Shown here: piece by piece, positions 1-64,000 of the stretch
Numbering within the stretch: the stretch's first letter is position 1
Layout of the letters: each line of letters starts with the position of its first letter
Program-made: the position numbers and the translations under genes
From: Eubacteriales bacterium
Lineage (GTDB): Bacteria > Bacillota > Clostridia > Oscillospirales > CAG-272
Length of the DNA: 64,000 nucleotides
Assembly (NCBI GenBank): GCA_045127235.1
Contig: JBGVPY010000062.1
Coordinates: 992 to 64,991, forward strand
Direction: 5' to 3'
Notes under the pieces: generated by a model
Database searches by the model: none
Seen by the model: the letters and a program-made list of their open reading frames with translations, nothing else
What the model was told of the DNA's origin: nothing

Positions 1-1
1 T

Positions 2-958
2 GTTGATATTGATAGAGCTATGGATAGCTTTGATGATATTCAATTAAAGACAACAGACTTTGCCAACAGAGTGAAGTTCGATTTAGAGCATCTTGGTGGC
101 GCTATTTTAGATAAGCAAAACAGATATATGGAGCAAAGGGAAGACCTAAAATCCCAGATTGAGTCTTTAAAAAACGAGCTTAGTGCGTTTAAATCAATGC
201 AGCAAGAGGCTGAATATCAAGCTCAGCAGAAATCGCAAGATCAAGACGGACAAGCGAATCAAAATGAGAAAACTGACTCTAATAATGAAAACAGTAGCAC
301 GGAGCAGACCTCAAGCGTGCCTGATTACAGTCAGCAAATTTCAGCCTTAGAGTCAGAAATATCTAATTTAGAGGAAGAGCTAGCTGTGTTAGACGATAAG
401 CTAACTCAGCTAGACGAAATAAGAAGTCAGCAATCACTTCTTATGGCTGACTTTATGGAAAATTACAATCAAATATTAGGCAGCCTTAATCAAAACGTTT
501 CAAACGGTCAATTAGAAATGGCAGAATATTTGATGCACGTTTCAAAAAATCCAACGCTTGACGTTAGCGGTGGATCTAATATCTTAGGAGCATCAAGCTC
601 AAACGGTAGCACATCGTCTAACGGTGTAGATTACCGTGTTGTAATTATTGATTCAAGAAAATATCCCGAATCTGCCGAGCATATTCGTGCATGTCAATTA
701 TCGGGATATCCGTCTATTTTAACTCTCGATAGAGAAAACGCGGATGAACACAGAAAACAATCATTGGCAGGAATTCCAACAATGCGACAGTACGGCTGGG
801 ATCGAGACGAATATCCACCGGCAGCATTTGCAGAGGGTGGACACGGCGCACACGTGTGGGGAATAAACGCCTCGGATAATCAAGGCTCGGGCGCATCATT
901 CGGGCGTCAGCTTTCAGGCGCGCCCAACGGAACGCGAGTAAGATTCAGAGTCATATAA
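2..958 (+). CDS. 3' part of a polymorphic toxin (LXG/T7SS-like architecture) ending in a NucA/NucB-type DNase domain; the 5' end lies outside the window
   Basis: The frame is open from nt 2 with no upstream stop. A coiled-coil, Q/N/S-rich linker leads to a C-terminal region of about 110 aa containing GWDRDEYPPAAFAEGG, which resembles the DEYP motif of NucA/NucB deoxyribonucleases. A small immunity-sized ORF follows 8 nt downstream. Confidence 0.55.
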   Translation, partial: VDIDRAMDSFDDIQLKTTDFANRVKFDLEHLGGAILDKQNRYMEQREDLKSQIESLKNELSAFKSMQQEAEYQAQQKSQDQDGQANQNEKTDSNNENSSTEQTSSVPDYSQQISALESEISNLEEELAVLDDKLTQLDEIRSQQSLLMADFMENYNQILGSLNQNVSNGQLEMAEYLMHVSKNPTLDVSGGSNILGASSSNGSTSSNGVDYRVVIIDSRKYPESAEHIRACQLSGYPSILTLDRENADEHRKQSLAGIPTMRQYGWDRDEYPPAAFAEGGHGAHVWGINASDNQGSGASFGRQLSGAPNGTRVRFRVI

Positions 959-965
959 GGAGAAA

Positions 966-1580
966 ATGATGGACAACGCACTTTCCTTAATTCAAAATTG
1001 CATAAATAAAAGTCCACATAAGGTAACTGTTATAAACAGAATAAATCATCAAAGCAAATGCGATGAATTACTTGGTATAACAGAACACTCGGTGCTGGGT
1101 ACTATTGTGAATTACGTAGGCGGAATTTCTATTGAAAATAACCTTATAAGACACTTCGGAGGAGAAAACGTGTACGGGCTGTCTATAAGGGAAATCAATC
1201 AAGTGGAAGAAAAGCTCCCAACGATTTTCAAAAATGCCTTAGTTGTGGCTGACGATATGTATGGCGGAATTTTTGCAATAAATATAGGATTTCCCAATTA
1301 TAGAGCCGGTAACGTTATATATTTACCGCCGGATAGCTATATTTGGGAGGATTTAAACGTAGGGCATAGCGCTTTTGTGGAATGGACTTTGATGGGAGAT
1401 ATCAATTTGTTTTATAAATCCATAAAGGATAAAGCAAGCGTAGGGGATGTTTCATTTGATGAATCATGGTCGTTTGTCCCTTCTCTTTGGATAAAAGCAG
1501 ATAAATATAATCCTAAAAAGATAAAAGCAAAGCAAATGCACAAAATTAGAAGTCAAATGCTGGAGATTTACAATGGATAG
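966..1580 (+). CDS. putative cognate immunity protein for the upstream nuclease toxin
   Basis: 204-aa cytoplasmic-looking ORF directly downstream of the toxin tip, SD AAGGAGA at 958-964. Position and size fit a toxin-immunity pair. I did not recognise a family with certainty. Confidence 0.35.
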   Translation: MMDNALSLIQNCINKSPHKVTVINRINHQSKCDELLGITEHSVLGTIVNYVGGISIENNLIRHFGGENVYGLSIREINQVEEKLPTIFKNALVVADDMYGGIFAINIGFPNYRAGNVIYLPPDSYIWEDLNVGHSAFVEWTLMGDINLFYKSIKDKASVGDVSFDESWSFVPSLWIKADKYNPKKIKAKQMHKIRSQMLEIYNG

Positions 1581-2850
1581 CTTAGTTAATGCTTTGCGAA
1601 GCAGAATGACATCTTTCCAAATCGGCTTTTCTTTATTAAAGCCCATAGATAGACAAATCAAGGATTGCTTGCTGAATAATCCCGATTTGCTTGGCAGTAT
1701 AGAAAGTTTTGGTGTACAATGGAATTTCTTAACTCGCAGAGCGCATTTTGCGGTAGGATACAGAATAGATAATAGCGAAATGACAATAGTAGTAAGGGAC
1801 TACTTTGAATTGCTAACAGCTATAACTATGATTTTAAAATCCCATAAGTCTAAAGTGAAAATAGTTGTTGACAACAGAAAAAAATTCGTTTCAAGCAATA
1901 ATATTTTTGAGTATATACAAAAGGTTGAAATAGATACGGGAATTGAGTACGAGCTGGATCAAAGATCACAAACAACACTCTCTACTATGTCATATTTTAA
2001 TGACGAAATATTAGTATGTGATTTAGTTTATACATACTTTGATGATTATAAAACGGTAAATTCCCTTTCCTGTGTTGTGGCGGAGCATTTTATTAAATCA
2101 CAAATTCCTAAAAACAATCCAAAAAAAGCAGTTAATTATCTTATGAACTGGTTCAGAAACAATGTTTCATATAAGCAAAACAATGTGAGTGCCGATCACT
2201 CGGCAGTTGGATTAATAAGAAACGGAACAGCAGTCTGTCAAGGAATTGCAGTATATGCTTATATGTTTTTTAAGGAATGCGGAGTAAATGCAAGAATTGC
2301 AACAGGAGAGGGCAGAGGCGATAACGGTTGGGAAGCCCATGCGTGGAATATGGTTTTAGTAGATGGAGAATGGAAGCATGTTGATTTCACATTCGACTTA
2401 AATTCAGACTCCCTTAGCGCGTTTCATCCAATGTTTATGTTTAGAATGTCCCACAGATGGGATGAAAGTCTTTTCAGTAACGAAAAATCCAATCGTGTTA
2501 GCGAGGTAAGCGAAAAGCTTTCTCATTCAATAGTTACGCTTTTAAAAAATCAAAAAATTTTTTCTATAAACGGTTGTATAATGTATTTGCCGTCTCTTTC
2601 ACAAACAAACCGAGCAATCGGGGAAGAAATGTATATTGCTTTGGCTGAAATTTTACCATTCATGGGTGGAAGCAGCAGCTTTATAGGGGAAGTGTGCAAT
2701 ATATATTTAAAAGGACAAAAAAAGCAAATATCAATAAACAACTTATTAAGAATAGATAATGTGCTATATTTTCCGATAAGCATATTAGTGGATTTAAATG
2801 TTGATATATCATATACCGACAAAACAATATCCATTAAATTAAAGGATTAG
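1573..2850 (+). CDS. transglutaminase-like cysteine protease-fold protein
   Basis: Cys-His-Asp core: GTAVCQGIAVYAYMFFKECG ... WEAHAWNMVLVDGEWKHVDFTFD. It overlaps the upstream stop by 8 nt, with SD GGAG before ATG 1573. The C-terminal ~100 aa weakly resemble a copper-amine-oxidase-N-like stalk domain. Confidence 0.6.
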   Translation: MDSLVNALRSRMTSFQIGFSLLKPIDRQIKDCLLNNPDLLGSIESFGVQWNFLTRRAHFAVGYRIDNSEMTIVVRDYFELLTAITMILKSHKSKVKIVVDNRKKFVSSNNIFEYIQKVEIDTGIEYELDQRSQTTLSTMSYFNDEILVCDLVYTYFDDYKTVNSLSCVVAEHFIKSQIPKNNPKKAVNYLMNWFRNNVSYKQNNVSADHSAVGLIRNGTAVCQGIAVYAYMFFKECGVNARIATGEGRGDNGWEAHAWNMVLVDGEWKHVDFTFDLNSDSLSAFHPMFMFRMSHRWDESLFSNEKSNRVSEVSEKLSHSIVTLLKNQKIFSINGCIMYLPSLSQTNRAIGEEMYIALAEILPFMGGSSSFIGEVCNIYLKGQKKQISINNLLRIDNVLYFPISILVDLNVDISYTDKTISIKLKD

Positions 2851-2868
2851 CACACAGTTACAGGTGGG

Positions 2869-4191
2869 GTGAAATTTTTGGATAGATACGAGATAGGGCC
2901 TGACGGGACTATACAAAACGTCAGTGGCGGATCATCAGGTAGAAGTGGAAATAGCGGCTATAGTGGTGGCTATAATTACAATAATTACAATTTTAACGGT
3001 AATAATTACATAAGGCATAACAGAGGCAGAGGTGCTAAAGTATTTGCTATAATAGTTCCTTTGTTAGCGTTTATTATCGGACAGATTATTCAATACGGTG
3101 TTTACAAATCAGACGGCAAAGTGCTTTTAATGGACATGATTTTTGCAAGCACACCGTTGTGGGTTTTGATTTTATCAACCGTATTCGGTGTAATTAGTAC
3201 TATACATGTTATGGTAAGAGCTTGGAAGCTTGCAGACGATTATGAGGAAGGCTGGAGTGTTTTTTACTCCATATTGTTTAGTATTATGTTTTTGGTAATC
3301 CCGTGTATAGCGGGATACTATGGAATCATTGTGACAAGCGCTGCATCGGCATGCTTTATAGAATGTGAGGAAGAAGCAGTTCCATGGATATTTATAATAA
3401 CCGCAATAGTTTTTGCTGTCATTGGAATTTGGATAGGGTGTTCAAATAGTGGAATAGTCGGTGTAGATTTCAATACAGTGGAATCGTTTTCTGAAATATC
3501 TGAATATACGTCAAATGAGCAGGTAGCTCTTGATATTTCCAAACTTAAATCAAGCGACTGCGGAACAATTATAACTGGAGATGAATGTGATTCGCTTATA
3601 ATTGTTGGCAAAAAGGGAAAAATATATAACGGACTTAAAATTGTTACAAACGCTCAAAGCATTATATTTAAAAACGTAAATATTCAAAACGGTTATTTAA
3701 CATGTAATTATGATGAGTGTACCTTAGAGCTTCTGGGAAAGAACAGCATTGAAGGCATTCACGGAACAGACGGTGGAAACGGAAAACACGGAACAGACGG
3801 CGTAGCTCCCCTTGAAGCAAACAATTTGTATTTGAAAGGTAAAGGCACATTAACCTTAATTGCAGGAAACGGCGGAGATGGGGAAAATGGCAAAAACGGA
3901 GACAGCGCATTTTTGTTTGGGAACGGTACAGACGGACAGGATGGCGGAACTGGCGGCGACTCCTCATATGCGGCAAAATGCAGCTACTTAGGAGAAAATG
4001 ACTTTTCAGGCAAGCTCACGTTGAAAAAGGGAACAGCTGGAAAAGGCGGAAGCGGAGGAAAGGGCGGCGCAGGCGGACTTTTCGGCTCATCTGGCAGTAA
4101 CGGCTGGGATGGCTATAACGGCATGCAAAGAGAATTTTGCAGCGGCGAAATTTCCATATCTGAAGAAAGGCTCGTATATATAGAAGAATAA
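2869..4191 (+). CDS. multi-pass membrane protein with a G/N/Y-rich N-terminus and a Gly-rich repeat C-terminal domain
   Basis: N-terminal GGSSGRSGNSGYSGGYNYNNYNFNGNNY, about 5 hydrophobic helices, then repeated GxDG/GxGG motifs (GTDGGNGKHGTDG, GNGGDGENGKNGDS, GTDGQDGGTGGDS, GKGGSGGKGGAGG). The start is ambiguous: GTG 2869 or in-frame TTG 2878, and TTG is better spaced from AGGTGG at 2862-2867. Confidence 0.5.
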   Translation: MKFLDRYEIGPDGTIQNVSGGSSGRSGNSGYSGGYNYNNYNFNGNNYIRHNRGRGAKVFAIIVPLLAFIIGQIIQYGVYKSDGKVLLMDMIFASTPLWVLILSTVFGVISTIHVMVRAWKLADDYEEGWSVFYSILFSIMFLVIPCIAGYYGIIVTSAASACFIECEEEAVPWIFIITAIVFAVIGIWIGCSNSGIVGVDFNTVESFSEISEYTSNEQVALDISKLKSSDCGTIITGDECDSLIIVGKKGKIYNGLKIVTNAQSIIFKNVNIQNGYLTCNYDECTLELLGKNSIEGIHGTDGGNGKHGTDGVAPLEANNLYLKGKGTLTLIAGNGGDGENGKNGDSAFLFGNGTDGQDGGTGGDSSYAAKCSYLGENDFSGKLTLKKGTAGKGGSGGKGGAGGLFGSSGSNGWDGYNGMQREFCSGEISISEERLVYIEE

Positions 4192-4202
4192 TCAAAAATA
4201 AA

Positions 4203-4240
4203 AATTCTGCTTATGGCGTAAGCGGAATTTTTATTTTTTA
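4203..4240 (+). terminator. rho-independent terminator
   Basis: Hairpin aattctgctta/taagcggaatt (one G-U pair) followed by tttatttttt. Confidence 0.65.
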
Positions 4241-4317
4241 GCATACCTCGTAAGCATTCAAAATGATATATAATGGTCGAATTTACAGATAATTACAGAA
4301 AAGCAAGGGGCATACTC

Positions 4318-4346
4318 TTGATTTTTCAAAAGAGCTGTGCTATAAT
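4318..4346 (+). promoter_or_regulatory. sigma-A-type promoter for secreted protein P1
   Basis: TTGATT, 17 nt spacer, TATAAT with a TGn extension (tgtgcTATAAT), about 35 nt upstream of ATG 4380. Confidence 0.5.
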
Positions 4347-4379
4347 ATAAGCTGACAAAAAATTTTATAAGGAGAAAAT

Positions 4380-6896
4380 ATGAAAAGGAAAATTTTATTT
4401 GCACTTTTCCTTGCGGTATTTTTTACACTTGTATTTGTAATTTCTGCAAATGCAACGGTATATTATTACGAGGAAGGCAACAGCGAAGCTCCAATGTTTC
4501 AGTATGAAACAAAAGTCTCAAATTATGACTCTAAGCATATTTTGATTGATACTTATATTGGTGAATTTCCAAAAGCCGATGCAAACGGAAACGCCCTCAC
4601 TTGGTATGTTACATCAACAACCCAAAGTGGCGGCAATACAATTAAAACCGTAAAAAGCGTTTTAACCACAGATGAAAGATATTTCACAATTTCATCGGAC
4701 GGTGCTTACAGCTATGGCGGAACAGCGGGTACACCTGTTACTCAGTATAATGTTGTATCTGTTAATTTCCCACAAAATGGCGGAATTAAAACATTAAATT
4801 TACAAAATGATGGATACAGGGTAGGCAATATTTATAGCTACGACTATAACTCAACGGAAATTTTGTTTCTCTATCTGCCAAACACCTTGACCGCCTTGAA
4901 TGAAAGAATTGTTCAAAACACAAAGGTTTTAGTGTGCGATATTCCTTTTGAAATTACTGCAAAGGAAATTTCACATGTTGCATTCTATCATGCAAAGAAT
5001 TTAAGAGAGATTAATATTCCAATAACCGTTAAATCAATTAACGGCAAAAACGAAGCTGACGGCTCTGCATTTTTAGGCTGCGAGCAGCTTGTAAGAGTTA
5101 ATTTTCATAAGGACTCTGCGCTTGAATCAATTGGCGCATATGCATTTAACAAGTGCGATAGCCTACGCGAGGTTGTTTTTCCTGATTCACTTAAAGATGT
5201 TGGAGCCTATGCATTTTATTTAACAGGACTTACTCAGTCCCCCTTTACAATGAATTCAAAAGCAACCGTGGGCGATAGTGCATTTGGACAATGTACAAAT
5301 CTTAAGAACTTCATCGTTCCTGCGGGGGTAACTGAATTAAACGCTATGAATATGCTATTTGGTTGCTCAGAAATTCAAAAAATTGAGTTTGCCAACAATT
5401 CTCAGCTTCAAAAAATTTCTGATAACTCCTTCCGCGCCACAAATAACGCATCATTTTCTAAGCTAAAGTATATCATCTTGCCGGATTCTGTTACACATGT
5501 TGGTAATGGGGCTTTCTATAATGTACCGATTGAAACTAATCCATTCGGTGTTGATTCTAGATGCACATACATTGGCCATGCAGCATTTTTAGGTACAAGA
5601 ATTACGGAAGTAAATATTCCTAAGAACGCGCAATTTAATATGGGCGCGGACGGTAAGCTTTCAAAGGAAGGCGTTTTCTCACATTGTTCACTTCTTAGAA
5701 CGGTTAATTTCCGCGAGGATTCTACAACAACCGCACTTCCAAAGTATATGTTCGCTTATTGCTCAAATCTTACTTATGTTAAGATTCCAAATAGCGTTAC
5801 AACAATGTCAATTCGTACCTTTGATAGATGCGTGTCATTGCACACGGTTATTCTTGGCGCAAAGGTTGAGTTTATGAACTGGGGCAGAAATGATTCAGGC
5901 GAGGACCATGCAAGCTTCTTCTATAACTGTCTTAGCTTGAAAAATGTATATTTGCCAAGAACCATTGACATTACAAGAATAGAAAGAAATCAATGCCACT
6001 TCTTTACAACCGCTGATAGCGCTATCGGAGGTACATACAAAAAGGTTGCGTATTTCTTTGATGGCACACTTGAAGAGGCAGAAGCTCTTAAAGCAGCATT
6101 CTCAACACAGGTTACATCTTGCGGCAGAAATGACAGAATTACATCTGCTGAAATTATATCGTTAGCAGCGTTTAATGAAAAGTTCCCGGATAGAACGGTT
6201 GATTACGATAAGAACTATATTGTATATGGTGTTAACACCTGCGACGCGTTCTATAATGGCGTTCATGATGCTACCGATGATGGAAGCTGCACAACAGCGT
6301 TGACCTGCAAAAATTGCCAAATAACCGTTACTCCATCATATGACTCTCACAATTATGAAACCGAAATCAAATATCCAAAGGGATATACACAAAGCGGATA
6401 TATAAGAAATAGCTGCGTAAGATGCAGCTCATACACAGAGGAAGCGCTTGCTCCTTTATTTGAGTGCCTTGGATATTCAACCCCGGAGAGCAATAAAAGC
6501 GGAATTACAATTGGCTTTATAGTAAACAACGAAGCAATAGAAAAATATCAGAGCCTTACAGGCAAAGCCTTAAAGTATGGCGCTTTTGCAGTAGCACAGG
6601 AAAAGCTTGGCACAAACGATATTTTTGGCGAAAACGACACAGTAGTGAACGGTGCTATTACCGCTGAAATCACATCTTATGAATTTTCTTCCTTTGATCT
6701 TAAAATCGTAGGCTTTACTGATGAATACAAGGATGATAAGCTTGCTCTTGGCGCTTACATAATTACAAATAACGGCGAGGCTAACGAATATTCATATCTC
6801 CAGTCAGGCACGCCAAATGAAAACGAAAAATATTGCTTTGTTTCATATAACGATATTATAGGAAAGATTTCAACGAATGAAGAGGTGGCACAATGA
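4380..6896 (+). CDS. P1: secreted BspA-type leucine-rich-repeat protein with Cys-knuckle and shared C-terminal module
   Basis: Signal peptide MKRKILFALFLAVFFTLVFVISANA. Repeated AFxxCxxLxxIxIPxSVxxIGxxAF LRR_5-like units. CxxC pairs, then the module at 6456-6893 that is shared with five paralogs. Confidence 0.85.
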   Translation: MKRKILFALFLAVFFTLVFVISANATVYYYEEGNSEAPMFQYETKVSNYDSKHILIDTYIGEFPKADANGNALTWYVTSTTQSGGNTIKTVKSVLTTDERYFTISSDGAYSYGGTAGTPVTQYNVVSVNFPQNGGIKTLNLQNDGYRVGNIYSYDYNSTEILFLYLPNTLTALNERIVQNTKVLVCDIPFEITAKEISHVAFYHAKNLREINIPITVKSINGKNEADGSAFLGCEQLVRVNFHKDSALESIGAYAFNKCDSLREVVFPDSLKDVGAYAFYLTGLTQSPFTMNSKATVGDSAFGQCTNLKNFIVPAGVTELNAMNMLFGCSEIQKIEFANNSQLQKISDNSFRATNNASFSKLKYIILPDSVTHVGNGAFYNVPIETNPFGVDSRCTYIGHAAFLGTRITEVNIPKNAQFNMGADGKLSKEGVFSHCSLLRTVNFREDSTTTALPKYMFAYCSNLTYVKIPNSVTTMSIRTFDRCVSLHTVILGAKVEFMNWGRNDSGEDHASFFYNCLSLKNVYLPRTIDITRIERNQCHFFTTADSAIGGTYKKVAYFFDGTLEEAEALKAAFSTQVTSCGRNDRITSAEIISLAAFNEKFPDRTVDYDKNYIVYGVNTCDAFYNGVHDATDDGSCTTALTCKNCQITVTPSYDSHNYETEIKYPKGYTQSGYIRNSCVRCSSYTEEALAPLFECLGYSTPESNKSGITIGFIVNNEAIEKYQSLTGKALKYGAFAVAQEKLGTNDIFGENDTVVNGAITAEITSYEFSSFDLKIVGFTDEYKDDKLALGAYIITNNGEANEYSYLQSGTPNENEKYCFVSYNDIIGKISTNEEVAQ

Positions 6897-7042
6897 AATA
6901 CGTAACACCAAAATATGAAAGCATTCTTATAGCAACGAAAGACGTTGTAACCGCTTCAACATCAGCCCAAAAATATGAAGTTGAACAAAACAACGACGGA
7001 AGCGGCAATGTTATAATGAGAGCATTAGACTTATTTAAATAA
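6893..7042 (+). CDS. conserved 49-aa small protein, cassette copy 1 (not in ORF track)
   Basis: MKYVTPKYESILIATKDVVTASTSAQKYEVEQNNDGSGNVIMRALDLFK. Its ATG overlaps the P1 stop (caATGA). SD GAGGTG lies 5 nt upstream inside the P1 tail, and the stop sits 8 nt before the terminator. Four paralogs all have identical length. Confidence 0.75.
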   Translation: MKYVTPKYESILIATKDVVTASTSAQKYEVEQNNDGSGNVIMRALDLFK

Positions 7043-7050
7043 AACATAAA

Positions 7051-7082
7051 CCCGTGCAGATTTCTCTGCACGGGTTTTGTTT
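7051..7082 (+). terminator. rho-independent terminator of cassette 1
   Basis: cccgtgcag/ctgcacggg stem followed by ttttgttt. Confidence 0.8.
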
Positions 7083-7096
7083 ATACAAAAGCGATA

Positions 7097-7888
7097 TTAC
7101 ACCGATACTATTACAAGCTCAACCTTTTCTTTATCGAAGTGCTTTTTTATTTCATCTGAAATTTGATTTTTGTCATCTGTTATGATTGTGTCAAAATCTG
7201 ATATTTTTGCAAAGCGACATATGGAATTTTTGCATATCTTGTTGCTTTCGGCAATTAAAACAGAGGTGCTTGAACGTTCAATCAACTTCTTTGAATATGA
7301 GCATTCATCAAGACTGTACGAGGATACCGCATCAATGGATATTGCTGTGCAGGAAACAAAGGAAACGTCAAAATAATAATCATTTAACCTGTCGGTGGCA
7401 AATGCACCCTTTGAAAAACGGTTTTGAATATCCAATTCTCCGCCAATAAAAATGATGCGACCGGTAATTTCTTCCGTGTTAAATTTATTCAGCAATATGC
7501 TTGCAATTGATATGGAGTTTGTAACGAAGGTAACATTTTTCACTCCGCTAACACTGCTTGCGATTGACTGTATGGAAACTCCGGCATCAAAGGCAACAAC
7601 GCTTCCGTCCTGTATCATAGATGCCGCACGCATTCCGATTGTTAATTTTTGTTGTTGATTTGACTTGATTCTCAACAAATAATCCTCATCCTTGCGGCAA
7701 GAGGGTTTGCTTAAAATAGCGCCGCCACGCACCTTTTTTACTAAATTATCCTTGCAAAGCTTGTTTATATCGCGCCTTATGGTTTCAATGGATACGTCAA
7801 ATTTTTTAGCAATATCCGATATGGAGGCAAAGCCACGCTCCTTGGCAACAGACAGTATGTAATCTTGTCTTTCTTCAAGTCCTATCAT
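7097..7888 (-). CDS. DeoR-family transcriptional regulator
   Basis: N-terminal HTH (ISDIAKKFDVSIETIRRDINKL) plus a C-terminal DeoR sugar-phosphate sensor domain. Divergent from P2. Confidence 0.85.
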   Translation of the reverse strand: MIGLEERQDYILSVAKERGFASISDIAKKFDVSIETIRRDINKLCKDNLVKKVRGGAILSKPSCRKDEDYLLRIKSNQQQKLTIGMRAASMIQDGSVVAFDAGVSIQSIASSVSGVKNVTFVTNSISIASILLNKFNTEEITGRIIFIGGELDIQNRFSKGAFATDRLNDYYFDVSFVSCTAISIDAVSSYSLDECSYSKKLIERSSTSVLIAESNKICKNSICRFAKISDFDTIITDDKNQISDEIKKHFDKEKVELVIVSV

Positions 7889-8235
7889 ATTTCAATCCTC
7901 GTTTTTTATTTAATTATACTATGGCAAAATATTTTTTTCAATAGAATAATGAATAAAATGTTGAATTTTGTGTTGAGTTTTTTGAAAAGTCAACAAAACA
8001 CAACAAATATTCGTTAAAACATAGAAAAAATAAATAAATACTTGAAAATTCTTTTACAATAATTTACAATAAAGTTGTACATGTATGTATATACACTTAA
8101 AAATATCAACTATCAATGTTGAATTTGCAACATCATAATTGATTTGTGAATATAAAACAAAGTTGATTAAATTTGCTTTATGGCATATCTTTAATGCCAA
8201 ATAACATTATAAAATATTTTTTTGGAGGAGAAATT

Positions 8236-11200
8236 ATGAAAAAAACACTTTTAATTCTTGCGTTTGTGCTATCATTGATTTTTGTTTTTTCTATTGTATC
8301 CTTGGCTCAAGAAACGGAAAATACATACTATGTAGTGCAAAGCGAAGAATCAGAGCTTGCAGCATCGCTGCTAGCGGAGGGAAAAAGTATTGTCGGTATT
8401 GACAAGCTTTACTCTTCACCATCAAATGCCATGGCTGAAAATTCCACTTATTTTATCAGTCAATTTGACGGCAAGACACTTAATCTTATTCTTGCCGAGA
8501 ATGTAAGCCATCGCGCAGGAAATGACTCAGGACCAAGGGCAACGGGTATTCGTCTTGACAAGGCGGTTACATTAAACGTGTACTTTAACGGTCATAGCTG
8601 GTGGATTCCCGATGATAATAACTATTCCGGCTTTTTCGTTAACAATCAAAATGCGCATCTTTCTTTAATAGGAAACAGAACCTTAGAAGAGGTTAGCGCA
8701 CCATTTGACCCAAACAGCGTAAGTGCAACGGTCAAATCGCCAAAGGTTGACTATTACGGCGGATACGTTGGACTTTATATTGAAAAAGGTGACGTAACTG
8801 TTAAAAATGCAGTTATTATCGGTCATGATGAGCTTATTTATCAAAGAAATGATTCTGCTTCAGGTACAACCGTTCTTACTCTTGATACTTGTATGGTTAG
8901 AATTAAAAATTCAAAATATGACCCGATTTCTCTTAAATGTGAGGGCAACGGTAGCAGTGCGACCGCCAGTGCAACAATAAGATTTAATCATCTTTACACT
9001 GATGACGTTCAAATCAATAACGTTTTGCCTGACAGTTACATTAATAACAGCGTAATAAAAACATTTTATACAGATAGCTGGCACGCAGATGACAGAATAG
9101 GCAAGGACTATATTTATATTAACAATACCACGATAAATGAATATACGACTTATGGCGACTGTCAACATCCAATTGCTAAAAATTCAACTTTCGGTAAGAT
9201 TAATTTAACGGGAGACACATCAGGCGGTGCTTACGCAACGCTTATAGATAGCACTTATACGGAATTATATCTTGTAAGAAGATATGCAGAACCGAAAAGA
9301 AACGGTATTCTCTATATTGTAACGGAAGCAGATTGCGAAAATGCAGCCACAAGAATAGTATATACCTATGACGATGAAACAAAAGCAAACGTATCAAGCA
9401 TAGATGAGGAATATCAAAAAAACAACCCTGCATTGGGCCATAGCACAAAAGATAAACCTTTGACAGTATCATATACAAGCTTCCTTGAAAAGGGCGACGG
9501 TTTATTTGTATGTGACGTGTGTTCAAAAGAATACGAGGGCGAAGTAAATCCTTTATTTACCTTCCTTGGCTATTCAGTATATGAGGGTGCAGGCGCTTCG
9601 GTTGCCATAGGATACAAAATAGATACAGAAGCATTAAAAATATACGAAGAAGTAACGGAAAAAACACTTAATTACGGCGTATATGCAGTATCAAAGGATA
9701 AAATAGGCGACAGAGATATCTTTGGCGCAGACGGAAAAGCGTCAGAGGGCGTTATCAACGCTGATTTAACAGAATTTAATTTCAGAACAATTGAACTTAA
9801 AATCAAGGGTATTTCAGATGAATACAAAAATTCAAAGCTTGCTATGGGCGTGTACGTTATGGAAAACGATGGAGAAAAAACATCCTATTCATATTTACAA
9901 TATGGCAATATAGCTGAAAATGAAAAATACAGCTTTGCTTCATATAATGAAGTTTTAGAAGCTATGCCACCTGAAATCATTCCGTTTGAGGATATCGAGG
10001 TTGTGGTAGGAGACAAAATATCACTACCAAAAACTGTTTTTGTAAACGGCGTGGAAAAGTCTTTGACATACACTTTTGACAGCTCAAGTATTTCCATTGA
10101 GGACTACGTTCTCACAGGTCTTTCACACGAAAATAATGTAAAGGTAACAGTAAGCGGTAAAGGCATTCAAGGCGAATTTAACGTAACCGTAAGAGATTAC
10201 TCTATTTACAAATACGTAGTAGTAATCGGTGTTGACGGAGCGGGTGCATACTTTGCAAATGCCAATACACCAAACCTTGACAAAATCTTTGCAAACGGAG
10301 CATTAACGTATAACTGTTTAACCTCTAATCCTACAATAAGTGCTCAATGTTGGGGCTCACTCCTTCACGGTGTAACACCTAATCTTCACGGTCTTACAAA
10401 CGATAATGCAGCATCAGGCGCTTATCCAAACGACTCAAGTTACCCAAGCTTCTTCCGTGTAATTCGCGAAAATAACGCAAATGCAGTTCTAGCATCATTT
10501 GCAGGTTGGAATCCAATTAACGTTGGTATAGTAGAGGACGATATCGGCGTTTACAAAAAAGGCGGTATGTCCGACTCTAATTTAACAGCGGAAATTCTTG
10601 CATATCTTGCTCAAAACAATCCGGATGCTATGTTTATTCAATTTGACGAAGCAGATGCAGCAGGCCACTCATCAGGCTACGGCACAGCAGCTCAACTTGC
10701 TAAAATAGCTGAGATAGATGCTTATATCGGTCAAATTTATGATTCATACATGCAAAAAGGAATCCTTAATGAAACATTGTTTATCGTTACTTCTGACCAT
10801 GGCGGAAACGGAACAAATCATGGTGGATTAACAGATACGGAAAAATACGTTATGTTTGCTGCAACAGGCAAGACAGTTGTCAGCGGTACAATAAGCGATA
10901 TGGAAATTCGTGATACTGCTGCTATCGTTCTTCATGCATTAGGCTATGAACAACCTGAAAAATGGTCAGCAAGAGTTCCTTCTAATTTATTTAACGGTAT
11001 TGAAGCACCATTACACCGCCCTGGAACTATGCCTGGCCGTTACCACGAAACAGAAGCAACCCCTGAAAAGGGCAGTCAGGGCTACGTAACCAATTTTGTG
11101 GATAACAAATTAAATACGTATTTGACATTTGACGGAAACGTAACCGATAGCTGCGGTGGAAATACAACTCCACATAATACAATTACATATAAGGATGGAT

Positions 11201-11748
11201 ATTACGGACAGGGCGCAGCACTTAATGGAGGCTACGTAACTCTTGAAGATTTTGATCCGTCCATGGAAAGCTTTACTATGTCCTTCTGGATGAAAGCAAG
11301 CTCTATTTCATCAGACCCGTGTATTATTTCCAATAAAAACTGGGATTCGGGACAAAATACAGGCTTTGCATTAACATTTATAAACAAAAACGGCATTATT
11401 AACGTAAGGTTAAATTACGGTGAAAATAGAAATAAGCGTGCCGATTGCGATTTTGCTCTTCCAAGCGATTACACAAACGGATGGGTGCATATAATAGCCA
11501 TATTTGACCGTGAAAACAATAAGCTTGGATTAAGTGTTGATTTTGCGGACATTAAAACAAGCAATATTCCCGAAAACCTTCAAGGTACTTCTCTTGATGC
11601 CGGTTTGAAAACCAACATCGGTCAAGACGGTAGAGGCACATATAATCGTGCTTTACCTGCAACCATCGATGAATTTATGATTTTCGAGGGCGCATTTACG
11701 CAAGAGGATGTAAATGCACTTATGGAATATTACGGAATGAAAAATTAG
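8236..11748 (+). CDS. P2: secreted multidomain protein with the shared module placed internally, followed by a type I phosphodiesterase (alkaline-phosphatase superfamily) domain and a LamG/ConA-like domain
   Basis: SD GGAGGAG and ATG 8236 give signal peptide MKKTLLILAFVLSLIFVFSIVSLAQE. Module at 9553-9963. Phosphodiesterase motifs VIGVDGAGAYF, PTISAQCWGSLLHGV, FDEADAAGHSSG, TSDHGG. C-terminal Laminin_G_3-like region (SFTMSFWMKA ... IDEFMIFEGAFT). Confidence 0.85.
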   Translation: MKKTLLILAFVLSLIFVFSIVSLAQETENTYYVVQSEESELAASLLAEGKSIVGIDKLYSSPSNAMAENSTYFISQFDGKTLNLILAENVSHRAGNDSGPRATGIRLDKAVTLNVYFNGHSWWIPDDNNYSGFFVNNQNAHLSLIGNRTLEEVSAPFDPNSVSATVKSPKVDYYGGYVGLYIEKGDVTVKNAVIIGHDELIYQRNDSASGTTVLTLDTCMVRIKNSKYDPISLKCEGNGSSATASATIRFNHLYTDDVQINNVLPDSYINNSVIKTFYTDSWHADDRIGKDYIYINNTTINEYTTYGDCQHPIAKNSTFGKINLTGDTSGGAYATLIDSTYTELYLVRRYAEPKRNGILYIVTEADCENAATRIVYTYDDETKANVSSIDEEYQKNNPALGHSTKDKPLTVSYTSFLEKGDGLFVCDVCSKEYEGEVNPLFTFLGYSVYEGAGASVAIGYKIDTEALKIYEEVTEKTLNYGVYAVSKDKIGDRDIFGADGKASEGVINADLTEFNFRTIELKIKGISDEYKNSKLAMGVYVMENDGEKTSYSYLQYGNIAENEKYSFASYNEVLEAMPPEIIPFEDIEVVVGDKISLPKTVFVNGVEKSLTYTFDSSSISIEDYVLTGLSHENNVKVTVSGKGIQGEFNVTVRDYSIYKYVVVIGVDGAGAYFANANTPNLDKIFANGALTYNCLTSNPTISAQCWGSLLHGVTPNLHGLTNDNAASGAYPNDSSYPSFFRVIRENNANAVLASFAGWNPINVGIVEDDIGVYKKGGMSDSNLTAEILAYLAQNNPDAMFIQFDEADAAGHSSGYGTAAQLAKIAEIDAYIGQIYDSYMQKGILNETLFIVTSDHGGNGTNHGGLTDTEKYVMFAATGKTVVSGTISDMEIRDTAAIVLHALGYEQPEKWSARVPSNLFNGIEAPLHRPGTMPGRYHETEATPEKGSQGYVTNFVDNKLNTYLTFDGNVTDSCGGNTTPHNTITYKDGYYGQGAALNGGYVTLEDFDPSMESFTMSFWMKASSISSDPCIISNKNWDSGQNTGFALTFINKNGIINVRLNYGENRNKRADCDFALPSDYTNGWVHIIAIFDRENNKLGLSVDFADIKTSNIPENLQGTSLDAGLKTNIGQDGRGTYNRALPATIDEFMIFEGAFTQEDVNALMEYYGMKN

Positions 11749-11761
11749 TTGAGGTGATATA

Positions 11762-11911
11762 ATGAAATACGTAACGCCAAAATATGAAAATGCAATTATA
11801 GAAACAAAAGATATTATAACCGCCTCAACCAACAAGTTTGAAATCCAAAATGATAATAACATCGAAGGCAAAGGCAATATCATAATGAACGCATTAGACA
11901 TCTTTAAATAA
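11762..11911 (+). CDS. conserved 49-aa small protein, cassette copy 2 (not in ORF track)
   Basis: MKYVTPKYENAIIETKDIITASTNKFEIQNDNNIEGKGNIIMNALDIFK. SD GAGGTG 5 nt upstream, 13 nt after the P2 stop, terminator follows. Confidence 0.75.
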   Translation: MKYVTPKYENAIIETKDIITASTNKFEIQNDNNIEGKGNIIMNALDIFK

Positions 11912-11918
11912 AGTAAAA

Positions 11919-11947
11919 ACCGTGCAGAGAAATCTGCACGGTTTTAT
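11919..11947 (+). terminator. rho-independent terminator of cassette 2
   Basis: accgtgcag/ctgcacggt stem followed by tttat. The stem sequence is related to the cassette 1 terminator. Confidence 0.75.
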
Positions 11948-12028
11948 CAATTTATAGGTGTTATTTTTAAGCGCCATGAAAACAGCTTATTACATAACAA
12001 TAGAAAATTGCCATTATTTTTAATAAAA

Positions 12029-12859
12029 CTAAATTTGATTTTTTCTGTAAACCGAGGGAGAAACGCTAGTATGCTTCTTGAACATTCTGCTGAAGTATAG
12101 TGCATCGTCAATACCACATAATTTAGCAATTTCGGAAATATTATAATCGGTATTAATTAATAAATGAGAGCTTTTGTCTATAATTAACTTAGCGTAATAT
12201 TCTTGAGGAGAAACACCAAAATTTTTTTTGAAAAGCTTAATAAAATAAAATTTGCTTAACCCGCAAAGTCTTGCTAGCTCTTCATTACTACGCCTTATAT
12301 GACATTCGGATTTCATAATTTGAATGGCGTTATGAAGCTTTGATAATTTCTTTCCCTCTTGACTGACAAGCTTCATTATACGGGCGATAAGAGTTATCAG
12401 CATGCCATCCAATAATAATTCCGAAATTTCATCCTCATTTTTCGAGCCACTCCATAAGCTATGGCAGAAATGCTCAAATTCAGGAAATGCTCCTATATGA
12501 TATGAACGCTCTTTAAAAAAGGAAAGCATTTTTTCAACTTCGCTACCGGTAAAAAGAATCCAATAATGTGTTGTAGTTATTCCATCTATGGTGTATATCT
12601 GAGGCTCATTTGGTCTAAATAAGCATATATCTCCACTTGTAAGATTTCGTTTTTTGCCTTGCTCGTGTATAGTGAGAACACCCGATGCAACATAAATGAG
12701 CTGATAGTCAGGTCTACCTTTTTTACGACGTATTGACATTTTTGAGTGATCTGCACAGTATCCAAAATCATTAATATATAAAAATCTATCGGTATCAGTA
12801 TGCTTTTCATTACTTGCTTTTCCGGAATAATAGCATGCTTTTCCTAAATAATTGTACAT
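12029..12859 (-). CDS. AraC-family transcriptional regulator (cupin sensor plus HTH_18)
   Basis: C-terminal double HTH (LARLCGLSKFYFIKLFKKNFGVSPQEY ... IAKLCGIDDALYFSRMFKKHTSVSPSVYR). SD GGAGG. Divergent from the GH2 gene. Confidence 0.85.
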   Translation of the reverse strand: MYNYLGKACYYSGKASNEKHTDTDRFLYINDFGYCADHSKMSIRRKKGRPDYQLIYVASGVLTIHEQGKKRNLTSGDICLFRPNEPQIYTIDGITTTHYWILFTGSEVEKMLSFFKERSYHIGAFPEFEHFCHSLWSGSKNEDEISELLLDGMLITLIARIMKLVSQEGKKLSKLHNAIQIMKSECHIRRSNEELARLCGLSKFYFIKLFKKNFGVSPQEYYAKLIIDKSSHLLINTDYNISEIAKLCGIDDALYFSRMFKKHTSVSPSVYRKNQI

Positions 12860-12932
12860 TTTTATCCCTCCTTTTCTTTGTAATTATACCACAAAAAACC
12901 ACTTTTGTCCATATTTTGCCAAAAAAATCATA

Positions 12933-12961
12933 TTGTTTTTGCTACTGCTTAATGCTATAAT
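12933..12961 (+). promoter_or_regulatory. candidate promoter for the GH2-P3 transcription unit
   Basis: TTGTTT, 17 nt spacer, TATAAT with a TGn extension. Confidence 0.4.
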
Positions 12962-13070
12962 CAAGTTGTGAAGCAAGATATGTGTAAAAAATTGTTATTT
13001 AATATAGATTGTATAAATACAAGGCTTTTATATTTTATAATTAAAATGAAAGAAAGAGGTGCTTAGTGAA

Positions 13071-14792
13071 ATGCTAATACCAAGACCGGAGCATCCAAAT
13101 CCCCAATTTGAAAGAGAAGATTGGGTGAATTTAAACGGAGAATGGGAATTTGAGCTTGACCGCGGTGTTAGCGGTCGTGATAGAAAATTCTACGAAAGAG
13201 AGCATCTTGATAATAAAATCATAGTGCCATTTTGTCCTGAAAGCGTGCTTTCAAAAATAGGTAACACAGATTATCTTAATTGTGTGTGGTACTTGAAAAA
13301 GGTACATATTAAGAAATGCAACAAAAGAGTTATTCTTCATTTTGGCGCAGTTGATTACGAAAGCTATATTTATGTTAATCACAAAGAGGCTTATCACAAT
13401 ATAGGTGGATATGTTGGTTTTGAAGTGGATATTACCGATTATGTTATATTTGGTAAGGAAAATACAATTACCGTATGCGCCATTGACGGACATCCAAACG
13501 GAAAGGCTTCAGGTAAACAAAGCGAAAACTACTATTCAATAGAATGCTGCTACACTCGTACAACAGGTATTTGGCAAACAGTTTGGCTTGAATATGTAGA
13601 TAAAAATTATTTAAAATCTGTAAGATACTACACCTCAATAGAGGACAAAAGCATTCAAATAGAGATAGAAACCGTTGGAAACGCCGTATTTAATGCGGTA
13701 GCCACATACAAAAATAAAAACGTAGGCGAGGTAAGTGGCAAGCTAAAAAGCGGTATTAGTCGCTTAACGCTTTATTTAAGTGAGCTTCATTTATGGGAAG
13801 CAGGCAAGGGCAGGCTTTACGACCTTGAATTAACCTATGGAAATGATAAAGTAAAAAGCTATTTCGGTATAAGAACAACCGCCTTTGATAGCAAAAATTA
13901 TCTTTTAAACGGAAAGCCTTTGTTCCTTCGTACTGTCCTTGACCAAGGCTACTACAAAAACGGAATTTATACTGCTGAAACGGATGAAGAACTAAAAAGA
14001 GATATCATCTTGTCATTAGAAGCAGGCTTCAACGGAGCAAGGCTACATCAAAAGATTTTTGAGCCGAGATTTTTATACCATTGTGATAAAATGGGCTATC
14101 TTGTATTTGGCGAAAGTGCTAACGCCCACCTCTACTACTGGGACATGAATCAGCTAACTCCATTTTTACTTGAATGGCAAAGAGCGATAAAAAGGGACTT
14201 TAACCATCCTTCAATTATTGGTTGGTGTCCACTTAACGAAACATGGGATTGGGATAATAAGCATCAAAATGACGACTTTATAAGAGCATTATATTATTCA
14301 ACAAAAGCAATGGACACAACCCGCCCTTGTATAGGCACAAGTGGTAATTATCAGGTTGTTTCCGATATTTATGACCTTCACGATTACATACAGGATGTAA
14401 AAGATTTTGAAGAAATTTATCTTGCAAGCACTCAAAAAGAAATGCTTGAAAATTATGATAAAACTCATAGTGGCGTGTCAAAATATCAAAAATCAACAGA
14501 TTACTGCAATATGGCATTATTTCTTAGCGAATATGGTGGCATAAGATGGGATATTGACGGAGTTGAAGGCGGTTGGGGCTACGGAAATGCACCGAAAACC
14601 GAGGAAGAGTTTTTGCAAAGATTTGAAGGCTTGACAAATGCACTTATAAGCTGCCCGTATGTGTGTGGCTTTTGCTATACTCAGCTTTACGATATAGAGC
14701 AAGAGGCAAACGGCTTATATACATATGAAAGAAAGCCAAAATTTGATATACAAAAAATCAAATCAATAATACAAGCGAAAAGAAATCGCTGA
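13071..14792 (+). CDS. glycoside hydrolase family 2 enzyme (beta-galactosidase/beta-glucuronidase/beta-mannosidase type)
   Basis: PRPEHPNPQFEREDWVNLNGEWEF sugar-binding start, GIWQTVWLE, and NHPSIIGWCPLNE with the acid/base Glu. ATG 13071 is preferred over GTG 13059 because of SD AGAGGTG spacing. Confidence 0.75.
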   Translation: MLIPRPEHPNPQFEREDWVNLNGEWEFELDRGVSGRDRKFYEREHLDNKIIVPFCPESVLSKIGNTDYLNCVWYLKKVHIKKCNKRVILHFGAVDYESYIYVNHKEAYHNIGGYVGFEVDITDYVIFGKENTITVCAIDGHPNGKASGKQSENYYSIECCYTRTTGIWQTVWLEYVDKNYLKSVRYYTSIEDKSIQIEIETVGNAVFNAVATYKNKNVGEVSGKLKSGISRLTLYLSELHLWEAGKGRLYDLELTYGNDKVKSYFGIRTTAFDSKNYLLNGKPLFLRTVLDQGYYKNGIYTAETDEELKRDIILSLEAGFNGARLHQKIFEPRFLYHCDKMGYLVFGESANAHLYYWDMNQLTPFLLEWQRAIKRDFNHPSIIGWCPLNETWDWDNKHQNDDFIRALYYSTKAMDTTRPCIGTSGNYQVVSDIYDLHDYIQDVKDFEEIYLASTQKEMLENYDKTHSGVSKYQKSTDYCNMALFLSEYGGIRWDIDGVEGGWGYGNAPKTEEEFLQRFEGLTNALISCPYVCGFCYTQLYDIEQEANGLYTYERKPKFDIQKIKSIIQAKRNR

Positions 14793-14887
14793 TCAAACAT
14801 CTTATGATTAAGTAATTGTTTAATGAAAAATCAATGCAGTTATTAAACAGTTTTTAATAAAAAATAATTTGAAAAGGAGAAATTAAA

Positions 14888-16699
14888 ATGAAAAAGAAAC
14901 TATTGATAGCCTTATTTATAGTTGTTTTTGCGTGTGTTCTCTCATTTACAGTTTGCGCATCAAACGAGGTAACATTAGTAGGTGGAGAAAAGGTTGACTT
15001 TGAGACCGTTTTTAAGGTTGGTAAAAGCGGTGGAGTTGATAATGTTGTAACCGGTTTTAACACAGGCTACAACAATAATAGCATGACAGATGTAATCTTC
15101 CCTGACTACCTTGCAGGAATTGAGTGCAACGGACTTTTTGGCAAATATGCAAATCCGGCATCAACAACCATCAAAACTCTTACATTTGAATCAACAGACG
15201 AGTTTTTTATCAGTGGAGATAACATTTTCTCTGGAATTCCAATCACAAAGGTAACCTTTAATCCTAACTGTGTAGTGGAAATGAGAAAGGGCAACTTTTC
15301 AGGTTGTACAAGTCTTACAGAAATAACTTTTCCAAAGTTTAGAAAGCTATCATCAAATGCCTTTGCAAACTGCTCTAATATGGTAGCCACTAACTCAATT
15401 GTTTTTGTGGAGGGCATGACCGAAATTGGTGGCGATGCATTTAATGGCTGCAGTAGTCTTAACGGAACTATTGTTTTTCCATCAACTTTAACAACAATAA
15501 AAGACGAGGTGTTTAGAGGTACAAGTATAGAAGCGTTTGACTTTAGCAAGTGTGCGAATTTAAGTAGTATTAGTCAGGCTGCATTTACTCAGTGCGATTC
15601 ACTTACCACTATCGATATGAGTGCTTGCGTAGGATTGACAAGCTTGAGTAATAATTTTGCCGAAAACTGTGATGAACTAATTAGTGTAATTTTGCCACCT
15701 AATTTGGAGTCTATACCTTATAAGGCTTTTGCTCATTGCTATAAAATGCAATCAATCGTACTCCCTGCAAGCATGAAAACCGTAGCTGATGAGGCATTCC
15801 ACACAGCAAGAAAAAATCAAGATATAAAGACTTTTACGGTATATGTTCAAGGTAATGTTGTATTCCATGAGAAATATTCATTCCGTGATTCAAGTGCAAA
15901 AATTGAATTCGTTTTGATTGGAAATGGTGTTACTGCACAAAGTTTTAAGGCTGCAAATACTTATTCGGCTATTACAGGTGCTACCGTAGTTGATTATGTA
16001 GGAGGCGAAAATCCATGGACTTATGTTCCCGGTCAAGCAATAACAAGCCACACTATCGTAGATAACTACTGTAAGCCACTTGCGTTAACAGGAGAGCATT
16101 TGTCTGATGCAAATCCATGCGTAATTAACTGTTCAAGCTGTGGATTAGTATCAGCAAAGGAAAATCCTGTTCATACTGTATCGTCATCTATCGCATACGC
16201 AAACGGATATGACAATGTTGGAGTTAAAACTATAATTTGTACCAATAAGGGTTGTAGTCATAAGGAAACGGTTGAGGTAAAAGAGCTCTTTGTTTGCCAA
16301 GGCTATTCAGCTCCTGAAAAGGGCAGCGGTGGAATTACAATAGGATTTACCATAAACAACCAAGCAATTAAAGAATATGAAACTTCAACAGGAAAAACCT
16401 TAAAATACGGCGCGTTTGCGGTAGCAAAGTCTAAGCTAGGTACAAACGATATTTTTAGCAAAGATGGCACAGTAGCAGACTATGCTATTACTGCTGAAAT
16501 CATTTCTTATGAATTTTATTCCTTTGATCTTAAAATTGTAGGCTTTACAGATGATTACAAAGATACGAAGCTTGCTCTAGGTGCTTATGTAATTACAACC
16601 GACGGCAAGACTAACGAATATTCATATATTCAAGAAGGCGCGCCTATACAAAACGAAAAATATGCATTTATCTCATATGGCGAAATTATGAATGCATAA
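14888..16699 (+). CDS. P3: secreted BspA-type LRR protein with Cys-knuckle and shared C-terminal module
   Basis: Signal peptide MKKKLLIALFIVVFACVLSFTVCAS, LRR_5-like repeats, CVINCSSC ... CTNKGC, module at 16286-16696. Confidence 0.85.
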   Translation: MKKKLLIALFIVVFACVLSFTVCASNEVTLVGGEKVDFETVFKVGKSGGVDNVVTGFNTGYNNNSMTDVIFPDYLAGIECNGLFGKYANPASTTIKTLTFESTDEFFISGDNIFSGIPITKVTFNPNCVVEMRKGNFSGCTSLTEITFPKFRKLSSNAFANCSNMVATNSIVFVEGMTEIGGDAFNGCSSLNGTIVFPSTLTTIKDEVFRGTSIEAFDFSKCANLSSISQAAFTQCDSLTTIDMSACVGLTSLSNNFAENCDELISVILPPNLESIPYKAFAHCYKMQSIVLPASMKTVADEAFHTARKNQDIKTFTVYVQGNVVFHEKYSFRDSSAKIEFVLIGNGVTAQSFKAANTYSAITGATVVDYVGGENPWTYVPGQAITSHTIVDNYCKPLALTGEHLSDANPCVINCSSCGLVSAKENPVHTVSSSIAYANGYDNVGVKTIICTNKGCSHKETVEVKELFVCQGYSAPEKGSGGITIGFTINNQAIKEYETSTGKTLKYGAFAVAKSKLGTNDIFSKDGTVADYAITAEIISYEFYSFDLKIVGFTDDYKDTKLALGAYVITTDGKTNEYSYIQEGAPIQNEKYAFISYGEIMNA

Positions 16700-16713
16700 G
16701 CAATGAGGTAAAA

Positions 16714-16863
16714 ATGAAATACATTACCCCAAAATATGAAAATGCAAGCATTTTAGCAAAGGATATTATAACCGCCTCAAAAGGTAAGTTTGAAATCCAA
16801 CACGACCTTAATGAACAGGGCAAGGGCAATATCATAATGAATGCATTAGATATATTTAAATAA
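16714..16863 (+). CDS. conserved 49-aa small protein, cassette copy 3 (not in ORF track)
   Basis: MKYITPKYENASILAKDIITASKGKFEIQHDLNEQGKGNIIMNALDIFK. SD GAGGTA, 14 nt after the P3 stop. Confidence 0.75.
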   Translation: MKYITPKYENASILAKDIITASKGKFEIQHDLNEQGKGNIIMNALDIFK

Positions 16864-16898
16864 TTAAAAGCCGTGTGGAATTTTCCACACGGCTTTTA
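16729..16898 (+). repeat. dispersed near-identical DNA repeat (small ORF plus terminator), partner at 21750-21919
   Basis: Colinear at a constant offset of 5021 nt. By eye there are only about 2 mismatches. Identity stops right after the terminator. Confidence 0.85.
16869..16898 (+). terminator. rho-independent terminator of cassette 3
   Basis: agccgtgtgg/ccacacggct stem followed by tttat. Identical to the cassette 4 terminator. Confidence 0.8.
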
Positions 16899-16972
16899 TG
16901 GTGCTTATAAGACTTATAAAATATCATATAAAATAAAAAACATTTATTAATATGCAAAGCACAAAGAACCTT

Positions 16973-17713
16973 TTATATAAATTTTTCCTTATACTGTGGG
17001 AATTTATCGGAGATATCTCTTTCTGATACGATCAAATCAATATCCTTTAATGTGCATACGGTATTAAGAAATGGCTCACCGATTTTTTGCGAGTTTAGGA
17101 GTAAAACTGATTTTTTTGAGCATTCAATCATTGCTTTGCTTATTTGGTTTTCTGCAACGGAGTTGTCCGTAAGCTTTCCATCGGGAGTTAGTGATGAAAC
17201 AGAGAAAAAGCAAATATCAGCATTAAATTTTCTTATAAATTCCTCAGCAAGAGTGCCTACATACCCAAAGGAGGTTTTTGATGCCTCGCCACCTGAAACA
17301 AATGTTTTTATTCCTGTTTTTGCGAGAAGAAATGATGCCTTGGTGCTATTGGTAATTAAAATAATTGAGCTTTTGGAGCTTAAATGCTTTAAAAGATGAA
17401 GGCATGTTGATGAAGCATCAACCATAATAGTGTCGCCATCCTTAATTAAATCAAGACATTTTTGCGCAATGCAGTCCTTTTCCTCAACAAATTTAGTTTC
17501 GCGAAGCTCTTGTGGAGTGCCCTCCCATTGAATACTGTTAAAAACCGCTCCGCCCGGCGTTCTTATAATTTTTTTGCCTTCTGCTAGTGATTTTAAATCT
17601 CTACGCACCGTAGGTGCGCTTACAAAAAGATGGGTGCAAAGCTCCTCGATTGTTGCCTCACGGTTTTGGCGCAAATATTCAAGTATTATTTTCTCTCTAT
17701 CCTTAAATGACAT
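16973..17713 (-). CDS. DeoR-family transcriptional regulator
   Basis: HTH (EELCTHLFVSAPTVRRDLKSL) plus a DeoR C-terminal sensor domain. Divergent from P4. Confidence 0.85.
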   Translation of the reverse strand: MSFKDREKIILEYLRQNREATIEELCTHLFVSAPTVRRDLKSLAEGKKIIRTPGGAVFNSIQWEGTPQELRETKFVEEKDCIAQKCLDLIKDGDTIMVDASSTCLHLLKHLSSKSSIILITNSTKASFLLAKTGIKTFVSGGEASKTSFGYVGTLAEEFIRKFNADICFFSVSSLTPDGKLTDNSVAENQISKAMIECSKKSVLLLNSQKIGEPFLNTVCTLKDIDLIVSERDISDKFPQYKEKFI

Positions 17714-17798
17714 TTTGACCTCTTTGTTATCATAATGATTAGAAAATGTATGTGTTTAATCACAAATTGAGCATTTTGTTCAGGATTTTTTAAAAATA

Positions 17799-17827
17799 TT
17801 GACAAATTTGCTCAAATGTATTATAAC
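17799..17827 (+). promoter_or_regulatory. promoter for P4 with an overlapping imperfect inverted repeat (candidate DeoR operator)
   Basis: TTGACA, 17 nt spacer, TATAAC. The repeat aaattgagca (17764-17773) / tgctcaaat (17810-17818) brackets the -35 element. Confidence 0.5.
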
Positions 17828-17860
17828 ATAATTAGATACTAAAAATCAAGGAGAGATTTT

Positions 17861-20800
17861 ATGAAAAGCATTTACAAAAGATTCCTTTGTCTTATTCTTG
17901 CTTTAATAATGGCGCTTGGCGTAATTCCAAGCGTAGCGTTTACCGCTTTTGCAAGCGAGGGCGAGGTGACGGAGGAGACAGAGACTCTTGTTGACAGAAC
18001 AAAGGAGCCTGTCACCATTACAAACGGCGATTATTCGCTTACGGTTAATAAAACCGTATTTGAGGTTGGAGAGCCAATTTACGTTTCCGCAACGGGAGCC
18101 CACGCCCAATCCTGGGTTGGACTTTACAGCACGACGGGCGTAAGCGCGGGAGATTCATCCCTCGTTTGGAAAAACTTATCAAGCGCAGGTCAGGGCGTTA
18201 CCTTTGATCTTGTGTCCCAATACGACAAGCAAGAGGATAGCACCTTTGAATTTGTAGACGGTGCGCTTCCCGAGGGCGAATATATTATTCGTTTATTCGG
18301 AGATGGCTCATCAAATGCAAGCTCAGTTAAGGCGCTTGTTCACATTAAGGTTGGTAATCCACCTGATATTTCAGGCGAGCAAGGTGTACTTGAAATTGAG
18401 GACAGAGCAGTATCAAGCGGCGATCCCGTTATGGTTAGCGCAGATCTTTTATATAACGATACGTGGGTAGGCGTTTATGCTTACGGCAACTACTCAAAGA
18501 GCTCGTTGTTATGGTATTGGGTAAGAACTCCGGGCGATGGCGTTGCTTATAACGCCGTATCCGGCAGAACTCTTTCAGGCGGCGCGTATTTAGTAAGACT
18601 TTGTCCGCACGATGGCTCAGGCTTTGGTAATGACATTGCAAATGCACTTGTAATCGTTGAGGATGAATACAATGTATCATACCTTAGCAGAATGGCGGTC
18701 GTTGATGATAACACAGGTGGCACAGAGGATGTCGGCGGTGGCACGGAAAATCCAGACACACCAGACACACCTGATACACCTGATACACCTGATACACCGG
18801 TTACACCAGACACACCGGTTACACCTGATAGCACCGTTACATTTGAGGAAAGCAGAAGCGCAGTTAAGCTTGCAAACGGCGAGTTTGAGCTTTGTGTAAA
18901 CAAAACCGTATTTAAGGTAGGCGAGCCTATTTTAGTTTCAGCTAAGGGACCTAATGTCCTTGACTGGATTGGAATTTATAGAGTACAGGACAACGCCTCA
19001 ATTAAGTATCAGTTTGTTGATAATGTAGGCGATGGCGTTTGGTTTGATATCACTAATAATTACATAGAGGGCGGGAAATACAAGGAGTACGGCTCACTTC
19101 CCGAGGGCGAATATGTAATCCGCTTACAATCAAATAATAGCGACTATCTTGAGGGCAACCGTGCTCTTGTTAAAATTAAAATCGGAAATCCTGATACTGA
19201 TAAAGCATTTGGAAATAGTGAACTTTTAAGCACAGACAAAAACATATATAAGCCAGGCGAGGCAATTATGGTAACTCCTTCTATGGTTGAGGGACATAAT
19301 GACTCATGGGTTGGCATTTACGGATTTGACTACTTCCACAAGGGTGGCTCTATTCGTTGGGAGTGGGTAAAAACCAATGGCGACGGCGTTGCGTTTGATA
19401 TTACAGGCGGTAATACATTTGCTCCTGGAGTGTATCTAATTCGCTTGCTTCCATACGACACAGGCGATATGAATACAGTTGTTGCTTACAAAATGGTAAT
19501 TATTGAGGGCGATACGGTCGTTTCCTATGAATCCGTAGTAACAGATAAAAACCTTGGCATAGCCCCTCCAACGTACGAGGGAAATAGCAGCGTTACAGTT
19601 TCAAACGATACACACTCACTTACAGTAAATAAAACAAAATTTGATGTGGGCGAGGAAATTTTAGTTTCCGCAGTAGGCGTTCACGCTAAGGACTGGATCG
19701 GTATTGCACAGCGTAATAATAATGAAGCAACAATCCGTTGGTATTACATTGCAGATGTAGGTAACGGAGAGAAATACGATATTAGAAGCGCGCCAAACAT
19801 CGGAGGAAACCTTGGTCATTTAAAGGATTTACCCGAAGGACCTTATACAATCTACCTTGTTGAAAAGGACGGATATTTAAAGAACGGCTATACCTTTAGC
19901 ATAAATGTTTCAATAGGTGACATAGAGGATGCAGATAACGGCAAAACAGAGGGCGGTACACAAACAGGCGGTAACACACCTGCTTATGGAGTTATTCCGC
20001 CAATAAGCGCAGTATATGTACCAAGCATAAACGGATATGCGGCTGGCACAGCCACCGTTACTATGCCAATAGAAGCCCTTAACTCCCATAACATCCTTAT
20101 GTATTGGGGAAATGAAAACGGTATTCTTGAGGGATATACTCCCCATGCGCGCTTTAAGGCTACAAGCACAACCGCATCATATACCTTTACTAAGAGCGTT
20201 ATTATTCCTAAGGATGCTACTAAGCTTTTAATTTATTCACAAAAGAGCTCAACAGGCGAAATGTCAAGTGAGTATGTAACAGTTGAATTGCCACAAGGCT
20301 CACAAATGAACATTACAAGTAATAAGATTACATCATTCTATGCAATTAGTGATGTTCACATCGGCTCTGCAAACGGAGCAAAGCATTTTAAGCTTATGCT
20401 TAAGGATGCGGTTTCATTAAATCCTAATGGCGTAGCTATCTTTATAGCAGGCGATATTGCAGATAACGGCAGAGAGGATCAATATGCACAAGCAATCGCA
20501 ATTCATAGTGAGGTAATGACAGAAATGGGCGTAAATGCAAGTGATTACCCAATGTTCTTTGCAATCGGCAACCACGATTACCCTGCCGCTACAAGTGCAT
20601 TCCTATCATATGCAGTTTTACCTGATGGCACTCATCCAACAGATACATGCTACGATTTTTGGTTTAACGGCTATCATTATATTATGCTTGGTAGTGACAG
20701 TCCATCAGGACTTAATGCAACATTTACCGAGGAAACACTTGCATGGCTTGATACAACACTTGCACAAGGCAGAGATGAAGGCAAGCCAACATTCATTTTC

Positions 20801-21718
20801 CTACATCAGCCTATATTTAATACAGTTTCAGGTAGCTTACCTGGAGAGGGCTGGCACGGAGTTACAAATGAGGATGCATTCAAGGCGGTAATCAGTAAGT
20901 ATCCTGAAATTATAATGTTTAACGGACACACCCACTGGGAAATGAATTCTAAAGGCAATATGTTTGATGCCACAGAGGAGCTTCCAATAAACATCTTTAA
21001 CTGCGCATCAGTTAGCTATTTATGGAGTGGCTTTAATAAGACAACAGGCGAGCATCTTGACGGTAGCCAAGGCTACTATGTTGAGATTTACAGCGACAGA
21101 GTAGTTGTAAAGGGACGCGATTTTGTAAATGCTAAGTGGATTGCATCTGCACAATATTGTGTTGAATTACAACAAGGCACTGATGAAATAGAGCATAATT
21201 ATGAAATTAAGGATATTACCTATTCAAACGGATATGGTAAGGCAGGAAAAATAACATATGAATGCTTAGATTGTCATATAATCAAGGAGGAAATTGCTCC
21301 TGCGCTTATTGAATGTCTTGGATATTCAATGCCTGAGGATGGCAGAGGACAAATTGCAATCGGCTTTGACATAAACAGCGAAGCAATTAAGGAGTACGAA
21401 GAGATAACAGGCAAAACCTTAAAATACGGTGCATTTGCAGTAGCACAGGAAAAGCTTGGCACAAGCGATATTTTTAGCGAAAACGGCACAGTAGCAAACT
21501 TTGCAATTGCAGCTGAAATCACATCTTATGAATTTTCTTCCTTTGAGCTTAAAATCACAGGCTTTACGGATGAATACAAGGACGATAAGCTTGCTCTTGG
21601 TGCTTATGTAATAGCAACTGATAAGGACATCACAGAATATTCATATATTCAACATGGCGAGCCTAAACAAAACGAAAAGTATGTATTTACTTCATATGAC
21701 GAGGTTGTAAATTCATAA
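17861..21718 (+). CDS. P4: secreted protein with five WxGxY beta-sandwich-like repeats, a PDT linker, a calcineurin-like metallophosphoesterase domain and the shared C-terminal module
   Basis: Signal peptide. Repeats contain VNKTVFxVGEPIxVSA...DWIGIY...LPEGEYxIRL. Metallophosphoesterase motifs ISDVHIG, GDIADNG, GNHD, LHQP, GHTHW. Module at 21305-21715. Confidence 0.85.
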   Translation: MKSIYKRFLCLILALIMALGVIPSVAFTAFASEGEVTEETETLVDRTKEPVTITNGDYSLTVNKTVFEVGEPIYVSATGAHAQSWVGLYSTTGVSAGDSSLVWKNLSSAGQGVTFDLVSQYDKQEDSTFEFVDGALPEGEYIIRLFGDGSSNASSVKALVHIKVGNPPDISGEQGVLEIEDRAVSSGDPVMVSADLLYNDTWVGVYAYGNYSKSSLLWYWVRTPGDGVAYNAVSGRTLSGGAYLVRLCPHDGSGFGNDIANALVIVEDEYNVSYLSRMAVVDDNTGGTEDVGGGTENPDTPDTPDTPDTPDTPVTPDTPVTPDSTVTFEESRSAVKLANGEFELCVNKTVFKVGEPILVSAKGPNVLDWIGIYRVQDNASIKYQFVDNVGDGVWFDITNNYIEGGKYKEYGSLPEGEYVIRLQSNNSDYLEGNRALVKIKIGNPDTDKAFGNSELLSTDKNIYKPGEAIMVTPSMVEGHNDSWVGIYGFDYFHKGGSIRWEWVKTNGDGVAFDITGGNTFAPGVYLIRLLPYDTGDMNTVVAYKMVIIEGDTVVSYESVVTDKNLGIAPPTYEGNSSVTVSNDTHSLTVNKTKFDVGEEILVSAVGVHAKDWIGIAQRNNNEATIRWYYIADVGNGEKYDIRSAPNIGGNLGHLKDLPEGPYTIYLVEKDGYLKNGYTFSINVSIGDIEDADNGKTEGGTQTGGNTPAYGVIPPISAVYVPSINGYAAGTATVTMPIEALNSHNILMYWGNENGILEGYTPHARFKATSTTASYTFTKSVIIPKDATKLLIYSQKSSTGEMSSEYVTVELPQGSQMNITSNKITSFYAISDVHIGSANGAKHFKLMLKDAVSLNPNGVAIFIAGDIADNGREDQYAQAIAIHSEVMTEMGVNASDYPMFFAIGNHDYPAATSAFLSYAVLPDGTHPTDTCYDFWFNGYHYIMLGSDSPSGLNATFTEETLAWLDTTLAQGRDEGKPTFIFLHQPIFNTVSGSLPGEGWHGVTNEDAFKAVISKYPEIIMFNGHTHWEMNSKGNMFDATEELPINIFNCASVSYLWSGFNKTTGEHLDGSQGYYVEIYSDRVVVKGRDFVNAKWIASAQYCVELQQGTDEIEHNYEIKDITYSNGYGKAGKITYECLDCHIIKEEIAPALIECLGYSMPEDGRGQIAIGFDINSEAIKEYEEITGKTLKYGAFAVAQEKLGTSDIFSENGTVANFAIAAEITSYEFSSFELKITGFTDEYKDDKLALGAYVIATDKDITEYSYIQHGEPKQNEKYVFTSYDEVVNS
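18752..18829 (+). repeat. in-frame tandem 9-bp repeats encoding a (PDT/PVT)n linker
   Basis: ccagacaca ccagacaca cctgataca cctgataca cctgataca ccggttaca ccagacaca ccggttaca cctgat. Confidence 0.9.
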
Positions 21719-21875
21719 ATAACGAGGTGCAAAAATGAAGTACATTACACCAAAATATGAAAATGCAAGCATTTTAGCAAAGGATATTATAACCGCCTCA
21801 AAGGGTAAGTTTGAAATCCAACATGACCTTAATGAACAGGGCAAGGGCAATATCATAATGAATGCATTAGATATA
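21305..21875 (+). repeat. dispersed high-identity DNA repeat (module 3' part, spacer and small ORF), partner at 26253-26823
   Basis: Colinear at a constant offset of 4948 nt with no indels and scattered, mostly third-position differences. Confidence 0.85.
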
Positions 21876-21884
21876 TTTAAATAA
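21735..21884 (+). CDS. conserved 49-aa small protein, cassette copy 4 (not in ORF track)
   Basis: Protein identical to copy 3. SD GAGGTG, 16 nt after the P4 stop. Confidence 0.75.
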   Translation: MKYITPKYENASILAKDIITASKGKFEIQHDLNEQGKGNIIMNALDIFK

Positions 21885-21889
21885 TTAAA

Positions 21890-21919
21890 AGCCGTGTGGA
21901 ATTTTCCACACGGCTTTTA
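21890..21919 (+). terminator. rho-independent terminator of cassette 4
   Basis: agccgtgtgg/ccacacggct stem followed by tttag. Confidence 0.8.
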
Positions 21920-21995
21920 GAATAAAGAAAATATCTATTTACCATATGATATTATGTTTTTTGAATATTAAATCATACATTTATATCGAAAACAC

Positions 21996-22026
21996 TTGAC
22001 ATTAACCTTAGGTAATAGTTTAATAT
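21996..22026 (+). promoter_or_regulatory. MerR-type promoter with a 19-bp spacer and an internal palindrome
   Basis: TTGACA (21996-22001), 19 nt spacer, TAATAT (22021-22026). The spacer contains ACCTtAGGT. Confidence 0.55.
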
Positions 22027-22038
22027 TATTATAAGGGG

Positions 22039-23766
22039 GTGGCTATTTTGAAAATAAATGATGTAGAAAAAATAACAGGACTTTCAAAAAAAGCTATTCG
22101 TTTGTACGAAAGCAACGGATTAGTTACCGTAGCAAGAGATGAAAACGGATATCGAAACTATTCAAATATAAATGTTGATGACCTAAAAGCAATCAAGCTT
22201 TTAAGAACCATAGGTGCTTCTATTTCCGATATTAAGCTTTATATGTTCGGCGTTATTACTAAAGATGAGCTGATAAATAAGCGCAAATCAGAGATATTAA
22301 AGGAAAGCGGCAAAAACTCTGAGAAATATCATATTTGCGAAAGCATTTTAAGCAATAACTCGGCGGATGATTTAATCCATTTTGACTTTGATGAAAGTAA
22401 TGAGGCAGAAATAAAAAATTATGGCACGCTTATTGTAGGCATAGATATTGGAACAACAACAGTAAGTGCCTCTATATATGATATTGATAACAAGGAGCAA
22501 ATTGAAGCATATTCGCTTGAACATAACTCCGGCGTAGATATAGAAGAATTTTCAGAGCAGGATGTGTCTGCTATTTTAGGAAAAGCAAAAAAGCTTCTTT
22601 TCCATATACTTGATACATATAAGGGAGTCGTATCAATTGGCATAACAGGCCAAATGCACGGAATTGTGTATTTAGATAATAAACTTAATCCCGTGTCAAA
22701 TCTTATAAATTGGCAGGATAAAAGAGCGGATAAAGTATTAAATAATGGCAAAACAACATGTCAAATGATATATGATATTACTGAAGAGCATATTTCAACA
22801 GGCTATGGTATTGCAACGCATTATTATAATATGTTAAATAACATAGTTCCTAAAAACGCCACATCTGTATGTAGCATAATGGACTTATTCGCTATACAAA
22901 TTTGTGGTATTGAAAAACCGGTAACCCATACCTCAGTAGCTGTAAGCTTAGGAATTTTTGATGTACAAAAATCGGAATTTATGTATGATAAGCTGTTATC
23001 ATTAGGAATTGAAAGGAGCTTTTTACCAAGCGTAACTGATAAAAGTATAATAATAGGTAAATGCAGAGATATCCCTGTTAGTATTCCAATAGGCGATAAT
23101 CAAGCAAGCTTTTTAGGGTCAGTTGACAATAACAATGATACAATACTTGTAAATATGGGTACAGGCTCACAGGTAAGCATGGTAGGCGAGTATCAAAACA
23201 CATCAGGAGATATTGAAACACGCCCCTTTATTGAGGGCAAGTATCTTGTGTGTGGCTCTGCATTATGCGGAGGACTGGCATATCAAATGCTTGAGGAATT
23301 TTTTAGAAGCTATACACAAAGCTGCAAAATGAGCGATATGCCTCAGTATAAAATAATGAACCAAATCGCCAAGGATGGATACCAAAAAGGCGAAAGAGGA
23401 CTTTTAGTTGATACTTCATTTTGCGGTAAAAGAAGCAACCCGCATTATCGTGGCTCCATTTTAGATATAGACAAGGATAAATTTACCCCTTCTAATCTTA
23501 TTTTAGGAGTGTTAAGAGGTATGTGTGCCGAGCTTTACGAATTATACGAGCAATTTTCTAAAAAATGCACTCATATAATAGCTTCGGGCGGAGCGGTAAA
23601 GAAAAACGAGGTTTTACAGCTGCTAATCAAGGACATTTTTTCAATGGAAGTAACGGGAAATACATTCAAAGAAGAAGCAGCAACAGGCGCGGCGCTGTTT
23701 TCGGCGCTTGCTCTTGGAAAAATAGACTATAAAAACGGCTTTTCCGACTACATAAGAAAAAGGTAA
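22039..23766 (+). CDS. MerR-family HTH fused to an FGGY-type carbohydrate kinase
   Basis: N-terminus INDVEKITGLSKKAIRLYESNGLV...GYRNYS (MerR). From about aa 130: VGIDIGTTTVSASIYD, GITGQMHGIVYLD, GDNQASFLGS (sugar kinase fold). The start may be TTG 22048, which sits 8 nt after AAGGGGG. Confidence 0.7.
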   Translation: MAILKINDVEKITGLSKKAIRLYESNGLVTVARDENGYRNYSNINVDDLKAIKLLRTIGASISDIKLYMFGVITKDELINKRKSEILKESGKNSEKYHICESILSNNSADDLIHFDFDESNEAEIKNYGTLIVGIDIGTTTVSASIYDIDNKEQIEAYSLEHNSGVDIEEFSEQDVSAILGKAKKLLFHILDTYKGVVSIGITGQMHGIVYLDNKLNPVSNLINWQDKRADKVLNNGKTTCQMIYDITEEHISTGYGIATHYYNMLNNIVPKNATSVCSIMDLFAIQICGIEKPVTHTSVAVSLGIFDVQKSEFMYDKLLSLGIERSFLPSVTDKSIIIGKCRDIPVSIPIGDNQASFLGSVDNNNDTILVNMGTGSQVSMVGEYQNTSGDIETRPFIEGKYLVCGSALCGGLAYQMLEEFFRSYTQSCKMSDMPQYKIMNQIAKDGYQKGERGLLVDTSFCGKRSNPHYRGSILDIDKDKFTPSNLILGVLRGMCAELYELYEQFSKKCTHIIASGGAVKKNEVLQLLIKDIFSMEVTGNTFKEEAATGAALFSALALGKIDYKNGFSDYIRKR

Positions 23767-23775
23767 AATTTATTT

Positions 23776-24981
23776 ATGAAGGATATTAAAATCGAATTTG
23801 AAATTGATAATCTAAATTTAAATATTGTATCATATAAAAATGAGCGAAAATCATTTGAAGCACAGAGTGCAGAATGCGAACTTTTGGTATCGTTTTGGTA
23901 TGATTATAGCGAAAAGCCGTTAAATCTATCATCAAGCATAAAAATAGGCGACTGTGTGTCGATAATTTTGCGCGAATACATAATTGAGTTATATGTAAAC
24001 AATGTGCTTGTAGATGAAAATTGGCAGTACGGTAAAGGATATTTTGAGCTTGGCGATAAAATTGAAGGAAGCGAAAAGGTCACCGTATCTTATTATAACC
24101 AAGCAAAAGAGGCAGAGCCAAGCATTATATCATCATTTGAAAATGCAGAGGGGTGGCGACCAGAAAACGGCGTTTTTGTAGGCGACTGTATGCCGTACAG
24201 AAAAAATGATGAATACCATGTTTTATACCTAAAGGACCGCCGCCATCACGGAAGCAAATGGGGAATGGGCGCTCATCAGTGGGAGCATATTTCCACAAAG
24301 GACTTTAAAAAGTGGTACGTTCATCCAATGGCAGTTCCCATTACTGAAAGCTGGGAAGGCTCAATTTGCACAGGCTCATGGATAGAAAAAGACGGCAAGG
24401 AGTATCTCTATTACACGGTAAGACGACCAAAGGGACTTCCTGCAATAATTAGCCGTAGTGTGTCAGAGGATGGCTACCATTTTAAAAAGGATAAGAGCTT
24501 CGGTTTTACTATATCCGAAAAATTTAACGGACCCATAGCAAGAGACCCAAAGGTTATAAAGGATGATAGCGGAATTTATCATATGCTTTTAACAACCGTT
24601 TTGGTTAAGGAAAATTTAGGCTGCTTGGCTCACTATATTTCCTCTGACCTTGAAAGGTGGCAAGAGGCGGAAAGTCCTATTTACATTCACGAAAACAGCG
24701 ACCACCCCGAATGTCCCGACTACTTCAAATATAAAGGCAGATACTATTTGATTTTCAGTATCAGAGGCAGAGCAAGATATTTAGTGTCCGATAAGCCATT
24801 TGATGACTTTAAAATGATAGATGACACATTAATCCCCTGTGCGGGAGTGCCAAAATGCGCACCTTGGAATGATAAGCTGATTTTTACAGGCTTTAAGCCA
24901 ATAGATGGCTATGCAGGCACAATGACATTTAAATCCGCCACCGCCGATGAAAACGGTAAGCTTATTTTTGAAGATTTATAA
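23776..24981 (+). CDS. GH32-like five-bladed beta-propeller glycosidase (fructosidase-like) with an extra N-terminal domain
   Basis: RDP motif (ARDPKVI) and ECP motif (HPECPDYF) in GH32 order. The nucleophile region is divergent (FVGDCMPY instead of WMNDPNG). Confidence 0.55.
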   Translation: MKDIKIEFEIDNLNLNIVSYKNERKSFEAQSAECELLVSFWYDYSEKPLNLSSSIKIGDCVSIILREYIIELYVNNVLVDENWQYGKGYFELGDKIEGSEKVTVSYYNQAKEAEPSIISSFENAEGWRPENGVFVGDCMPYRKNDEYHVLYLKDRRHHGSKWGMGAHQWEHISTKDFKKWYVHPMAVPITESWEGSICTGSWIEKDGKEYLYYTVRRPKGLPAIISRSVSEDGYHFKKDKSFGFTISEKFNGPIARDPKVIKDDSGIYHMLLTTVLVKENLGCLAHYISSDLERWQEAESPIYIHENSDHPECPDYFKYKGRYYLIFSIRGRARYLVSDKPFDDFKMIDDTLIPCAGVPKCAPWNDKLIFTGFKPIDGYAGTMTFKSATADENGKLIFEDL

Positions 24982-25076
24982 TATATTTTTACAAAATTTG
25001 CAAAAAACTCTTGACTTTGACCCAAGGGAAGGGTTTATACTTAAAATGGTAAAAATACAAATTAAGGAGAAAGAGA

Positions 25077-26666
25077 ATGAAGAAGAAACTATTTTTAACA
25101 GCTGTTATGGTGTTTATTTTTGTTATGATGCTTGCTTTTGCGGTATCCGCTGATTCAGTTCATAACGAAAACACAGTTGATTACAACTCAAAGGTTACAC
25201 TTAATGACGGGACTGTGCTTCCGATATACGATGAAAATAAGGATGCGCTTATTTGGTATATCGACGGAAAAGACGAAAGCGGAAACCCAATTTATTCATC
25301 CGCCCCTACCGACAAGGTTGCTTATTGGTACACAGAGAGTTGGAATGAGGTGACGGGCTTTGATGTAGTGCTTGAAAACGGAACGAAAATTGAAAGAAAT
25401 AACGTGGTAGTAGTTAACATGATGGATGACGATGTTGTAAAGAACGCCGGCCCTGGTACTAAGTATTACGGAGAACCTGTTAAAGATTTCAAAAATATGA
25501 TTAATTCTAGAAAAAATCTTGAATACTGCTTTTTAAGACTTGATACAAGTACTATCAACAATGGTACCTTTGCAGGATGTCCTAAATTGAAGTACATAAA
25601 TTTAGAAAGTTTGACAAATCTTAAAAGAATGGCACAACACAGTCAATTTTCCGGATGTACAAGTTTGTTTGACGGACAGGTGCTCGACCTTACAAAAACT
25701 CAATTATACGAATTTGAGGGCAACGAAACATTTAAAGGCGTTCCGGTAAAAGGAATAAAATTCCCGGAAACAATGAAAAAGATAGGTTCGGGAAGCACCT
25801 TTGCTAACTGCTCAAAACTTGAATTTATTTCGGTAGGTAACAAGTTAACGACAATGGGTGGCGAAGCATTTAGTGGTTGCACATCACTCAAAGCAATTTA
25901 TTACGTTGGCACACAAGACGAATTAAATGCTTCACCAATCAATAGAGTAGTTACTGATGCTACAATAAAATCATACAATGAATACAAATCACTTACCGAT
26001 ATAAGCGGAGTGTATGTAGTATATAATTACAGTAGATGTATTGCTTTTAATAACGGTGTTCACGGCGAGGCGATTTTAGCAAATGCTTGTGTAGGCAATT
26101 GCTTGGTATGTGGTGATGCAATGGTTAACCATAACGAAGTAAAAAATCTTTCCGTAACAATTACATATAAAAACTACGGCATTAACGGCGAAAAAGTAAC
26201 TGTTTGTAACAACAAAGATTGTGGATACAAAGAAACAAAAGTTGCTCCCGCACTTATTGTTTGTCGTGGTTACTCTGCACCTGAAAATGGCAGAGGTGGA
26301 ATTGTAATCGGCTTTGATATAAACAGCGAAGCAATCAAAGATTACGAAACAACAACAGGCAAAACCTTAAAATACGGTGCTTTTGCAGGAGCACAGGAAA
26401 AGCTTGGCACAAGCGATATTTTTAGCGAAAACGGCACAGTAGCGAACTACGCTATTGCCGCTGAAATCGCATCTTATGAATTTTCTTCCTTTGAGCTTAA
26501 AATCACAGGCTTTACAGATGAATACAAGGATACAAAGCTTGCTCTTGGCGCTTATGTAATAGCAATCGATAAGGACATCACCGAATATTCATATATTCAA
26601 CATGGCGAGCCTAAACAAAACGAAAAGTATGTATTTACTTCATATGATGAGGTTGTAAATTCATAA
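25077..26666 (+). CDS. P5: secreted BspA-type LRR protein with Cys-knuckle and shared C-terminal module
   Basis: Signal peptide MKKKLFLTAVMVFIFVMMLAFAVSA, LRR_5-like units, CVGNCLVC ... CNNKDC, module at 26253-26663. Confidence 0.85.
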   Translation: MKKKLFLTAVMVFIFVMMLAFAVSADSVHNENTVDYNSKVTLNDGTVLPIYDENKDALIWYIDGKDESGNPIYSSAPTDKVAYWYTESWNEVTGFDVVLENGTKIERNNVVVVNMMDDDVVKNAGPGTKYYGEPVKDFKNMINSRKNLEYCFLRLDTSTINNGTFAGCPKLKYINLESLTNLKRMAQHSQFSGCTSLFDGQVLDLTKTQLYEFEGNETFKGVPVKGIKFPETMKKIGSGSTFANCSKLEFISVGNKLTTMGGEAFSGCTSLKAIYYVGTQDELNASPINRVVTDATIKSYNEYKSLTDISGVYVVYNYSRCIAFNNGVHGEAILANACVGNCLVCGDAMVNHNEVKNLSVTITYKNYGINGEKVTVCNNKDCGYKETKVAPALIVCRGYSAPENGRGGIVIGFDINSEAIKDYETTTGKTLKYGAFAGAQEKLGTSDIFSENGTVANYAIAAEIASYEFSSFELKITGFTDEYKDTKLALGAYVIAIDKDITEYSYIQHGEPKQNEKYVFTSYDEVVNS

Positions 26667-26682
26667 ATAATGAGGTGTAAAA

Positions 26683-26832
26683 ATGAAGTACATTACACCA
26701 AAATATGAAAATGCAAGCATTTTAGCAAAGGATATTATAACCGCCTCAAAGGGTAAGTTCGAAATCCAACACGACCCTAATGAACAGGGCAAGGGCAATA
26801 TCATAATGAATGCTTTGAATATTTTCGGATAA
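26683..26832 (+). CDS. conserved 49-aa small protein, cassette copy 5, with an altered C-terminal end (not in ORF track)
   Basis: MKYITPKYENASILAKDIITASKGKFEIQHDPNEQGKGNIIMNALNIFG. SD GAGGTG. The last residues and the downstream DNA diverge from copies 3 and 4, and the usual terminator is missing. Confidence 0.7.
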   Translation: MKYITPKYENASILAKDIITASKGKFEIQHDPNEQGKGNIIMNALNIFG

Positions 26833-27004
26833 AGGGTTGCTGATAAGATGCAACTAAATTAAATAAAATTAAAATGGGGATGTTGCAATAAGAACCTGCT
26901 ACGCAGAACCTTGTTACTCGCAGGCTCGTAATAAGCACAGACCAAAAACAGACACATATCTCATAAAAAAGATCTATTTGTATTTCAAAATATTCTTTAA
27001 TGTT

Positions 27005-27045
27005 GAGAACTTGCATTTTTTTTGCAAGTTCTCTTCATTTTTATG
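27005..27045 (+). terminator. strong hairpin with a downstream T-tract in noncoding DNA
   Basis: gagaacttgca, loop tttttttt, tgcaagttctc, followed by ttcatttttat. Confidence 0.5.
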
Positions 27046-27056
27046 TCTGTTTTTTA

Positions 27057-27308
27057 GACGCGAACACGGGCGGTCATAGGGGCCCCCGGAAAAATCTGTC
27101 AAGATTTTTGGGGAATGACTATTCCGTACGCAAGTACGCTTACGAGAACCCCCTAAACTCATACTTCGTTTTGGGGAACCCCTATTACGCTCCGTGTTAA
27201 AGCGCGTTCGCCCAAGGGTTCCTTTAAATTGCAACGCGATTTAAGGGAGTGGGTCAACACTCATTTCACTATCCCCATTTAAAAAAAGGGGCTCAGCCCC
27301 TTTTTTTT
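27057..27308 (+). ncRNA. candidate structured RNA of unknown class
   Basis: Clearly more GC-rich than its flanks. Long-range helix cgcgaacacgg (27059-27069) / ccgtgtt-aaag-cgcg (27192-27206). GNRA-loop hairpin gtacGCAAgtac (27126-27137). Hairpin ggaat-gact-attcc. Ends in terminator ggggc-tca-gcccc plus T8. No credible ORF. Confidence 0.3.
27281..27308. terminator. bidirectional rho-independent terminator
   Basis: A7, ggggc tca gcccc, T8. It also serves the convergent GH172 gene. Confidence 0.8.
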
Positions 27309-27333
27309 ATAGTGCATAATTAAGAGATCTTGG

Positions 27334-28392
27334 TTATATTATTTCCAAATCGTTTTTACTTGGGAATTTTGGATAGGTATCATTCAAATTATCGGAGTAC
27401 CAATATGCAACAGATGAAATATCATCTTGAAGTGGCAGATAACGCCCCTCGCTTCTCCAGCCTAATGCTTGAATTGTTACCTTTAAATCCTCTTTGAAAT
27501 ATACGGGATCTGTTATATGAAAACGATACATATCGAAATATCTTTGTGCCATATAGGTTGAATCCGTTTTATTTACTTTAGACAAGCCTTGATATGGAGT
27601 TGAAAATTCAACATATTTTCCATCAACATCAAAATTATATGCACCGCCAAAATAGTCCTCTGTGCCTGTGCCACATATGGTAGGAAAGTCCTTGTCTCCA
27701 TCAATATAGAATTTGATTTCGCCTTCCCCCCACCAACCATTGGATTTTACGCCCCAATGCATATATGTTCCAACATATACACCATTTCCCTTGATATTAT
27801 CAAGAATAGTGTAAGCTTCCATGTAAGGCAATGGATTTACTCGCCTGTACTGCGCGTGAAAATAAAGGCTATTTTCGTTGGTTTCCTTTTCTTCACAGTC
27901 AATTTGATAATACACCATTATATCCTCAGTGTGTAGATTTTCAATTTCAATACGGAAGGATTTAAAATAAGGCATTTCAAAATATGAGTTCATTCCTCGT
28001 CTTGGATTATAACAAATTGGAAGGCTGTTTATTTGCCTGTATTCTGTATTATCTGCATTGCAGAAAAAATCATAAAGAGGAGCTTCTACGCTTGGATTTT
28101 CTTGACAATCAAAATAGATACGGAAAACCGTTAGTCTGCCGGCGGGAGAGCTATCCACTATCCAAATGTGCTTAATAGCTCCTTGTCCTTGGATGTCGGC
28201 TATATTATATTTTTCTCCTGCTTTAATTACCACATAGGGATTGACCTTCCAGCCCTGTCCTAACTCTCGTGCATTGTAGGCAGCACTTCCTTCTATTGCC
28301 ATTCCACCCTTGCCCTTTTCTCCCGTGGGATTTTCAGCAGACAAGGAAAATGAACGAATGTTGTCTTTTTTAATCGTTAAATTATGTAGCAT
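27334..28392 (-). CDS. DUF2961 / GH172-family glycoside hydrolase
   Basis: Jelly-roll family motifs GQGAIKHIWI, WWGEGEIKFYIDGD, CGTGTEDYFGGAYNF. ATG 28392 with SD GAGGT is preferred over TTG 28407. Confidence 0.6.
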   Translation of the reverse strand: MLHNLTIKKDNIRSFSLSAENPTGEKGKGGMAIEGSAAYNARELGQGWKVNPYVVIKAGEKYNIADIQGQGAIKHIWIVDSSPAGRLTVFRIYFDCQENPSVEAPLYDFFCNADNTEYRQINSLPICYNPRRGMNSYFEMPYFKSFRIEIENLHTEDIMVYYQIDCEEKETNENSLYFHAQYRRVNPLPYMEAYTILDNIKGNGVYVGTYMHWGVKSNGWWGEGEIKFYIDGDKDFPTICGTGTEDYFGGAYNFDVDGKYVEFSTPYQGLSKVNKTDSTYMAQRYFDMYRFHITDPVYFKEDLKVTIQALGWRSEGRYLPLQDDISSVAYWYSDNLNDTYPKFPSKNDLEII

Positions 28393-28612
28393 ATTATTAC
28401 CTCGCAAGTGTGAATGTAATTAAAGTATAACATAGTAAATTTTCTTTTTCAATACTCAAAAATCAAAAAAATCTAATTGAAAAAAGCAGTGGGTTTTTAT
28501 ATCAAAAATACACTCAACAGTTGTAAAAATAACAATTTAAAGTTTGTTGCCTGTTGTATAACATGTGTGATATAATATATGTGGTATGATAAAATCAAAA
28601 ACAGGAGATATT

Positions 28613-30193
28613 ATGACTCTCGGAAAAACAATACATAAAATCAGAACCGAAGCGAAGCTCACACAAGAGCAATTTTCTCAAATATTTGGCATATCGCAGC
28701 AATCGGTTCAAAAATGGGAAAGCGATGCTTCAACTCCCGATCTTGATAAAATTATTATGATTTCAAAGTATTTTGATGTTTCTCTTGATGCTCTTATTCT
28801 TGGAAATGACAATAGAATCGTAGATGAAATGAAGAAAACAAAAGTAATAAAGCCACACTATAAAAACATACATGACTGGGAATTTTATTCCTCAAACCTT
28901 TTGCTTGAATATCAAGAGTCTATGGATGAAGGATTAGATATAGAAATATACAATGATGTTTTTTCTTCTATATCAAGGCTTCCAAAGGGAGAAATAAAAA
29001 AGAAGCTTGGAGATGTTTTATTTGAGGCTATCACATCCGCTAATCAAAGAGATGGATACCCATATATTGAGCCCTCGGAGCTTGAACAAATAAAAGGACT
29101 AAGAAAAAAATATAACACTCAATTAGCATATAATTTCGCTGATATGGAAAACAAGATTCACGGCGCGTGGATGGGGCGAATTTGTGGTTGTATGCTCGGT
29201 AAGCCTCTTGAGGGAATTCGCACAGATGAGTTAATTCCATTTCTTAAGGAAACGAATAATTATCCAATGCGCAGATATGTTTTAAAAAGCGATTTAACGG
29301 ACAAGATTATTGAAAAATATAAGTTCGGCTTTGCAGGGCAAACATATGCTGATGAAATTAACGGTATGCCCATAGATGATGATACTAACTATGTTGTGCT
29401 TGCGCAAGAAATTATAGATAAGCACGGAAGAGATTTCACATCATACGATGTTGCAAGTGCATGGCTAAAATATCAAAGCAAGGAATATTATTTTTCAGCC
29501 GAGCGCGTTGCTTATCTTAATTTTGTAAAGGGCTTTGACCCGCCTGAATCAGCAGCTTATAAAAATCCTTACCGTGAGTGGATTGGAGCGCAGATACGAG
29601 GAGATTATTTTGGATATATCAATCCAAAAAATCCTGAGCTTGCAGCAGAAATGGCATGGAGAGATGCTTCAATTTCTCACACCAAAAACGGTATCTACGG
29701 AGAAATGTTTGTCAGTGCTATGTTAGCCGTGGCTTCTTGCACTGACAATATTGAAGACGTCATTCTTTGTGGACTTGCTGAAATTCCACACACCTCAAGG
29801 TTGTATGAGGATATAATGGCGGTTGTTGAAGCATACAAAAACGGAGTCTCTCAAAATGATTGCTTTGATATGATTCATAAGAAATATGATGAATACACCT
29901 CACATGGCTGGTGTCATACAATATCAAATGCAATGATTGTTGTGGCATCGCTATTATACGGGAATGGTGATTTTGCAAAATCCATCTGTATGGCGGTAGA
30001 AACAGGCTTTGATACTGACTGTAACGGAGCAACCGTTGGCTCTGTGCTTGGTATGATTATCGGCTTTGATAAAATCCCGGAATATTGGAAAAAGCCAATC
30101 AATGATACACTATACACCTCGCTTTTCGGCATTGAAGCGGTGAAAATTTCTGAGCGAGCCAAATTAACAATGAAGCATATTGCTAATAATTAA
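28613..30193 (+). CDS. XRE-family HTH fused to an ADP-ribosylglycohydrolase (ARH) fold domain
   Basis: N-terminus LGKTIHKIRTEAKLTQEQFSQIFGISQQSVQKWESDASTPDLDKIIMISKYFDVSLDALI. ARH motifs GAWMGRICGCMLGKPLEG, DDDTNY, GFDTDCNGATVGSVLG. ATG 28613 follows AGGAGA. Confidence 0.75.
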   Translation: MTLGKTIHKIRTEAKLTQEQFSQIFGISQQSVQKWESDASTPDLDKIIMISKYFDVSLDALILGNDNRIVDEMKKTKVIKPHYKNIHDWEFYSSNLLLEYQESMDEGLDIEIYNDVFSSISRLPKGEIKKKLGDVLFEAITSANQRDGYPYIEPSELEQIKGLRKKYNTQLAYNFADMENKIHGAWMGRICGCMLGKPLEGIRTDELIPFLKETNNYPMRRYVLKSDLTDKIIEKYKFGFAGQTYADEINGMPIDDDTNYVVLAQEIIDKHGRDFTSYDVASAWLKYQSKEYYFSAERVAYLNFVKGFDPPESAAYKNPYREWIGAQIRGDYFGYINPKNPELAAEMAWRDASISHTKNGIYGEMFVSAMLAVASCTDNIEDVILCGLAEIPHTSRLYEDIMAVVEAYKNGVSQNDCFDMIHKKYDEYTSHGWCHTISNAMIVVASLLYGNGDFAKSICMAVETGFDTDCNGATVGSVLGMIIGFDKIPEYWKKPINDTLYTSLFGIEAVKISERAKLTMKHIANN

Positions 30194-30225
30194 ACTGAAA
30201 ATACAAAGAAATAAGGAGAAAAACG

Positions 30226-32388
30226 ATGAAAAAGAAAATTCTTTTAATTGCTATGATGGTATCAATACTTGCTTGTTTTTTTGCTCTTTCTGTTAGTGCT
30301 GAAACAATCACTTACGATGGGCAAGAAATTGAGCTAGTTAACAATCTTGGCGACCCATCATGGTACACAGGCACAACAGCATCTAAAATTACAGACAAGG
30401 AGTCTATCGTTATTTTAAAGGATGCTAACGGCAGCTTGACCGCTTATCCGTCATATTATGTTTTTAGATACTTAATCGAGGGCTCAACTGTACGTGTAAA
30501 TTGGGCTGACCAAAAGGGAGTTGATTATTCTTTCATAAATGAAAATGATGGTAAGAATTATCAAGCAGGAAGCCTATACTATGTGGAGCTTCCATATGGA
30601 ATAACTCTTTTGACAAATGCTAATCTTTGGGGCGATGGTAAAAAAGAGCCTAATGTAGTTGAGTTTGTTTTTCCCGACTCTGTTACTCTAATTCAAAATA
30701 ATGCTTTCACTCAAGTAAGCGCGTGCAAAAAGGTTACTATGTCGAAAAATGTTAAGACAATAGAAATGTGGTCGTTTTACAATTCAGCAAATCTTGAAAC
30801 CGTTGTTTTCCCAAAGGATTGTGCTGTCAAGAGCATAGACAAGGGTACTTTTAGTGGATGCACAAATTTAGCAAATATAAATCTTGAAAGCTGCACAAGC
30901 TTAAAAGCACTTGGCGATGGAGCATTTCAAGGCTGTAGATCTATTGACAGACTTGCATTGCCTGATTCTTTAGAGACAATAGGTTTTCAAGCACTTTATG
31001 ATTTAGGAGAAATAGAGCTTGCAAGCGACTATTTACCAAAGAGCTTAAAAACAGTTGGCCAATACTTTTTAAATAGCTGTAAGCTGAAAAATAACATATT
31101 ATATTTTCCACAAGGCTTTACATCTCTTACTGCAAGATATTGCTTTGCAGGTAGCTTTGAGCCTGAAACATCGTTAACGCTTGTTTTCCTTGGCAAAATG
31201 ACAAGCGTAAATTTATCAGATGCTTCCCTTACGACATTTTTAGACAAATGCTCACAAAAGCCGATAAAATTAGTGTTTGCGCAAAACGAACATAGCGACC
31301 TTTCTGGACCAATTGTTTCTACTGTTAATTATAACGGACAAAAGGGATTTATCGCTATCTCAAAGGACGGTAGCTCTCTTTATACAAATCAAGAGGGAAC
31401 ACTAAAAGTAAGCTTTGAAAATACTAACTATTACAACCTTACAGGCATTGGAGCTGATGCAAACGGCAACATTATTCATAGTGTTGGAAATTCTCCAACA
31501 GAAATAATTTTCTGTGGAGGAGATAGCGTGGAAATAAGCTATACCATAAGATGCAATTACACAGATAAGGGTTGGTACAGATTCCATACAACAAGCGAAG
31601 TGTATGATATGAGCACACACGAGATAGATGGCGTTCATTATAACGACAGAGTATATCAAAAGGGTAACTGTGGTTATGATGAAAAAACTACAAATACATG
31701 TGTAATTTGTAAGCTTCAAAGCGTGGTAGTAGGCGAAAAATCAACAGGCGACCATACCTATGAGGACGATTTTAACTGTGAAACTGCACTTGCCTGTGAT
31801 GTTTGCCTAAAAACACTTAAGGAAGCACTTGCACACGATATTAAGACAACGATTTTGTACGAAAAAGGTTATACTAGAGAGGGCTTAAAAACAGTTGCGT
31901 GTCAAAATGAAGGATGTAATCATAGCAACGGAGCGGAAAAGACAGAAGCGCTCTTTACCTGCCTTGGCTATTCAGCACCGGAAGATGGCAGAGGCGGAAT
32001 TGCAGTAGGCTATACTATAAACAATGAAGCTATCAGAGAATATGAAAAAGCAACAGGCAAAGCTTTAAAATACGGAGTATTTGCAGTGTTAAAGGATAAG
32101 CTCATCACAGATGATCTCTTCAATGCAAAGGGAGAAGTGGCAAACGGAGCAATCAGCGCAGAAATTTCAGGCAACAATTATGCTGCGGTTGAGCTAAAAA
32201 TAACCGGTTTTACAGATGACTATAAGGATACCAAGCTTGCAATGGGCGTATATGTGGCTGTAACAGATGGCGAAACAGCCGAGTATTCCTATCTCCAGTC
32301 CGGTACACCTAATGAAAATGAAAAATACTCATTTATTTCATATAATGATATTGTAGGAAATCCTGCAACAGATAAAGAGGAATCATAA
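30226..32388 (+). CDS. P6: secreted BspA-type LRR protein with an extended Cys-rich region and the shared C-terminal module
   Basis: Signal peptide MKKKILLIAMMVSILACFFALSVSA, LRR_5-like units, multiple CxxC pairs, module at 31951-32385. Starts only 32 nt after the XRE-ARH gene. Confidence 0.85.
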   Translation: MKKKILLIAMMVSILACFFALSVSAETITYDGQEIELVNNLGDPSWYTGTTASKITDKESIVILKDANGSLTAYPSYYVFRYLIEGSTVRVNWADQKGVDYSFINENDGKNYQAGSLYYVELPYGITLLTNANLWGDGKKEPNVVEFVFPDSVTLIQNNAFTQVSACKKVTMSKNVKTIEMWSFYNSANLETVVFPKDCAVKSIDKGTFSGCTNLANINLESCTSLKALGDGAFQGCRSIDRLALPDSLETIGFQALYDLGEIELASDYLPKSLKTVGQYFLNSCKLKNNILYFPQGFTSLTARYCFAGSFEPETSLTLVFLGKMTSVNLSDASLTTFLDKCSQKPIKLVFAQNEHSDLSGPIVSTVNYNGQKGFIAISKDGSSLYTNQEGTLKVSFENTNYYNLTGIGADANGNIIHSVGNSPTEIIFCGGDSVEISYTIRCNYTDKGWYRFHTTSEVYDMSTHEIDGVHYNDRVYQKGNCGYDEKTTNTCVICKLQSVVVGEKSTGDHTYEDDFNCETALACDVCLKTLKEALAHDIKTTILYEKGYTREGLKTVACQNEGCNHSNGAEKTEALFTCLGYSAPEDGRGGIAVGYTINNEAIREYEKATGKALKYGVFAVLKDKLITDDLFNAKGEVANGAISAEISGNNYAAVELKITGFTDDYKDTKLAMGVYVAVTDGETAEYSYLQSGTPNENEKYSFISYNDIVGNPATDKEES

Positions 32389-32420
32389 TGAATGCTTTTG
32401 ATATTTTCAGAACAAAATAA
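32382..32420 (+). pseudogene. truncated remnant of the 49-aa small-protein gene (last ~12 codons only)
   Basis: atc ata atg aat gct ttt gat att ttc aga aca aaa taa encodes IIMNAFDIFRTK, against IIMNALDIFK in the intact copies. Homology starts inside the P6 stop region, and codons 1-39 and the SD are absent. Confidence 0.65.
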
Positions 32421-32465
32421 AATACATTTGATTCTTTAATAGATGATAAATTCAAGCATAACATA

Positions 32466-32497
32466 AAAGACAGAATTTTTAAAATTCTGTCTTTTTT
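32466..32497 (+). terminator. rho-independent terminator after P6
   Basis: Perfect palindrome aaagacagaatttt t aaaattctgtcttt followed by a T-tract. Confidence 0.75.
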
Positions 32498-32569
32498 ACT
32501 GTAAATATTGACTTGTTTTAAAATTTATACTAAAATAGTATAGTAAAAATCATTATCAAGGAGCAAATT

Positions 32570-34201
32570 ATGTACACATTTGACAGACTTCATTATAGCA
32601 TTAGAGGCTCATACCATGTATGGGACGCTAAGGACAAAAGCACATTAAAGCTAGCGCTTATTCACGGTCATGGGCAAGATATTTTTAACGGCACATTATG
32701 TATCAATTTTGGTAAGGGCGCAAAAATGGGCTTTACCCCTCGCGAGGTTACAGTAAAATACCCAGAGGGACAAGCAAATCTAACTCTTTTCGGAACAGAC
32801 GGCACGTTCATTAAAGCAAGGGGCAAGGAGCTTTTAGTTGAAATTGCAAACACCCACGCAAAATTTGACTACCAGGTAGTACAAAACGGAGTAACTGAGC
32901 TTTGCGATTTTAAGGATAACTGTAGTCTTATGTTCTATGCAAATAAAGGCTCAATCGCCATTGAAAAATCAAGAGGTGCAGGCAAAATCGCATCCGACTA
33001 TGTAAATGTCAGAGTAACACCGGACGAAAACGGCGAGATTGAATTCGCCATTGAGTCCGACTTTCTTAATAAGGGAGCAATCGGTGCAAAAGGCATGAAT
33101 TATGACTTTTATGCAAAAAAGGCTGAGGCTGACTATAAATTATGGGAGAAGAAATTTAAAATCAACAATAAATACGATAGAGAATGTGCATACATTTTAT
33201 GGTCAAACATAATAGCTCCTCTTGGCAACTTTACAGAGGAAGCTATCGTTATGTCTAAATCGGGAATGAGCAATGTTTGGAGCTGGGATAACGCTTTTAA
33301 CGCATTGGGTCTTGCTGATGTTGATTACCGTATTGCAATGGACCAATTTATGAATATGTATAAGCATATTAACCGCGTAGGCAGAGTGCCTGATGCAATT
33401 TCCGAATCCTATAAGGTATGGAACTTCGTAAAGCCACCTGTGCAGGGCTGGATGTATAAGCAAATGATAAAGAGAAATCCCGAATTTGCAACACCTCACG
33501 CCCTTGAAGAGGTTTATTTTGATATGAAGCGTAATACAGACTGGTGGTTAAATCTTCGCGGAGATACACCGTCATACTACCACGGTAATGACTCAGGACA
33601 GGACAACTCAACATGCTTTGATAAGAGTGAGCATATTGAAACCGCAGAGCTTATTGCTTTTCTAGCCGTTCAATGCCGTTTCCTATCCGAAGCCGCAGAA
33701 GCACTTAACTATCCAACAGATAAGAGAGTTTACGCTCAGCTTGCCAAGGAGCTTGCTGAAAAAGCAGTTAAGGACTACTGGGACGGAGAAAGAATTTTTA
33801 CAGTTCTTTCCGAAACAAAGGAGCATTACTATTGCGACGCTTTAATGCCACTTCGCGTTATAGTTTTAGAGGATATGCTTCCAAAAGAAATGCAGGAATA
33901 TATTGTAAAGCAAATTGCAGAACATCACTTATGTAAGGGCGGTATCGCAAGTGAAGCCGTTGATAGCCCAATGTTTATTGAAAATGGCTATTGGCGTGGA
34001 GCAGTATGGGCGCCTGACGTAGTTATGTTCGTTTACGCTCTTCGCAACCTTGGCTATAATGACCTTGCCACACAAATTGCTGAAAACTATAAATCATCCG
34101 TAACAAAATACGGCTTTAGCGAAAATACAAGCGCATTAACAGGCAAGCAGCTCCGTTGCAAATGCTACTCTTGGGCAGTAAATGCATATCAAATACTTTA
34201 A
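32570..34201 (+). CDS. six-hairpin (alpha/alpha)6 glycoside hydrolase, GH63 / MGH1-like; paralog of 55734-57350
   Basis: Motifs MSKSGMSNVWSWDNAFNA, VKPPVQGWMY, YYHGNDSGQDNS, GYWRGAVWAP, KCYSWAVNAY. Confidence 0.5.
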   Translation: MYTFDRLHYSIRGSYHVWDAKDKSTLKLALIHGHGQDIFNGTLCINFGKGAKMGFTPREVTVKYPEGQANLTLFGTDGTFIKARGKELLVEIANTHAKFDYQVVQNGVTELCDFKDNCSLMFYANKGSIAIEKSRGAGKIASDYVNVRVTPDENGEIEFAIESDFLNKGAIGAKGMNYDFYAKKAEADYKLWEKKFKINNKYDRECAYILWSNIIAPLGNFTEEAIVMSKSGMSNVWSWDNAFNALGLADVDYRIAMDQFMNMYKHINRVGRVPDAISESYKVWNFVKPPVQGWMYKQMIKRNPEFATPHALEEVYFDMKRNTDWWLNLRGDTPSYYHGNDSGQDNSTCFDKSEHIETAELIAFLAVQCRFLSEAAEALNYPTDKRVYAQLAKELAEKAVKDYWDGERIFTVLSETKEHYYCDALMPLRVIVLEDMLPKEMQEYIVKQIAEHHLCKGGIASEAVDSPMFIENGYWRGAVWAPDVVMFVYALRNLGYNDLATQIAENYKSSVTKYGFSENTSALTGKQLRCKCYSWAVNAYQIL

Positions 34202-34204
34202 TAC

Positions 34205-34233
34205 AAAAAACTGACACCTCGGTGTCAGTTTTG
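34205..34233. terminator. bidirectional rho-independent terminator
   Basis: A6, ctgacac ctcg gtgtcag, tttt. Confidence 0.75.
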
Positions 34234-34289
34234 TCGTATATATCCCTCACAAAAGTGTGAAATCAAAGAAGGCTCACTTCAAAGGACTT

Positions 34290-34832
34290 TTATTCATCAT
34301 CTTCATCGTCAACAGAATTAATAGGAACAGCCTTTGTCATACAATCTTGAATGTATGCTTTAAATTCCTCATTCATTTCAACGATTATCATATCGTATTT
34401 CCCTTCAAGCTGAAAAAGAATAACGTATTTATCCTTTGAAAAAATGCCATGGCTAAAATCATAGTAGCCTGTGCCGGGATGCTTTTTTGAAATTTCGCTT
34501 ACAACTTCCTTTGTGTGCTTTTCAATCTTAACAATATCGGAAATATAGTAATAGCAAACGTAATTTCCGCGTCTGCCCATAGCTTTATTTACAAAAAACT
34601 CAAAGTCAGTTTCCTTTTCTCTTACAACGTATGTAAAGGTTATCATTTCACACTTAATAAGCAAGTAAACACCAAAGGCCAAGCATGCAAAAGAGGAAAG
34701 AGTGAAAATAAGCTTCATTCCATCAAACTCTAATGGATATAAAATAAATCCGGCAATAATCAAAGCAAGATAAATTACTCTTACAATGCCTGCGCGCTTT
34801 TTGTGTGAGTATTCCATGTTTTTATTTTCCAT
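34290..34832 (-). CDS. hypothetical membrane protein
   Basis: Two hydrophobic helices followed by a soluble acidic tail. ATG 34832 with SD AAAGGA is preferred over the longer ORF. Confidence 0.5.
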   Translation of the reverse strand: MENKNMEYSHKKRAGIVRVIYLALIIAGFILYPLEFDGMKLIFTLSSFACLAFGVYLLIKCEMITFTYVVREKETDFEFFVNKAMGRRGNYVCYYYISDIVKIEKHTKEVVSEISKKHPGTGYYDFSHGIFSKDKYVILFQLEGKYDMIIVEMNEEFKAYIQDCMTKAVPINSVDDEDDE

Positions 34833-34861
34833 ATAAATCCTTTCAAATCCTTTAAAGCTAA

Positions 34862-34891
34862 TAAGACAAAAGACACTCAAAGGAGTGTCTT
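34862..34891 (-). terminator. terminator downstream of rpmF
   Basis: On the minus strand: aagacactc ctttg gagtgtctt followed by ttgtctt. Confidence 0.5.
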
Positions 34892-34903
34892 AGTTGTCTT
34901 AAA

Positions 34904-35089
34904 TTAAGCCTCTTCCTTAACGATGATTTGCTTATTGCCGTAGTAACCGCAAGCAGAGCAAACACGGTGTGTAAGGTTGTACTCGCCACACTTAGAGCAC
35001 TTTACGATTGTTGGTGCTGTAAGCTTTGAGTTTTGTGATCTTCTTAAGTTTGTTCTTGAGTGAGACTGTTTTCTCTTTGGAACTGCCAT
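34904..35089 (-). CDS. rpmF: 50S ribosomal protein L32
   Basis: MAVPKRKQSHSRTNLRRS... with a CxxC...CxxC zinc knuckle. Confidence 0.95.
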   Translation of the reverse strand: MAVPKRKQSHSRTNLRRSQNSKLTAPTIVKCSKCGEYNLTHRVCSACGYYGNKQIIVKEEA

Positions 35090-35123
35090 CTTATTATCCT
35101 CCTTAAGTGATAAACTTTATTTT

Positions 35124-35636
35124 TTATTTTAATAACTTTAATAAATCTGCAAGTCGTGGGTCAACTTCCTTTATTGTGTGGCAATCGCATTGCTTTTCAT
35201 TTAAGTTAGTACCGCACTTTGAGCAAATACCCTTGCAATCATCATCGCAAAGTAATGTGTAAGGAAATTCAAGAAGTAAATCCTCAACCAGCTCACGGTC
35301 AATATCTATAAGACCGTTGTTTACAATAATGTAGGAATCATCATCCTCATTTTGAAGCGTACCCTTAATTGCAACAGTTCTTGTGAAATCAAGAGTGAAA
35401 GTACCCTTAACTGTATCAAGACATCTTGCACAATGTGAAGCGTAATCAATAGAGCATGAGGCTTTAAGCACCATGTAGCCCGCATTGTCAGTAACACAAC
35501 CGCTAACATTGATAGGAGCAGTAAACTCTACATCATCAGGTGGTAAAATAGGATTATCGTCGCTGTTTTCAATGGTGTATTCAAAATCAATTTTTGAAAG
35601 CTTACCGTTGATAAGTGATGTAATATCTAATACCAT
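35124..35636 (-). CDS. yceD: YceD/DUF177 family protein (large-subunit rRNA accumulation)
   Basis: Canonical position upstream of rpmF. C-terminal Cys cluster CDDDCKGICSKCGTNLNEKQCDC. Confidence 0.8.
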   Translation of the reverse strand: MVLDITSLINGKLSKIDFEYTIENSDDNPILPPDDVEFTAPINVSGCVTDNAGYMVLKASCSIDYASHCARCLDTVKGTFTLDFTRTVAIKGTLQNEDDDSYIIVNNGLIDIDRELVEDLLLEFPYTLLCDDDCKGICSKCGTNLNEKQCDCHTIKEVDPRLADLLKLLK

Positions 35637-35713
35637 ATTGTCCCCCTGTTTTTTACTTGCTTACCTATTATATATAACATTTTCTCATTTGTCAAGTATT
35701 TTTTTGAAAAAAC

Positions 35714-35742
35714 TTGCATATTTGCAAAATATATGCTACAAT
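35714..35742 (+). promoter_or_regulatory. sigma-A-type promoter
   Basis: TTGCAT, 17 nt spacer, TACAAT with a TGn extension. Confidence 0.5.
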
Positions 35743-35773
35743 AGTATAAAAATTGACAGAAAGGAACATTGAA

Positions 35774-36520
35774 TTGGAAAATACTGTAAATAACGAAAAT
35801 ATAGATGACAAAAATAATAATGATGCTTTTGAAGATAAAGGAGCAAGCAAAATAGGCAGAATAATCAATATTTGCTTAACCGTTGCGCTTTTTACATTCA
35901 TTGTAGCCTTCATGTTTAGACTTTGTCAAGCAGACCACAAGGAGCTAGAGGACATTGTAATTACCGATAATTTTAAAGAAGCGTATGAAATTAGTACGGA
36001 TATTCGCACTCATGTGGCAGGAAGTGAGTTTTCAGACAACGGTGCGCTTTACGCTTATTCTCTTGTCTATATTCCCGAGGCGCAGTACATGCAAATTACT
36101 GTAAGATATAATGTAAGACATATAAACGAGGTTTTAACTGCGTTAAATGAAAATGAGAAGCTTTTAAATGGCGAAAATGCAAGGAGCTTTACACTTGATG
36201 ATATAAAAATCAGATATACTTTAACCGATTCAAAGGAATTGGAATATTCTGTAAAAATTTTAGAAACAGAGGAAAAATTCAACTATAAATACGCCAAGCT
36301 TGAGGTAACAGGCATTGCTTTTGAGAATGTATCATTATACATAAATATGATGCTTGAAAACACCGAGGAAGCTGAAATTGAAATTAACGGCGCACCAAAG
36401 AAAACCCTTATTTATAAGGAAGGCTCAAGCTATAATGCAGGCAAATTAGAATTTCATAATAAGGATAATAAATATATTCCTTACAAGCTTTCAAAGGGCG
36501 AGCTAAGCCAGATTAATTAA
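35774..36520 (+). CDS. hypothetical single-pass membrane protein
   Basis: One TM helix (IINICLTVALFTFIVAFMF). TTG 35774 lies 8 nt after AAGGA, while the track start TTG 35753 sits almost on the predicted transcription start. Confidence 0.45.
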   Translation: MENTVNNENIDDKNNNDAFEDKGASKIGRIINICLTVALFTFIVAFMFRLCQADHKELEDIVITDNFKEAYEISTDIRTHVAGSEFSDNGALYAYSLVYIPEAQYMQITVRYNVRHINEVLTALNENEKLLNGENARSFTLDDIKIRYTLTDSKELEYSVKILETEEKFNYKYAKLEVTGIAFENVSLYINMMLENTEEAEIEINGAPKKTLIYKEGSSYNAGKLEFHNKDNKYIPYKLSKGELSQIN

Positions 36521-36637
36521 GATATCTAACATCATACCCAAATTAAATATTTTGCATAAAATGTTACTACATAGGTTTAATCTTACAAATACCTGTCAAT
36601 AATACCTATGCAGATATGAAAAATGGGGAGTGATAAA

Positions 36638-37063
36638 ATGAATAGTATAAAGCGCGGCGATATTTTTTATGCAGATTTAAGTCCGGTTATCGGCTCAGAG
36701 CAAGGCGGACTTCGCCCCGTTTTAATAGTTCAAAATGATGTAGGTAATAAGTATAGCCCAACGGTAATAGCCGCAGCTATAACAAGCAGAATGACTAAAT
36801 CAAAGCTGCCTACTCATATAGATGTGCTTGGCGAGCATGTGGGACTTTCTAAGGATTCCGTAATTTTACTTGAGCAAATACGAACGCTTGATAAAAAGCG
36901 GCTTAAAGAAAAAATGGGTCATCTTGACGACAAGGTTATGAGCGAAGTGAACGAAGCAATAACAATCAGCTTCGGTCTTTCCACAAGAACATATACCGAC
37001 ACCGTGGAAAATGCAGAAATAATTCAAACCGCCACAGCAAATAATACAGCTATATTAACCTGA
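36638..37063 (+). CDS. mazF: MazF/EndoA-type endoribonuclease toxin with a C-terminal extension of about 25 aa
   Basis: [47 protein letters not shown]...LPTHIDV...[17 protein letters not shown] is very close to B. subtilis EndoA/NdoA. SD GGGGAG lies 7 nt before ATG 36638. Confidence 0.85.
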
Positions 37064-37082
37064 CCTTGTGTCAGGTTTTTAT
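37057..37082 (+). terminator. rho-independent terminator overlapping the mazF stop
   Basis: aacctgac cttgt gtcaggtt followed by ttt. Confidence 0.7.
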
Positions 37083-37140
37083 ATTGACTAAATTTAATAT
37101 TTGTGATACAATATATTAAGAAAATTTTGAGGTACATAAT

Positions 37141-37863
37141 ATGAAATATCAAGAAAATTATAATGTAAAATTTCACGATACAGATGTTAATGAGGTAATC
37201 GGCGTATCACAGCTTTTAAAGCTTATGCAGGAAACCTCAATGCGCCATATGAGAGCAAGAAAGCCATCATATGAGGAGCTTTTTAATGATAAGAAGGCAT
37301 TTGTGCTAAGTGGCATACGACTTGAAATATATAATCAAATTTACGCCTACGATGATATCGTAGCAAAAACATGGGCATGTCCAAGCCGTGGCTTTAGCTT
37401 CCTTCGTTCATATTCTATTGAAAAAAACGGAGAGATTATGGCAGAGGCAAATACCGCCTGGGCGCTTATATCCACTGAGGCTAAAAGACTTTATAAGGTA
37501 ACTGATGTAGATTTAAGTAATTATGACACAGAGGAAGCGTTAACCCTTGAAAATCCCCTAAGAATAAGAATACCAACCGAGGCTAAGCTATCACTTGCAG
37601 GAGAATATACCGTAAGATATACGGACACCGACCTAAACGGCCATATGAATAATACAAATTACCCCGACATGCTTATAAACTGTATGGCAAACCCCGATAA
37701 AATGAGAGTGAAGTCCATAGCGATTTCATTTATAAGTGAAATTAAAAGGGGAGACAGCGTAAAAATTTATACGGTAAAAATAGACGGCAAGCATTATTTC
37801 CGCTCAGTAAAAGAGGACGGCAGCACCAATATTGAGGCTGAAATTATTACGGAAAGCCTTTAA
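37141..37863 (+). CDS. acyl-ACP thioesterase
   Basis: Double hot-dog architecture, YTVRYTDTDLNGHMNNTNY, typical length of about 240 aa. Confidence 0.75.
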   Translation: MKYQENYNVKFHDTDVNEVIGVSQLLKLMQETSMRHMRARKPSYEELFNDKKAFVLSGIRLEIYNQIYAYDDIVAKTWACPSRGFSFLRSYSIEKNGEIMAEANTAWALISTEAKRLYKVTDVDLSNYDTEEALTLENPLRIRIPTEAKLSLAGEYTVRYTDTDLNGHMNNTNYPDMLINCMANPDKMRVKSIAISFISEIKRGDSVKIYTVKIDGKHYFRSVKEDGSTNIEAEIITESL

Positions 37864-37956
37864 CCATACGCTGCAAAAAATGTCAAATTTTTAGTGTTGA
37901 CATTCATTAAAATATATGTTATCATTTTTACAAAGAATAAAAAAGGAGTATTTATT

Positions 37957-38187
37957 ATGTTAAAGATAATTTGCAAAAAATCCTACGATACCGATGCTTC
38001 AGAAATCGTTAAAAAGGCTACATACGGTAATTTTGGCGATACTGACGGCTACGAGGAAACATTATATGTTACATCAGATGGCTGCTACTTCCTTTATACA
38101 AACGGCGGTGTTGATTCTAAATATCCAAAGGAAGATATCAAAAGAATGTCAAAATCAAAGGCAGAGGAATGGCTTAAAAATAACTAA
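37957..38187 (+). CDS. small hypothetical protein
   Basis: SD AAGGAG before ATG 37957. The longer track ORF has no SD. Confidence 0.4.
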   Translation: MLKIICKKSYDTDASEIVKKATYGNFGDTDGYEETLYVTSDGCYFLYTNGGVDSKYPKEDIKRMSKSKAEEWLKNN

Positions 38188-38190
38188 ATA

Positions 38191-38228
38191 AAAAGAATGT
38201 CAAGCGCATGCTTGACATTCTTTTTATT
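38191..38228. terminator. bidirectional terminator
   Basis: aaaaagaatgtcaagc gcat gcttgacattcttttt. Confidence 0.75.
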
Positions 38229-39417
38229 TATATTCCTTAGCCAATTTTTCAAATCCGGGAAGCGCGCCTAAAACAGTTTCCTTCGCTGTGCAGTAAGCAA
38301 TTCTTACATATCCCTTTACGCCAAAATCATCACATGGAACAACTAAAATTTCATGCTTTTTAGCTCTTTCGTAAAGCTCAAACGCATCGCCGGAAGGAGA
38401 TTTTACAAATAGATAAAATGCGCCGTCAGGCTTTACACAGTCAAAGCCGTAGGATGTTAAATTATCATAAAGTAAATCGCGGTTTTCTTTATACGCCTCA
38501 ATATTTACCTTAGCGTTTATGCACTTAGCAATTACATGCTGAAATAAGCTTGGCGCGCATACATAACCAAGAGACCTTCCTGCACCGCATACAGCTAAAT
38601 AAATATCGCCACATTCTTCCATCTTAGGACATACAGCAATATATCCGATTCTCTCGCCTGGTAATGAAAGAGACTTAGAGAATGAATAACATACCAAGGT
38701 GTTATCATAGTAGTTCATTAAGTAAGGCACATTAACGCCTGAATAAACAAGCTCTCTGTATGGCTCATCGGCAATTAAATAAATAACTCTGCCGTATTCC
38801 TTGCTCTTTCTTTCTAGCACCTCACAAAGCGCTTTAATTGTATCCTCAGAATAAACAACGCCGCTTGGATTGTTAGGAGAATTTACAATAATCGCCTTTG
38901 TATTTTCATTGATTTTGCTTTCAAAATCCTTAATGTCAACCTGTAAGGTTTTTTCAGCAGGCTTGCTTATAACAAGCTTGCCGCCTGCATTTTCAACGAA
39001 TACTCTGTACTCAGTAAAAAACGGAGCAAAAACGATAACCTCATCATTTGAGTTATCCTCAATAACCGCTCTTAGACAGATTGAAAGAGAAGCCGCCGCA
39101 CCACATGTCATATAAATATGATTAGGTGTAACACCGGCATTAAATCTTTCATTTATGTTATTAGCAATAACGCTTCTTACAGTAGCATCGCCCTGAGCAG
39201 AGGAATAGCCGTGTAATAATACTGAGCTTTGTGTATCCAAAAGCTCCTTAATGGTTTCGTTTACTTCCTTTGGTGCAGGCACGCTTGGATTACCAAGGCT
39301 GAAATCAAAAACCTTGTCCTTGCCAATTTCCATAGCTCTTGACTTGCTATACTCAAAAATTTCACGGATAATTGAGCGCTTGCTGCCAAGACCGTACATT
39401 TTTTTATTAAATCCCAT
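38224..39417 (-). CDS. PLP-dependent class I/II aminotransferase
   Basis: SFSKSLSLPGERIGY PLP-lysine motif, NPSVPAP, NSPNNPSG. Confidence 0.85.
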   Translation of the reverse strand: MGFNKKMYGLGSKRSIIREIFEYSKSRAMEIGKDKVFDFSLGNPSVPAPKEVNETIKELLDTQSSVLLHGYSSAQGDATVRSVIANNINERFNAGVTPNHIYMTCGAAASLSICLRAVIEDNSNDEVIVFAPFFTEYRVFVENAGGKLVISKPAEKTLQVDIKDFESKINENTKAIIVNSPNNPSGVVYSEDTIKALCEVLERKSKEYGRVIYLIADEPYRELVYSGVNVPYLMNYYDNTLVCYSFSKSLSLPGERIGYIAVCPKMEECGDIYLAVCGAGRSLGYVCAPSLFQHVIAKCINAKVNIEAYKENRDLLYDNLTSYGFDCVKPDGAFYLFVKSPSGDAFELYERAKKHEILVVPCDDFGVKGYVRIAYCTAKETVLGALPGFEKLAKEYK

Positions 39418-39425
39418 AATATCAC

Positions 39426-40235
39426 CTATAAACCAAGTAATTTACTTGCGTTTTTATAAAAAATCTTATTTTCTATTTCTTTATCAAGACCAAAGGACTT
39501 GATTTTTTCTACATTTTCCTTAATATCGCTCCAAGGAGAATCGCTTGCGAATAAAATTCTATCTTCTCCGTGTCGCTTTATAAATTCCTTAAACATGCTT
39601 TCACTAACATAATTAAGCACATATGCAGTGTCTAAATAAACATCAAGTCCACATAGCATGTCAAGGGACTCGCCTAGCATTTCGTTACCGCCAAGATGCG
39701 CTAAAACAAGCTTATTATGCTTAACACGGTTAATAACACTTTTCGCAATAGACGGCGTGCATTTTATAGGCTCTCCCTTAAATCCGCAATCATAGCCCGC
39801 GTGAGTAACAACAATTAAATCGTATTCCTTAGCACATTCTAAAATACGAATATATTTTTCATCATCAAAAAACGTTCCTTGATAATCGGGATGTATCTTT
39901 ATTCCTAAAAAACCACATTCCTTAACAAATCGCATTTTCTTTTCGATTTCATCACAATCGGGATGAATCCCGCCAAAGGAAATAATTCTCTTTTTGCTAT
40001 TTTTATATTGCTCGTTTATTTCCATAGCATAACGGTTAATGCTATCAAACTGTGTAGGATTTGTCATAGCAGGCAATGCAACAGAAATGTCAACGCCTGC
40101 TATTTCCATCTTTTCAACTAACCCCGATGCTTTCCCATCGGAAAACGAAGGAATACCACCCTTTTCCATTAAATAGCTAATAGTTTTATTTGCAATTTTG
40201 TCAGGAAAAATATGTGTATGAAAGTCAATTATCAT
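39426..40235 (-). CDS. amidohydrolase-2 family metal-dependent hydrolase
   Basis: IIDFHTHIFPD start, TIM-barrel hydrolase pattern. Confidence 0.7.
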   Translation of the reverse strand: MIIDFHTHIFPDKIANKTISYLMEKGGIPSFSDGKASGLVEKMEIAGVDISVALPAMTNPTQFDSINRYAMEINEQYKNSKKRIISFGGIHPDCDEIEKKMRFVKECGFLGIKIHPDYQGTFFDDEKYIRILECAKEYDLIVVTHAGYDCGFKGEPIKCTPSIAKSVINRVKHNKLVLAHLGGNEMLGESLDMLCGLDVYLDTAYVLNYVSESMFKEFIKRHGEDRILFASDSPWSDIKENVEKIKSFGLDKEIENKIFYKNASKLLGL

Positions 40236-40663
40236 TGTAGTGTTGCAAGAAAAGCGCAGTCAAGTGTTTCAATATTGTTATCCGTTAGAAGATTATCTAA
40301 TTTAACAGCATCAGAAGATTTTAATACAACATACGCTTGAGCACCCTCAATAGAAAGACCGTACATATATTCAATATTTATGCCGTTACTGTCGATAACC
40401 TTTAAAAGCGCCTGAAGGCTACCGGACTTGTGGGGAATTTTAATAATTGAAACATCAGAAAGCAAGGAAGAAAAGCCGTTTTCTGAAAGCTTTTCCTTAC
40501 CTAATGGCGCATTGTCAACAATAAGTCTTAATAAGCCGTATTCAGTAGTATCGGCAAGACTAAGTGAAAGAATATTTACATTACTTTCCTTAAGTACATT
40601 TAATACCTCGGAAAGACGACCGGTTCTGTTTTCAATAAATACAGTTAATTGCTTAGCAAACAT
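40232..40663 (-). CDS. ACT-domain protein
   Basis: Two ACT-like halves. Typical partner of paaK/iorAB operons. Confidence 0.65.
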   Translation of the reverse strand: MFAKQLTVFIENRTGRLSEVLNVLKESNVNILSLSLADTTEYGLLRLIVDNAPLGKEKLSENGFSSLLSDVSIIKIPHKSGSLQALLKVIDSNGINIEYMYGLSIEGAQAYVVLKSSDAVKLDNLLTDNNIETLDCAFLATLQ

Positions 40664-40758
40664 TTTTAAGTCCTCTTAAACTAAATTTCTCTTATCAATA
40701 GCGTTAGCAGCAAACGACAAGCGTCTGTGGCTTAACAATAATGTAAGTCCGTAGGCAA

Positions 40759-41325
40759 TTATGCCTCATAGCCCTTTAAAAAGGCGATTTTGTTAATTTC
40801 TATTGTCTTTGGTGGAACAGTAGATTCAATTACCTTTAACCATTCCTCTTTATCAAAGCCGATTGATTTAGAAGCAAAGCCTAAAACAACAGAGTTAAGT
40901 ACCTTACTGTTACCAAGCTCAATGGCAATTTTTTGACCGTCAATGGAAGAAGTATTATGCTTGCTTGAAAGCATCTCAATAATATTTTCAGGATATTCCT
41001 TAGCGCCGATAACAACTGTCATAGGGTCAATTCTGCAATCGTTTATAATCAATTTTCCATCGGGCTTTAAAAAGTGTGCATATCTTAATGCCTCAAGTCT
41101 TTCAAACGCAATAATAACGTCTGTTTGACCTTCCTCGCAAACAGGCTCATAAACCTTGTCGCCATATCTTACAAAGGTAACAACGCTACCGCCTCTTTGT
41201 GCCATACCGTGTACCTCGGAAATCTTTACATCGTAGCCCGCTTCAAGTGCAACCTTACCGATAATTCTACTTGTTAAAAGAGTACCTTGACCGCCTACGC
41301 CTACAATCATTATATTTTTAGTCAT
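40759..41325 (-). CDS. iorB: indolepyruvate:ferredoxin oxidoreductase beta subunit
   Basis: IMIVGVGGQGTLLTSRIIG ... HGMAQRGGSV. Confidence 0.85.
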   Translation of the reverse strand: MTKNIMIVGVGGQGTLLTSRIIGKVALEAGYDVKISEVHGMAQRGGSVVTFVRYGDKVYEPVCEEGQTDVIIAFERLEALRYAHFLKPDGKLIINDCRIDPMTVVIGAKEYPENIIEMLSSKHNTSSIDGQKIAIELGNSKVLNSVVLGFASKSIGFDKEEWLKVIESTVPPKTIEINKIAFLKGYEA

Positions 41326-41326
41326 A

Positions 41327-43066
41327 TTATCTTTCCACCGTTTCTATTGCATTAAATTTACAGTAATTCTTGCAAAGACCGCAGCCGTTGCACATTGTAG
41401 CGTCAATCTTAATTGTGCCATCTGCATTCTTTGTAATTGCAGGACAACCAATCTTTAAGCACATACCACACTTTTTGCACTTTTCAGGCTCTGCCTTGCA
41501 GTAGTTAGGGAATTTTTGACCCTTAATAAGCACGCAAGGAGCTTTTGAAATAATTACTGTAAGAGTATCACTTGCAACGCTTTCCTTAATTGTCTTTTCA
41601 AGTAAATCAACATCAAATGCATCAACTGTAATAACAGAAGGAACACCGATAGCACGGCAAAGCTCTGCTAAATCAATAGCATAAGTTTCCTCTCCCTTTA
41701 ATGTCTTACCGGTAGCCGCATGCTCTTGATGTCCTGTCATACCTGTTGTACGGTTGTCAAGAATCATAACAGTCGCAGTTGACTTGTTATAAACCATGTT
41801 AATAAGAGAGTTAATACCTGTATGTAGGAATGTAGAGTCGCCGATTACTGCAACCCAATTCTTAATATGGTCCTTGCCCTTAGCCTTTTCCATACCGTGA
41901 AGTGCTGAAATACTTGCACCCATACAAATTGTAGTGTCAACAACTCCAAGAGGTTGAACTGCACCAAGAGTATAGCAGCCAATATCGCCACTTGCATGGA
42001 TTTTAAGCTTCTTTAAAACAGAAAATGTACTTCTGTGTGGACATCCGGGACAGAGAATAGGTGGACGGGCAGGTGTATCAGCTTTCTCACTAACACAACC
42101 ATCACAACCAAATAATACTCTTCTTAAAAGATTAGCGCTGTATTCGCCTTGGCGTGTAAATACTTCCTTGCCCTTTACGTCATATCCCCAAGCTCTTACC
42201 TGCTCCTCAATAACGGGCTCAAGCTCCTCAAAAATGTAAACTGTCTCAACCTGCTTAATAAAGCTATCAATAAGCTCCTTAGAAATTGGATTTACAAGAC
42301 CAAGCTTTAATACGCTTGCATTAGGACAAACCTCTTTTACATACTGATATGCAATACCGCATGTAATAAAGCCGATTTTTGTATCGTTAATTTCCATTTT
42401 GTTAATAGGGAATGAGGCTGCATCCTTAGCCATCTTTTCTTCTCTTGCTTCAACAACTAAATGTCTGCCAATAGCAGAAGCAGGCATCATAACATACTTA
42501 GGTACTTGTCTTTCGTATGGTTTATCCGTGGTCTCTTTTCTATCACAAAGCTCAACTGCACTTTGTGAGTGAGCTAATTTAGTTGTAGTTCTTAAAATTA
42601 CAGGAGTATCATATTTTTCGCTTAATTCATAAGCGTAAACCACAAAGTCCTTAGCCTCTTGGCTATCTGCGGGCTCTAAAACAGGCACGTGTGAGGCGCG
42701 ACCAATCATTCTTGTATCTTGCTCATTTTGTGAGCTTGCCATACCTGGGTCATCGGCAACTACAAAAACAGAGCCGCCATTTACACCTGTATATGAAAAT
42801 GTGTAAAGTGGGTCGGATGCTACATTTAAGCCAACGTGCTTCATGCAAGCAAGGCTTCTTACGCCTGAAATTGATGCACCAATAGCAACCTCAGCCGCAA
42901 CCTTTTCATTTGGCGCCCACTCAGTATAAATTTCATCATATTTAGCAAGATATTCGCTTATTTCTGTACTTGGAGTGCCTGGATATGCGCTTGAAAGCTT
43001 AACCCCTGCCTCGTATGCGCCTCTTGCAATGGCTTCATTACCTAACATTATAGTTTTCTTTGACAT
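41327..43066 (-). CDS. iorA: indolepyruvate:ferredoxin oxidoreductase alpha subunit
   Basis: TPP-binding region plus a C-terminal 2x[4Fe-4S] motif: CKKCGMCLKIGCPAI ... CNGCGLCKNYC. Confidence 0.9.
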   Translation of the reverse strand: MSKKTIMLGNEAIARGAYEAGVKLSSAYPGTPSTEISEYLAKYDEIYTEWAPNEKVAAEVAIGASISGVRSLACMKHVGLNVASDPLYTFSYTGVNGGSVFVVADDPGMASSQNEQDTRMIGRASHVPVLEPADSQEAKDFVVYAYELSEKYDTPVILRTTTKLAHSQSAVELCDRKETTDKPYERQVPKYVMMPASAIGRHLVVEAREEKMAKDAASFPINKMEINDTKIGFITCGIAYQYVKEVCPNASVLKLGLVNPISKELIDSFIKQVETVYIFEELEPVIEEQVRAWGYDVKGKEVFTRQGEYSANLLRRVLFGCDGCVSEKADTPARPPILCPGCPHRSTFSVLKKLKIHASGDIGCYTLGAVQPLGVVDTTICMGASISALHGMEKAKGKDHIKNWVAVIGDSTFLHTGINSLINMVYNKSTATVMILDNRTTGMTGHQEHAATGKTLKGEETYAIDLAELCRAIGVPSVITVDAFDVDLLEKTIKESVASDTLTVIISKAPCVLIKGQKFPNYCKAEPEKCKKCGMCLKIGCPAITKNADGTIKIDATMCNGCGLCKNYCKFNAIETVER

Positions 43067-44367
43067 TATTTAATACCTCTTAAATCCTTTACTCTTTTTG
43101 CCTTACCCTCAAATCGTTGTAATGTGTTTGGAGATTCAAGCATAATTTTTGCATCAAGACCAAGCATAGTCTTTAATTTATTCTTAACTGTTTTTGTGAT
43201 TTTTTCAAGAACAGAGAAGGAGTCTGTTTCCGTAGCTAGCTCAACCTTAACCGTAAGCTTGTCAAGATAGCCTTCTCTTTCAAGAATAATTTCGTAGTGT
43301 GGACCTAACTCCTCAACACTTAAAATTACCTCTTCAATTTGGCTTGGGAATACGTTTACGCCACGAATCTTAAGCATATCGTCGCTTCTGCCCGAAAGAT
43401 TTTCCATACGGCAGAATGTTCTACCGCATTTGCACTTTTCATAGAAAAGACGTGTAATATCCTTTGTTCTGTATCTAATAAGAGGAATACCCTCTTTTTT
43501 AATACAAGTAATAACAAGCTCGCCCTGCTCACCAATAGGAAGCACCTCACCCGTTTGTGGGTCAATAATTTCAGGAATGAAGAAGTCCTCATTTATATGC
43601 ATACCAGAGTGCTCAAGGCATTCGCCTGAAACACCGGGTCCCATAAGCTCACTCATACCGTAGTTAGATGTGATTAAAACATCCTTGCCCCAAGCCTTGT
43701 GCATTTCCTCACGCATAGCATCAGTTAAAAGTTCACTACCTACTAATGCAATCTTAACCTTTAAATCTCTTTCAGGCTCAACACCCATTTCTCTTGCAAC
43801 CTCTGCAAGTCTTAAAGCATAAGAAGGAGTTGCAACTAAAAGTGAAGTTTCAAAATCCTTCATATACATAATTTGCTTTTCACTGTTTCCTGTTGAAGAT
43901 GGAACAATAGTAGAGCCGATGTTTTCTAGACCATAGTGAAGACCAAGCGCACCTGTAAACATACCATATCCAAAGCAAATTTGTGATGTGTCCTTTGAGG
44001 TAGCACCACCCATACAAGCAATTCTTGAAACACATTCTGTCCATGTTTCAAGGTCGCCCTGAGTATATCCTACAACAGTAGGCTTACCTGTTGTACCGCT
44101 GGATGCATGTATTCTTACAAGCTCATCCTTAGGCACAGCAAATAGCCCAAAGGGATAATTATCTCTCATATCCTGCTTAGTTACAAAGGGAAGCTTAGCT
44201 AAATCCTTTAAGGACTTTATGTCCTCAGGCTTTAGACCTATGTCATCCATTTTCTTTCTGTAAGCAGGCACCTTATTATATACACGATTAACAGTTTCCT
44301 GTAACCTATCTAATTGAATTTTTTCAATCTCTTCTCTTGGAAGAGTTTCTTCCTTAGACCAAATCAT
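43066..44367 (-). CDS. paaK: phenylacetate-CoA ligase
   Basis: SSGTTGKPTV AMP-binding motif, length and C-terminal domain typical of PaaK. Confidence 0.85.
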   Translation of the reverse strand: MIWSKEETLPREEIEKIQLDRLQETVNRVYNKVPAYRKKMDDIGLKPEDIKSLKDLAKLPFVTKQDMRDNYPFGLFAVPKDELVRIHASSGTTGKPTVVGYTQGDLETWTECVSRIACMGGATSKDTSQICFGYGMFTGALGLHYGLENIGSTIVPSSTGNSEKQIMYMKDFETSLLVATPSYALRLAEVAREMGVEPERDLKVKIALVGSELLTDAMREEMHKAWGKDVLITSNYGMSELMGPGVSGECLEHSGMHINEDFFIPEIIDPQTGEVLPIGEQGELVITCIKKEGIPLIRYRTKDITRLFYEKCKCGRTFCRMENLSGRSDDMLKIRGVNVFPSQIEEVILSVEELGPHYEIILEREGYLDKLTVKVELATETDSFSVLEKITKTVKNKLKTMLGLDAKIMLESPNTLQRFEGKAKRVKDLRGIK

Positions 44368-44511
44368 AATGAACCAACCTTATTCTTTAATATTATATAA
44401 ATTTTATATAAAGATAAAAAAATTATAGCACAATCAATTTGTAATGTCAACAACTCATTTGCTATTTTTGAAAATAATATAGAAAAAATATACATATTTT
44501 ATGTATAATTA

Positions 44512-44540
44512 TTTACATTTTCTTGCAAATAATGTATAAT
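44512..44540 (+). promoter_or_regulatory. candidate promoter for bcp
   Basis: TTTACA, 17 nt spacer, TATAAT with a TG extension. Confidence 0.4.
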
Positions 44541-44571
44541 AAACACAACGAAAGAAAGAGAGGATATAAAA

Positions 44572-45024
44572 ATGTTAGAAATAGGACAAAAAGCACCGAA
44601 TTTTACTTTACCAAATAAGGACGGACAAATGGTATCACTTTCCGACTTTTTAGGAAAGAAGGTAGTTTTATACTTCTACCCCAAGGACAACACACCGGGA
44701 TGCACAAGGCAAGCCTGCGCATTTGCAAGCCTTTACGATGGCTTTAAAGCAAAAAACATTCAAGTAATAGGAGTTAGCAAGGATAGCGTAGCATCCCATG
44801 TAAAATTTGCCGAAAAATATAGCCTACCTTTTATTTTACTTTCCGATAAGGACTTAGAAGCCATCAAAGCATACGATGTATGGCAGGAAAAGAAAATGTG
44901 TGGAAAAGTAGGAATGGGCGTAGTTCGTACTACATTTATAATAGATGAAGCGGGCAATATCCAAAAAATAATGAATAAGGTAAAGCCTGACACTAACGCC
45001 CAGGAGATTTTAGCAGAATTATGA
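44572..45024 (+). CDS. bcp: thioredoxin-dependent peroxiredoxin Bcp
   Basis: FYPKDNTPGCTRQACAF active-site motif. Confidence 0.9.
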   Translation: MLEIGQKAPNFTLPNKDGQMVSLSDFLGKKVVLYFYPKDNTPGCTRQACAFASLYDGFKAKNIQVIGVSKDSVASHVKFAEKYSLPFILLSDKDLEAIKAYDVWQEKKMCGKVGMGVVRTTFIIDEAGNIQKIMNKVKPDTNAQEILAEL

Positions 45025-45386
45025 TAAAAAAAGAAAATAGCTACTTAGACCAAGCGCTATCATATTTGGGCAAAGAGGTCGAAATTAAAATTGACCGACC
45101 AAAAGATAGCACCCACCCCAAACATAAAAATATCGTATATCCTGTAAACTACGGATATATTGATGGCGTTATGGGTGGCGACGGCGAGGAAATAGATGTC
45201 TATCTTTTAGGAGTAGATATCCCCGTTACCGAATATAAAGCCACAGTAATTGCCGTTATCCACCGCCTTAATGATAACGAGGATAAATTAGTTGCCGCCC
45301 CTAAAGGAATGAGCTTTACTAAGGAGCAAATTTTAGCAAAGGTACATTTCCAAGAACAGTATTTTCAAAGTGAAATATTTATGTAA
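45021..45386 (+). CDS. small inorganic pyrophosphatase-family protein
   Basis: IDRPKDSTHP...YPVNYGYIDGVMGGDGEEIDVYLLG. Confidence 0.6.
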   Translation: MIKKENSYLDQALSYLGKEVEIKIDRPKDSTHPKHKNIVYPVNYGYIDGVMGGDGEEIDVYLLGVDIPVTEYKATVIAVIHRLNDNEDKLVAAPKGMSFTKEQILAKVHFQEQYFQSEIFM

Positions 45387-45390
45387 AACA

Positions 45391-45427
45391 AAATCAGCAG
45401 ACACTCAAATCTGCTGATTTATTTTTA
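45391..45427. terminator. bidirectional terminator
   Basis: aaatcagcag ... ctgctgattt followed by attttt. Confidence 0.7.
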
Positions 45428-46222
45428 TAGGTTAGAGATTCTTAAAATTCTTTCATAACAGGTATCTAAAAATTCCTTTTGAGACATCTTGCCATACTCG
45501 CCGATGCTTTGAAACACCTCAAGCATAAGCGTACCTGTATAATTATATTCATCAAGCTTTCGCATCATTTTTTCATAATCATAAGTTCCGTCAAAGGGTA
45601 AAAGGTGCAAATCAAAATCCCCAACCCTATCCTCTAATTTACGGCTGAAATTATCGTGAATATGGGTACAACAAACCTTAGTTGTGAAAATATCTAACAT
45701 TGACACCGTCTTAGTGTAGCAATGCTCATGACCGCAGTCAAAGCAGAATTTTACGTTGTCCATTTTTTCGTATCTGTCCATAAGGCAGGTAAGGTTACCA
45801 AGAAGCCTTAAATTTTCAAATGCAAGGGTAACGCCTTTTTCTCTTGCGTATAACACAAGCTCGTCAAATCTTGAAAGCCCCATGTCGTTAACCGCAGGGG
45901 GATTCCAGCCGCTGGACACGTGTGTAATAACGCAAGGAATACCGCACGCTGACGCCGTGTCAATGGACTCCTTCATGTAATCCATAACCTCTATGTATCT
46001 AATACCACTTGTCCACATCTCATTTATATTATGAAAGGGCGCGTGTATAAAATCATAGGAAAGACCAAGCACCTCTGCCTTTTCCTTTATTCTTTTAACC
46101 TCATTTAATCTATATTCACCGGTAAAAAACGCTTCAAACCCTGCCTCTTTAATTTTATCAAGGGCATCATAAGCGCTAACTCCTTCTAGGCATTCTGCAA
46201 TTATTCCAAGCTTTCTTTTCAT
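45425..46222 (-). CDS. sugar phosphate isomerase/epimerase (xylose isomerase-like TIM barrel)
   Basis: AP_endonuc_2-type pattern (FENL..., CFDCGHEH, HIHDN). Confidence 0.7.
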   Translation of the reverse strand: MKRKLGIIAECLEGVSAYDALDKIKEAGFEAFFTGEYRLNEVKRIKEKAEVLGLSYDFIHAPFHNINEMWTSGIRYIEVMDYMKESIDTASACGIPCVITHVSSGWNPPAVNDMGLSRFDELVLYAREKGVTLAFENLRLLGNLTCLMDRYEKMDNVKFCFDCGHEHCYTKTVSMLDIFTTKVCCTHIHDNFSRKLEDRVGDFDLHLLPFDGTYDYEKMMRKLDEYNYTGTLMLEVFQSIGEYGKMSQKEFLDTCYERILRISNL

Positions 46223-46354
46223 AGGACACCTCTTTAAAGTTGATAGGAATATTTTACCATATTAAGGCTGAAATTTCAATAGATATTACTTGCATTGATA
46301 CACCTTAGATGATATAATTAACTTAACAATATTATATACAGCGAGGAAATAAAA

Positions 46355-48370
46355 ATGGAAAGTAATAAGAAAGCAAAAAGAAGAAGCGAAAGCTTTTTCG
46401 GTATTCATTATGATTTTCATGCAAATCCCAATGACCCCATTCAAGGCACAACATTAAAGGAAGAAGATATCCGTGAAATTTGCAGAATGGTAAAGCCTGA
46501 CTTTATTCAAATTGACTGTAAGGGACATCGAGGCTGGACCTCGTATCCCTCAAAGCTTGGAAACTCCGTAAATAAGTTTGATAAGGACACCCTTGCTCTT
46601 TGGCGCAAGGTAACAAAGGAAGAGGGAGTGGCACTCTATATGCATTATTCGGGCATATACGATGTTAAATATTGTATGGAAAACCCCGAGCAATCCATAT
46701 ATAAAGCAGATGGCACATATTCCGATACCACCGTAAGATTAGACGGCAGATACGCCGATGACCTTTTAATCCCTCAAATGCTTGAGCTTATTGAGGACTA
46801 TGAGGTTGACGGAATTTGGATTGATGGAGACTGTTGGATGGGCATTTGCGATTTCCGCCCCGAAACAATAGCTAATTTTGAAAAGGAAACAGGCATAAGC
46901 TTAAATGGCGAAATTCCATCAAGCCCTGAGCACAAATATTATCAAGAATACAGAGAATATTCAAGAGAGCTTTTCCGTAGATACTTAAACCATTATGTTG
47001 ATACAGTACACGCAAAGCACCCAAATTTTCAAATCGCATCCAACTGGGCGTTTAGCGACCATATGCCCGAAAGAGTGTGCGCAAATGTAGATTTTCTATC
47101 AGGCGACTTAAATCCAAATGATAGCTTTAACTCCGCAAGATACGCCGCAAGAGCGCTTGCTCAACAGGAAATGCCTTGGGACTTAATGTCTTGGAATTTT
47201 AGAAATAATCTTGGCGGTAAAAACAATTACGTTCCAAAGCACCCCAACCAAATTATGCAAGAGGCAGCATCTGTAATCGCGGTAGGCGGAGCATATCAGG
47301 ACTATATTCCGCAGTACAGAGACGGCTCTCCTAATATGATTGAAACAAAAAACCTTGAGGGAGTGTCTGAATTTGTAAGAAATCGAAAGGATTTTTGCTT
47401 CCGCGGCAAGATAATTCATCAAGCTGCATTGCTTCTTTCAACTTACGATAGATATAGAGAGTCCACGCATCTATTTTCAAGAACAGGCTTTGAAAGAGTG
47501 ATGGGTGCATGCGCCCTTCTTTGCGATATCGGTCAGTCTCTTGAAATCGTTTGCGAGCATACTCTTAAAAAGTACATAAATGAATATAAAATGATAGTTA
47601 TTCCCGAGCTTTATGAGGGTCTTTCCAATGATACTATAAAGCTTCTTTATGATTATGCAAAAAACGGTGGCAAATTAGTTTTAATGGGCAAAAACACTTG
47701 CAAGATTTTCGCAGAGACCGAAAACGCTCCGTTTACAGTAACCGACATTAGCGAATTTATTGAGGACAAGGAAAAGGAAACCTTAAATGGACATGGCTCA
47801 TTCTCTAAAAAGTATAAGCCATACCTATTTAATATTGATAATACCGAATACGGCGCACTCTTTTCCCCTTGCCAAATCAATGCACAAGGTAGCATTGAAG
47901 CATATGTAACCGAAAGAAACACCACCTTTAAAGCGCCCCTTTCAGTAACCACCGACTTCGGTAAAGGCACAATTACCCTTATCGGCTTTGATATGGGTAG
48001 CCAATATTTAAAGGGCACACAGTATATGCACAGAAAGCTTATGAAGCAAATCGCAAGTAAGCTTTACGAGCCAATAGTGCGCATTGAAAATGTATGTGGC
48101 AGACTTGAAATTGTAGCACTTAACAAGGATAATAAGCTTATGGTTCAGCTTGTTAACTCAAACGGTAGCCATGCAAACAACAACACCGCCACCGATGATT
48201 TAATCCCACCTGTATTAGATATCAAGCTCTCAATCCTCTTGGAAAACCAACCCAAAAAGCTTATTTTACAGCCACAGGGCAAGGAATTATCCTTTGAATA
48301 CAAAAATTCACGCGCATATGTAGACATTGACCGCTTAGACATTCATAGTGTAATAGAGGTAGTTAAATAA
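46355..48370 (+). CDS. putative glycoside hydrolase-like TIM-barrel protein (GHL6-like)
   Basis: FFGIHYDFHA ... PDFIQIDCKGHRGWTSYPSKLGN ... VDGIWIDGDCW. The family assignment is tentative. Confidence 0.45.
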   Translation: MESNKKAKRRSESFFGIHYDFHANPNDPIQGTTLKEEDIREICRMVKPDFIQIDCKGHRGWTSYPSKLGNSVNKFDKDTLALWRKVTKEEGVALYMHYSGIYDVKYCMENPEQSIYKADGTYSDTTVRLDGRYADDLLIPQMLELIEDYEVDGIWIDGDCWMGICDFRPETIANFEKETGISLNGEIPSSPEHKYYQEYREYSRELFRRYLNHYVDTVHAKHPNFQIASNWAFSDHMPERVCANVDFLSGDLNPNDSFNSARYAARALAQQEMPWDLMSWNFRNNLGGKNNYVPKHPNQIMQEAASVIAVGGAYQDYIPQYRDGSPNMIETKNLEGVSEFVRNRKDFCFRGKIIHQAALLLSTYDRYRESTHLFSRTGFERVMGACALLCDIGQSLEIVCEHTLKKYINEYKMIVIPELYEGLSNDTIKLLYDYAKNGGKLVLMGKNTCKIFAETENAPFTVTDISEFIEDKEKETLNGHGSFSKKYKPYLFNIDNTEYGALFSPCQINAQGSIEAYVTERNTTFKAPLSVTTDFGKGTITLIGFDMGSQYLKGTQYMHRKLMKQIASKLYEPIVRIENVCGRLEIVALNKDNKLMVQLVNSNGSHANNNTATDDLIPPVLDIKLSILLENQPKKLILQPQGKELSFEYKNSRAYVDIDRLDIHSVIEVVK

Positions 48371-48371
48371 A

Positions 48372-49817
48372 ATGCAAAACCTAAAAACAAAAATCGCAAA
48401 AGCAACTCCATTTGAAGGTGCTCCAAAAATAAATATGCCGTCTATTATCGGCGCTTCAAGCAAAAAGCCTATTCTTTTTAGAGTAGCCACCACGGGCAAA
48501 CGCCCAATTAAGTATAGCGCAAAAAATTTGCCCAATGGCGTTACGCTAAATGGCAACATTTTAAGTGGCACAGTTGACACCGACGGTAATTATGAGTTTA
48601 TTCTTATTGCTGAAAATGAAATAGGCAAGTGCGAAAAGAAAATCGCACTTGAAATAAAAGACCAAAATATGTTGGTAACCCCACTTTTAGGCTTTACAAC
48701 ATGGAACGCATTTGAGTCTGCGGTTACACAAAATGATGTGGAAAATACCGCACAGCTTCTAGTTGATTTAGGAATTTCTGAATACGGCTATTCCTATGTA
48801 AATACCGACTCTGGATGGCAATATAAATACGGCGGAAAATACGATGCAGTTATGCCAAATCCAAAGTTCCCTGATATGAAGAAAATGACGGATAAAATAC
48901 ACTCCCTTGGACTAAAATGCGGAATTTACTCCACACCAATGCTCACCGCATGGGGATGCCCTGATGAATACGAATCTATCCCGGGATGCACACAGGGTGA
49001 GCCCGATTACCGCTTTTCACTCTTAAATGGTGGCATCGGCACTGTTCACAAGGAACGAAATAATGCACTCCAATGGAACGAATGGGGATTTGACTATTTA
49101 AAGTACGATTGGGCGCCTACCGATACAGTTAATGCCGACTTAATGCGTAAGGAATTAGTGCAGTTAGACCGTGATTTTGGCTTCTGTGTAACAGTAAATG
49201 CAATTAAGGAATACGGAAGCTACTATTCTAAATACTGTAACTCCTACCGTTCAAATCCTGACACACTCGGCAACTTTGATAACCTTGTAGCAATTTACGA
49301 AACATACTACAATTTTATTGACTATCTGTGCAAGGGACATTACTTTGACCTTGATATGCTTGACATTGGCACATGTAGGCTTCGTACACATTGGAATTCA
49401 TTAACTGATGATGAAAAAATCATAGAATTTTCAATGCGCGCATTCTTAAATTCCCCAATTCAAATAAGCTCTCAGCTTGATAAAGCAACTGATTTTGAGC
49501 TTTCTATATATTGTAATGAGGAAATAATAGCAGTTAACCAAGATTGCGCCTTTAATACCGCAAGACCAATTGTTAGAATTAAGGAAGAAAACCGCTACCT
49601 TGACATTCTTGAAAAGCAGCTTGAGGACGGAAGCTACGCCTATGCTATATTTAATCTTGGTCAAATCAATGAGAATATCGAAATCACAACCGAAAACAGC
49701 ATAATCCGAGACCTTTGGGCAAAGGAAGATATTTCAAATATCAATAAAACATCTATTATAGTCCACCCACATACCACAAAAATTTTAAAGATAACCAACA
49801 AAGCTTCATTTAACTAA
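48372..49817 (+). CDS. GH27-type alpha-galactosidase with an N-terminal Ig-like domain
   Basis: PLLGFTTWNAFES, YVNTDSGWQ, FDYLKYDW. SD GAGGTAG upstream. Confidence 0.7.
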   Translation: MQNLKTKIAKATPFEGAPKINMPSIIGASSKKPILFRVATTGKRPIKYSAKNLPNGVTLNGNILSGTVDTDGNYEFILIAENEIGKCEKKIALEIKDQNMLVTPLLGFTTWNAFESAVTQNDVENTAQLLVDLGISEYGYSYVNTDSGWQYKYGGKYDAVMPNPKFPDMKKMTDKIHSLGLKCGIYSTPMLTAWGCPDEYESIPGCTQGEPDYRFSLLNGGIGTVHKERNNALQWNEWGFDYLKYDWAPTDTVNADLMRKELVQLDRDFGFCVTVNAIKEYGSYYSKYCNSYRSNPDTLGNFDNLVAIYETYYNFIDYLCKGHYFDLDMLDIGTCRLRTHWNSLTDDEKIIEFSMRAFLNSPIQISSQLDKATDFELSIYCNEEIIAVNQDCAFNTARPIVRIKEENRYLDILEKQLEDGSYAYAIFNLGQINENIEITTENSIIRDLWAKEDISNINKTSIIVHPHTTKILKITNKASFN

Positions 49818-49824
49818 AAATGAA

Positions 49825-49855
49825 AAGGCTTGCTCAAAACGAGCAAGCCTTTTAT
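49825..49855. terminator. bidirectional terminator
   Basis: aaggcttgctc aaaac gagcaagcctt followed by tt. Confidence 0.7.
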
Positions 49856-49866
49856 GTTAAATCAAA

Positions 49867-50223
49867 TCAATCATCTGGGTCGCCGGAAAACAAAAGCTTT
49901 ATGTTGCGAATTGGATGCACAACAGCATGCTTAACAATATGTAATGGAGCATAAAGGATAGAATCCCACATATCTCCAAAATCATAATAGTCATCATATT
50001 TTGTTAGAAAATTAAATAACCAACCAACAAACATAACAACGCCTGAAGCAATATAACCCAAAACAGCAATAATTGGTACAAAAATAAAACCGTTCATAAA
50101 ATCATCGCCATCGCCAAAAAGCATGTTATAAATTCCAAATATTAACATGCCGTATATGGCAAATGTTGCGACAAATTCAAAAGCCCAAACCAAAGTTCTT
50201 GGCACAATTCTTAATCTTTGCAT
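49867..50223 (-). CDS. hypothetical membrane protein
   Basis: Three hydrophobic helices. No family recognised. Confidence 0.45.
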   Translation of the reverse strand: MQRLRIVPRTLVWAFEFVATFAIYGMLIFGIYNMLFGDGDDFMNGFIFVPIIAVLGYIASGVVMFVGWLFNFLTKYDDYYDFGDMWDSILYAPLHIVKHAVVHPIRNIKLLFSGDPDD

Positions 50224-50422
50224 AAACTCTCCTTAAAACAAAAAATCCTTACTTAACTAGTAAAGTTCAAGTAAATTCTATCATTCAGTACTGCAAATGT
50301 CAATAGAAAATTGAAATTATATGACAAATTATTTAATATATTTAAAAGCTGTTTTTATTGCAAAAAAAAATAAAGTATGGTAAAATATACTAAACCATTA
50401 TCAAAATTATTAAGGAGCTATT

Positions 50423-51484
50423 ATGAATACAGAATTTCCAAAGGTAAAGCATAAGGTAATAGATTCTCATTTGCACTTTTATGACTCTCAAAGCGAGGAC
50501 GGGGAATACTTTTTCCATTGCTTTGAGGATTATAGAAATGAAATGGGACTTGCAGGCATTAACCTATGCGCGCTTCCATCAGGCTACGGTTGCGATGTAA
50601 CAAGTAACATTATGTGCGCTGTATATAAAATGATAAATAAGGACACCTTTGCTCACGCAGGGCTTTTATACGATAAATACCCAATGAGCGACACATTACC
50701 CCCTGAAATGAGCTTTAAGACTCAGCTTGATGAGCTAGAAGAAATCGGCTTTGACGGAATAAAGCTAATTGAGGGCAAGCCAACAATGCACAGAACAATT
50801 GGCAAAAACCTCTTGAATTCTGCTTTTGAGGAATTTTTTAGCGAAGCCGAAAAAAGAGGAACGCATATTATTTTCCATGCAACCGACCCGATTGAATTTT
50901 GGACACAAGAGGGCTTAGACTATTACGGAGATAACACCTTCGCAACACACGAGGAAATTTATAGACAGGTATATAAAATTCTTGAAAGCCACCCTAATTT
51001 AAAGATTACATTCGCTCACTTCTTTTTTAAGTCCGAAACGCCCGAGGACTTAATTGAGCTTTTTGAAAAATATCCCAATGTGTGTGTGGATTTAACTCCG
51101 GGATGGGAAATGTATCTCTCATTTTATAAGGATAAAGCATACTTTAAGGACTTCTTTACAAAGTATTCAAAGCGCATCGTTTTAGGCACAGATGCATACT
51201 TTCCAAGACCAACCGAGTGCAGCATGTGGCTTGTTGATAGAGTATATCGCTTCATTTCAAGCCCCGATGTTATAAAGGCAGTTGCAGACCGCTATGAGTC
51301 AGGACTTTGTATCCCCGATGAAGCAATTAACGATATTACTTATCGCAATTTTGAAAGAAGAGTTAGTGAGCATCCAAAAACAATAAACAAGCAAGCATTA
51401 ATAGCGTACTACGAAAAATACAAATATAAAATGACCGAAAAGGATATCGCTTTAATAGATTACACATTTTCTAAATACCTATAA
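50423..51484 (+). CDS. amidohydrolase-family protein
   Basis: VIDSHLHFYD start. TIM-barrel metal hydrolase pattern. Confidence 0.6.
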   Translation: MNTEFPKVKHKVIDSHLHFYDSQSEDGEYFFHCFEDYRNEMGLAGINLCALPSGYGCDVTSNIMCAVYKMINKDTFAHAGLLYDKYPMSDTLPPEMSFKTQLDELEEIGFDGIKLIEGKPTMHRTIGKNLLNSAFEEFFSEAEKRGTHIIFHATDPIEFWTQEGLDYYGDNTFATHEEIYRQVYKILESHPNLKITFAHFFFKSETPEDLIELFEKYPNVCVDLTPGWEMYLSFYKDKAYFKDFFTKYSKRIVLGTDAYFPRPTECSMWLVDRVYRFISSPDVIKAVADRYESGLCIPDEAINDITYRNFERRVSEHPKTINKQALIAYYEKYKYKMTEKDIALIDYTFSKYL

Positions 51485-51510
51485 AGAGATATGATAGCAA
51501 TTAATAACTA

Positions 51511-51552
51511 AATAAGGCTGTTGCAAAATTATTAGCAACAGCCTTATTATAT
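51511..51552. terminator. hairpin terminator
   Basis: aataaggctgttgc ... gcaacagccttatt. Confidence 0.5.
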
Positions 51553-51620
51553 TCAACTTTAAGAGCCGAGCGTGTGAAATTTGCAGCTCACAACCACTTA
51601 AATTAAGAAAAAGTCCATCT

Positions 51621-53954
51621 TTAATCTAAAACTATACGGGAAGGCGCACGCCATACCGTAATTTTAGATGAAAGAAATTCGCTCTTTGAAATTCCCTCAA
51701 GGTCAGAAAGAGAGTTTACTTCTTTATCGTTAATGCCAACGATTACATCACAAGGCAAAATACCCTTTGACGATGCTTTTGCAAATTGGTCGACATCGCA
51801 TACAAGCACACCATTATGTCCTGCCGTTGCGTAAGCCGACATTTCGCCATCAGTTTCAATATTTTTTAGCTTCATATCAAATAGAGTAATGATATTAGAC
51901 TTACTCTTTTTCTGACTTTGATTAATTTTTGGTAAAACAGGAGTTCTTGCAAGCTTTTTAAGTGGCTCGTATCTTACGCCAAACTCACAAGGGAAGTTTT
52001 CAAAGCCATCAATTTTTGGAGAAATCACTCTATAATCGCCACGCCTTGCATCCTTGAAAACACATTTTGTTTTTATAGAATTTTTATCCATGCCCGTGAT
52101 TTTGTGTAGCTCAGGAGCTTTTTTTATACCCCTTGTATTTTTAGAATGTAACACATTGAAATCAATGCTTTTTCCGTAGCCATGGTCCATTAAAATCGGC
52201 TGATATTCTGTGAAAATAATGTTATTTTTAACCACATCCCCGCTGTTTTCATACCATACATGCATATGCACGGAGTTGTTTACCGTTATGTTATTATGAA
52301 CATATCGGTTAAAGCCCTCACGAAGCTTTATACCGCCATTTAAGCATAAATTATTGTATATTTCATAATATGATGAGCCATCATCAAGGTCAATGTCCCA
52401 ACCTCTGTCGCAACGGAATCTGCTATTTCTTATTATAGTCTTATCCAAGCAGTCAAGCTTTACATACTTGAAAATTTCACGGTCTGAAATGTCGTATAAA
52501 TGCCAATATCTATCACGCCCCCAAGAGTTAAAGCTACCATGGTCGCCCGTTTCCTTAACCGTGTCAAATATGTCGCATCCATCAATTAAATGACCGCCAA
52601 ATGTACCCTCGGAAATATTTATTCCAGCACGGGATGCATCATAAATGCTTGTGTTTATTACACTTATGCCGTAGGACATTGAAATTTCAACGCCTGTCGC
52701 TTGCTTTTCAAGTGTGCCAACATGCTCAATTAAGCAATTTTCAACAGTACATTTTTTGGGATATTCATTACTCTTAGGCCCTCTTTTTTTATCAATATCA
52801 AGAAAGCTTTGACTATGTGTTGCATCAAAAAGCGGACTTCTTACGGAGCTTGGCTTGCCTACAAAGCAAATAGCACTTGCGCCAATATCCTTAAAATGGC
52901 ATTTTGAAACAGTAATATTGCTGTTTTTACCATCAACAAAAATGCCGTTTGTACCAACATCAAAAAATGAGCATTCCAAAATAGAGCAGCTACTTGAATT
53001 TGTAAAATATATCGCACCGCCTCTGTAAATTGCCCAGTCGCTTCGTAAAAGTGGCTCGTATTTAAGCATAAATGTTCTTTTCGCGCGTCTTATTTTAATA
53101 TTTTCAACGCTTACATTTTTACATCCCTTAAATACGAAAAAGCTTGAATTTACACAAATCTCAGCAGTATCTAAGCTGTGTCCTTCCTTTAAAATTACAT
53201 AAACACGCTTATTTTCCTTGTCAAAATACCATTCCCCCGGCTCTGTCATTTCCTCGCGCACATTTTCAATGTACTTAAAGTCGGAGTGCATACCCATTTG
53301 CCTGTTATTTTGCCATCCGCCGATGTAGGTAAGATTGCCGTTTTTATCCTTACCCGTTACCTCGTAGGAATAACCGCCCCAATTATGTAAATGCATTGCA
53401 TGAATGTAAGCGCCTTTTGGATTTTTCCATTCATCCGCCTTTGATTTTGATAAAACATCTCTTGAAAAGCCACCGAAAATCTTTACATTAGGATTGTATT
53501 TAGGGAAACGCGCCATTTGGTATTTTTCGCCGTTAATATAAAGGGCATCAGCATCATATTCCGTGCTTGCAGAAAATACTCCGTTTCCCTCATCTACCCA
53601 GCTATCAACCTTTACACATCCTTGTATAACGGTGTTTTTTTCTCCGCGAATTACAATGCTTTCCCCTTTAACCTTAATCGCATCAGTTAAATTGTAAACA
53701 CCATTCTTTAATGAAATAATCGCTTTTTCATTTTCCTTATAACAAACAAAGCCAATATTTTTCTTACTCTTAATTAGCTTTGAAAGTTTTGCATAAGAAA
53801 GCTTTTTAAAATATTCCTCTCGCTTTTTTGCCTCGATTTTATTATTAAAAGCCTCAAAGTAGCAAAGACCCTCAGGAAGATTTTTACAAAGAAGCTCAGA
53901 GCATACTCCAAAGCCGTATTTTTCCTCATTTTGTGTTAAATAAGTATAAAACAT
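51621..53954 (-). CDS. right-handed beta-helix (pectate-lyase fold) protein with a degenerate GIY-YIG/YhbQ-like N-terminus and a PDZ-like C-terminus
   Basis: Multiple parallel beta-helix repeat signatures (NxxIxxC.F.D.G..GI). N-terminus FYTYL..EKYGFG...EAKKREEYFKKLSYAKLSKLI. C-terminus GVLVCDVD...GILPCDVIVGINDKEV. ATG 53954 after GAGGTGG. Confidence 0.6.
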   Translation of the reverse strand: MFYTYLTQNEEKYGFGVCSELLCKNLPEGLCYFEAFNNKIEAKKREEYFKKLSYAKLSKLIKSKKNIGFVCYKENEKAIISLKNGVYNLTDAIKVKGESIVIRGEKNTVIQGCVKVDSWVDEGNGVFSASTEYDADALYINGEKYQMARFPKYNPNVKIFGGFSRDVLSKSKADEWKNPKGAYIHAMHLHNWGGYSYEVTGKDKNGNLTYIGGWQNNRQMGMHSDFKYIENVREEMTEPGEWYFDKENKRVYVILKEGHSLDTAEICVNSSFFVFKGCKNVSVENIKIRRAKRTFMLKYEPLLRSDWAIYRGGAIYFTNSSSCSILECSFFDVGTNGIFVDGKNSNITVSKCHFKDIGASAICFVGKPSSVRSPLFDATHSQSFLDIDKKRGPKSNEYPKKCTVENCLIEHVGTLEKQATGVEISMSYGISVINTSIYDASRAGINISEGTFGGHLIDGCDIFDTVKETGDHGSFNSWGRDRYWHLYDISDREIFKYVKLDCLDKTIIRNSRFRCDRGWDIDLDDGSSYYEIYNNLCLNGGIKLREGFNRYVHNNITVNNSVHMHVWYENSGDVVKNNIIFTEYQPILMDHGYGKSIDFNVLHSKNTRGIKKAPELHKITGMDKNSIKTKCVFKDARRGDYRVISPKIDGFENFPCEFGVRYEPLKKLARTPVLPKINQSQKKSKSNIITLFDMKLKNIETDGEMSAYATAGHNGVLVCDVDQFAKASSKGILPCDVIVGINDKEVNSLSDLEGISKSEFLSSKITVWRAPSRIVLD

Positions 53955-54116
53955 AATCCACCTCAAAACCGTTTTTCTTAATTATATCGCGAAAAAGAAA
54001 TAAAGTCAATTGCACAACGCAAAAATAAGGTTTTAATATCACTTTTTCGACCAATGATATTTGACATATAGTATTTTTCGTGCTATAATCAATTAAGAAT
54101 TTAGCGAGGTGTTGCT

Positions 54117-55670
54117 ATGAACAGAAAACTTTTAAGAGATAAAATATTAGGTTGCTTTAACGGCAAAAATGTAGGCGGAACTCTTGGCGCTCCCCTTGAA
54201 GGCAAAAACGGATTTTTTGATATTGAGTATTTTATCCAACCTAATATTGAAAATAATCCAATGCCAAACGATGACCTTGATTTACAAATTTCATCTTTAA
54301 ATGCAGTAAGAAGATTTGGAAGAAATGTAAATTCGGAAATTTTAGCGGAATATTTTAATATTTTTGTTAATCCAAGCTGGGCAGAATACGGCTTTGGTAA
54401 ATCAAATTTAAGAAGAGGTATCCCAACACCAATTTCAGGCTACCACGCTAATGCATATAAGGATAGCTGCGGCTCATTTATCCGCAGTGAAATTTGGGCA
54501 TGCCTTTGCCCGGGACACCCCGACCTTGCAACTCGATATGCTTATTTTGATTCCTCAATCGACCATGCAGATGAGGGAAACTATGGCGAGGTATTTTGGG
54601 CAGCTATGCAAAGCGCCGCTTTTGTGGAAAGTGATATTAAAAAATTAATCGATATCGGTCTTAGCTATATTCCAAAGGAAAGCGCACTTTATAAGGGCAT
54701 TACCCTTGTTGTCGAATGTTACGAAAAGGGAAAAACCTACGAAGAAACAAGAGATACCATTTTTAGAGAAGTAGCAGGTGCTTTTTCCTATCAACACACA
54801 AAGCTAAAGGACATCACTCTTACAGAGTATAACCCTGCCAAAGCGGGTTTTGATGCTCCCCAAAATATAGCAATCGCTATTATGGGCATGCTCTATGGAG
54901 AGGGCGACTTTGGCAAAAGCATGCTCCTTGCCGTAAACTGTGGCGAGGATGCCGATTGCACGGCGGGAAGCTTAGCAGCAACTCTTGGTATTATTCTTGG
55001 AAATTCTAACCTACCCGAAAAATGGATAAAGCCTATTAACGATGTAATCGTTACCGCAACTCTTAACACCTTGGATTACACTATGACAATGAATACACCG
55101 TTTTTCTTGCCTAAATCCACACAGGAGTTAGCAGATGAAATTATTCGTTGTATTCCTAAAATGCTAACCGCTGATGCATACGATATAACCGATAAGGGTC
55201 TAGAAGTATTCCCAAGAGAAGATTTTTACTGTAAGGACACAGAGGAAATTTATTATAAAGGCGCATTCGGAAACAGAGCAAAAGAGAATTTTAATACAAC
55301 CGAGCTTTTAAACCTACCCCATTATTCTATATTCAAGGAATTTTCTCTTTTCAAAATTCAAGCAATTTATGAAAACGATTTCTTTTTTGAAAACGGAAAG
55401 GAAACCTCTGTTAAATTAAAAATTTACGATAACGGAGAATCAAAAATTCAGCATTGGCTCACTATTCGCGCTTATACAGTAGACGGTGTAGAAATAAAAG
55501 AAAAGGTTACCACAGCATCATTAAGTAATTGCAACGGCGATATAACAGAAAAAACCTTTCACATCCTACCAACGAATATTGAAAACGACAAATTTGACAT
55601 TATTTTTGACATCTCAATGGAAGGTCAAGCAAGTATGAACTTATTTAAAGTAAGCTTTTTTGCAAAATAA
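54117..55670 (+). CDS. ADP-ribosylglycohydrolase (ARH) fold protein with a C-terminal beta-rich domain
   Basis: ILGCFNGKNVGGTLGAPLEG, NDDLDLQ, CGEDADCTAGSLAATLG. Confidence 0.75.
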   Translation: MNRKLLRDKILGCFNGKNVGGTLGAPLEGKNGFFDIEYFIQPNIENNPMPNDDLDLQISSLNAVRRFGRNVNSEILAEYFNIFVNPSWAEYGFGKSNLRRGIPTPISGYHANAYKDSCGSFIRSEIWACLCPGHPDLATRYAYFDSSIDHADEGNYGEVFWAAMQSAAFVESDIKKLIDIGLSYIPKESALYKGITLVVECYEKGKTYEETRDTIFREVAGAFSYQHTKLKDITLTEYNPAKAGFDAPQNIAIAIMGMLYGEGDFGKSMLLAVNCGEDADCTAGSLAATLGIILGNSNLPEKWIKPINDVIVTATLNTLDYTMTMNTPFFLPKSTQELADEIIRCIPKMLTADAYDITDKGLEVFPREDFYCKDTEEIYYKGAFGNRAKENFNTTELLNLPHYSIFKEFSLFKIQAIYENDFFFENGKETSVKLKIYDNGESKIQHWLTIRAYTVDGVEIKEKVTTASLSNCNGDITEKTFHILPTNIENDKFDIIFDISMEGQASMNLFKVSFFAK

Positions 55671-55733
55671 AATGCTCCATAACCCCCAAATACTACTTGA
55701 TTTGAGCATTAAAAAACAGATTGGAGAACAAAT

Positions 55734-57350
55734 ATGTTAAGTCTTGAAAAATTTCATTTCAGTGCAAGAAATTCCTTAATTTCTGTTGCAAAGGTTAATG
55801 AAAAAATCGTTTTACATTCACTTCATAACGGTGGAATGGTACCGCTTATGGAGCTTGACTATTCTGATGCAATAACCGAAAGCTTTTTGCCTTGGGAGCT
55901 TCAAGTAACTGAAAATAATAAAAAACACAAAATGTGCCTATTCGGTAAGGACGGAATTTGCTTTTCCGGAAAGGGAAAATCCCCTTGCTTTACCTATATC
56001 TATATGAAGGGCGTGTATAATGCCAACTACATTTATGAGGGCAAAAACATTTTAAAGCTTTGCGATTGCTTTACAAATACATTCCATACCTTCAAAATTC
56101 ATAAAGGCGCCGTATCTCTTGATACAAAGGACAGTGAAAGAAGAATATACAAGGATTACATAAAAATAACAATCCTACCTGATGAAAACGGGGAATACGA
56201 GTTTACTATTCGCTTTAGCACAAGTGAGCAATCTGTTTATTCTGATTTAACGTACAACGAATATTCAGAAAACAGAAAAAACGAATATCTTGCTTGGGAA
56301 ACAAAAATGAAATGCCAAAACGATGTTGATAAAGCATGTGCATATATTTTGTGGAGTAATATCATATCCGGCGAAGGCAATTACGACAGAGATGCAATCG
56401 TAATGAGTAAATCGGGAATGTGCAAGCTTTGGTCTTGGGATAATACCTTCAATGCTCTTGATTTGGCTGACAAGGATTTTGAGCTTTCATATAATCAATT
56501 TATTTATCCATATAGATTTATGGATAATCATGGCAGAACCCCCGATACAGTTACTACCACAAATATGGAAAGAGCGTTTGTAAAGCCCCCAATCCAAGGC
56601 TGGATTTATAAGCAGCTTGTTAAACGCAACAAAAAATATGAAGATATTGAAGTTATAGATGAGCTTTATTACTTCATGAAAAAGAACACAGATTGGTGGC
56701 TTAACTATCGTGGTAACACTCCTTGCTATTATCACGGAAACGATTCAGGCAACGATAACGCAACATGCTTTGATAATACGGAAATTATTCAATCCCCCGA
56801 TTTAATTGCATATTTGTCAGTACAATGTGATGTTTTATCACAAATGGCAGAAAAGCTTAATTTGTGCAGTGATGTTAGAATATACAAAATGCTATCAAAT
56901 GAGCTTTTAGAAAAGTGCGTAACATATTTTTGGGATGGAGAAATCTTTATCCGTAACGGTATGACTGAGGAAATATACAGACCTCAAAGCCTAATGCCGT
57001 TAAGAATGATTGTTTTAGAGGATAAGCTTCCAACTAACATAAAGGAATACATACTTAATAAGCTTAAAAGCGATTTCTTATGCCCATACGGACTTGCAAG
57101 CGAATCTATACATAGCCCATTCTATACGCAAAACGGCTATTGGAGAGGACCTGCCTGGGGACCTGACCAAATTATATTTACTTTAGCCCTTCGTAATATG
57201 GGCGAAACCCAAATAAGCGAAAGCATAGCATCAGGCTACAAAAAAGCAATAGAAAAATCAGGCTTTTCTGAAAACCACGACCCAATAACGGGAGACTCAT
57301 TAAAATGCAAAGCATATAGCTGGACTGCTAATGCTTATAGACTATTATAA
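55734..57350 (+). CDS. six-hairpin glycoside hydrolase (GH63 / MGH1-like); paralog of 32570-34201
   Basis: MSKSGMCKLWSWDNTFNA, VKPPIQGWIY, YYHGNDSGNDNA, GYWRGPAWGP, KAYSWTANAY. Confidence 0.5.
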   Translation: MLSLEKFHFSARNSLISVAKVNEKIVLHSLHNGGMVPLMELDYSDAITESFLPWELQVTENNKKHKMCLFGKDGICFSGKGKSPCFTYIYMKGVYNANYIYEGKNILKLCDCFTNTFHTFKIHKGAVSLDTKDSERRIYKDYIKITILPDENGEYEFTIRFSTSEQSVYSDLTYNEYSENRKNEYLAWETKMKCQNDVDKACAYILWSNIISGEGNYDRDAIVMSKSGMCKLWSWDNTFNALDLADKDFELSYNQFIYPYRFMDNHGRTPDTVTTTNMERAFVKPPIQGWIYKQLVKRNKKYEDIEVIDELYYFMKKNTDWWLNYRGNTPCYYHGNDSGNDNATCFDNTEIIQSPDLIAYLSVQCDVLSQMAEKLNLCSDVRIYKMLSNELLEKCVTYFWDGEIFIRNGMTEEIYRPQSLMPLRMIVLEDKLPTNIKEYILNKLKSDFLCPYGLASESIHSPFYTQNGYWRGPAWGPDQIIFTLALRNMGETQISESIASGYKKAIEKSGFSENHDPITGDSLKCKAYSWTANAYRLL

Positions 57351-57358
57351 AAACTAAC

Positions 57359-57400
57359 AAGCACCTCAAAGATTATACACCCTTGAGGTGCTTATTTCCT
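57359..57400 (+). terminator. hairpin terminator
   Basis: aagcacctcaa ... ttgaggtgctt followed by atttccttt. Confidence 0.5.
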
Positions 57401-57508
57401 TTATGCTTGATTTTTTAATGAGACAATAATATTGAAAAGTAATATATTTCGTGGTATAATCAAATAATGATATTAAAATAAAATTTCCATTTTTAATTTG
57501 AGGAAGAT

Positions 57509-58705
57509 ATGTCAAACATAAAAAAATATTGCATTTACACAACGCTTTATAACTTGGGCTTCACATTCTGCACAGGCGCAATTATGCAAACCTTTTTAAT
57601 TCAAGCAGGATTTTCCGCCGAGCAGGTTTATGTGCTTAATTCGTTAATGCAGATTATGCAAGTAGCAATGATGCTCGTTCTAACCTTTTTATCAGATAAA
57701 ATAAAACGTGTAAAATTGGTTACGAGCATTTCTTGTCTATCACTTAGTTTATTAACCTGTGTATTTTTAATAGGTGCAATAAACATTGAACTAATAAAAA
57801 ACGTCTATGTAGTTACAGTATTTATCGTTGCAAGCATATCCTACGTCGGCGTAGGACTGTATAACATTCTTGCGTACTGCTTACCATATTACACTATTGA
57901 TATGAAAGATTACGGAAAAATGACGGGCATTAGCACATCAATAGCAGGCGGCGTATCCTTTTTAGTGTCCCTTATCTATTCCATTCTCTTATCGAAATTT
58001 TCGTATATGAAAGTAACGTCGTCCTTTTTCGTGCTTTCAATAGTATGCTTTATACTAACGAGTATCGTGTGTGCATCTATGCGAGAGAAAACAGCGGAAA
58101 TGAATAAAGAAGATAGAAAAGACGTTGCCGCAGTATTTAAAAACAAAAATACGTATATATTATTGCTTCCTAATTTTACACGTGGATTAGCAGTAGGAAT
58201 ATTTAACGTGATCGCCACAATTGCTATTTCCGAGAGCATTTTAAATGAAACCACCTCGTCATACGTGAACGTAATTTTGCAAATAGCAACTTTCGTAGGT
58301 AACTTGTTTTTTGCTTTTGCATATAAAAAGTTTTCAACAAAAAACGTACTTCTATTTGCTACACTGGGAGTATGTATAGCATTTCCCTTTTCCCTTGAAC
58401 TTGGAACAATCGGTTTCTTTTGTTGTTTTACTATTGCTTCGTTCTTTCGTTTTGTTACCGATACCGCTTTCCCCGTCATTATTACGGAGATTATTCCTAA
58501 AGAACAAATCGGCTCATATACCTCTATCCGTATGCTCGTATTTACGGGAGCACAAGCGGTTGCAACTTTACTTATAACACCGCTCAAAAATGCGGTAGGT
58601 TATACGGGTGTATTGATTTTTGCATCAGTTATGTTATTTATTTGCGGTATAACCTATTATGCTGTTGCAAAAAGCGTAAAAAATTCTGTTATCAAACAAA
58701 ATTAA
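57509..58705 (+). CDS. MFS-type transporter
   Basis: About 12 hydrophobic helices in a 398-aa protein, located in a sugar-enzyme operon. Confidence 0.7.
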   Translation: MSNIKKYCIYTTLYNLGFTFCTGAIMQTFLIQAGFSAEQVYVLNSLMQIMQVAMMLVLTFLSDKIKRVKLVTSISCLSLSLLTCVFLIGAINIELIKNVYVVTVFIVASISYVGVGLYNILAYCLPYYTIDMKDYGKMTGISTSIAGGVSFLVSLIYSILLSKFSYMKVTSSFFVLSIVCFILTSIVCASMREKTAEMNKEDRKDVAAVFKNKNTYILLLPNFTRGLAVGIFNVIATIAISESILNETTSSYVNVILQIATFVGNLFFAFAYKKFSTKNVLLFATLGVCIAFPFSLELGTIGFFCCFTIASFFRFVTDTAFPVIITEIIPKEQIGSYTSIRMLVFTGAQAVATLLITPLKNAVGYTGVLIFASVMLFICGITYYAVAKSVKNSVIKQN

Positions 58706-58724
58706 TAAAAAAGGAGTAAACCAA

Positions 58725-60209
58725 GTGAAACAAACAAAGTTTATAATCCAAATGGATCCTTATGCGGGAGAAATTGCAAATATTCCCGTGGATAAACTTA
58801 TAGATTGGCTCTTTTATTGCGTTGACAAAAAAGGCGTAAAGGTAGATGAAATTTTTTGGGAGGGACATTGTTTTATGGAACAGGAACTTCCTTGCTACAA
58901 TGCCCCGGTATATAAAAAATTTCAAGAAAAATCTATAAATATTATGAGTCGCATTATAGATGAGTGCCATAAGCGTGGAATCAAAGCATATTGCCTTCAC
59001 CGTATGTCAGAAGTGGAGATAGATTTAGAATCCGGCAGAAACGAACTAAAGCAAAAGCACAAGGATTGGATAATTAAAACATGGTGGCAAGAAGGACTAT
59101 GGAATTTAGCATCAAGTGAACTTCGGGAGTTTAAACTTAATTACATAAGCAAGATTATGAAAAAATACTCCTTTGACGGAATTTGTATAGACTTTTTAAG
59201 ACATCTTCCATGTCTGCCTGTAGGTAAACAATGGGAACACAGAGAATGTGCCACGGAGTTTATGAGTAAACTAAAAGCTAGTATGAATAAACTTGACCGT
59301 CAAGTTATAGTAGGTGCGAAACTTCCCGAAAACGGTGAATCATGCCGTATAGACGGGTTTGACGTTGAAAAATGGGCGAAAAATAACTTGGTTGACTTTG
59401 TCATAGGTGGTTCAAGAACAGTTAATCCCGATATTGATTGGTATAAAAAAGTAACAGAAGGCACAAACACGTTAGTCTATACTTGTTGGGATGCAGGACA
59501 CGTAGCGGAAGGGCACCATAATCAATCAAGCGATTTCTTTCGTGGAATGTTATCAAATTGGATTTACAAGGGGTCTGACGGAATCGTTTTATTTAATCCT
59601 GTACCGGCACCTTATGAAGAACTTGCTAAATTACTTCCACCCGAAGAAATAATACACTGTCTTGGACCGGATTGTACTGATTTTTATAAGGTTTTAAGTG
59701 AGGAAAATTCCAAGGACAAAAAATTAAGATACGTCACGGAAAGACGAGGCGGTTATCCCTTTTTAACAGGTTGCGGAGGCAATAACGTTTTCGCCCCACT
59801 TCCCGCACCTATCCCAAACGATGAAACACCGCTTGATATAAAAATTGATGTGTGCGGAGATTTCAAGGACAGAGAGGCAGAAATAAGATTTGTTATAACC
59901 AATGCAAAATCCTCTTGCGATAAATTTAAAATATTCTTAAATGGAGCAGAGATAGAGGACTTTACAGAAAATTATTCTTACACGGATCAGCAAATTTTCT
60001 GGCCTAATCCACAGCCCTCAATATATACCGCCAACTCCTTAAACCAAAACCCAACCCCTATTTTAGAAATCAAAGCAAGCATAAGTGGAGCACTCCTTCA
60101 AAACGGAACAAACGTTCTTTCAATCTCCGTTATCGACAGAATAAATTACTTCCTCGACTCAGATAGCATAAACGTTGAGCGAGCAGAAATTATCATCGAA
60201 GCTAAATAG
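58725..60209 (+). CDS. glycoside hydrolase-like TIM-barrel protein (GHL10/DUF187-like, tentative)
   Basis: FDGICIDFLRH motif. GTG start 6 nt after AAGGAG. Confidence 0.35.
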   Translation: MKQTKFIIQMDPYAGEIANIPVDKLIDWLFYCVDKKGVKVDEIFWEGHCFMEQELPCYNAPVYKKFQEKSINIMSRIIDECHKRGIKAYCLHRMSEVEIDLESGRNELKQKHKDWIIKTWWQEGLWNLASSELREFKLNYISKIMKKYSFDGICIDFLRHLPCLPVGKQWEHRECATEFMSKLKASMNKLDRQVIVGAKLPENGESCRIDGFDVEKWAKNNLVDFVIGGSRTVNPDIDWYKKVTEGTNTLVYTCWDAGHVAEGHHNQSSDFFRGMLSNWIYKGSDGIVLFNPVPAPYEELAKLLPPEEIIHCLGPDCTDFYKVLSEENSKDKKLRYVTERRGGYPFLTGCGGNNVFAPLPAPIPNDETPLDIKIDVCGDFKDREAEIRFVITNAKSSCDKFKIFLNGAEIEDFTENYSYTDQQIFWPNPQPSIYTANSLNQNPTPILEIKASISGALLQNGTNVLSISVIDRINYFLDSDSINVERAEIIIEAK

Positions 60210-60243
60210 GATAATAATTCAATAAATTCTAAAGGAGATATTT

Positions 60244-61272
60244 ATGGACTTTAAGCAAAGTATTTTCCCAAGATGGAGAGGTTTTAATTTACTTGGAATG
60301 TTTTGTTCCAAGGAGTCTTGTTATAACGACTTTCGCTCTCCTGGATACTTTACGGAAGAGGATTTTAAAATGATGTCAGATTGGGGATTTGACTTTGTCA
60401 GACTGCCGCTTTCATATAGACTCTGGAGCGACGTTAAAAATCCTTATGAGATAAACGAAGAGAAAATATCGCGCCTTGATGAAGCCATATATTTTGCAGA
60501 AAAATACGGCTTACATATAAATATAGCAATGCACCGCCTTCCCGGTTACTGTGTTAATCAAGATGAAAAAATAGAGGAAACAAGCAACCTTTGGTGCGAC
60601 AAGGAAGCACTTAATGCCGCAGTATATCAATGGACACAAATTGCCAAAAGATATAAAAATATATCTAAGGACAAGCTTAGCTTTAACGTAATAAACGAGC
60701 CCGATAGAAAAATAACCCCGCTTCAGTATAAAACGGTTAATGAAGCGGTTATAAATGAGGTAAGAAAAATCACTCCCGACAGATTATTCATTCTTGACGG
60801 TATTTGTTACGGCGATATTCCACCCGTTGATGCTATGCGATATTTTGAAAATTGCGGATATAGCTGTCGAGGCTACGAGCCACGAAGATTAACCCACTAC
60901 GGCACAGGCGAGGATGATGAATATCCAAAATGGCCTGATATGCGAAAGATTGATAATAACGGCGACCAAGCAATCCGTGATAGAAAAGAATTAGAACAGT
61001 TTTTCGGTATGTGGGCAGCACTTTCTGAGGTGTTAAAGGTAGGCGTTCACTGTGGAGAAATGGGCGTTTTCTATAAATGCCCTCACGATATTGCAATGCG
61101 ATGGCTTGAAGACGTTTTAGACGTTTTAAAATCATATAATATCGGCTATGCATTTTGGAATCTTCGAGGTAAATTTGGCATTATGGATAACGGAAGAGAT
61201 GATATAGAAATGAAAAACTATAACGGACATACTCTTGATGCAAAAATGCTAAAGCTGTTACAAAAGTATTGA
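60244..61272 (+). CDS. GH5-family glycoside hydrolase
   Basis: FDFVRLPLSY, FNVINEP (acid/base Glu), HCGEMG (nucleophile Glu). Confidence 0.75.
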   Translation: MDFKQSIFPRWRGFNLLGMFCSKESCYNDFRSPGYFTEEDFKMMSDWGFDFVRLPLSYRLWSDVKNPYEINEEKISRLDEAIYFAEKYGLHINIAMHRLPGYCVNQDEKIEETSNLWCDKEALNAAVYQWTQIAKRYKNISKDKLSFNVINEPDRKITPLQYKTVNEAVINEVRKITPDRLFILDGICYGDIPPVDAMRYFENCGYSCRGYEPRRLTHYGTGEDDEYPKWPDMRKIDNNGDQAIRDRKELEQFFGMWAALSEVLKVGVHCGEMGVFYKCPHDIAMRWLEDVLDVLKSYNIGYAFWNLRGKFGIMDNGRDDIEMKNYNGHTLDAKMLKLLQKY

Positions 61273-61277
61273 TAAGC

Positions 61278-61306
61278 AAAAAAGTGAGCGTACTGCTCAC
61301 TTTTTA
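61278..61306. terminator. bidirectional terminator
   Basis: aaaaagtgagc gtact gctcacttttt. Confidence 0.75.
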
Positions 61307-61308
61307 AG

Positions 61309-62487
61309 TTACCGTTTATAATCCTTTAATAAAATTCTATCGTTTTTCTCAACCTGAATTTTTGTAGGATCATAACCGCTCTCATCTTCATATGGCATAA
61401 AATAAGCAAGCAAGCTCCAACCCCAAAAAGGATCAAGACCGCATCCAACTTGCGTTTCAGTAGCATAATATTCGCGGTCACCTATACGCTTAACCTGTCT
61501 GTATGTTTCATTTGCAAGATGTGTTGCTTCGTCGGTGTATCCGTATTTACGAAGCCCCTCAAATACGTAATAGTTAGTAGGAATCCAAGTGTTAGCACGC
61601 CATGAGCAGCCCCAGTCTCCGGGTAGCGGCGTTTCCACATAATTAGGAGTTGAAGCAGACATAACGGGATAGATAAATCCTCTGTTAAACTCGTTAGGAT
61701 TTAATAGATACTTTTCTATCATAGATTTTGCCATATCCTCAGTAGCAATCCCTGCCCACATTGTTGCGAAAACACCAATATATCTTACTTTAATCTGTTC
61801 ACCTGAACGACGGTCAATATCATAAAAAAATCCATCCTCAGTATTCCACATTTTTTCACGAATAGCTTGTGCTAATCTGTCAGCATGTGCTTCGTAAATT
61901 TTCGCGACACTATCCTTATTCAAAATACGGGCAAGAAGTGCAAATGCTCTGCACTCACGCACAAGATAACAGTTTAAATCAACACCGCAACAAAAACGAG
62001 CAGACCAGTGTCCGGCTCTGTCCCGCTGATTATCCATACCGGTATGCAATGAACTGTCCCAAAAAGCAAGACCGCAGTAATTTTCAGGATTTAAAATCCA
62101 ATAATCAAGATACTTTTTTAAACGGTTGAAATAGTAAAAATCATTATCCGAAAGAAAATTAATCTTCTCATCACGGTTATAAATCAAAAGACAAATTTGA
62201 GACAAAAACGGTTTAACATGCTCTAAAAGCTGATAGTCAGACCCATCCGATGAACGCTGAATATGACCGCTTTCCTTTTGCATATCTAAAAAGATTTCAA
62301 CCCCAAATCTTGCGTAATCAGTAGTCCAACCAAGATATAGCTGTACAATAGTCTCAAAATACTGATCCCAATCGTAAAGCGTAGCATACTCATAACCCGT
62401 ATAGTATCGCTTGCCGGTTTCAATGTTGGTAAAAACACCCTTTTTTCGCATCATATCATCAATGCGTCTGTAATCGTTTTGATACAT
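61309..62487 (-). CDS. six-hairpin glycoside hydrolase (GH63/GH37 trehalase-like)
   Basis: (alpha/alpha)6-type motifs: YDWDQYF, AFWDSSLHTGMDN, WRANTWIPTNYYVFEGLRKYGY. Confidence 0.5.
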   Translation of the reverse strand: MYQNDYRRIDDMMRKKGVFTNIETGKRYYTGYEYATLYDWDQYFETIVQLYLGWTTDYARFGVEIFLDMQKESGHIQRSSDGSDYQLLEHVKPFLSQICLLIYNRDEKINFLSDNDFYYFNRLKKYLDYWILNPENYCGLAFWDSSLHTGMDNQRDRAGHWSARFCCGVDLNCYLVRECRAFALLARILNKDSVAKIYEAHADRLAQAIREKMWNTEDGFFYDIDRRSGEQIKVRYIGVFATMWAGIATEDMAKSMIEKYLLNPNEFNRGFIYPVMSASTPNYVETPLPGDWGCSWRANTWIPTNYYVFEGLRKYGYTDEATHLANETYRQVKRIGDREYYATETQVGCGLDPFWGWSLLAYFMPYEDESGYDPTKIQVEKNDRILLKDYKR

Positions 62488-62799
62488 AATATTAGCTTTT
62501 TACCTCATAGAATAAAATTTACATATACATTGTACCACTTTTATTAACAGTAATCAAGGCTTCTTAATCAAGTAATAGTAATACACGCCAAAATATGATT
62601 ATATCCAACGATATACCAATCTCATGACTTAATAAAAAATGACAAGCCTAAGCCTACCATTTCATATCGGAATGATGTATCCCGACTCGAACACCTACTA
62701 AAAAGGGGAAAAAGCCTTGTGCCATACGGCTTTTAGCGTTTTTATATAGACTGAATTTTGCGAAAAAGAAAAACAAAGCGTAGAAAATGAGAAAAAAGC

Positions 62800-63354
62800 T
62801 TATTTTTTCATAACCTTAATAAATCGAAACATTTCATCAGGCCCCTCGTCGGGATCGTGAATCTCATCTTCGAGCATATCGTGTTCGGGCTGAAAATACT
62901 CACACCAAAATTGGTCTATCTGAAAACCGCACTTGTTTACGTAAAAATGGATATTTCGCTTCTCAAAATATGGGGTACAGGTTTCCCATACCTTGGTTTC
63001 GGGATATAACGCTTCTACTTCAAGCCAAGCACCGTAACCGATTCCTTTCGTGTGTTCTTTGGGGTTGACAAAAAGAATTTCTAATTCATTGTGGTTAGTT
63101 TCTTTGTTTATTTTCAAAATAACACCGCCAACTTTTCTTCCATCAACTACAATGCGATAAGTTTCACTATCGTCAGAGTCGATACAATGCTCAATAGTTT
63201 TACGGGAAATGATTTCACCGTCAAAGTCAAGATGATTATCACGCTCACCAAACTCCATCATCGCACCATACTTGAACGCCCATTGATTGTCAAGAATAAA
63301 TTGCTCACGGTCATCTGCTGTGAGAGGAACAAGAGTAACCTTTGTGTTTTTCAT
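62800..63354 (-). CDS. GNAT-family N-acetyltransferase
   Basis: VGGVIL...LEILFVNPKEHTKGIGYGAW acetyl-CoA motif. ATG 63354 after GGAGG. Confidence 0.7.
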   Translation of the reverse strand: MKNTKVTLVPLTADDREQFILDNQWAFKYGAMMEFGERDNHLDFDGEIISRKTIEHCIDSDDSETYRIVVDGRKVGGVILKINKETNHNELEILFVNPKEHTKGIGYGAWLEVEALYPETKVWETCTPYFEKRNIHFYVNKCGFQIDQFWCEYFQPEHDMLEDEIHDPDEGPDEMFRFIKVMKK

Positions 63355-63716
63355 AAAAATACCTCCAAAAATAAAAATAGAGCCTTGGCTATTGTAACAC
63401 AATAACCCAAGCTCACTTGGACACCTAATCCGGCAATTGAATACTACGGTATTCTGCCTCCGGTGACTAATTATTCTTTAAATATTATATCACAAAAGTG
63501 CAAGTAAGTCAATAAACAAATTCCAATTTGTCGAGATGATGATAAAGAGCGAGGGCTGACGAAATCAACCGTTAGCCCTCAAAATTTGCATCGGTAGTAA
63601 AAAAAGAATAAGCGCAGGAAAAATCAAATAACAGTTTTGTGTTTTCTAATCTAACGGGTTATTGATTGAAAGATGAATGTATGTTAAAATTAAGGTGTAA
63701 AAAGGAGGTAATCACA

Positions 63717-64000
63717 ATGACGATCGGTGAGAAAATAAAATACTTTAGAAACAAAAAAGGAATAACTCAAGAAAGAATAGCTTCAGAACTATACATTTCA
63801 TATCAAGCAGTATCAAAATGGGAACGAAACGAGTCTTTGCCCGATGTTACTATGATTCCAAAATTAGCAGAGATTCTTGGTATATCTTGTGATGCACTTT
63901 TAGTAGAGGATATAGTTTCAGTTACAATGGATGTTGACAAAATTCTATCCGAGGTTAGAGAACAAAAGAACATAGAGCTTCAAATAGAAGCTCTTGAAGA
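63717..64000 (+). CDS. XRE-family HTH protein, 3' end outside the window
   Basis: MTIGEKIKYFRNKKGITQERIASELYISYQAVSKWERNESLPDVTMIPKLAEILGISCDALL. SD AAGGAGG 7 nt upstream. No stop before the window end. Confidence 0.8.
   Translation, partial: MTIGEKIKYFRNKKGITQERIASELYISYQAVSKWERNESLPDVTMIPKLAEILGISCDALLVEDIVSVTMDVDKILSEVREQKNIELQIEALE

Follow-up and report, generated by a model that had tools for sequence, protein, structure and literature searches.

A candidate surface-retention domain on exported proteins of gut Clostridia and its genetically linked 49-residue microprotein

Why should six exported proteins with unrelated passengers share one domain, and why should most of their genes be followed by the same small open reading frame (ORF)? 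A preliminary description of the 64 kb stretch of Eubacteriales DNA analyzed here (the window) listed six plus-strand genes encoding signal-peptide proteins with a common module, and all six are present as given among the ORFs of the window. An HMM built from the six copies and searched across the 64 kb finds exactly six modules (E 1e-67 to 1e-77), at coordinates that differ from those first reported by about 12 nt at most, and their alignment contains 46 invariant columns. The five small ORFs placed behind five of these genes are likewise the only ones in the window (E 1e-25 to 1e-29), and strong hairpins with T-runs follow four of them, again as described. The claim of six cassettes holds for five, which are intact, but the sixth, that of gene F, has decayed and retains a 3′ remnant of the small ORF. 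Similarly, the module was put at about 137 aa, close to the ~140 aa of the conserved domain, but conservation reaches beyond its upstream end, where a Cys/His-rich segment carries CxxC or Cx4C knuckles. The reading we favor, with a probability of roughly 0.4, is that these genes carry a lineage-specific surface-retention domain in a 3′ cassette that spreads by gene conversion and also encodes a dispensable, translationally coupled cytoplasmic peptide. Such a cassette would consist of the Cys/His-rich knuckle, a ~140-aa acidic beta-sandwich, a coupled protein of 47-51 aa and a bidirectional terminator, in a lineage of uncultured animal-gut Clostridia.

Gene A (4380-6896; genes A to F and all small ORFs lie on the plus strand), defined by its ORF, Pfam and HMM matches, encodes a signal peptide and a BspA-type leucine-rich repeat (LRR) passenger, followed by a Cys/His-rich segment (about 6240-6443) and the module (6444-6863), both placed by HMM and sequence reading. 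The codons for its 10-aa tail, ...NEEVAQ, contain the ribosome-binding site (RBS) of small ORF a (49 aa, 6893-7042), whose ATG overlaps the stop of A (ATGA), and a bidirectional hairpin terminator with a 13 bp stem (7048-7077) is common to a and a convergent DeoR gene. Gene B (8236-11748), which most plausibly starts at ATG 8236 within an ORF opening at TTG 8173, encodes a signal peptide, an N-terminal domain without a family match, a CxxC knuckle (about 9430-9540) and an internal module (9541-9960), with Phosphodiest and Laminin_G_3 domains C-terminal of it. Yet small ORF b (49 aa, 11762-11911) still comes after the end of the gene, 13 nt past the stop and with the RBS GAGGTG, and is followed by a cassette-type hairpin terminator of 13 bp (11916-11945). 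Gene C (14888-16699) has a signal peptide, an LRR_5 passenger, a Cys/His-rich segment (about 16070-16273) and the module (16274-16696), and precedes small ORF c (49 aa, 16714-16863) and a 15 bp cassette-type hairpin (16865-16898). Gene D (17861-21718) combines a signal peptide with five beta-sandwich-like repeats, seen on reading the protein, a Metallophos domain, a CxxC knuckle (about 21194-21292) and the module (21293-21715). Small ORF d (49 aa, 21735-21884) encodes a protein identical to that of c, at 97% nucleotide identity, and the 15 bp cassette-type terminator after it (21886-21919) has the same sequence as the one after c. Gene E (25077-26666) encodes a signal peptide, an LRR_5 passenger, a Cys/His-rich segment (about 26037-26240) and the module (26244-26663); small ORF e (49 aa, 26683-26832) has no cassette-type terminator after it. 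Gene F (30226-32388) encodes a signal peptide, an LRR_5 passenger, two Cys/His-rich units (about 31669-31938), the module (31939-32358) and a tail, ...ATDKEES. The passengers agree with the preliminary description: LRR_5 (PF13306, gathering cutoff 27.7) is matched by A at 157 bits, by C at 113, by E at 79 and by F at 129, in the passenger and not in the module, while B and D carry the Phosphodiest/Laminin_G_3 and Metallophos domains. Relative to the upstream stop, small ORFs a to e start at -4 (the ATGA overlap), 13, 14, 16 and 16 nt, each with GAGGT(G) 5-8 nt ahead of the ATG.

At the end of F, a 3′ remnant of a small ORF is fused to the gene (32386-32420), with 93% identity to small ORF e over the final ~27 nt of that ORF, and an F-type remnant is also present at the orthologous MAG locus L025. 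F is a decayed cassette, in which deletion of about the first 38 codons of the small ORF joined the remnant to the gene. The D/d and E/e pairs share a ~650-nt tract, from just ahead of the module through the small ORF, that is 86-98% identical, whereas D and E are 20-35% identical outside it; the homology starts abruptly just before the module and stops after the small ORF. Similarity among the paralogues is maintained through duplication and gene conversion.

Such abrupt boundaries, the near-identical D/E and c/d tracts, frequent loss of the small ORF, and the remnants of it downstream of F, L025 and L049, could all be explained if the 3′ segment merely spread by duplication and gene conversion, with no joint function and with the small ORF as a DNA passenger. 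The selection signal already largely refutes this explanation, which we regard as extremely unlikely. The peptide is under purifying selection, with a median dN/dS of 0.25 over 68 pairs across species, and start codon, RBS and length are conserved in at least 431 clusters from herbivore-gut metagenomes. An RBS is found at every copy, and the length is 47-51 aa in almost all of 120 clusters listed. The ORF is also kept after B-type genes in spite of a module 1.8 kb away. Antisense coding was rejected, since only 20 of 40 copies are open in that frame; by contrast, all 40 are open in sense, although these copies had been selected for an intact sense ORF.

Module and peptide are two real, unannotated families, both common in herbivore-gut metagenomes, where the module forms at least 1429 clusters at 50% identity (E<=1e-3). 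We located 73 loci, distributed over 15 MAGs, single ones of which have 11-15; each of these 15 host records is a MAG of Clostridia, Eubacteriales or Oscillospiraceae. The two-gene unit proposed from the window is real beyond a local accident: every one of the 57 small ORFs examined lies 3′ of a module-bearing gene, the B-type genes included, so that from peptide to module neither a lack of association nor a known partner-free family emerged. The obligate partner-binding pair that the preliminary description implied is weakened, because only 27 of 71 module genes (38%) carry a small ORF and the MAG RGIG4287, with at least 10 module genes followed by enough downstream sequence, has zero peptide genes. 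The module tree requires at least 13 switches between presence and absence of the small ORF, and no alternative conserved ORF was seen after peptide-less module genes. It is weakened further because, in the window, the peptides that resemble each other do not come with modules of matching similarity: peptides b and c are 80% identical and modules B and C about 45%, which argues against tight co-evolution in cis. Finally, the peptide has no export signal and therefore no known route to meet the exported module outside the cell.

The preliminary description could not assign the module to any named anchoring or sorting domain, and this was borne out: neither it nor the small ORF family has a match in Pfam, NCBIfam, PDB sequences or structure libraries. 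The Pfam scans covered the six window proteins (E<=0.01), 56 module sequences (E<=1) and 70 full-length representatives, and the module lacked a Pfam or NCBIfam match in all three sets. Pfam and NCBIfam include HMMs for T9SS C-terminal domains of the Por_Secre_tail and TIGR04183 types, and neither these nor the Pfam models for SLH, CWB2, choline-binding, GW, LysM and SH3b domains matched in any of these sets. Gram_pos_anchor was absent from the six proteins and the 70 representatives, and dockerin and cohesin models matched neither module nor peptide. Profile searches of PDB sequences with the module and peptide alignments gave nothing significant, and full-text literature searches returned no description of the domain or of the 49-aa peptide. 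The module is confidently predicted to be a beta-sandwich of seven strands and a helix (pLDDT 92), and it is strongly acidic (pI 4.3-4.7). Foldseek searches of PDB and BFVD with this model returned generic Ig, FN3 or CBM-like sandwiches, with a best TM of about 0.4-0.5 and E>=0.009; cohesin is absent from the top 50 structural neighbors.

What, then, could such a domain do? Signal-peptide-like N-termini are found in 94 of 107 full-length representatives. In 226 of 229 proteins, 0-13 aa remain between the end of the module and the C-terminus; the other three are B-type proteins, in which the module lies ~595 aa away from it. The module is joined to many different Sec-exported passengers, mainly BspA-type LRR binders and nucleotide, phosphodiester and lipid esterases: among 70 representatives, LRR_5 occurs in 52, Phosphodiest/LamG in 3, Metallophos in 3, and GDPD and GDSL in 1 each, with no other anchor domain in any. 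As stated in the preliminary description, the proteins lack a C-terminal hydrophobic helix; the C-termini read in the window (...YGEIMNA, ...YDEVVNS and that of A) show neither a helix nor an LPXTG-like motif. From this architecture, namely a signal peptide, a shared domain near the C-terminus, LRR and phosphoesterase passengers, the absence of another anchor and copy numbers in the dozens for a genome, we infer a dedicated display or anchoring system. The beta-sandwich would be a common handle that keeps exported proteins at the cell surface, perhaps by binding non-covalently to one envelope component common to them all, for instance a wall glycopolymer or a protein of the cell surface. In architecture, it would stand where proteins of other systems have LPXTG, SLH or T9SS C-terminal domains.

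By architecture, the module resembles SLH, CWB2, GW, choline-binding, LysM and SH3b domains, which are shared by diverse Sec-exported adhesins and hydrolytic enzymes and retain them at the surface without a membrane helix or LPXTG motif. It differs from them in being single, non-repeated, strongly acidic and absent from the phage lysins searched. Internalin- and BspA-type LRR adhesins offer a second parallel, with a signal peptide, an LRR binding region, a spacer domain and a C-terminal retention element, in large paralogous families that are clustered in the genome; here, the putative retention element is new, is also found on phosphoesterases, and is followed 3′ by a dedicated small ORF. Several observations count against a retention handle. 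Anchors known to bind anionic wall polymers are generally basic, whereas the module is strongly acidic; the module is internal in B-type proteins; and there is no homology linking it to the envelope. In addition, host wall-binding domains are often borrowed by phages and other viruses, and no relative of the module was found in IMG/VR or GenBank phages, which lends wall binding no support; the idea of a wall-binding domain taken up by phage lysins was rejected.

Alternatively, the module could be a lectin- or CBM-like domain that binds dietary or host glycans, on proteins that are released or held at the surface by other means. Its weak best fold neighbors are carbohydrate-associated (CBM21, TM 0.35; a Bacteroides DUF3823 protein, TM 0.39; E>=0.015; also GH2 Ig-like domains), sugar-responsive regulators (DeoR, AraC, MerR) and cytoplasmic glycoside hydrolases adjoin each cassette, gene F is flanked by paralogues of an ARH / MGH1-like pair, and the module can be internal, as in B. 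We nevertheless consider this function unlikely. None of the 70 representatives has a CAZyme passenger, the fold matches fall below a useful threshold (TM<0.5, E>=0.009), the peptide would be left without a role, and the same domain on dozens of unrelated passengers better fits a common address than a common substrate.

A common address could also be a C-terminal sorting signal for a dedicated export and attachment machine, as in the T9SS, with the peptide as a cytoplasmic pilot. Like the T9SS C-terminal domain (Por_Secre_tail; Tannerella BspA), the module is a beta-sandwich near the C-terminus of otherwise unrelated secreted proteins, BspA-type LRR proteins among them, with many copies per genome that would share one address. 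The passenger class is indeed the same: BspA LRR passengers are reported to use the T9SS C-terminal domain in Bacteroidota (PMC5445135, PMC4175972). The module's place near the C-terminus in nearly all proteins and the strict tie of the peptide to module genes would also suit a sorting signal. Against this, the hosts are Clostridia MAGs, all six proteins have ordinary Sec signal peptides, no conserved machinery gene appears across ~100 neighborhoods, and T9SS models fail to match. Moreover, the module has no convincing structural match to the T9SS domain, is longer (~140 aa plus the Cys/His knuckle) and can be internal, ~595 aa from the end in the B type; T9SS substrates also lack a linked small gene, which module genes have. 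We regard a T9SS-like sorting signal as very unlikely.

In the favored reading, the peptide would be made in the cytoplasm off the same mRNA, as soon as translation of the module is complete. Upstream proteins end in a conserved tail, ...EEVTQ followed by the stop codon, whose coding sequence contains GAGGTG and the ATGA overlap. The peptide may assist module-bearing pre-proteins without being essential to them, for example by holding the domain that is translated last in a form fit for export or by reporting expression of the cassette. Action in trans is probable, since its gene has been lost from most paralogues. The 38% presence, the repeated changes on the module tree and the peptide-less RGIG4287 count against this part of the reading. 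In a stronger version, the two families would form a secretion-chaperone and anchoring pathway on top of Sec, unprecedented in monoderms: the translationally coupled mini-protein would dock onto the fresh C-terminal domain by adding a strand to it, and would pilot or gate how a whole repertoire of adhesins and scavenging enzymes is exported and attached to the surface. We regard this version as quite improbable. Class I chaperones of type III secretion and the small partner proteins of LXG/T7SS toxins are similar in being small, acidic cytoplasmic proteins encoded beside an exported substrate, co-transcribed and co-translated with a putative client and not stably folded alone; the peptide modeled alone is likewise of low confidence (pLDDT 54). 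Here, however, the substrates bear standard Sec signal peptides. The peptide is half as large as those partners and shows no homology to them, most paralogues do without it, and its binding to the module is hypothetical.

Understanding how the module proteins are displayed would explain how a whole lineage of Clostridia, common in ruminant and other herbivore hindguts and carrying a dozen or more module genes per genome, organizes LRR adhesins and phosphate- and nucleotide-scavenging enzymes on its surface. The module is well suited to found a new Pfam family and may represent a surface-retention mechanism new to Gram-positive bacteria. Among conserved microproteins, the product of the small ORF is a rare case in that its genomic partner is perfectly specific. 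Should the peptide bind the module, the two might be turned into a compact tag-and-binder tool.

As an origin of the peptide, a duplicated piece of the module was rejected (hhalign probability 1.2%), as was a fusion or frameshift product, because 0 of 234 proteins are fused, the spacers vary in length and frame, and each small ORF has its own RBS. The peptide was also rejected as an EF-hand or dockerin: the dockerin is a duplicated calcium-binding F-hand with an acidic ligand at position 12 of its consensus, and the N-N-D-G-S-G-N-V loop, which is N-E-Q-G-K-G-N-I in copies c-e, lacks that ligand.

Alternatively, the small ORF could encode the precursor of a peptide that is exported or modified, such as a pheromone or RiPP-like product, and simply ride on surface-protein transcripts. 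Lasso precursors have a leader with YxxPxL...Tx and a core that starts with G/A/S/C and has Asp or Glu at 7-9, with B, C and RRE maturase genes nearby. The N-terminal 22 residues of our peptide are its most conserved part, with Y3, P6, T20 and S22 invariant or nearly so, and Y3-x-x-P6-x-[Y/I/L]8 ... T20-A-S22 resembles this leader; several diverged C-terminal types also occur within one genome. But a precursor role would give no rationale for the 57/57 linkage or the ATGA coupling, and neither NCBIfam nor Pfam, RiPP precursor models included, gave a match even at E<=5-10. The neighborhoods inspected contain no maturase, cyclase or RRE gene, no peptidase-ABC exporter and no ABC transporter adjoining the small ORF. 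The acidic residues of copies b-e fall at core positions 6 and 10, so that a lasso precursor was rejected, and we judge a peptide precursor of any such kind highly unlikely. A double-glycine leader, which has a GG/GA/GS cleavage site, hydrophobic residues at -4, -7, -12 and -15 and an adjacent C39-ABC transporter, was rejected as well, the invariant G-x-G being preceded by D/N/K and the required hydrophobic spacing being absent; the SSG|Q subtype is the sole one to fit that spacing.

The window holds six plus-strand genes, A to F (4380-6896, 8236-11748, 14888-16699, 17861-21718, 25077-26666 and 30226-32388), each encoding a protein with a typical Sec signal peptide, as the preliminary description had it. 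Its passenger annotations agree with Pfam: LRR_5 in A, C, E and F, a type I phosphodiesterase with Laminin_G_3 in B, and a calcineurin-like metallophosphoesterase in D, where five repeats are also seen by eye. The repeat domains of D are joined by a (PDT/PVT)n proline-threonine linker repeat (18752-18792) that mimics a terminator hairpin on the minus strand and is a false signal. The segments shared by the six proteins align with 46 invariant columns, and an HMM built from this alignment finds exactly six copies of the module in the 64-kb window (E 1e-67 to 1e-77). The conserved region reaches further upstream than was described, into a Cys/His-rich segment (C-x7-H ... C-x2-C ... H ... C-x2/4-C, after which comes the Cys of the module itself).

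The module and the 49-residue peptide encoded by the small ORF behind it represent two families, neither of them known. Neither matches Pfam or NCBIfam, even at permissive thresholds, profile searches of PDB sequences return no match for either, full-text searches of the literature gave no description of module or peptide, and source records label the proteins only 'hypothetical protein'. The fold of the module is predicted with confidence (pLDDT 92, pTM 0.85) and comprises seven strands, one 11-residue helix and a short C-terminal helix; in Foldseek searches of PDB and BFVD it resembles only generic beta-sandwiches (best E 0.009-0.015, TM at most 0.5). In 226 of 229 proteins the module ends 0-13 residues short of the C-terminus; the other three are orthologues of B, whose module is internal. 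A signal-peptide-like N-terminus is present in 94 of 107 full-length representatives, and the passengers of 70 representatives include LRR_5 (52), Phosphodiest/LamG (3), Metallophos (3), GDPD (1) and a GDSL lipase (1). The module is a new near-C-terminal beta-sandwich carried by many Sec-exported LRR proteins and phosphoesterases.

Exactly five intact members of the small-ORF family lie in the window (6893-7042, 11762-11911, 16714-16863, 21735-21884 and 26683-26832; HMM E 1e-25 to 1e-29). Behind F there is only a remnant of the last ~27 nt, which recurs in the orthologous MAG locus; thus the six cassettes first proposed are better counted as five intact and one decayed. The five ORFs start at -4 (an ATGA overlap), +13, +14, +16 and +16 nt relative to the upstream stop, with GAGGT(G) 5-8 nt ahead of each ATG. 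Behind four of them, within about 10 nt, come the hairpins already noted; these have stems of 13-15 bp and, being flanked by A and T runs, are bidirectional terminators. Database searches yielded 431 peptide clusters, of which the 120 listed are almost all 47-51 residues long, with M1, K2, Y3, P6, D17, S22, E27, G36, G38 and F48 invariant. The purifying selection seen in a median dN/dS of 0.25 (68 pairs, dS above 0.2) contradicts the view that the small ORF is a functionless hitch-hiker. Hydrophobic antisense ORFs overlap all five copies on the minus strand (6856-7071, 11653-11901, 16686-16835, 21713-21856 and 26661-26804); since no more than half of the family copies (20 of 40) keep this frame open, they are probably a by-product of the sense sequence.

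The proposed tie between small ORF and module genes held across about 100 loci: in 57 of 57 occurrences, including loci retrieved via the peptide alone (with LRR or GDPD passengers), the immediately upstream gene carries the module. The only seeming exception is of the B type, with its module past the edge of the locus; in B itself the small ORF sits after the gene end even though the module is internal. In most copies the start codon and the upstream stop share an ATGA. Translation of GAAGAGGTGACACAATGA, which holds the RBS and start codon of the peptide, gives the module protein its recurrent tail ...(D/E)EEVTQ*; this explains why tail lengths are bimodal (0-6 versus 9-10 residues). The small ORF is a genuine gene whose partner is perfectly specific, and its product is a conserved small protein translationally coupled to module genes and restricted to them.

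The reverse association is much weaker: of 71 module genes followed by 200 nt or more of sequence, only 27 have a small ORF. On the module tree, small-ORF presence is clustered (at least 13 changes versus 22.8 expected from shuffles), and remnants persist behind 4-5 of 45 peptide-less module genes. In the species-level MAG RGIG4287 (loci L013, L023, L028, L031, L039-L041, L047, L051, L052, L063 and L067), at least 10 module genes have enough sequence behind them and not one is followed by a small ORF, so that this MAG offers a natural 'knock-out' for comparison.

Between D and E, identity is 86-98% along a tract of roughly 650 nt that opens ~20 codons ahead of the module and closes with the small ORF, versus 20-35% outside this tract, and peptides c and d (behind C and D) are identical in sequence. 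The module-peptide-terminator unit therefore moves, or is homogenised, among genes that are otherwise unrelated. Similarity among the peptides does not match that among the modules: peptides b and c are 80% identical, modules B and C about 45%. A 606-nt metagenome contig (P0004) joins a module N-half nearly identical to that of A (two substitutions) to a C-half identical to that of D, and reflects either natural recombination between paralogous cassettes or chimeric assembly.

When 1.84 billion representatives are searched exhaustively with HMMER, 1429 module clusters emerge at E<=1e-3 and 911 at E<=1e-10. Scanning 185,579 species genomes from pattern seeds located 73 module loci. They fall in 15 MAGs, where individual MAGs reach 11-15 loci; every one of these MAGs is classed as Clostridia, Eubacteriales or Oscillospiraceae and derives from the gut of a goat, a deer or another animal. 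The window itself comes from a metagenome bin of this kind. This is a genuine, previously undescribed two-gene cassette of a narrow gut-Clostridia lineage, uniting new domain and microprotein families.

What the cassette does can be proposed more tentatively. We give a probability of roughly 40% to the joint reading that the module is a shared surface-retention handle and the peptide a dispensable cytoplasmic accessory, probably acting in trans. The module is the constant part while passengers vary, and no other anchoring domain or CAZyme domain occurs in any of the 70 representatives. As a common handle, it would hold exported proteins at the surface, presumably in the slot taken by LPXTG, SLH or T9SS C-terminal domains in LRR adhesins and surface nucleotidases or phosphodiesterases. 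The cassette most resembles such C-terminal anchoring or sorting domains, but differs in its unusual, strictly linked small partner. The peptide, which has no signal peptide, transmembrane segment or recognisable leader and no confident fold alone (pLDDT 54), may act on the last-synthesised domain before export, or report cassette expression. Against a handle with an accessory stand the strong acidity of the module (pI 4.3-4.7), its absence from the phage collections searched, its internal position in some proteins and the many paralogues, a majority, that have no peptide. Were the module instead a sorting signal for a dedicated machine, the internal copies would again be awkward, as would the Sec signal peptides, and no machinery gene is seen. 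An exported or RiPP-like peptide is suggested by the invariant Y3-x-x-P6 and T20-A-S22 (6893-6960 and equivalents), which we take to resemble a lasso-peptide leader motif; however, the acceptor position fails in copies b-e, no database model matches and no maturase gene lies nearby. Sugar regulators and glycoside hydrolases in the neighbourhood, together with the weak fold neighbours, would fit a domain binding external glycans, but CAZyme passengers are completely lacking.

A sugar-type regulator adjoins every cassette in the window (DeoR, AraC, DeoR, MerR-HTH fused to FGGY kinase, and HTH_3 fused to ADP-ribosylglycohydrolase; 7097-7888, 12029-12859, 16973-17713, 22039-23766 and 28586-30193), and AraC neighbours recur in metagenome loci L085, L087 and L088. 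GH2, GH32, DUF2961 and MGH1-like enzymes without signal peptides also lie near cassettes. Just upstream of cassette A lie four plus-strand genes (20-4191) that together resemble a polymorphic-toxin and immunity neighbourhood. Their products are a coiled-coil protein that terminates in a NucA/NucB DNase domain, a DUF2625 protein, one protein of transglutaminase-like type and a multi-pass membrane protein, rich in Gly and Asn, without family match. At 36623-37063 there is a stand-alone PemK/MazF-family toxin gene, with no obvious antitoxin in the Pfam pass, and ADP-ribosylglycohydrolase and MGH1-like glycosidase genes sit side by side at 54117-57350. Paralogues of these two genes (29% and 42% identity) flank cassette F, at 28586-30193 and 32570-34201, as though a duplicated sugar-utilisation pair had received the module gene as an insertion.

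Follow-up and report, generated by a model that had tools for sequence, protein, structure and literature searches.

Small genes of about 49 codons recur behind surface proteins that share an undescribed beta-sandwich domain in gut Clostridia

Large surface proteins of gut Clostridia, BspA-type LRR proteins included, rank with the most abundant and the least understood of their gene products. Several secretion chaperones and escorts are encoded beside their substrates, such as the class I chaperones of type III secretion (SycE/SicP), the Lap1 and Lap2 partners of LXG proteins in T7SSb, and the REMPs of the Tat pathway. Phage chaperones of tail fibres or receptor-binding proteins, including Tfa of lambda and Mu and gp38 and gp57A of T4, are encoded just downstream of the protein they serve. 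In the case of Gram-positive Sec substrates, we know of no need for substrate-specific small chaperones. Lasso-peptide precursors have a leader with a YxxP motif and a Thr at position -2, and this leader binds an RRE domain. Phenol-soluble modulins and leaderless bacteriocins carry no signal sequence and are exported by dedicated ABC transporters.

We analysed a stretch of 64,000 nucleotides (the window), for which an earlier note made from the sequence alone had described five unannotated 49-codon ORFs. All five were recovered, and their translations (49 residues and a stop) match the motifs described there.

6893..7042, + strand: peptide gene copy 1, 49 aa, "type A" (YEVEQNNDGSGNVIM...), with its ATG overlapping the upstream stop as ATGA
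11762..11911, + strand: peptide gene copy 2, 49 aa, "type B" (FEIQNDNNIEGKGNIIM...), 13 nt past the upstream stop
16714..16863, + strand: peptide gene copy 3, 49 aa, 14 nt past the upstream stop
21735..21884, + strand: peptide gene copy 4, protein identical to that of copy 3, 16 nt past the upstream stop
26683..26832, + strand: peptide gene copy 5, 49 aa, C-terminal NALNIFG, 16 nt past the upstream stop

Among the five peptides 23 of the 49 columns are invariant. By inspection they show neither Cys nor a transmembrane segment or signal peptide, in agreement with the first description. JGI-derived data list identical sequences as "hypothetical protein", and those at NCBI are present without a name.

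Each peptide gene closes its transcription unit, directly behind a gene for a protein with a signal peptide. A sixth protein of the same kind is followed by a decayed peptide gene.

4380..6896, + strand: upstream partner 1, 838 aa, signal peptide, BspA-type LRR_5 repeats; Cys-rich and beta-sandwich CTD at 6204-6887
8173..11748, + strand: upstream partner 2, signal peptide; CTD internal, at 9352-9966, followed by type I phosphodiesterase and Laminin_G_3 domains; translation probably begins at the ATG at 8236 (MKKTLLIL...)
14888..16699, + strand: upstream partner 3, 603 aa, signal peptide, LRR_5; CTD at 16112-16693
17861..21718, + strand: upstream partner 4, 1285 aa, signal peptide, three internal repeats, calcineurin-like phosphoesterase; CTD at 21149-21712
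25077..26666, + strand: upstream partner 5, 529 aa, signal peptide, LRR_5; CTD at 25971-26660
30226..32388, + strand: sixth CTD protein, 720 aa, signal peptide, LRR_5; CTD at 31759-32379, peptide gene decayed

The main domains of these upstream proteins differ (BspA-type LRR, phosphodiesterase, metallophosphatase, Glug), and what they have in common is a Cys-rich module with a beta-sandwich domain of about 135 residues, here termed CTD. The proteins all have Sec-type signal peptides, and because their passenger domains are unrelated, the CTD is the only shared element. This shared domain was absent from the first account of the locus.

The pairing of a peptide gene with a CTD gene recurs in 27 loci of other gut Clostridia, distant members included. 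HMM scans for the CTD and for the peptide covered the window and these 27 loci, and found a CTD-bearing ORF directly 5' of every peptide gene with enough upstream DNA, except at L014-L016; the CTD of L014 is recognisable by eye only. Adjacent pairs of the two genes number roughly 25. The reverse does not always hold, with CTD genes lacking a peptide gene of their own at 30226-32388 of the window, at 9127-10941 of L008, and in L010 and L024. The upstream secreted protein had been proposed as the partner of the peptide, and this recurrence supports it: judged from gene order, the functional partner is very likely that protein, specifically its Cys-rich and beta-sandwich domain. Where the peptides are distant (L017, L020, L021), the paired CTDs have diverged too. 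Such co-divergence of the C-terminal half of the peptide with the CTD may be mere phylogenetic distance.

The AlphaFold2 model of the CTD has a pLDDT of 91 and a pTM of 0.83, with a predicted Ig- or CBM-like beta-sandwich. The domain models confidently alone, so it is not obvious that its fold needs a partner. The CTD is an undescribed domain, matching no curated family: the only Pfam hit is DUF5067 at E=0.009, below the cutoff, and NCBIfam and PDB sequences returned none. A Foldseek search against the PDB gave no match at E<=1e-3; the best E-value belongs to DUF3823 (4fxt, TM 0.31), and the top TM score listed is 0.38.

As for the layout of these units, the spacing from the upstream stop to the peptide gene ranges between a 4-nt overlap and a 22-nt gap, and a strong SD lies inside or just past the end of the CTD gene. 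The reported GAGGT(G/A) sequence, 4-5 nt 5' of the ATG, was confirmed for all five copies. Many CTD homologues terminate in EEVTQ and a stop, the same stretch that encodes the SD and the ATGA.

6882..6887, + strand: SD site GAGGTG of copy 1, within the last codons (EEV) of the upstream ORF
11751-11756, 16705-16710, 21724-21729 and 26672-26677, + strand: equivalent SD sites of copies 2-5
7042..7082, + strand: intrinsic terminator after copy 1, -25.7 kcal/mol, z = -10.4
11916..11945, + strand: intrinsic terminator after copy 2, -21.0 kcal/mol, z = -9.1
16865..16898, + strand: intrinsic terminator after copy 3, -24.7 kcal/mol, z = -7.2
21886..21919, + strand: intrinsic terminator after copy 4, -24.9 kcal/mol, z = -8.8

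The terminator stem of copy 3 shows compensatory changes relative to copies 1 and 2. In the case of copy 5, we found no strong terminator hairpin in the 70 nt past the stop. The ATGA of copy 1, from which translational coupling had been proposed, does overlap the stop of ORF 4380-6896, and the same stop-start overlap is present in most loci from other genomes, which supports coupling or tight linkage. A programmed frameshift or read-through fusion was rejected, given that the frame relationship varies among copies and that no fused homologue exists. With spacings of -4, 13, 14, 16 and 16 nt, there is no natural in-frame read-through construct of CTD and peptide.

That the ORFs encode a real protein under purifying selection was borne out by several measures. 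The median dN/dS among peptide genes is 0.20 over 93 pairs (Nei-Gojobori), and pN/pS is 0.38 in the N-terminal third, 0.46 in the middle and 0.33 in the C-terminal third. Copies 3 and 4 differ by 4 synonymous and 0 non-synonymous changes, and the ACA/ACG difference at Thr5, noted before, is present. Every indel in the peptide genes is in frame. All 23 homologues examined keep the + frame open, and no other frame is open in every one of them. These comparisons indicate that the peptide ORFs are genuine coding genes, well past chance. Antisense coding was rejected, since the best antisense frame is open in 13 of the 23 and interrupted in the other 10. An RNA element was also rejected: Rfam gave no match and the terminators are the only structures.

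Relatives beyond the window, which the earlier note had suggested searching for, were found and form 46 clusters at 90% identity and 86 at 50% identity. Members of the 86 clusters are nearly all 44-60 aa long, and relatives from distant lineages are still recognisable at 35-50% identity. Among the carriers of the family are SGB_476, SGB_7249 and the RGIG cecum MAGs. A narrow alignment scan of metagenome contigs gave one locus only. No match at or above threshold was found in Pfam, NCBIfam, PHROGs, PADLOC or PDB sequences; the best subthreshold hits, DUF4265 (E=0.036) and phrog_34042 (E=0.035), were treated as noise. The viral contigs searched hold no relative, nor does PHROGs, and a phage origin of the peptide was rejected on the viral contigs. 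A literature search by sequence string, by concept and in the supplement of a human-microbiome small-gene catalogue did not bring up a description.

The peptide looks bipartite, as alignment and model suggest, with a strongly conserved N-terminal half (MKYxxPxYExxxxExxDIxTAS), then a linker whose length varies, and last a predicted beta-hairpin half ending in "LF". Modelled alone with AlphaFold2 it reaches a pLDDT of 66, the confident parts being the hairpin, at residues 28-32 and 38-42, and a short helix; this model fits a peptide that would fold upon binding. A G-x-G in this region had been likened to a double-glycine processing site, which was not sustained. The sequence before G36-x-G38 is off the LSxxELxxIxGG consensus, and we found no C39 peptidase or ABC transporter; the turn of a predicted hairpin, with the length variation in its loop, is the simpler reading. 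The possibility that the peptide is a detached strand or a duplicate of part of the CTD was rejected, with an hhalign probability of 0.4% and a CTD that models well without it.

Identity between copies is mosaic. Copies 3 and 4 are 97-100% identical over the peptide gene and terminator, versus 73-85% in the CTD, and the breakpoints differ for copies 4 and 5 and for copies 1 and 4. Read from the alignments, this pattern shows that the 3' modules have undergone gene conversion. Copies 3 and 4 encode identical peptides next to CTDs that are about 62% identical, and, on the same alignments, mosaic conversion shows no strict co-segregation between the bulk of the CTD and the peptide. Remnants of peptide genes were also found, both in the window and in other loci (3' remnants at L005 8252-8326 and L023 2430-2504).

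32382..32420, + strand: remnant of a sixth peptide gene, encoding IIMNAFDIFRTK and a stop, overlapping the stop of ORF 30226-32388

About the last ten codons of this sixth gene are left (IIMNAFDIF), followed by RTK and the stop.

We tentatively favour the reading, quite possible though far from assured, that CTD proteins are served by the peptide, inside the cell, as a dedicated small partner or escort. The peptide would be made from the mRNA of the CTD protein, probably by the same ribosomes. Since it lacks an export signal and fusions to the CTD protein do not occur (0 of 84 CTD homologues), it would stay in the cytoplasm and bind the nascent CTD region before or during export, as a chaperone, escort or adaptor. 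The N-terminal half would dock to something invariant. The beta-hairpin half diverges in lineages where the CTD diverges, so it may be the part in contact with the CTD. Action of the peptide in trans, on every CTD protein of the cell, is probable as well, as near-identical peptides would serve differing CTDs and some CTD genes have no peptide gene in cis. We saw no dedicated machinery for secretion near any of the loci.

The genetic hallmarks of the secretion-chaperone class were found here, namely synteny, an SD, the stop-start overlap, no signal peptide and a position as last cistron before the terminator. Like those chaperones, the peptide would be a small, non-exported, mildly acidic and separate chain, whose gene adjoins and is apparently co-expressed with that of an exported protein, and by analogy it may connect substrates that vary with a machine that is conserved. 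Unlike their substrates, the proteins of our loci carry Sec-type signal peptides, and components of T3SS, T7SS or Tat were not seen. The peptide is also shorter (about 49 aa versus about 100-150 aa), has no sequence or fold relationship to them, and its binding is putative. The resemblance to tail-fibre chaperones would lie in a small gene directly 3' of a large adhesin-like gene, and in modular cassettes that recombine readily. Those chaperones act on the C-terminal domain of the adhesin, which we count as a likeness, putative in the case of the peptide. The context here is not phage, with no viral-contig or PHROGs matches. Furthermore, the partner is exported through Sec, unlike tail fibres, so any folding help must precede export.

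Leader-plus-core precursors also combine a conserved N-terminal half with a C-terminal half that varies more. The peptide could then be exported or processed, its N-terminal 22 residues being a leader for an enzyme or exporter encoded elsewhere and its C-terminal part (...GNVIMNALDLF) the mature product, which may be a RiPP-like compound, serve as a signal peptide or act outside the cell as a ligand of the surface CTD. We consider this unlikely, although several traits agree with it. The N-terminal half is the best conserved over the 86 clusters, and in P0116, P0117 and P0127, among others, it is joined to C-terminal halves that are unrelated; the variable-length junction falls right past the near-invariant T-A-S. 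As in RiPP and lasso precursors, the length is about 45-60 aa, an N-terminal Y-x-x-P is conserved, a Thr stands two before a small residue, the C-terminal part is more variable and genomes have several copies. Both Y3-x-x-P6 and T20-A21-S22 occur in the peptides and are conserved, and by analogy Y3-x-x-P6 with the Thr at -2 of S22 may resemble the lasso-leader recognition motif; the motif is short and not diagnostic of lasso precursors.

Against processing, the ring-forming acidic position fails in four of the five copies: with S22 as residue 1, an Asp or Glu at positions 7-9 is found in copy 1 (E8), and copies 2-5 have only E6 and D10. The sequence is without Cys and neither cationic nor hydrophobic, and in the main family the C-terminal half, a predicted hairpin, is under purifying selection too. 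Radical-SAM, YcaO, ATP-grasp, lanthipeptide and lasso B/C enzymes and C39/ABC exporters are absent from the 64-kb window and from the 27 loci, as judged by Pfam and NCBIfam on the large window ORFs and by the listed Pfam hits of neighbours at the loci. The lack of a C39 peptidase or ABC exporter in the window had been noted before and holds, and RiPP enzymes are likewise missing from it. An RRE protein or an Asn-synthase-like cyclase was not found nearby either. The one hit with a vague relation to such enzymes is a Transglut_core protein at 1573-2850, whose best match is a transglutaminase-related lipoprotein family. The CTD protein, which is secreted and structural or enzymatic, is the sole neighbour that stays constant. 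A Gram-positive pheromone precursor (RRNPP/Phr/PapR, Rgg-SHP or AgrD) was rejected, the N-terminus being hydrophilic and the neighbouring regulators of sugar type (DeoR or AraC, varying between modules).

The small ORF without a signal peptide, overlapping the 3' end of a large secreted-protein gene, is also the classic layout of polymorphic toxin and immunity pairs, and the two proteins are never fused. By this account the CTD would be harmful in the producing cell, for example because it binds an envelope precursor, and would be kept neutralised up to export by the co-translated peptide. We regard such an antidote as very unlikely. The conserved and variable ends are swapped with respect to polymorphic toxins, the C-terminal domain being conserved and the N-terminal domains varying, and in one protein the CTD is internal. 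Its predicted beta-sandwich does not resemble a toxin fold. Cognate, pairwise specificity is not seen, as identical peptides accompany the divergent CTDs of copies 3 and 4, and some CTD genes have been kept with no peptide gene in cis.

Least probable of all, the unit would serve as a DNA or RNA 3'-end module, giving homology for recombination between paralogous genes of surface proteins or tuning mRNA stability or termination through translation of a short ORF, with a minor product; the mosaic identity, the remnants as rearrangement scars (window, L005, L023) and the terminators directly downstream agree with it, but amino acids are conserved despite saturated synonymous divergence, the frame stays open with in-frame indels, the family remains recognisable in distant lineages, a strong SD at optimal spacing is kept and fixes the last residues of the CTD protein as EEVTQ, and a functional peptide and recombination can coexist.

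Returning to the dedicated partner, a broader and distinctly less probable form of it is an undescribed escort or sorting system of uncultured gut Clostridia, in which a bipartite peptide of about 50 aa, produced through coupled translation where each surface-protein operon ends, acts as a trans-acting sorting tag. Its variable hairpin half would recognise the CTD as a tag on unrelated exported proteins, and its near-universal N-terminal handle would dock the complex to a conserved cellular machine. If the peptide is such an adaptor, this would be a new protein-sorting route in monoderm bacteria. The conserved two-gene module defined here, a novel beta-sandwich domain with a partner of about 50 aa, links otherwise unrelated surface proteins and offers a testable handle on their binding, export, folding and display. 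It also includes a gene for fewer than 50 aa that annotation and family databases have missed, yet which is clearly selected and has several copies per genome.

The five 49-codon ORFs reported in the earlier note are present at the positions and with the translations claimed, as are their motifs, namely the start MKY[VI]TPKYE, the core KD[IV][IV]TAS and the end GN[IV]IM[NR]AL[DN][LI]F[KG]. Invariant columns make up 23 of 49, and the proteins of copies 3 and 4 are identical. The GAGGT(G/A) SD was likewise found in every copy, 4-5 nt ahead of the ATG. The start of copy 1 does overlap the stop of ORF 4380-6896 (ATGA), and in copies 2-5 the ATG follows the upstream stop after 13, 14, 16 and 16 nt. 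Searching the window with tblastn gave no further intact copy and revealed a sixth, decayed one, which overlaps the stop of another upstream-type ORF. Only its last ~10 codons (IIMNAFDIF) survive, followed by RTK and a stop.

Peptide genes in the window, with their upstream ORFs and terminators
4380-6896, + strand, upstream ORF 1; 6893-7042, peptide gene copy 1; 7042-7082, terminator
8173-11748, + strand, upstream ORF 2; 11762-11911, peptide gene copy 2; 11916-11945, terminator
14888-16699, + strand, upstream ORF 3; 16714-16863, peptide gene copy 3; 16865-16898, terminator
17861-21718, + strand, upstream ORF 4; 21735-21884, peptide gene copy 4; 21886-21919, terminator
25077-26666, + strand, upstream ORF 5; 26683-26832, peptide gene copy 5
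30226-32388, sixth upstream-type ORF; 32382-32420, decayed copy

The remnant has an ATG with an AGAGGA-like SD 7 nt upstream, making a 10-aa product (MNAFDIFRTK) possible.

Strong intrinsic terminators lie within a few bases 3' of copies 1-4 (-21 to -26 kcal/mol, z = -7 to -10), and thus the peptide gene is the last cistron of its unit. The stems are CCGUGCAGA/UCUGCACGG after copies 1 and 2 and CCGUGUGGA/UCCACACGG after copies 3 and 4. These differences are compensatory, so the hairpin counts as a conserved component of the module. For copy 5, there is no strong terminator hairpin in the 70 nt after the stop.

As for the neighbours, modules 2, 3 and 4 each come after a DeoR or AraC regulator in divergent orientation, and many loci from other genomes likewise have ORFs of the AraC or DeoR type on the upstream side. 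The window also contains two unusual regulator-enzyme fusions, a MerR HTH with an FGGY carbohydrate kinase (22039-23766, 575 aa) and an HTH_3 (Xre) with an ADP-ribosylglycohydrolase (28586-30193, 535 aa). Upstream of the first module, at 20-4191, is a run of four + strand genes (NucA/NucB DNase coiled-coil, DUF2625, transglutaminase-core and a 440-aa protein without family match), for which no link to the peptide modules was found.

The main new result concerns the surroundings of the peptide genes, where the upstream proteins have in common a ~135-aa beta-sandwich domain (CTD). In terms of principal domains, the five upstream ORFs look unrelated. Three have LRR_5 (BspA-type), and the remaining two have type I phosphodiesterase with Laminin_G_3 or a calcineurin-like phosphoesterase. 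All five carry, by inspection, a Sec-type signal peptide, and all five contain a Cys-rich module and then the CTD, with the pattern F.C.GYS.PE..GI.IGF.IN.EAI..YE..TGK.LKYG.FAV...KLALGAY...EYSY.Q.G.P..NEKY.F.SY. The domain is C-terminal in four proteins and internal (9352-9966) in the 1191-aa protein. A sixth LRR_5 protein (30226-32388) bears the same CTD ahead of the peptide remnant, so the window holds six CTDs, five peptide genes and one remnant.

The CTD has only a sub-threshold match in Pfam (DUF5067) and none in NCBIfam or PDB sequences, and all 84 clusters of homologues are unnamed. Its AlphaFold2 model (pLDDT 91.3, pTM 0.83) comprises a small beta module and a beta-sandwich. Foldseek against the PDB returned nothing at E<=1e-3 (best match DUF3823, TM 0.31), which makes the CTD a generic sandwich of Ig- or CBM-like type that belongs to no named family.

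Two of the upstream proteins have further features. In the 1191-aa ORF, the listed TTG (8173) is probably not the true start; read from the ATG at 8236, the ORF encodes a typical signal peptide (MKKTLLILAFVLSLIFVFSIVSLAQE), in agreement with the start of its orthologue in locus L008, from a related MAG. The 1285-aa protein (17861-21718) contains three internal repeats of ~240-280 aa and a PDTPDTPDTPDTPVTPDTPVTPD linker, with DNA repeats at 18018-18129, 18870-18981 and 19599-19710; G+C is 0.44 over 18001-20000 and about 0.37 in the rest of the window.

A one-genome-per-species scan found 12 loci, every one in the MAG of an uncultured member of the Eubacteriales or Clostridia; the sources were human gut and the cecum of goat and water deer. 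Exact-protein look-ups added further contigs. CTD and peptide HMMs were run over the window and 27 loci from other gut Clostridia. A CTD-bearing signal-peptide ORF precedes every peptide with enough readable upstream DNA, except in loci L014-L016, and the peptide start overlaps that ORF by up to 4 nt or follows it by up to 22 nt. Most of the first 12 loci have the ATGA overlap, and there the EEV codons double as the GAGGT of the SD, within the conserved EEVTQ that ends the upstream protein. The pairing also holds for distant peptides with diverged C-terminal halves, next to which the CTDs are correspondingly diverged. The single apparent exception, the distant member P0117, is on a contig of only 542 nt.

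Distant peptides and the proteins encoded upstream
P0099: 695-aa protein
P0127: 932-aa Glug protein
P0121: CTD protein
P0116: LRR_5 protein, CTD recognisable only by eye

The converse fails, as some CTD genes have no peptide gene.

CTD genes without a peptide gene
Window, 30226-32388: the sixth CTD gene
L008, 9127-11050 region: orthologue of window ORF 14888-16699
L010, 1409-6138: first of two tandem CTD genes
L024, 2563-8150: first two of three tandem CTD genes

The L008 gene is a natural 'peptide-less' CTD gene, with a terminator directly after its stop and then an unrelated membrane-transporter-like gene on the minus strand. In L010 and L024 a single peptide gene follows the last CTD gene, that is, one per array and not one per CTD gene.

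The 49-codon ORFs are real genes. Nei-Gojobori dN/dS, calculated for the five copies plus 11 homologues of other genomes, has a median of 0.20 and a maximum of 0.54 (93 pairs), and copies 3 and 4 differ by four synonymous and no non-synonymous changes. Pooled pN/pS with 22 homologues is 0.38 for residues 2-22, 0.46 for 23-37 and 0.33 for 38-49, hence the whole peptide is constrained. The + frame is open in 23/23 homologues, and the sole competing antisense frame is broken in 10 of them. Length differences are always in frame and fall at two sites only, one immediately behind S22 and the other in the residue 32-37 loop.

When 5.8 billion proteins were searched from word seeds, 46 clusters matched, 42 of them with lengths of 47-51 aa. 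At E<=1e-3, 86 clusters were obtained by running an exhaustive HMM search against 1.84 billion cluster representatives, and almost all of these are 44-60 aa long. Where named at all, the members are annotated 'hypothetical protein'. The peptide has no significant match in Pfam, NCBIfam, PHROGs, PADLOC or PDB sequences and no relative among viral contigs; Rfam has no match in the window. Searches of the literature by sequence string, by concept and in a human-microbiome small-gene catalogue supplement found no description.

Across 69 diverse members the consensus is MKYxxPKYExxxxETxDIITAS-(0-4 residues)-xxxEIE-(loop)-GxGNxIxxAxxLF, with P6 invariant and M1, K2, Y3 and S22 at least 90% conserved. 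Conservation reaches furthest in the N-terminal 22 residues, which are kept in members with unrelated C-terminal halves. Modelled alone by AlphaFold2 (pLDDT 66), the peptide pairs residues 28-32 with 38-42 in a hairpin (pLDDT about 80) and has a short C-terminal helix, the N-terminal half being uncertain. The G-x-G previously likened to a double-glycine processing site is more simply read as the predicted hairpin turn, exactly where the loop indels fall. In hhalign, the peptide could not be related to any stretch of the CTD.

Thus, the earlier observation was confirmed and extended, and its interpretation is supported in part only. We tentatively favour a dedicated intracellular partner of CTD proteins, perhaps a chaperone, escort or adaptor, because the peptide gene is a selected, strongly translatable last cistron, physically coupled to genes for exported proteins whose only common feature is the CTD, and because its product lacks an export signal and is kept as a separate chain (no in-frame fusion in 84 CTD homologues). 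Near-identical peptides also accompany CTDs only about 62% identical, and some CTD genes have no peptide in cis, which fits the same reading. The peptide would bind the freshly made CTD region either ahead of Sec export or while it is under way, and action in trans is also conceivable. The bipartite conservation suggests an adaptor, with a hairpin half that would touch the CTD and change along with it, and an N-terminal handle that would contact something invariant. Against a partner role, the CTD folds confidently alone in silico, and no requirement for such partners is known among Sec substrates.

A conserved N-terminal and a variable C-terminal half are also the look of a leader-plus-core precursor, which counts against a partner as well. 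An exported or processed peptide, RiPP-like or signal-like and possibly a surface ligand of the CTD, is unlikely: the N-terminus is leader-like and has a lasso-like YxxP...T(-2) motif, but the ring-acceptor rule fails in 4/5 copies, neither maturation enzyme nor exporter was found in any locus, and the CTD link is strict. Very improbable is an immunity-type antidote to a harmful CTD activity, which the gene layout would fit, since the conserved and variable ends are reversed relative to polymorphic toxins and neither toxin fold nor cognate specificity was found. The rest of the probability lies with functions other than those considered here.

In layout, the module most resembles substrate-specific secretion chaperones or escorts and phage tail-fibre assembly chaperones, with which the peptide shares no sequence or fold; its putative substrates are Sec-type. 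Lasso peptides, double-glycine peptides, pheromone precursors and toxin-immunity pairs each have at least one defining feature that the peptide lacks. We regard it as a putative accessory protein of small size whose gene is coupled to that of an exported protein. Both families, peptide and CTD, are undescribed, and the two-gene module is clear, conserved and testable.

Lastly, the paralogous 3' modules show mosaic identity (21158-21946 against 16139-16925, 26106-26894 and 6309-7100), a mark of gene conversion. Between copies 3 and 4, identity is 97-100% over peptide gene and terminator and 73-85% in the CTD. The breakpoints differ for copies 4 and 5 (90-98% from mid-CTD to mid-peptide, then 76% and 30%) and for copies 1 and 4 (90% in mid-CTD, 48-67% in the peptide). 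Peptide 3' remnants mark rearrangement scars. Very improbable as well, even with such conversion and scars, is a module that serves recombination or 3'-end functions and whose peptide would be incidental. Selection at the protein level holds over saturated synonymous divergence, which speaks for a role of the peptide itself, and recombination fits better as a further property of the module.

In two loci (L005, 8252-8326; L023, 2430-2504), a start-less 3' half of the peptide gene (KKYEIEKNDDGSGNIIMNAFDLFR, then a stop) directly follows an ECF-type sigma factor and a PepSY-repeat anti-sigma-like membrane protein, a pair located just downstream of an intact CTD-peptide module. This has the look of a scar left by cassette insertion or duplication, its breakpoint lying inside the peptide gene.

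Follow-up and report, generated by a model that had tools for sequence, protein, structure and literature searches.

How did the 3′ ends of neighbouring genes become almost identical within one genome, while the parts preceding them remained unrelated in DNA? This question is raised by a tandem gene array found in the window, i.e., the whole 64,000-nt stretch of DNA analysed here, the host being an uncultured gut Clostridia-type bacterium. The original prediction attributed the mosaic to homologous recombination or gene conversion. Based on the results below, we suggest, with a probability of about 0.8, that the 3′ blocks of the array are copied and crossed over between genes by general homologous recombination. 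Such exchange is a known, ordinary kind of bacterial gene-family evolution, here in a new gene family.

Organization of the array and its products

The array consists of six tandem units, all on the forward strand, each ending in a putative secreted-protein gene with a variable N-terminal part (BspA-type LRR, phosphodiesterase or metallophosphatase among them). Most of these genes share a 3′ block of about 0.6 kb, which includes a 142-codon beta-sandwich module, an RBS-bearing spacer, a 49-codon small ORF and a hairpin terminator (Table 1). The blocks form direct repeats at a spacing of about 5 kb (unit size of 4869–5021 nt), and the units also carry regulators and glycoside hydrolases.

The family was found to be wider than first described. 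P2 contains an internal module, and its small ORF and terminator lie at the 3′ end of the gene; P6 carries a module plus a mere relic of the small ORF, which is full-length in the related MAG locus L018. Small ORF 5 has an altered C-terminus (NALNIFG) and is followed by no family terminator; this variant end recurs in P0025/L029 from another sample. The nucleotide identity of small ORF 1 to small ORFs 3 and 4 was only 63%.

Table 1. Positions of the array features in the window.
Feature	Position	Strand	Remarks
P1 gene	4380–6896	+	LRR_5 passenger; Pfam puts LRR_5 in the passenger only
P1 C-terminal module	6441–6896	+	repeat family D1/D3/D4; in-frame alignment
P1 module, middle segment	6561–6710	+	low synonymous divergence vs P4 and P5; probable older exchanged tract
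Small ORF 1	6893–7042	+	49 aa, divergent type; start overlaps P1 stop
Terminator 1	7048–7077	.	bidirectional hairpin with 13-bp stem, A-run and T-run; between convergent genes
P2 gene	8173–11748	+	internal module, then phosphodiesterase and LamG domains
P2 internal module copy	9538–9963	+	about 60% identical to other copies; without sign of recent exchange
Small ORF 2 + terminator 2	11762–11911 + 11916–11945	+	after LamG C-terminus, not module
P3 C-terminal module	16271–16699	+	gene 14888–16699
Small ORF 3 + terminator 3	16714–16863 + 16865–16898	+	near-identical to cassette 4 tract
P4 C-terminal module	21290–21718	+	gene 17861–21718; passenger of three repeats and metallophosphatase
P4/P5 high-identity tract	21406–21811 (counterpart 26354–26759)	+	max-chi2 breakpoint 21406; holds paralogue-like patch 21600–21811
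Recombination breakpoint in small ORF 4	21803–21812	+	about codons 23–26; informative-site switch
Small ORF 4 + terminator 4	21735–21884 + 21886–21919	+	
P5 C-terminal module	26238–26666	+	gene 25077–26666
Small ORF 5	26683–26832	+	homology with cassettes 3 and 4 stops at about 26814
P6 C-terminal module	31936–32388	+	gene 30226–32388; most divergent terminal copy, 65–66% identical to others
P6 small-ORF relic	32388–32420	+	RBS, ATG and only the last ~9 codons (MNAFDIFRTK); 22/27 nt as in 3′ ends of full-length copies

Each of the six genes is a full-length ORF that has a start codon and encodes an N-terminal segment resembling a signal peptide; these hydrophobic segments suggest that the products are secreted. 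Based on Pfam and NCBIfam searches, the six proteins include only LRR_5, phosphodiesterase, LamG and metallophosphatase domains, with no LPXTG sortase signal, SLH, CWB2, LysM or other known anchor. Of the features expected in surface proteins, only signal peptides are evident, and the surface location is assumed. The shared module, which gave no Pfam match, represents an uncharacterised beta-sandwich domain family. Its AlphaFold model (pLDDT 90.7) comprises a small Cys-rich beta sub-domain and a beta-sandwich (about 140 residues, one helix), and the best PDB matches were generic sandwiches with a TM of 0.36 or less. An autotransporter organization (a passenger with a C-terminal outer-membrane beta-barrel) was rejected because the modelled module is a beta-sandwich without a Pfam match. 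The 49-aa peptide is confined to this lineage.

Identity tracts and breakpoints

As predicted, positions 21305–21875 of the P4 region are colinear with 26253–26823 of the P5 region: over 571 nt, at a fixed offset of 4948, there are 50 mismatches (91.2% identity) and no indel. At this offset, the identity is about 25–35%, a random level, upstream of ~21290 and downstream of ~21875. The differences, described previously as only scattered, proved to be uneven, with 27 in the first 116 nt versus 23 in the next 460 nt, and with none over 21731–21811, a stretch nested in a 5%-divergent tract. The predicted near-identity of cassettes 3 and 4 was also found in their small ORFs and terminators (16729–16898 and 21750–21919, 2/170 mismatches, 98.8%; 4/185 mismatches in the wider tract, 16714–16898 and 21735–21919). 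It stops, as had been noted, right after the terminator, at the last base of the hairpin and T-run (16865–16898 and 21886–21919). P1 and P3 indeed share a more diverged tract, the identity being 73% for the modules and about 62% for the small ORFs. The upstream passengers, considered unrelated, are so in DNA, but the approximately 60 residues directly upstream of the module make up a Cys-rich sub-domain whose homology among the paralogues is evident in protein and structure.

Uniform divergence along the paralogues, named beforehand as the outcome speaking against exchange, was tested, and the data revealed identity steps instead. The breakpoint tests gave significant breaks at ~21406 and 21803–21812 (permutation P of 5e-4 or lower). 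At the first of these (a max-chi2 breakpoint, permutation P ~5e-4), the P4/P5 divergence drops from 23% to 5%. For P3/P4, it is 24.5% in the module (105/429) versus 2.2% in the small ORF and terminator (Fisher P ~1e-13). In the triplet comparison, sites uniting P4 with P5 and P3 with P4 stood at 56:7 before 21803 and at 0:36 beyond 21812; hence, the tree topology switches inside small ORF 4. In a Sawyer-type test, runs of concordant polymorphic sites were longer than in all 10,000 permutations for both P3/P4 and P4/P5 (P<1e-4).

Similar steps were seen at synonymous sites. The P4/P5 dS along the block is 0.70, then 0.17–0.24 and then 0. Third positions differ at 51/143 versus 4/49 sites. The middle segment of the P1 module has a dS of 0.13–0.24 to P4 and P5, with flanking segments from 0.7 to saturation (for P1/P5, 0.13 versus >0.7). 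The identity steps are also present in the non-coding terminator, which is identical in cassettes 3 and 4. Since the signal lies at synonymous and non-coding sites, it does not reflect protein-level selection.

Orthologues and alternative junctions

In a related MAG, the P4 patch 21600–21811 (210 nt) is 74–90% identical to that of the window, whereas both of its flanks are 97–100% identical. The window patch itself is 96–98% identical to the window paralogue P5; judged from the sequence, it is a classic conversion tract. A donor for the MAG patch was sought but not found. Thus, in the P4 patch as well as in small ORFs 3 and 4, paralogues of one genome resemble each other more closely than orthologues of related genomes do: orthologous small ORFs are 91–95% identical, versus 97% between the paralogous small ORFs 3 and 4.

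Along the loci, the orthologue identity ranges from 75% to 100%. The identity of the P1 orthologue is 96–100% as far as position 6842 and 52% in the final ~50 nt of P1; its small ORF shows 67% nucleotide identity and the sequence downstream is unrelated. In three genomes, the P1 locus has three different peptide types. The window block 8226–16745 is 92–93% identical to L001 and L015, less than the 97% between small ORFs 3 and 4. In both, this P2-to-P3 block has other genomic surroundings, and its right boundary falls within the small ORF. Colinearity with the window was also seen for an independent scaffold of 75 kb obtained from another sample; it is 99.5% identical over 6717–31873 and has the same mosaic, which argues against an assembly artefact in the window. 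No new events were found in the 3′ blocks of these two strains, which are 0.5% apart; consequently, the exchange is not fast on that timescale.

The proposed search of other strains for alternative junctions was productive: in metagenome contigs, these 3′ blocks are connected with other passengers and downstream units, although most of these junctions rest on short-read contigs. In L030, the P3 module is followed by a hybrid small ORF and then by the P2 terminator and AraC, with the 3′ half of the hybrid donated by the small ORF 2 type. A shared stretch of 15 nt, AAGTTTGAAATCCAA (small ORF nt 73–87), contains the crossover and adjoins the 21803–21812 breakpoint. L031–L034, from four samples, combine the P1 passenger, the 3′ part of a P4/5-type module and P3-type downstream sequence, and the L031 switch falls in non-identical sequence. 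The P3 block is joined to P4 downstream sequence in L025, L026 and L007 (three samples), a different LRR passenger is placed on a P4-type module in L023, and L008 and L009 are P5/P4 re-joins. The junctions of the window type, P3 to DeoR and P4 to MerR, were found again in many samples. Altogether, the breakpoints (21406, 21600, 21803–12, 6842 and, in L031 and L023, positions within the module) cover a range of more than 500 nt. Module and peptide do not stay linked as an inherited pair: breakpoints lie between the module and the peptide gene as well as inside the latter, and the P1 peptide types differ.

Mechanism, rival explanations and known systems

We suggest the following mechanism. The 3′ blocks may serve as substrates for the general homologous recombination of the cell, and a dedicated recombinase would be unnecessary. 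One outcome would be non-reciprocal copying (gene conversion) of tracts of about 100–400 nt, leaving block segments near-identical between particular paralogues with sharp breakpoints. The other would be crossover between the blocks of different units, which would delete, duplicate or re-join the regulator/glycosidase/passenger units, so that the combinations of passenger, 3′ end and downstream sequence differ among strains. A scan of the window proteins from the array, its flanks to ~40.2 kb and 41327–43063 revealed no integrase, transposase or recombinase. Together with the scattered breakpoints, this makes general homologous recombination, with gene conversion and unequal crossover between direct repeats, the likely mechanism, and on the same grounds we infer a RecA-type enzymatic mechanism. 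The direction of each transfer between paralogues and any adaptive value of the exchange are likewise inferred. Allelic exchange between strains, and not within one genome, may account for a part of the mosaic.

The original attribution is thus supported by the identity steps, the topology switch, the P4 patch and the alternative junctions, but for a part of the mosaic, reciprocal or unequal crossover that moves whole ~5-kb units is the better description, beside short-tract conversion. It is unlikely that reciprocal events alone were involved, in which crossover at the repeated small ORFs and terminators inserted, excised or duplicated whole units; the same applies to a variant of this explanation in which block ends were recently duplicated and the passengers replaced. 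Strain variants that lack whole units or re-join them exactly at the blocks agree with it, as do the other location of the P2-to-P3 block in L001 and L015, where its right end falls within the small ORF, and the identity of small ORFs 3 and 4 reaching the very edge of homology at the terminator. However, a paralogue-like P4 patch with orthologue-like flanks is impossible by insertion or deletion of units, as are the internal low-dS tract of the P1 module and the nested stretch of zero differences in P4/P5. Short-tract conversion and unit crossover are complementary, not exclusive. Under reciprocal events alone, small ORFs 3 and 4 would be near-identical simply because they border an inserted unit on its two sides.

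A dedicated cassette system, with the hairpin or small ORF as a recombinase site (attC- or shufflon-like), or programmed antigenic variation is quite improbable. The array is regular, its hairpins share one orientation, the unit size is oddly constant and the unit content differs between strains; against this stand the lack of recombinase, integrase or transposase among the scanned proteins, breakpoints dispersed beyond any one fixed core site and the sameness of the blocks in two 99.5%-identical strains. In addition, each of the six genes is complete and has a start and a signal peptide of its own, which indicates that there are no silent cassettes. An integron or site-specific cassette array was rejected based on the absence of recombinase domains in the scanned proteins and junctions at many block positions, and silent-cassette antigenic variation of the pilE/pilS or vlsE type was rejected because all six genes are full-length. 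Collapsed or mis-joined repeats in the window or the comparison contigs are still less probable. Truncation at contig ends is very frequent among module homologues and small-ORF contigs, so assemblers evidently struggle at these repeats. Some junction contigs span a repeat longer than k=141, and the joins across the 170–185-nt near-identical tract (L007, L025, L026, L009) could be assembly chimeras. Nevertheless, the independent scaffold gives the whole array with the same mosaic, the window-type junctions occur in many samples, the L030 crossover has only 15 nt shared and the L031 switch lies in non-identical sequence. The in-window tracts, being 91–99% and not 100% identical, are not assembler copies. 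It is hardly credible that no recombination took place and that purifying selection on the module and peptide, or an overlapping RNA/DNA element, conserved the tracts. In the module and small ORF, dN is far below dS, which means that the products are constrained, and an antisense ORF shares the third codon positions of the small ORF. However, other pairs have a high dS in these segments (0.5 to above 2), which shows that variation at synonymous sites is tolerated; near-identity of the non-coding terminator and spacer is likewise limited to particular pairs; the topology switches along the block; and an Rfam search gave no match.

The systems of Neisseria pilE/pilS and Borrelia vlsE have one expression site and promoterless partial cassettes, and their variable part is diversified at a high frequency. 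Segmental non-reciprocal copying between paralogues yields mosaics there as in the array. In contrast to them, all copies in the array are complete genes, the conserved end is exchanged and no turnover was seen between strains 0.5% apart.

According to the review PMC3960876, which cites Pride & Blaser 2002 and Talarico et al. 2012 for this conversion, the 3′ segments of Helicobacter pylori babA/babB, sabA/sabB and homA/homB are in concerted evolution by RecA-dependent intragenomic gene conversion. By this account, the bab genes and the array alike are exported paralogues with divergent 5′ and middle parts and with 3′ segments more alike within a genome than between genomes, with chimeric genes arising by non-reciprocal exchange and no dedicated recombinase. 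By the same account, the bab loci are dispersed, whereas the array is tandem, and the bab 3′ part encodes a Gram-negative outer-membrane beta-barrel, whereas that of the array encodes a soluble-looking beta-sandwich and is followed by a separate 49-codon ORF and terminator.

The lpl genes of Staphylococcus aureus form a tandem lipoprotein-like cluster with homologous recombination in a conserved segment (Tsuru & Kobayashi 2008, PMC2568036). Both are tandem, Firmicute-type paralogues with a conserved segment in each copy as the recombination site and rearrangements between strains (PMC2568036). However, the conserved segment of lpl is central in the ORF, in contrast to the 3′ end, small ORF and terminator here, and the lpl units are single genes of ~0.8 kb, whereas those of the array are ~5 kb with regulators and glycoside hydrolases. 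Unlike the lpl products, the array proteins are not evidently lipoproteins; Pfam and NCBIfam searches of them gave no homology to Lpl lipoproteins, and the likeness is therefore in mechanism only. Both features of the lpl model, a conserved segment per copy and re-joined units, were found here, the latter in short-read contigs (L030, L031–34, L025/26, L023). In lpl, the sequence that stays linked begins behind the conserved segment of a gene and extends into the variable 5′ part of the following gene, and the same is seen in L025, L030 and L031.

Organization of the P1–P6 array

The six genes for secreted proteins (P1–P6) and associated features are listed in the table. All six products have a K-rich hydrophobic N-terminus, read by inspection as a putative signal peptide; the label "surface protein" is an assumption. 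Their variable N-terminal parts (passengers) show no relation or only a distant one. A conserved beta-sandwich module of about 142 codons was found in 6/6 proteins, terminal in five and internal in P2. The genes P1 to P5 are followed by a small ORF of 49 codons, which begins with MKY[VI]TPKYE and has a GAGGTG ribosome-binding site. The module, spacer, small ORF and terminator form a block of about 0.6 kb. Since the copy after P2 adjoins the LamG end and not the module, the small ORF tracks the gene end rather than strictly the module. Each terminator is built symmetrically, with an A-run, a stem and a T-run, and those of cassettes 1 to 3 are flanked by convergent genes; given this symmetry and placement, they probably stop transcription from both directions.

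Features of the array (window positions)
Feature	Position	Strand	Description
P1	4380-6896	+	BspA-type LRR_5 repeats
P2	8173-11748	+	phosphodiesterase and LamG domains; module internal
P3	14888-16699	+	BspA-type LRR_5 repeats
P4	17861-21718	+	three internal repeats and metallophosphatase domain
P5	25077-26666	+	BspA-type LRR_5 repeats
P6	30226-32388	+	BspA-type LRR_5 repeats
Small-ORF starts	6893, 11762, 16714, 21735, 26683		after P1 to P5
Hairpin terminators	7048-7077, 11916-11945, 16865-16898, 21886-21919		after the small ORF, cassettes 1 to 4
Small-ORF relic	32388-32420		after P6; ribosome-binding site, ATG and last 9 or so codons (MNAFDIFRTK*)
Cys-rich sub-domain and beta-sandwich	16085-16696		P3; equivalent ends in P1, P4, P5 and P6
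Antisense ORFs	16686-16835, 21713-21856, 26661-26804	-	hydrophobic; overlap small ORFs

Each stretch of about 5 kb ending in one block is regarded as a unit. Because regulators (DeoR, AraC, DeoR, MerR-FGGY and HTH-ADP-ribosylglycohydrolase) and glycoside hydrolases (GH2, GH32 and DUF2961/GH172) sit between the P genes, each unit looks like a small sugar-related locus closing with a secreted-protein gene. The small-ORF starts are 4869, 4952, 5021 and 4948 nt apart, despite the unrelated number and kind of genes between them. This near-uniform length could be due to chance or to a size constraint on exchanged units. The spacing is broken by unit 6 (about 5.7 kb) and by a locus (L017, about 3.6 kb) of the related Eubacteriales genome JAZSHT01 (hereafter the MAG).

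The internal repeat units of P4 begin at 18018, 18870 and 19599 (region 18018-19710), and a PDTPDTP-type tandem linker lies at about 18700-18790. The P4 orthologue in the MAG (L014, 1061-4072) is 282 aa shorter (1003 vs 1285 aa), approximately one repeat unit, which suggests that the internal repeats vary in copy number. Just upstream of P1, there is a 440-aa ORF (2869-4191) whose product has several hydrophobic segments, its C-terminal part being rich in glycine, with GxGGxG-type repeats; a Pfam search with it gave no match.

Mosaic structure of the blocks

The original prediction read near-identical tracts between cassettes as gene conversion among surface-protein genes. Both tracts were found exactly as described. 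The P4/P5 tract (21305-21875 vs 26253-26823) covers 571 nt without an indel (91.2% identity), and that of cassettes 3 and 4 (16729-16898 vs 21750-21919) contains 2 mismatches in 170 nt, its identity stopping with the final terminator base. The P4/P5 mismatches are present as described but are not simply scattered: their density drops at 21406, with 27/116 before this point and 23/460 after it (max-chi2, permutation P about 5e-4), and none occurs over 21731-21811. In the P3/P4 pair, mismatches amount to 105/429 in the module vs 4/185 in the small ORF and terminator (Fisher P 1e-13), with 51/143 vs 4/49 third codon positions differing in the module and small ORF, respectively.

Among the informative sites of P3, P4 and P5, those in 21410-21803 group P4 with P5 (56 sites; 7 and 9 for the alternatives), and those in 21812-21919 group P3 with P4 (36 sites; 0 and 1). 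The topology thus switches inside the small ORF, at 21803-21812. A Sawyer-type run test on the polymorphic sites of P1, P3, P4 and P5 was significant for P3/P4 and P4/P5 (global P<1e-4). Synonymous divergence also varies along the pairs: dS is 0.70, 0.17, 0.24 and 0 in successive P4/P5 segments, 0.46-1.0 in the module vs 0.09-0.24 in the small ORF for P3/P4, and 0.13 at module codons 41-90 vs above 0.7 on either side for P1/P5. Uniform divergence along the paralogues, the outcome that would speak against conversion, is rejected by the steps, the dS segments and the topology switch.

Comparison with the MAG revealed a patch in P4. The flanks of the MAG orthologue are 97-100% identical to those of the window P4, whereas the patch at 21600-21811 is only 74-90% identical; over the same interval, the window P4 and P5 are 96-98% identical. 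Such a paralogue-like internal patch between orthologue-like flanks is the hallmark of short-tract gene conversion and could not arise by insertion or deletion of a unit. In a donor search for the divergent patch of the MAG orthologue, the best match was just 88% identical. For the P1 orthologue of the MAG, identity is 96-100% as far as 6842 and 52% over the remaining 50 or so nt of P1; the small ORF that follows in the MAG is of another type (67% nucleotide identity), and the sequence downstream is unrelated.

The stretch from P2 to P3 (8226-16745) is common to the MAG and contig L001 at 92-93% identity. It lies there in a different genomic context, and homology stops inside small ORF 3; about 40 nt of decayed relic come after P3. 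The relic sites are L001 13460-13500 and about 13700-13740 in locus L015; what is left is the 5' part of the small ORF, with the RBS and ATG lost. Beyond the relic, the related species has unrelated genes (Na/Ala symporter, GroES/EL). Upstream of P4, the DeoR gene (17000-17860 vs L014 200-1060) is about 75% identical between 98-100% identical flanks, which suggests allelic replacement by exchange between strains.

Alternative junctions were found in other samples. Contigs from four samples (L031-L034) join the P1 passenger to the 3' part of a P4/5-type module, a small ORF and P3-type downstream sequence. In L013, the P1 passenger is likewise joined to a P4/5-type module end and small ORF, followed by sequence without a match among the window cassettes. 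Three samples (L025, L026, L007) have the downstream unit of P4 attached to the P3 block; in L023, the P4 position is occupied by a P4-type module with a different LRR passenger; and L008 and L009 are re-joins of P5/P4. In L030, the P3 module precedes a hybrid small ORF, P3-type to about codon 29 and P2-type beyond, which is followed by the P2 terminator and then AraC, the arrangement to be expected if small ORFs 3 and 2 had recombined by unequal crossover or through a circle. This crossover lies within a 15-nt shared stretch, AAGTTTGAAATCCAA, placed immediately 3' of the topology switch in the window (21803-21812). It should be noted that these junctions come from short-read contigs, and joins crossing the near-identical tract of 170-185 nt could be chimeras. 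This is much less likely for L030, L031 and L023, because their joins fall where the window copies are not identical.

Proposed recombination between blocks and competing explanations

Based on the identity steps, the topology switch, the P4 patch and the junctions in other samples, the gene-conversion reading is supported and extended. We suggest, with a probability of about 0.8, general homologous recombination between direct-repeat blocks, with both short conversion tracts and unit crossovers. The crossovers would account for units that have been deleted, duplicated or re-joined. No new events in blocks were seen between two strains 0.5% apart (99.5% identical), and exchange is therefore occasional, not rapid.

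A history of crossovers only fails, as it leaves the internal patches unexplained. Selection alone, without recombination, could in principle keep the copies alike, but the low dS is pair-specific: in other pairs, dS of the same segments lies between 0.5 and more than 2, and synonymous sites are therefore not generally constrained. The identical terminators are moreover non-coding, and the topology switch contradicts this explanation. Collapse or misjoining during assembly is contradicted by an independent scaffold of 75 kb, obtained from a different sample (L019, L020), which runs colinear with 6717-31873 (99.5% identity) and shows the same paralogue identities; the P3-DeoR and P4-MerR junctions are also spanned by many shorter contigs. 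Since these data reproduce them, the array and its mosaic are real.

A dedicated site-specific or antigenic-variation system fails for want of a fixed site, silent cassettes and, among the window proteins scanned, a recombinase. These proteins (array and flanks to about 40.2 kb, plus 41327-43063) contained no recombinase, integrase or transposase domains, and the breakpoints are scattered across >500 nt of the block. An integron-like reading was rejected alongside. It is unlikely that the block is not just a passive repeat but a selected "homology handle" for swapping units of about 5 kb as cassettes within and between strains. Selection for exchange is nowhere evident. On this reading, the strikingly uniform unit length (4.87-5.02 kb) could reflect a DNA-transfer size limit, and the 49-aa peptide might act as a partner of the module. 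If true, it would mean that gut Clostridia mix and match their modules for glycan foraging or adhesion by recombination, the swapped unit being a regulator, a glycoside hydrolase and a secreted protein with a binding or enzymatic role.

Exchange by homologous recombination at the 3' ends of paralogues is in itself textbook and ordinary. In Helicobacter pylori, the 3' segments of babA/babB and homA/homB undergo concerted evolution via RecA-dependent gene conversion (PMC3960876). The lpl tandem cluster of Staphylococcus aureus recombines at a segment conserved in every copy, and the unit conserved there extends over adjacent genes (PMC2568036). The array resembles both in mechanism only, without homology. 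It offers a clear, well-calibrated case of concerted evolution, together with the shuffling of units, from an uncultured Eubacteriales lineage of the gut, and its value comes mainly from clean population-level evidence and two uncharacterised components, the module domain and the peptide. The 3' ends of these LRR proteins cannot serve for orthology.

The module domain and the 49-aa peptide

An exhaustive search (E of 1e-3 or lower) gave 1,233 representatives of the module family, clustered at 50% identity. The module is nearly always C-terminal, in host proteins of 500-800 aa. Pfam and NCBIfam gave no significant match, and a PDB sequence profile search gave none. AlphaFold modelling of the last 204 residues of P3, with a 72-sequence alignment including the Cys-rich region, reached pLDDT 90.7; a 13-sequence alignment (pLDDT 59) was too poor for use. 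In the predicted fold, a small Cys-rich beta sub-domain precedes a beta-sandwich that includes one helix. Foldseek against PDB returned only generic beta-sandwiches (TM of 0.36 or less), and no function was assigned. A beta-barrel translocator (autotransporter) and a known wall anchor were rejected. Together, the sub-domain and module are a candidate for a new family of domains in Clostridia LRR proteins. A widespread C-terminal domain with a confident fold, no Pfam model and no solved relative deserves attention. Most homologues in databases are fragments at contig ends; recombination among the blocks explains why short-read assemblies break at these loci.

The small ORF is under purifying selection (e.g., dN 0.11 and dS about 2 in the P2/P3 C-terminal half) and is a called gene in many contigs. 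It was found in just 18 protein clusters, and a scan of GTDB representatives placed it in one species only, MAG JAZSHT01. The relic after P6 matches the 3' ends of full-length small ORFs at 22/27 nt and arose by internal deletion. Because only relics remain after the window P6 and the MAG P3, the small ORF is dispensable to some module genes. The peptide had no significant match in Pfam and NCBIfam, and the JGI metagenome collection had no match with its profile or an exact 29-mer. An Rfam search of 4000-33000 gave no match, and a literature search on the module or peptide found no relevant work. As an uncharacterised, lineage-restricted, translationally coupled piece, the peptide is worth attention.

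Since they have no ribosome-binding site and vary in length, the hydrophobic antisense ORFs overlapping the small ORFs are probably not genes. Codon periodicity gives no guide to the coding strand, because the antisense frame has the same third positions. The + strand is preferred as the coding strand on account of the ribosome-binding site, conserved start and stop, and gene calls.
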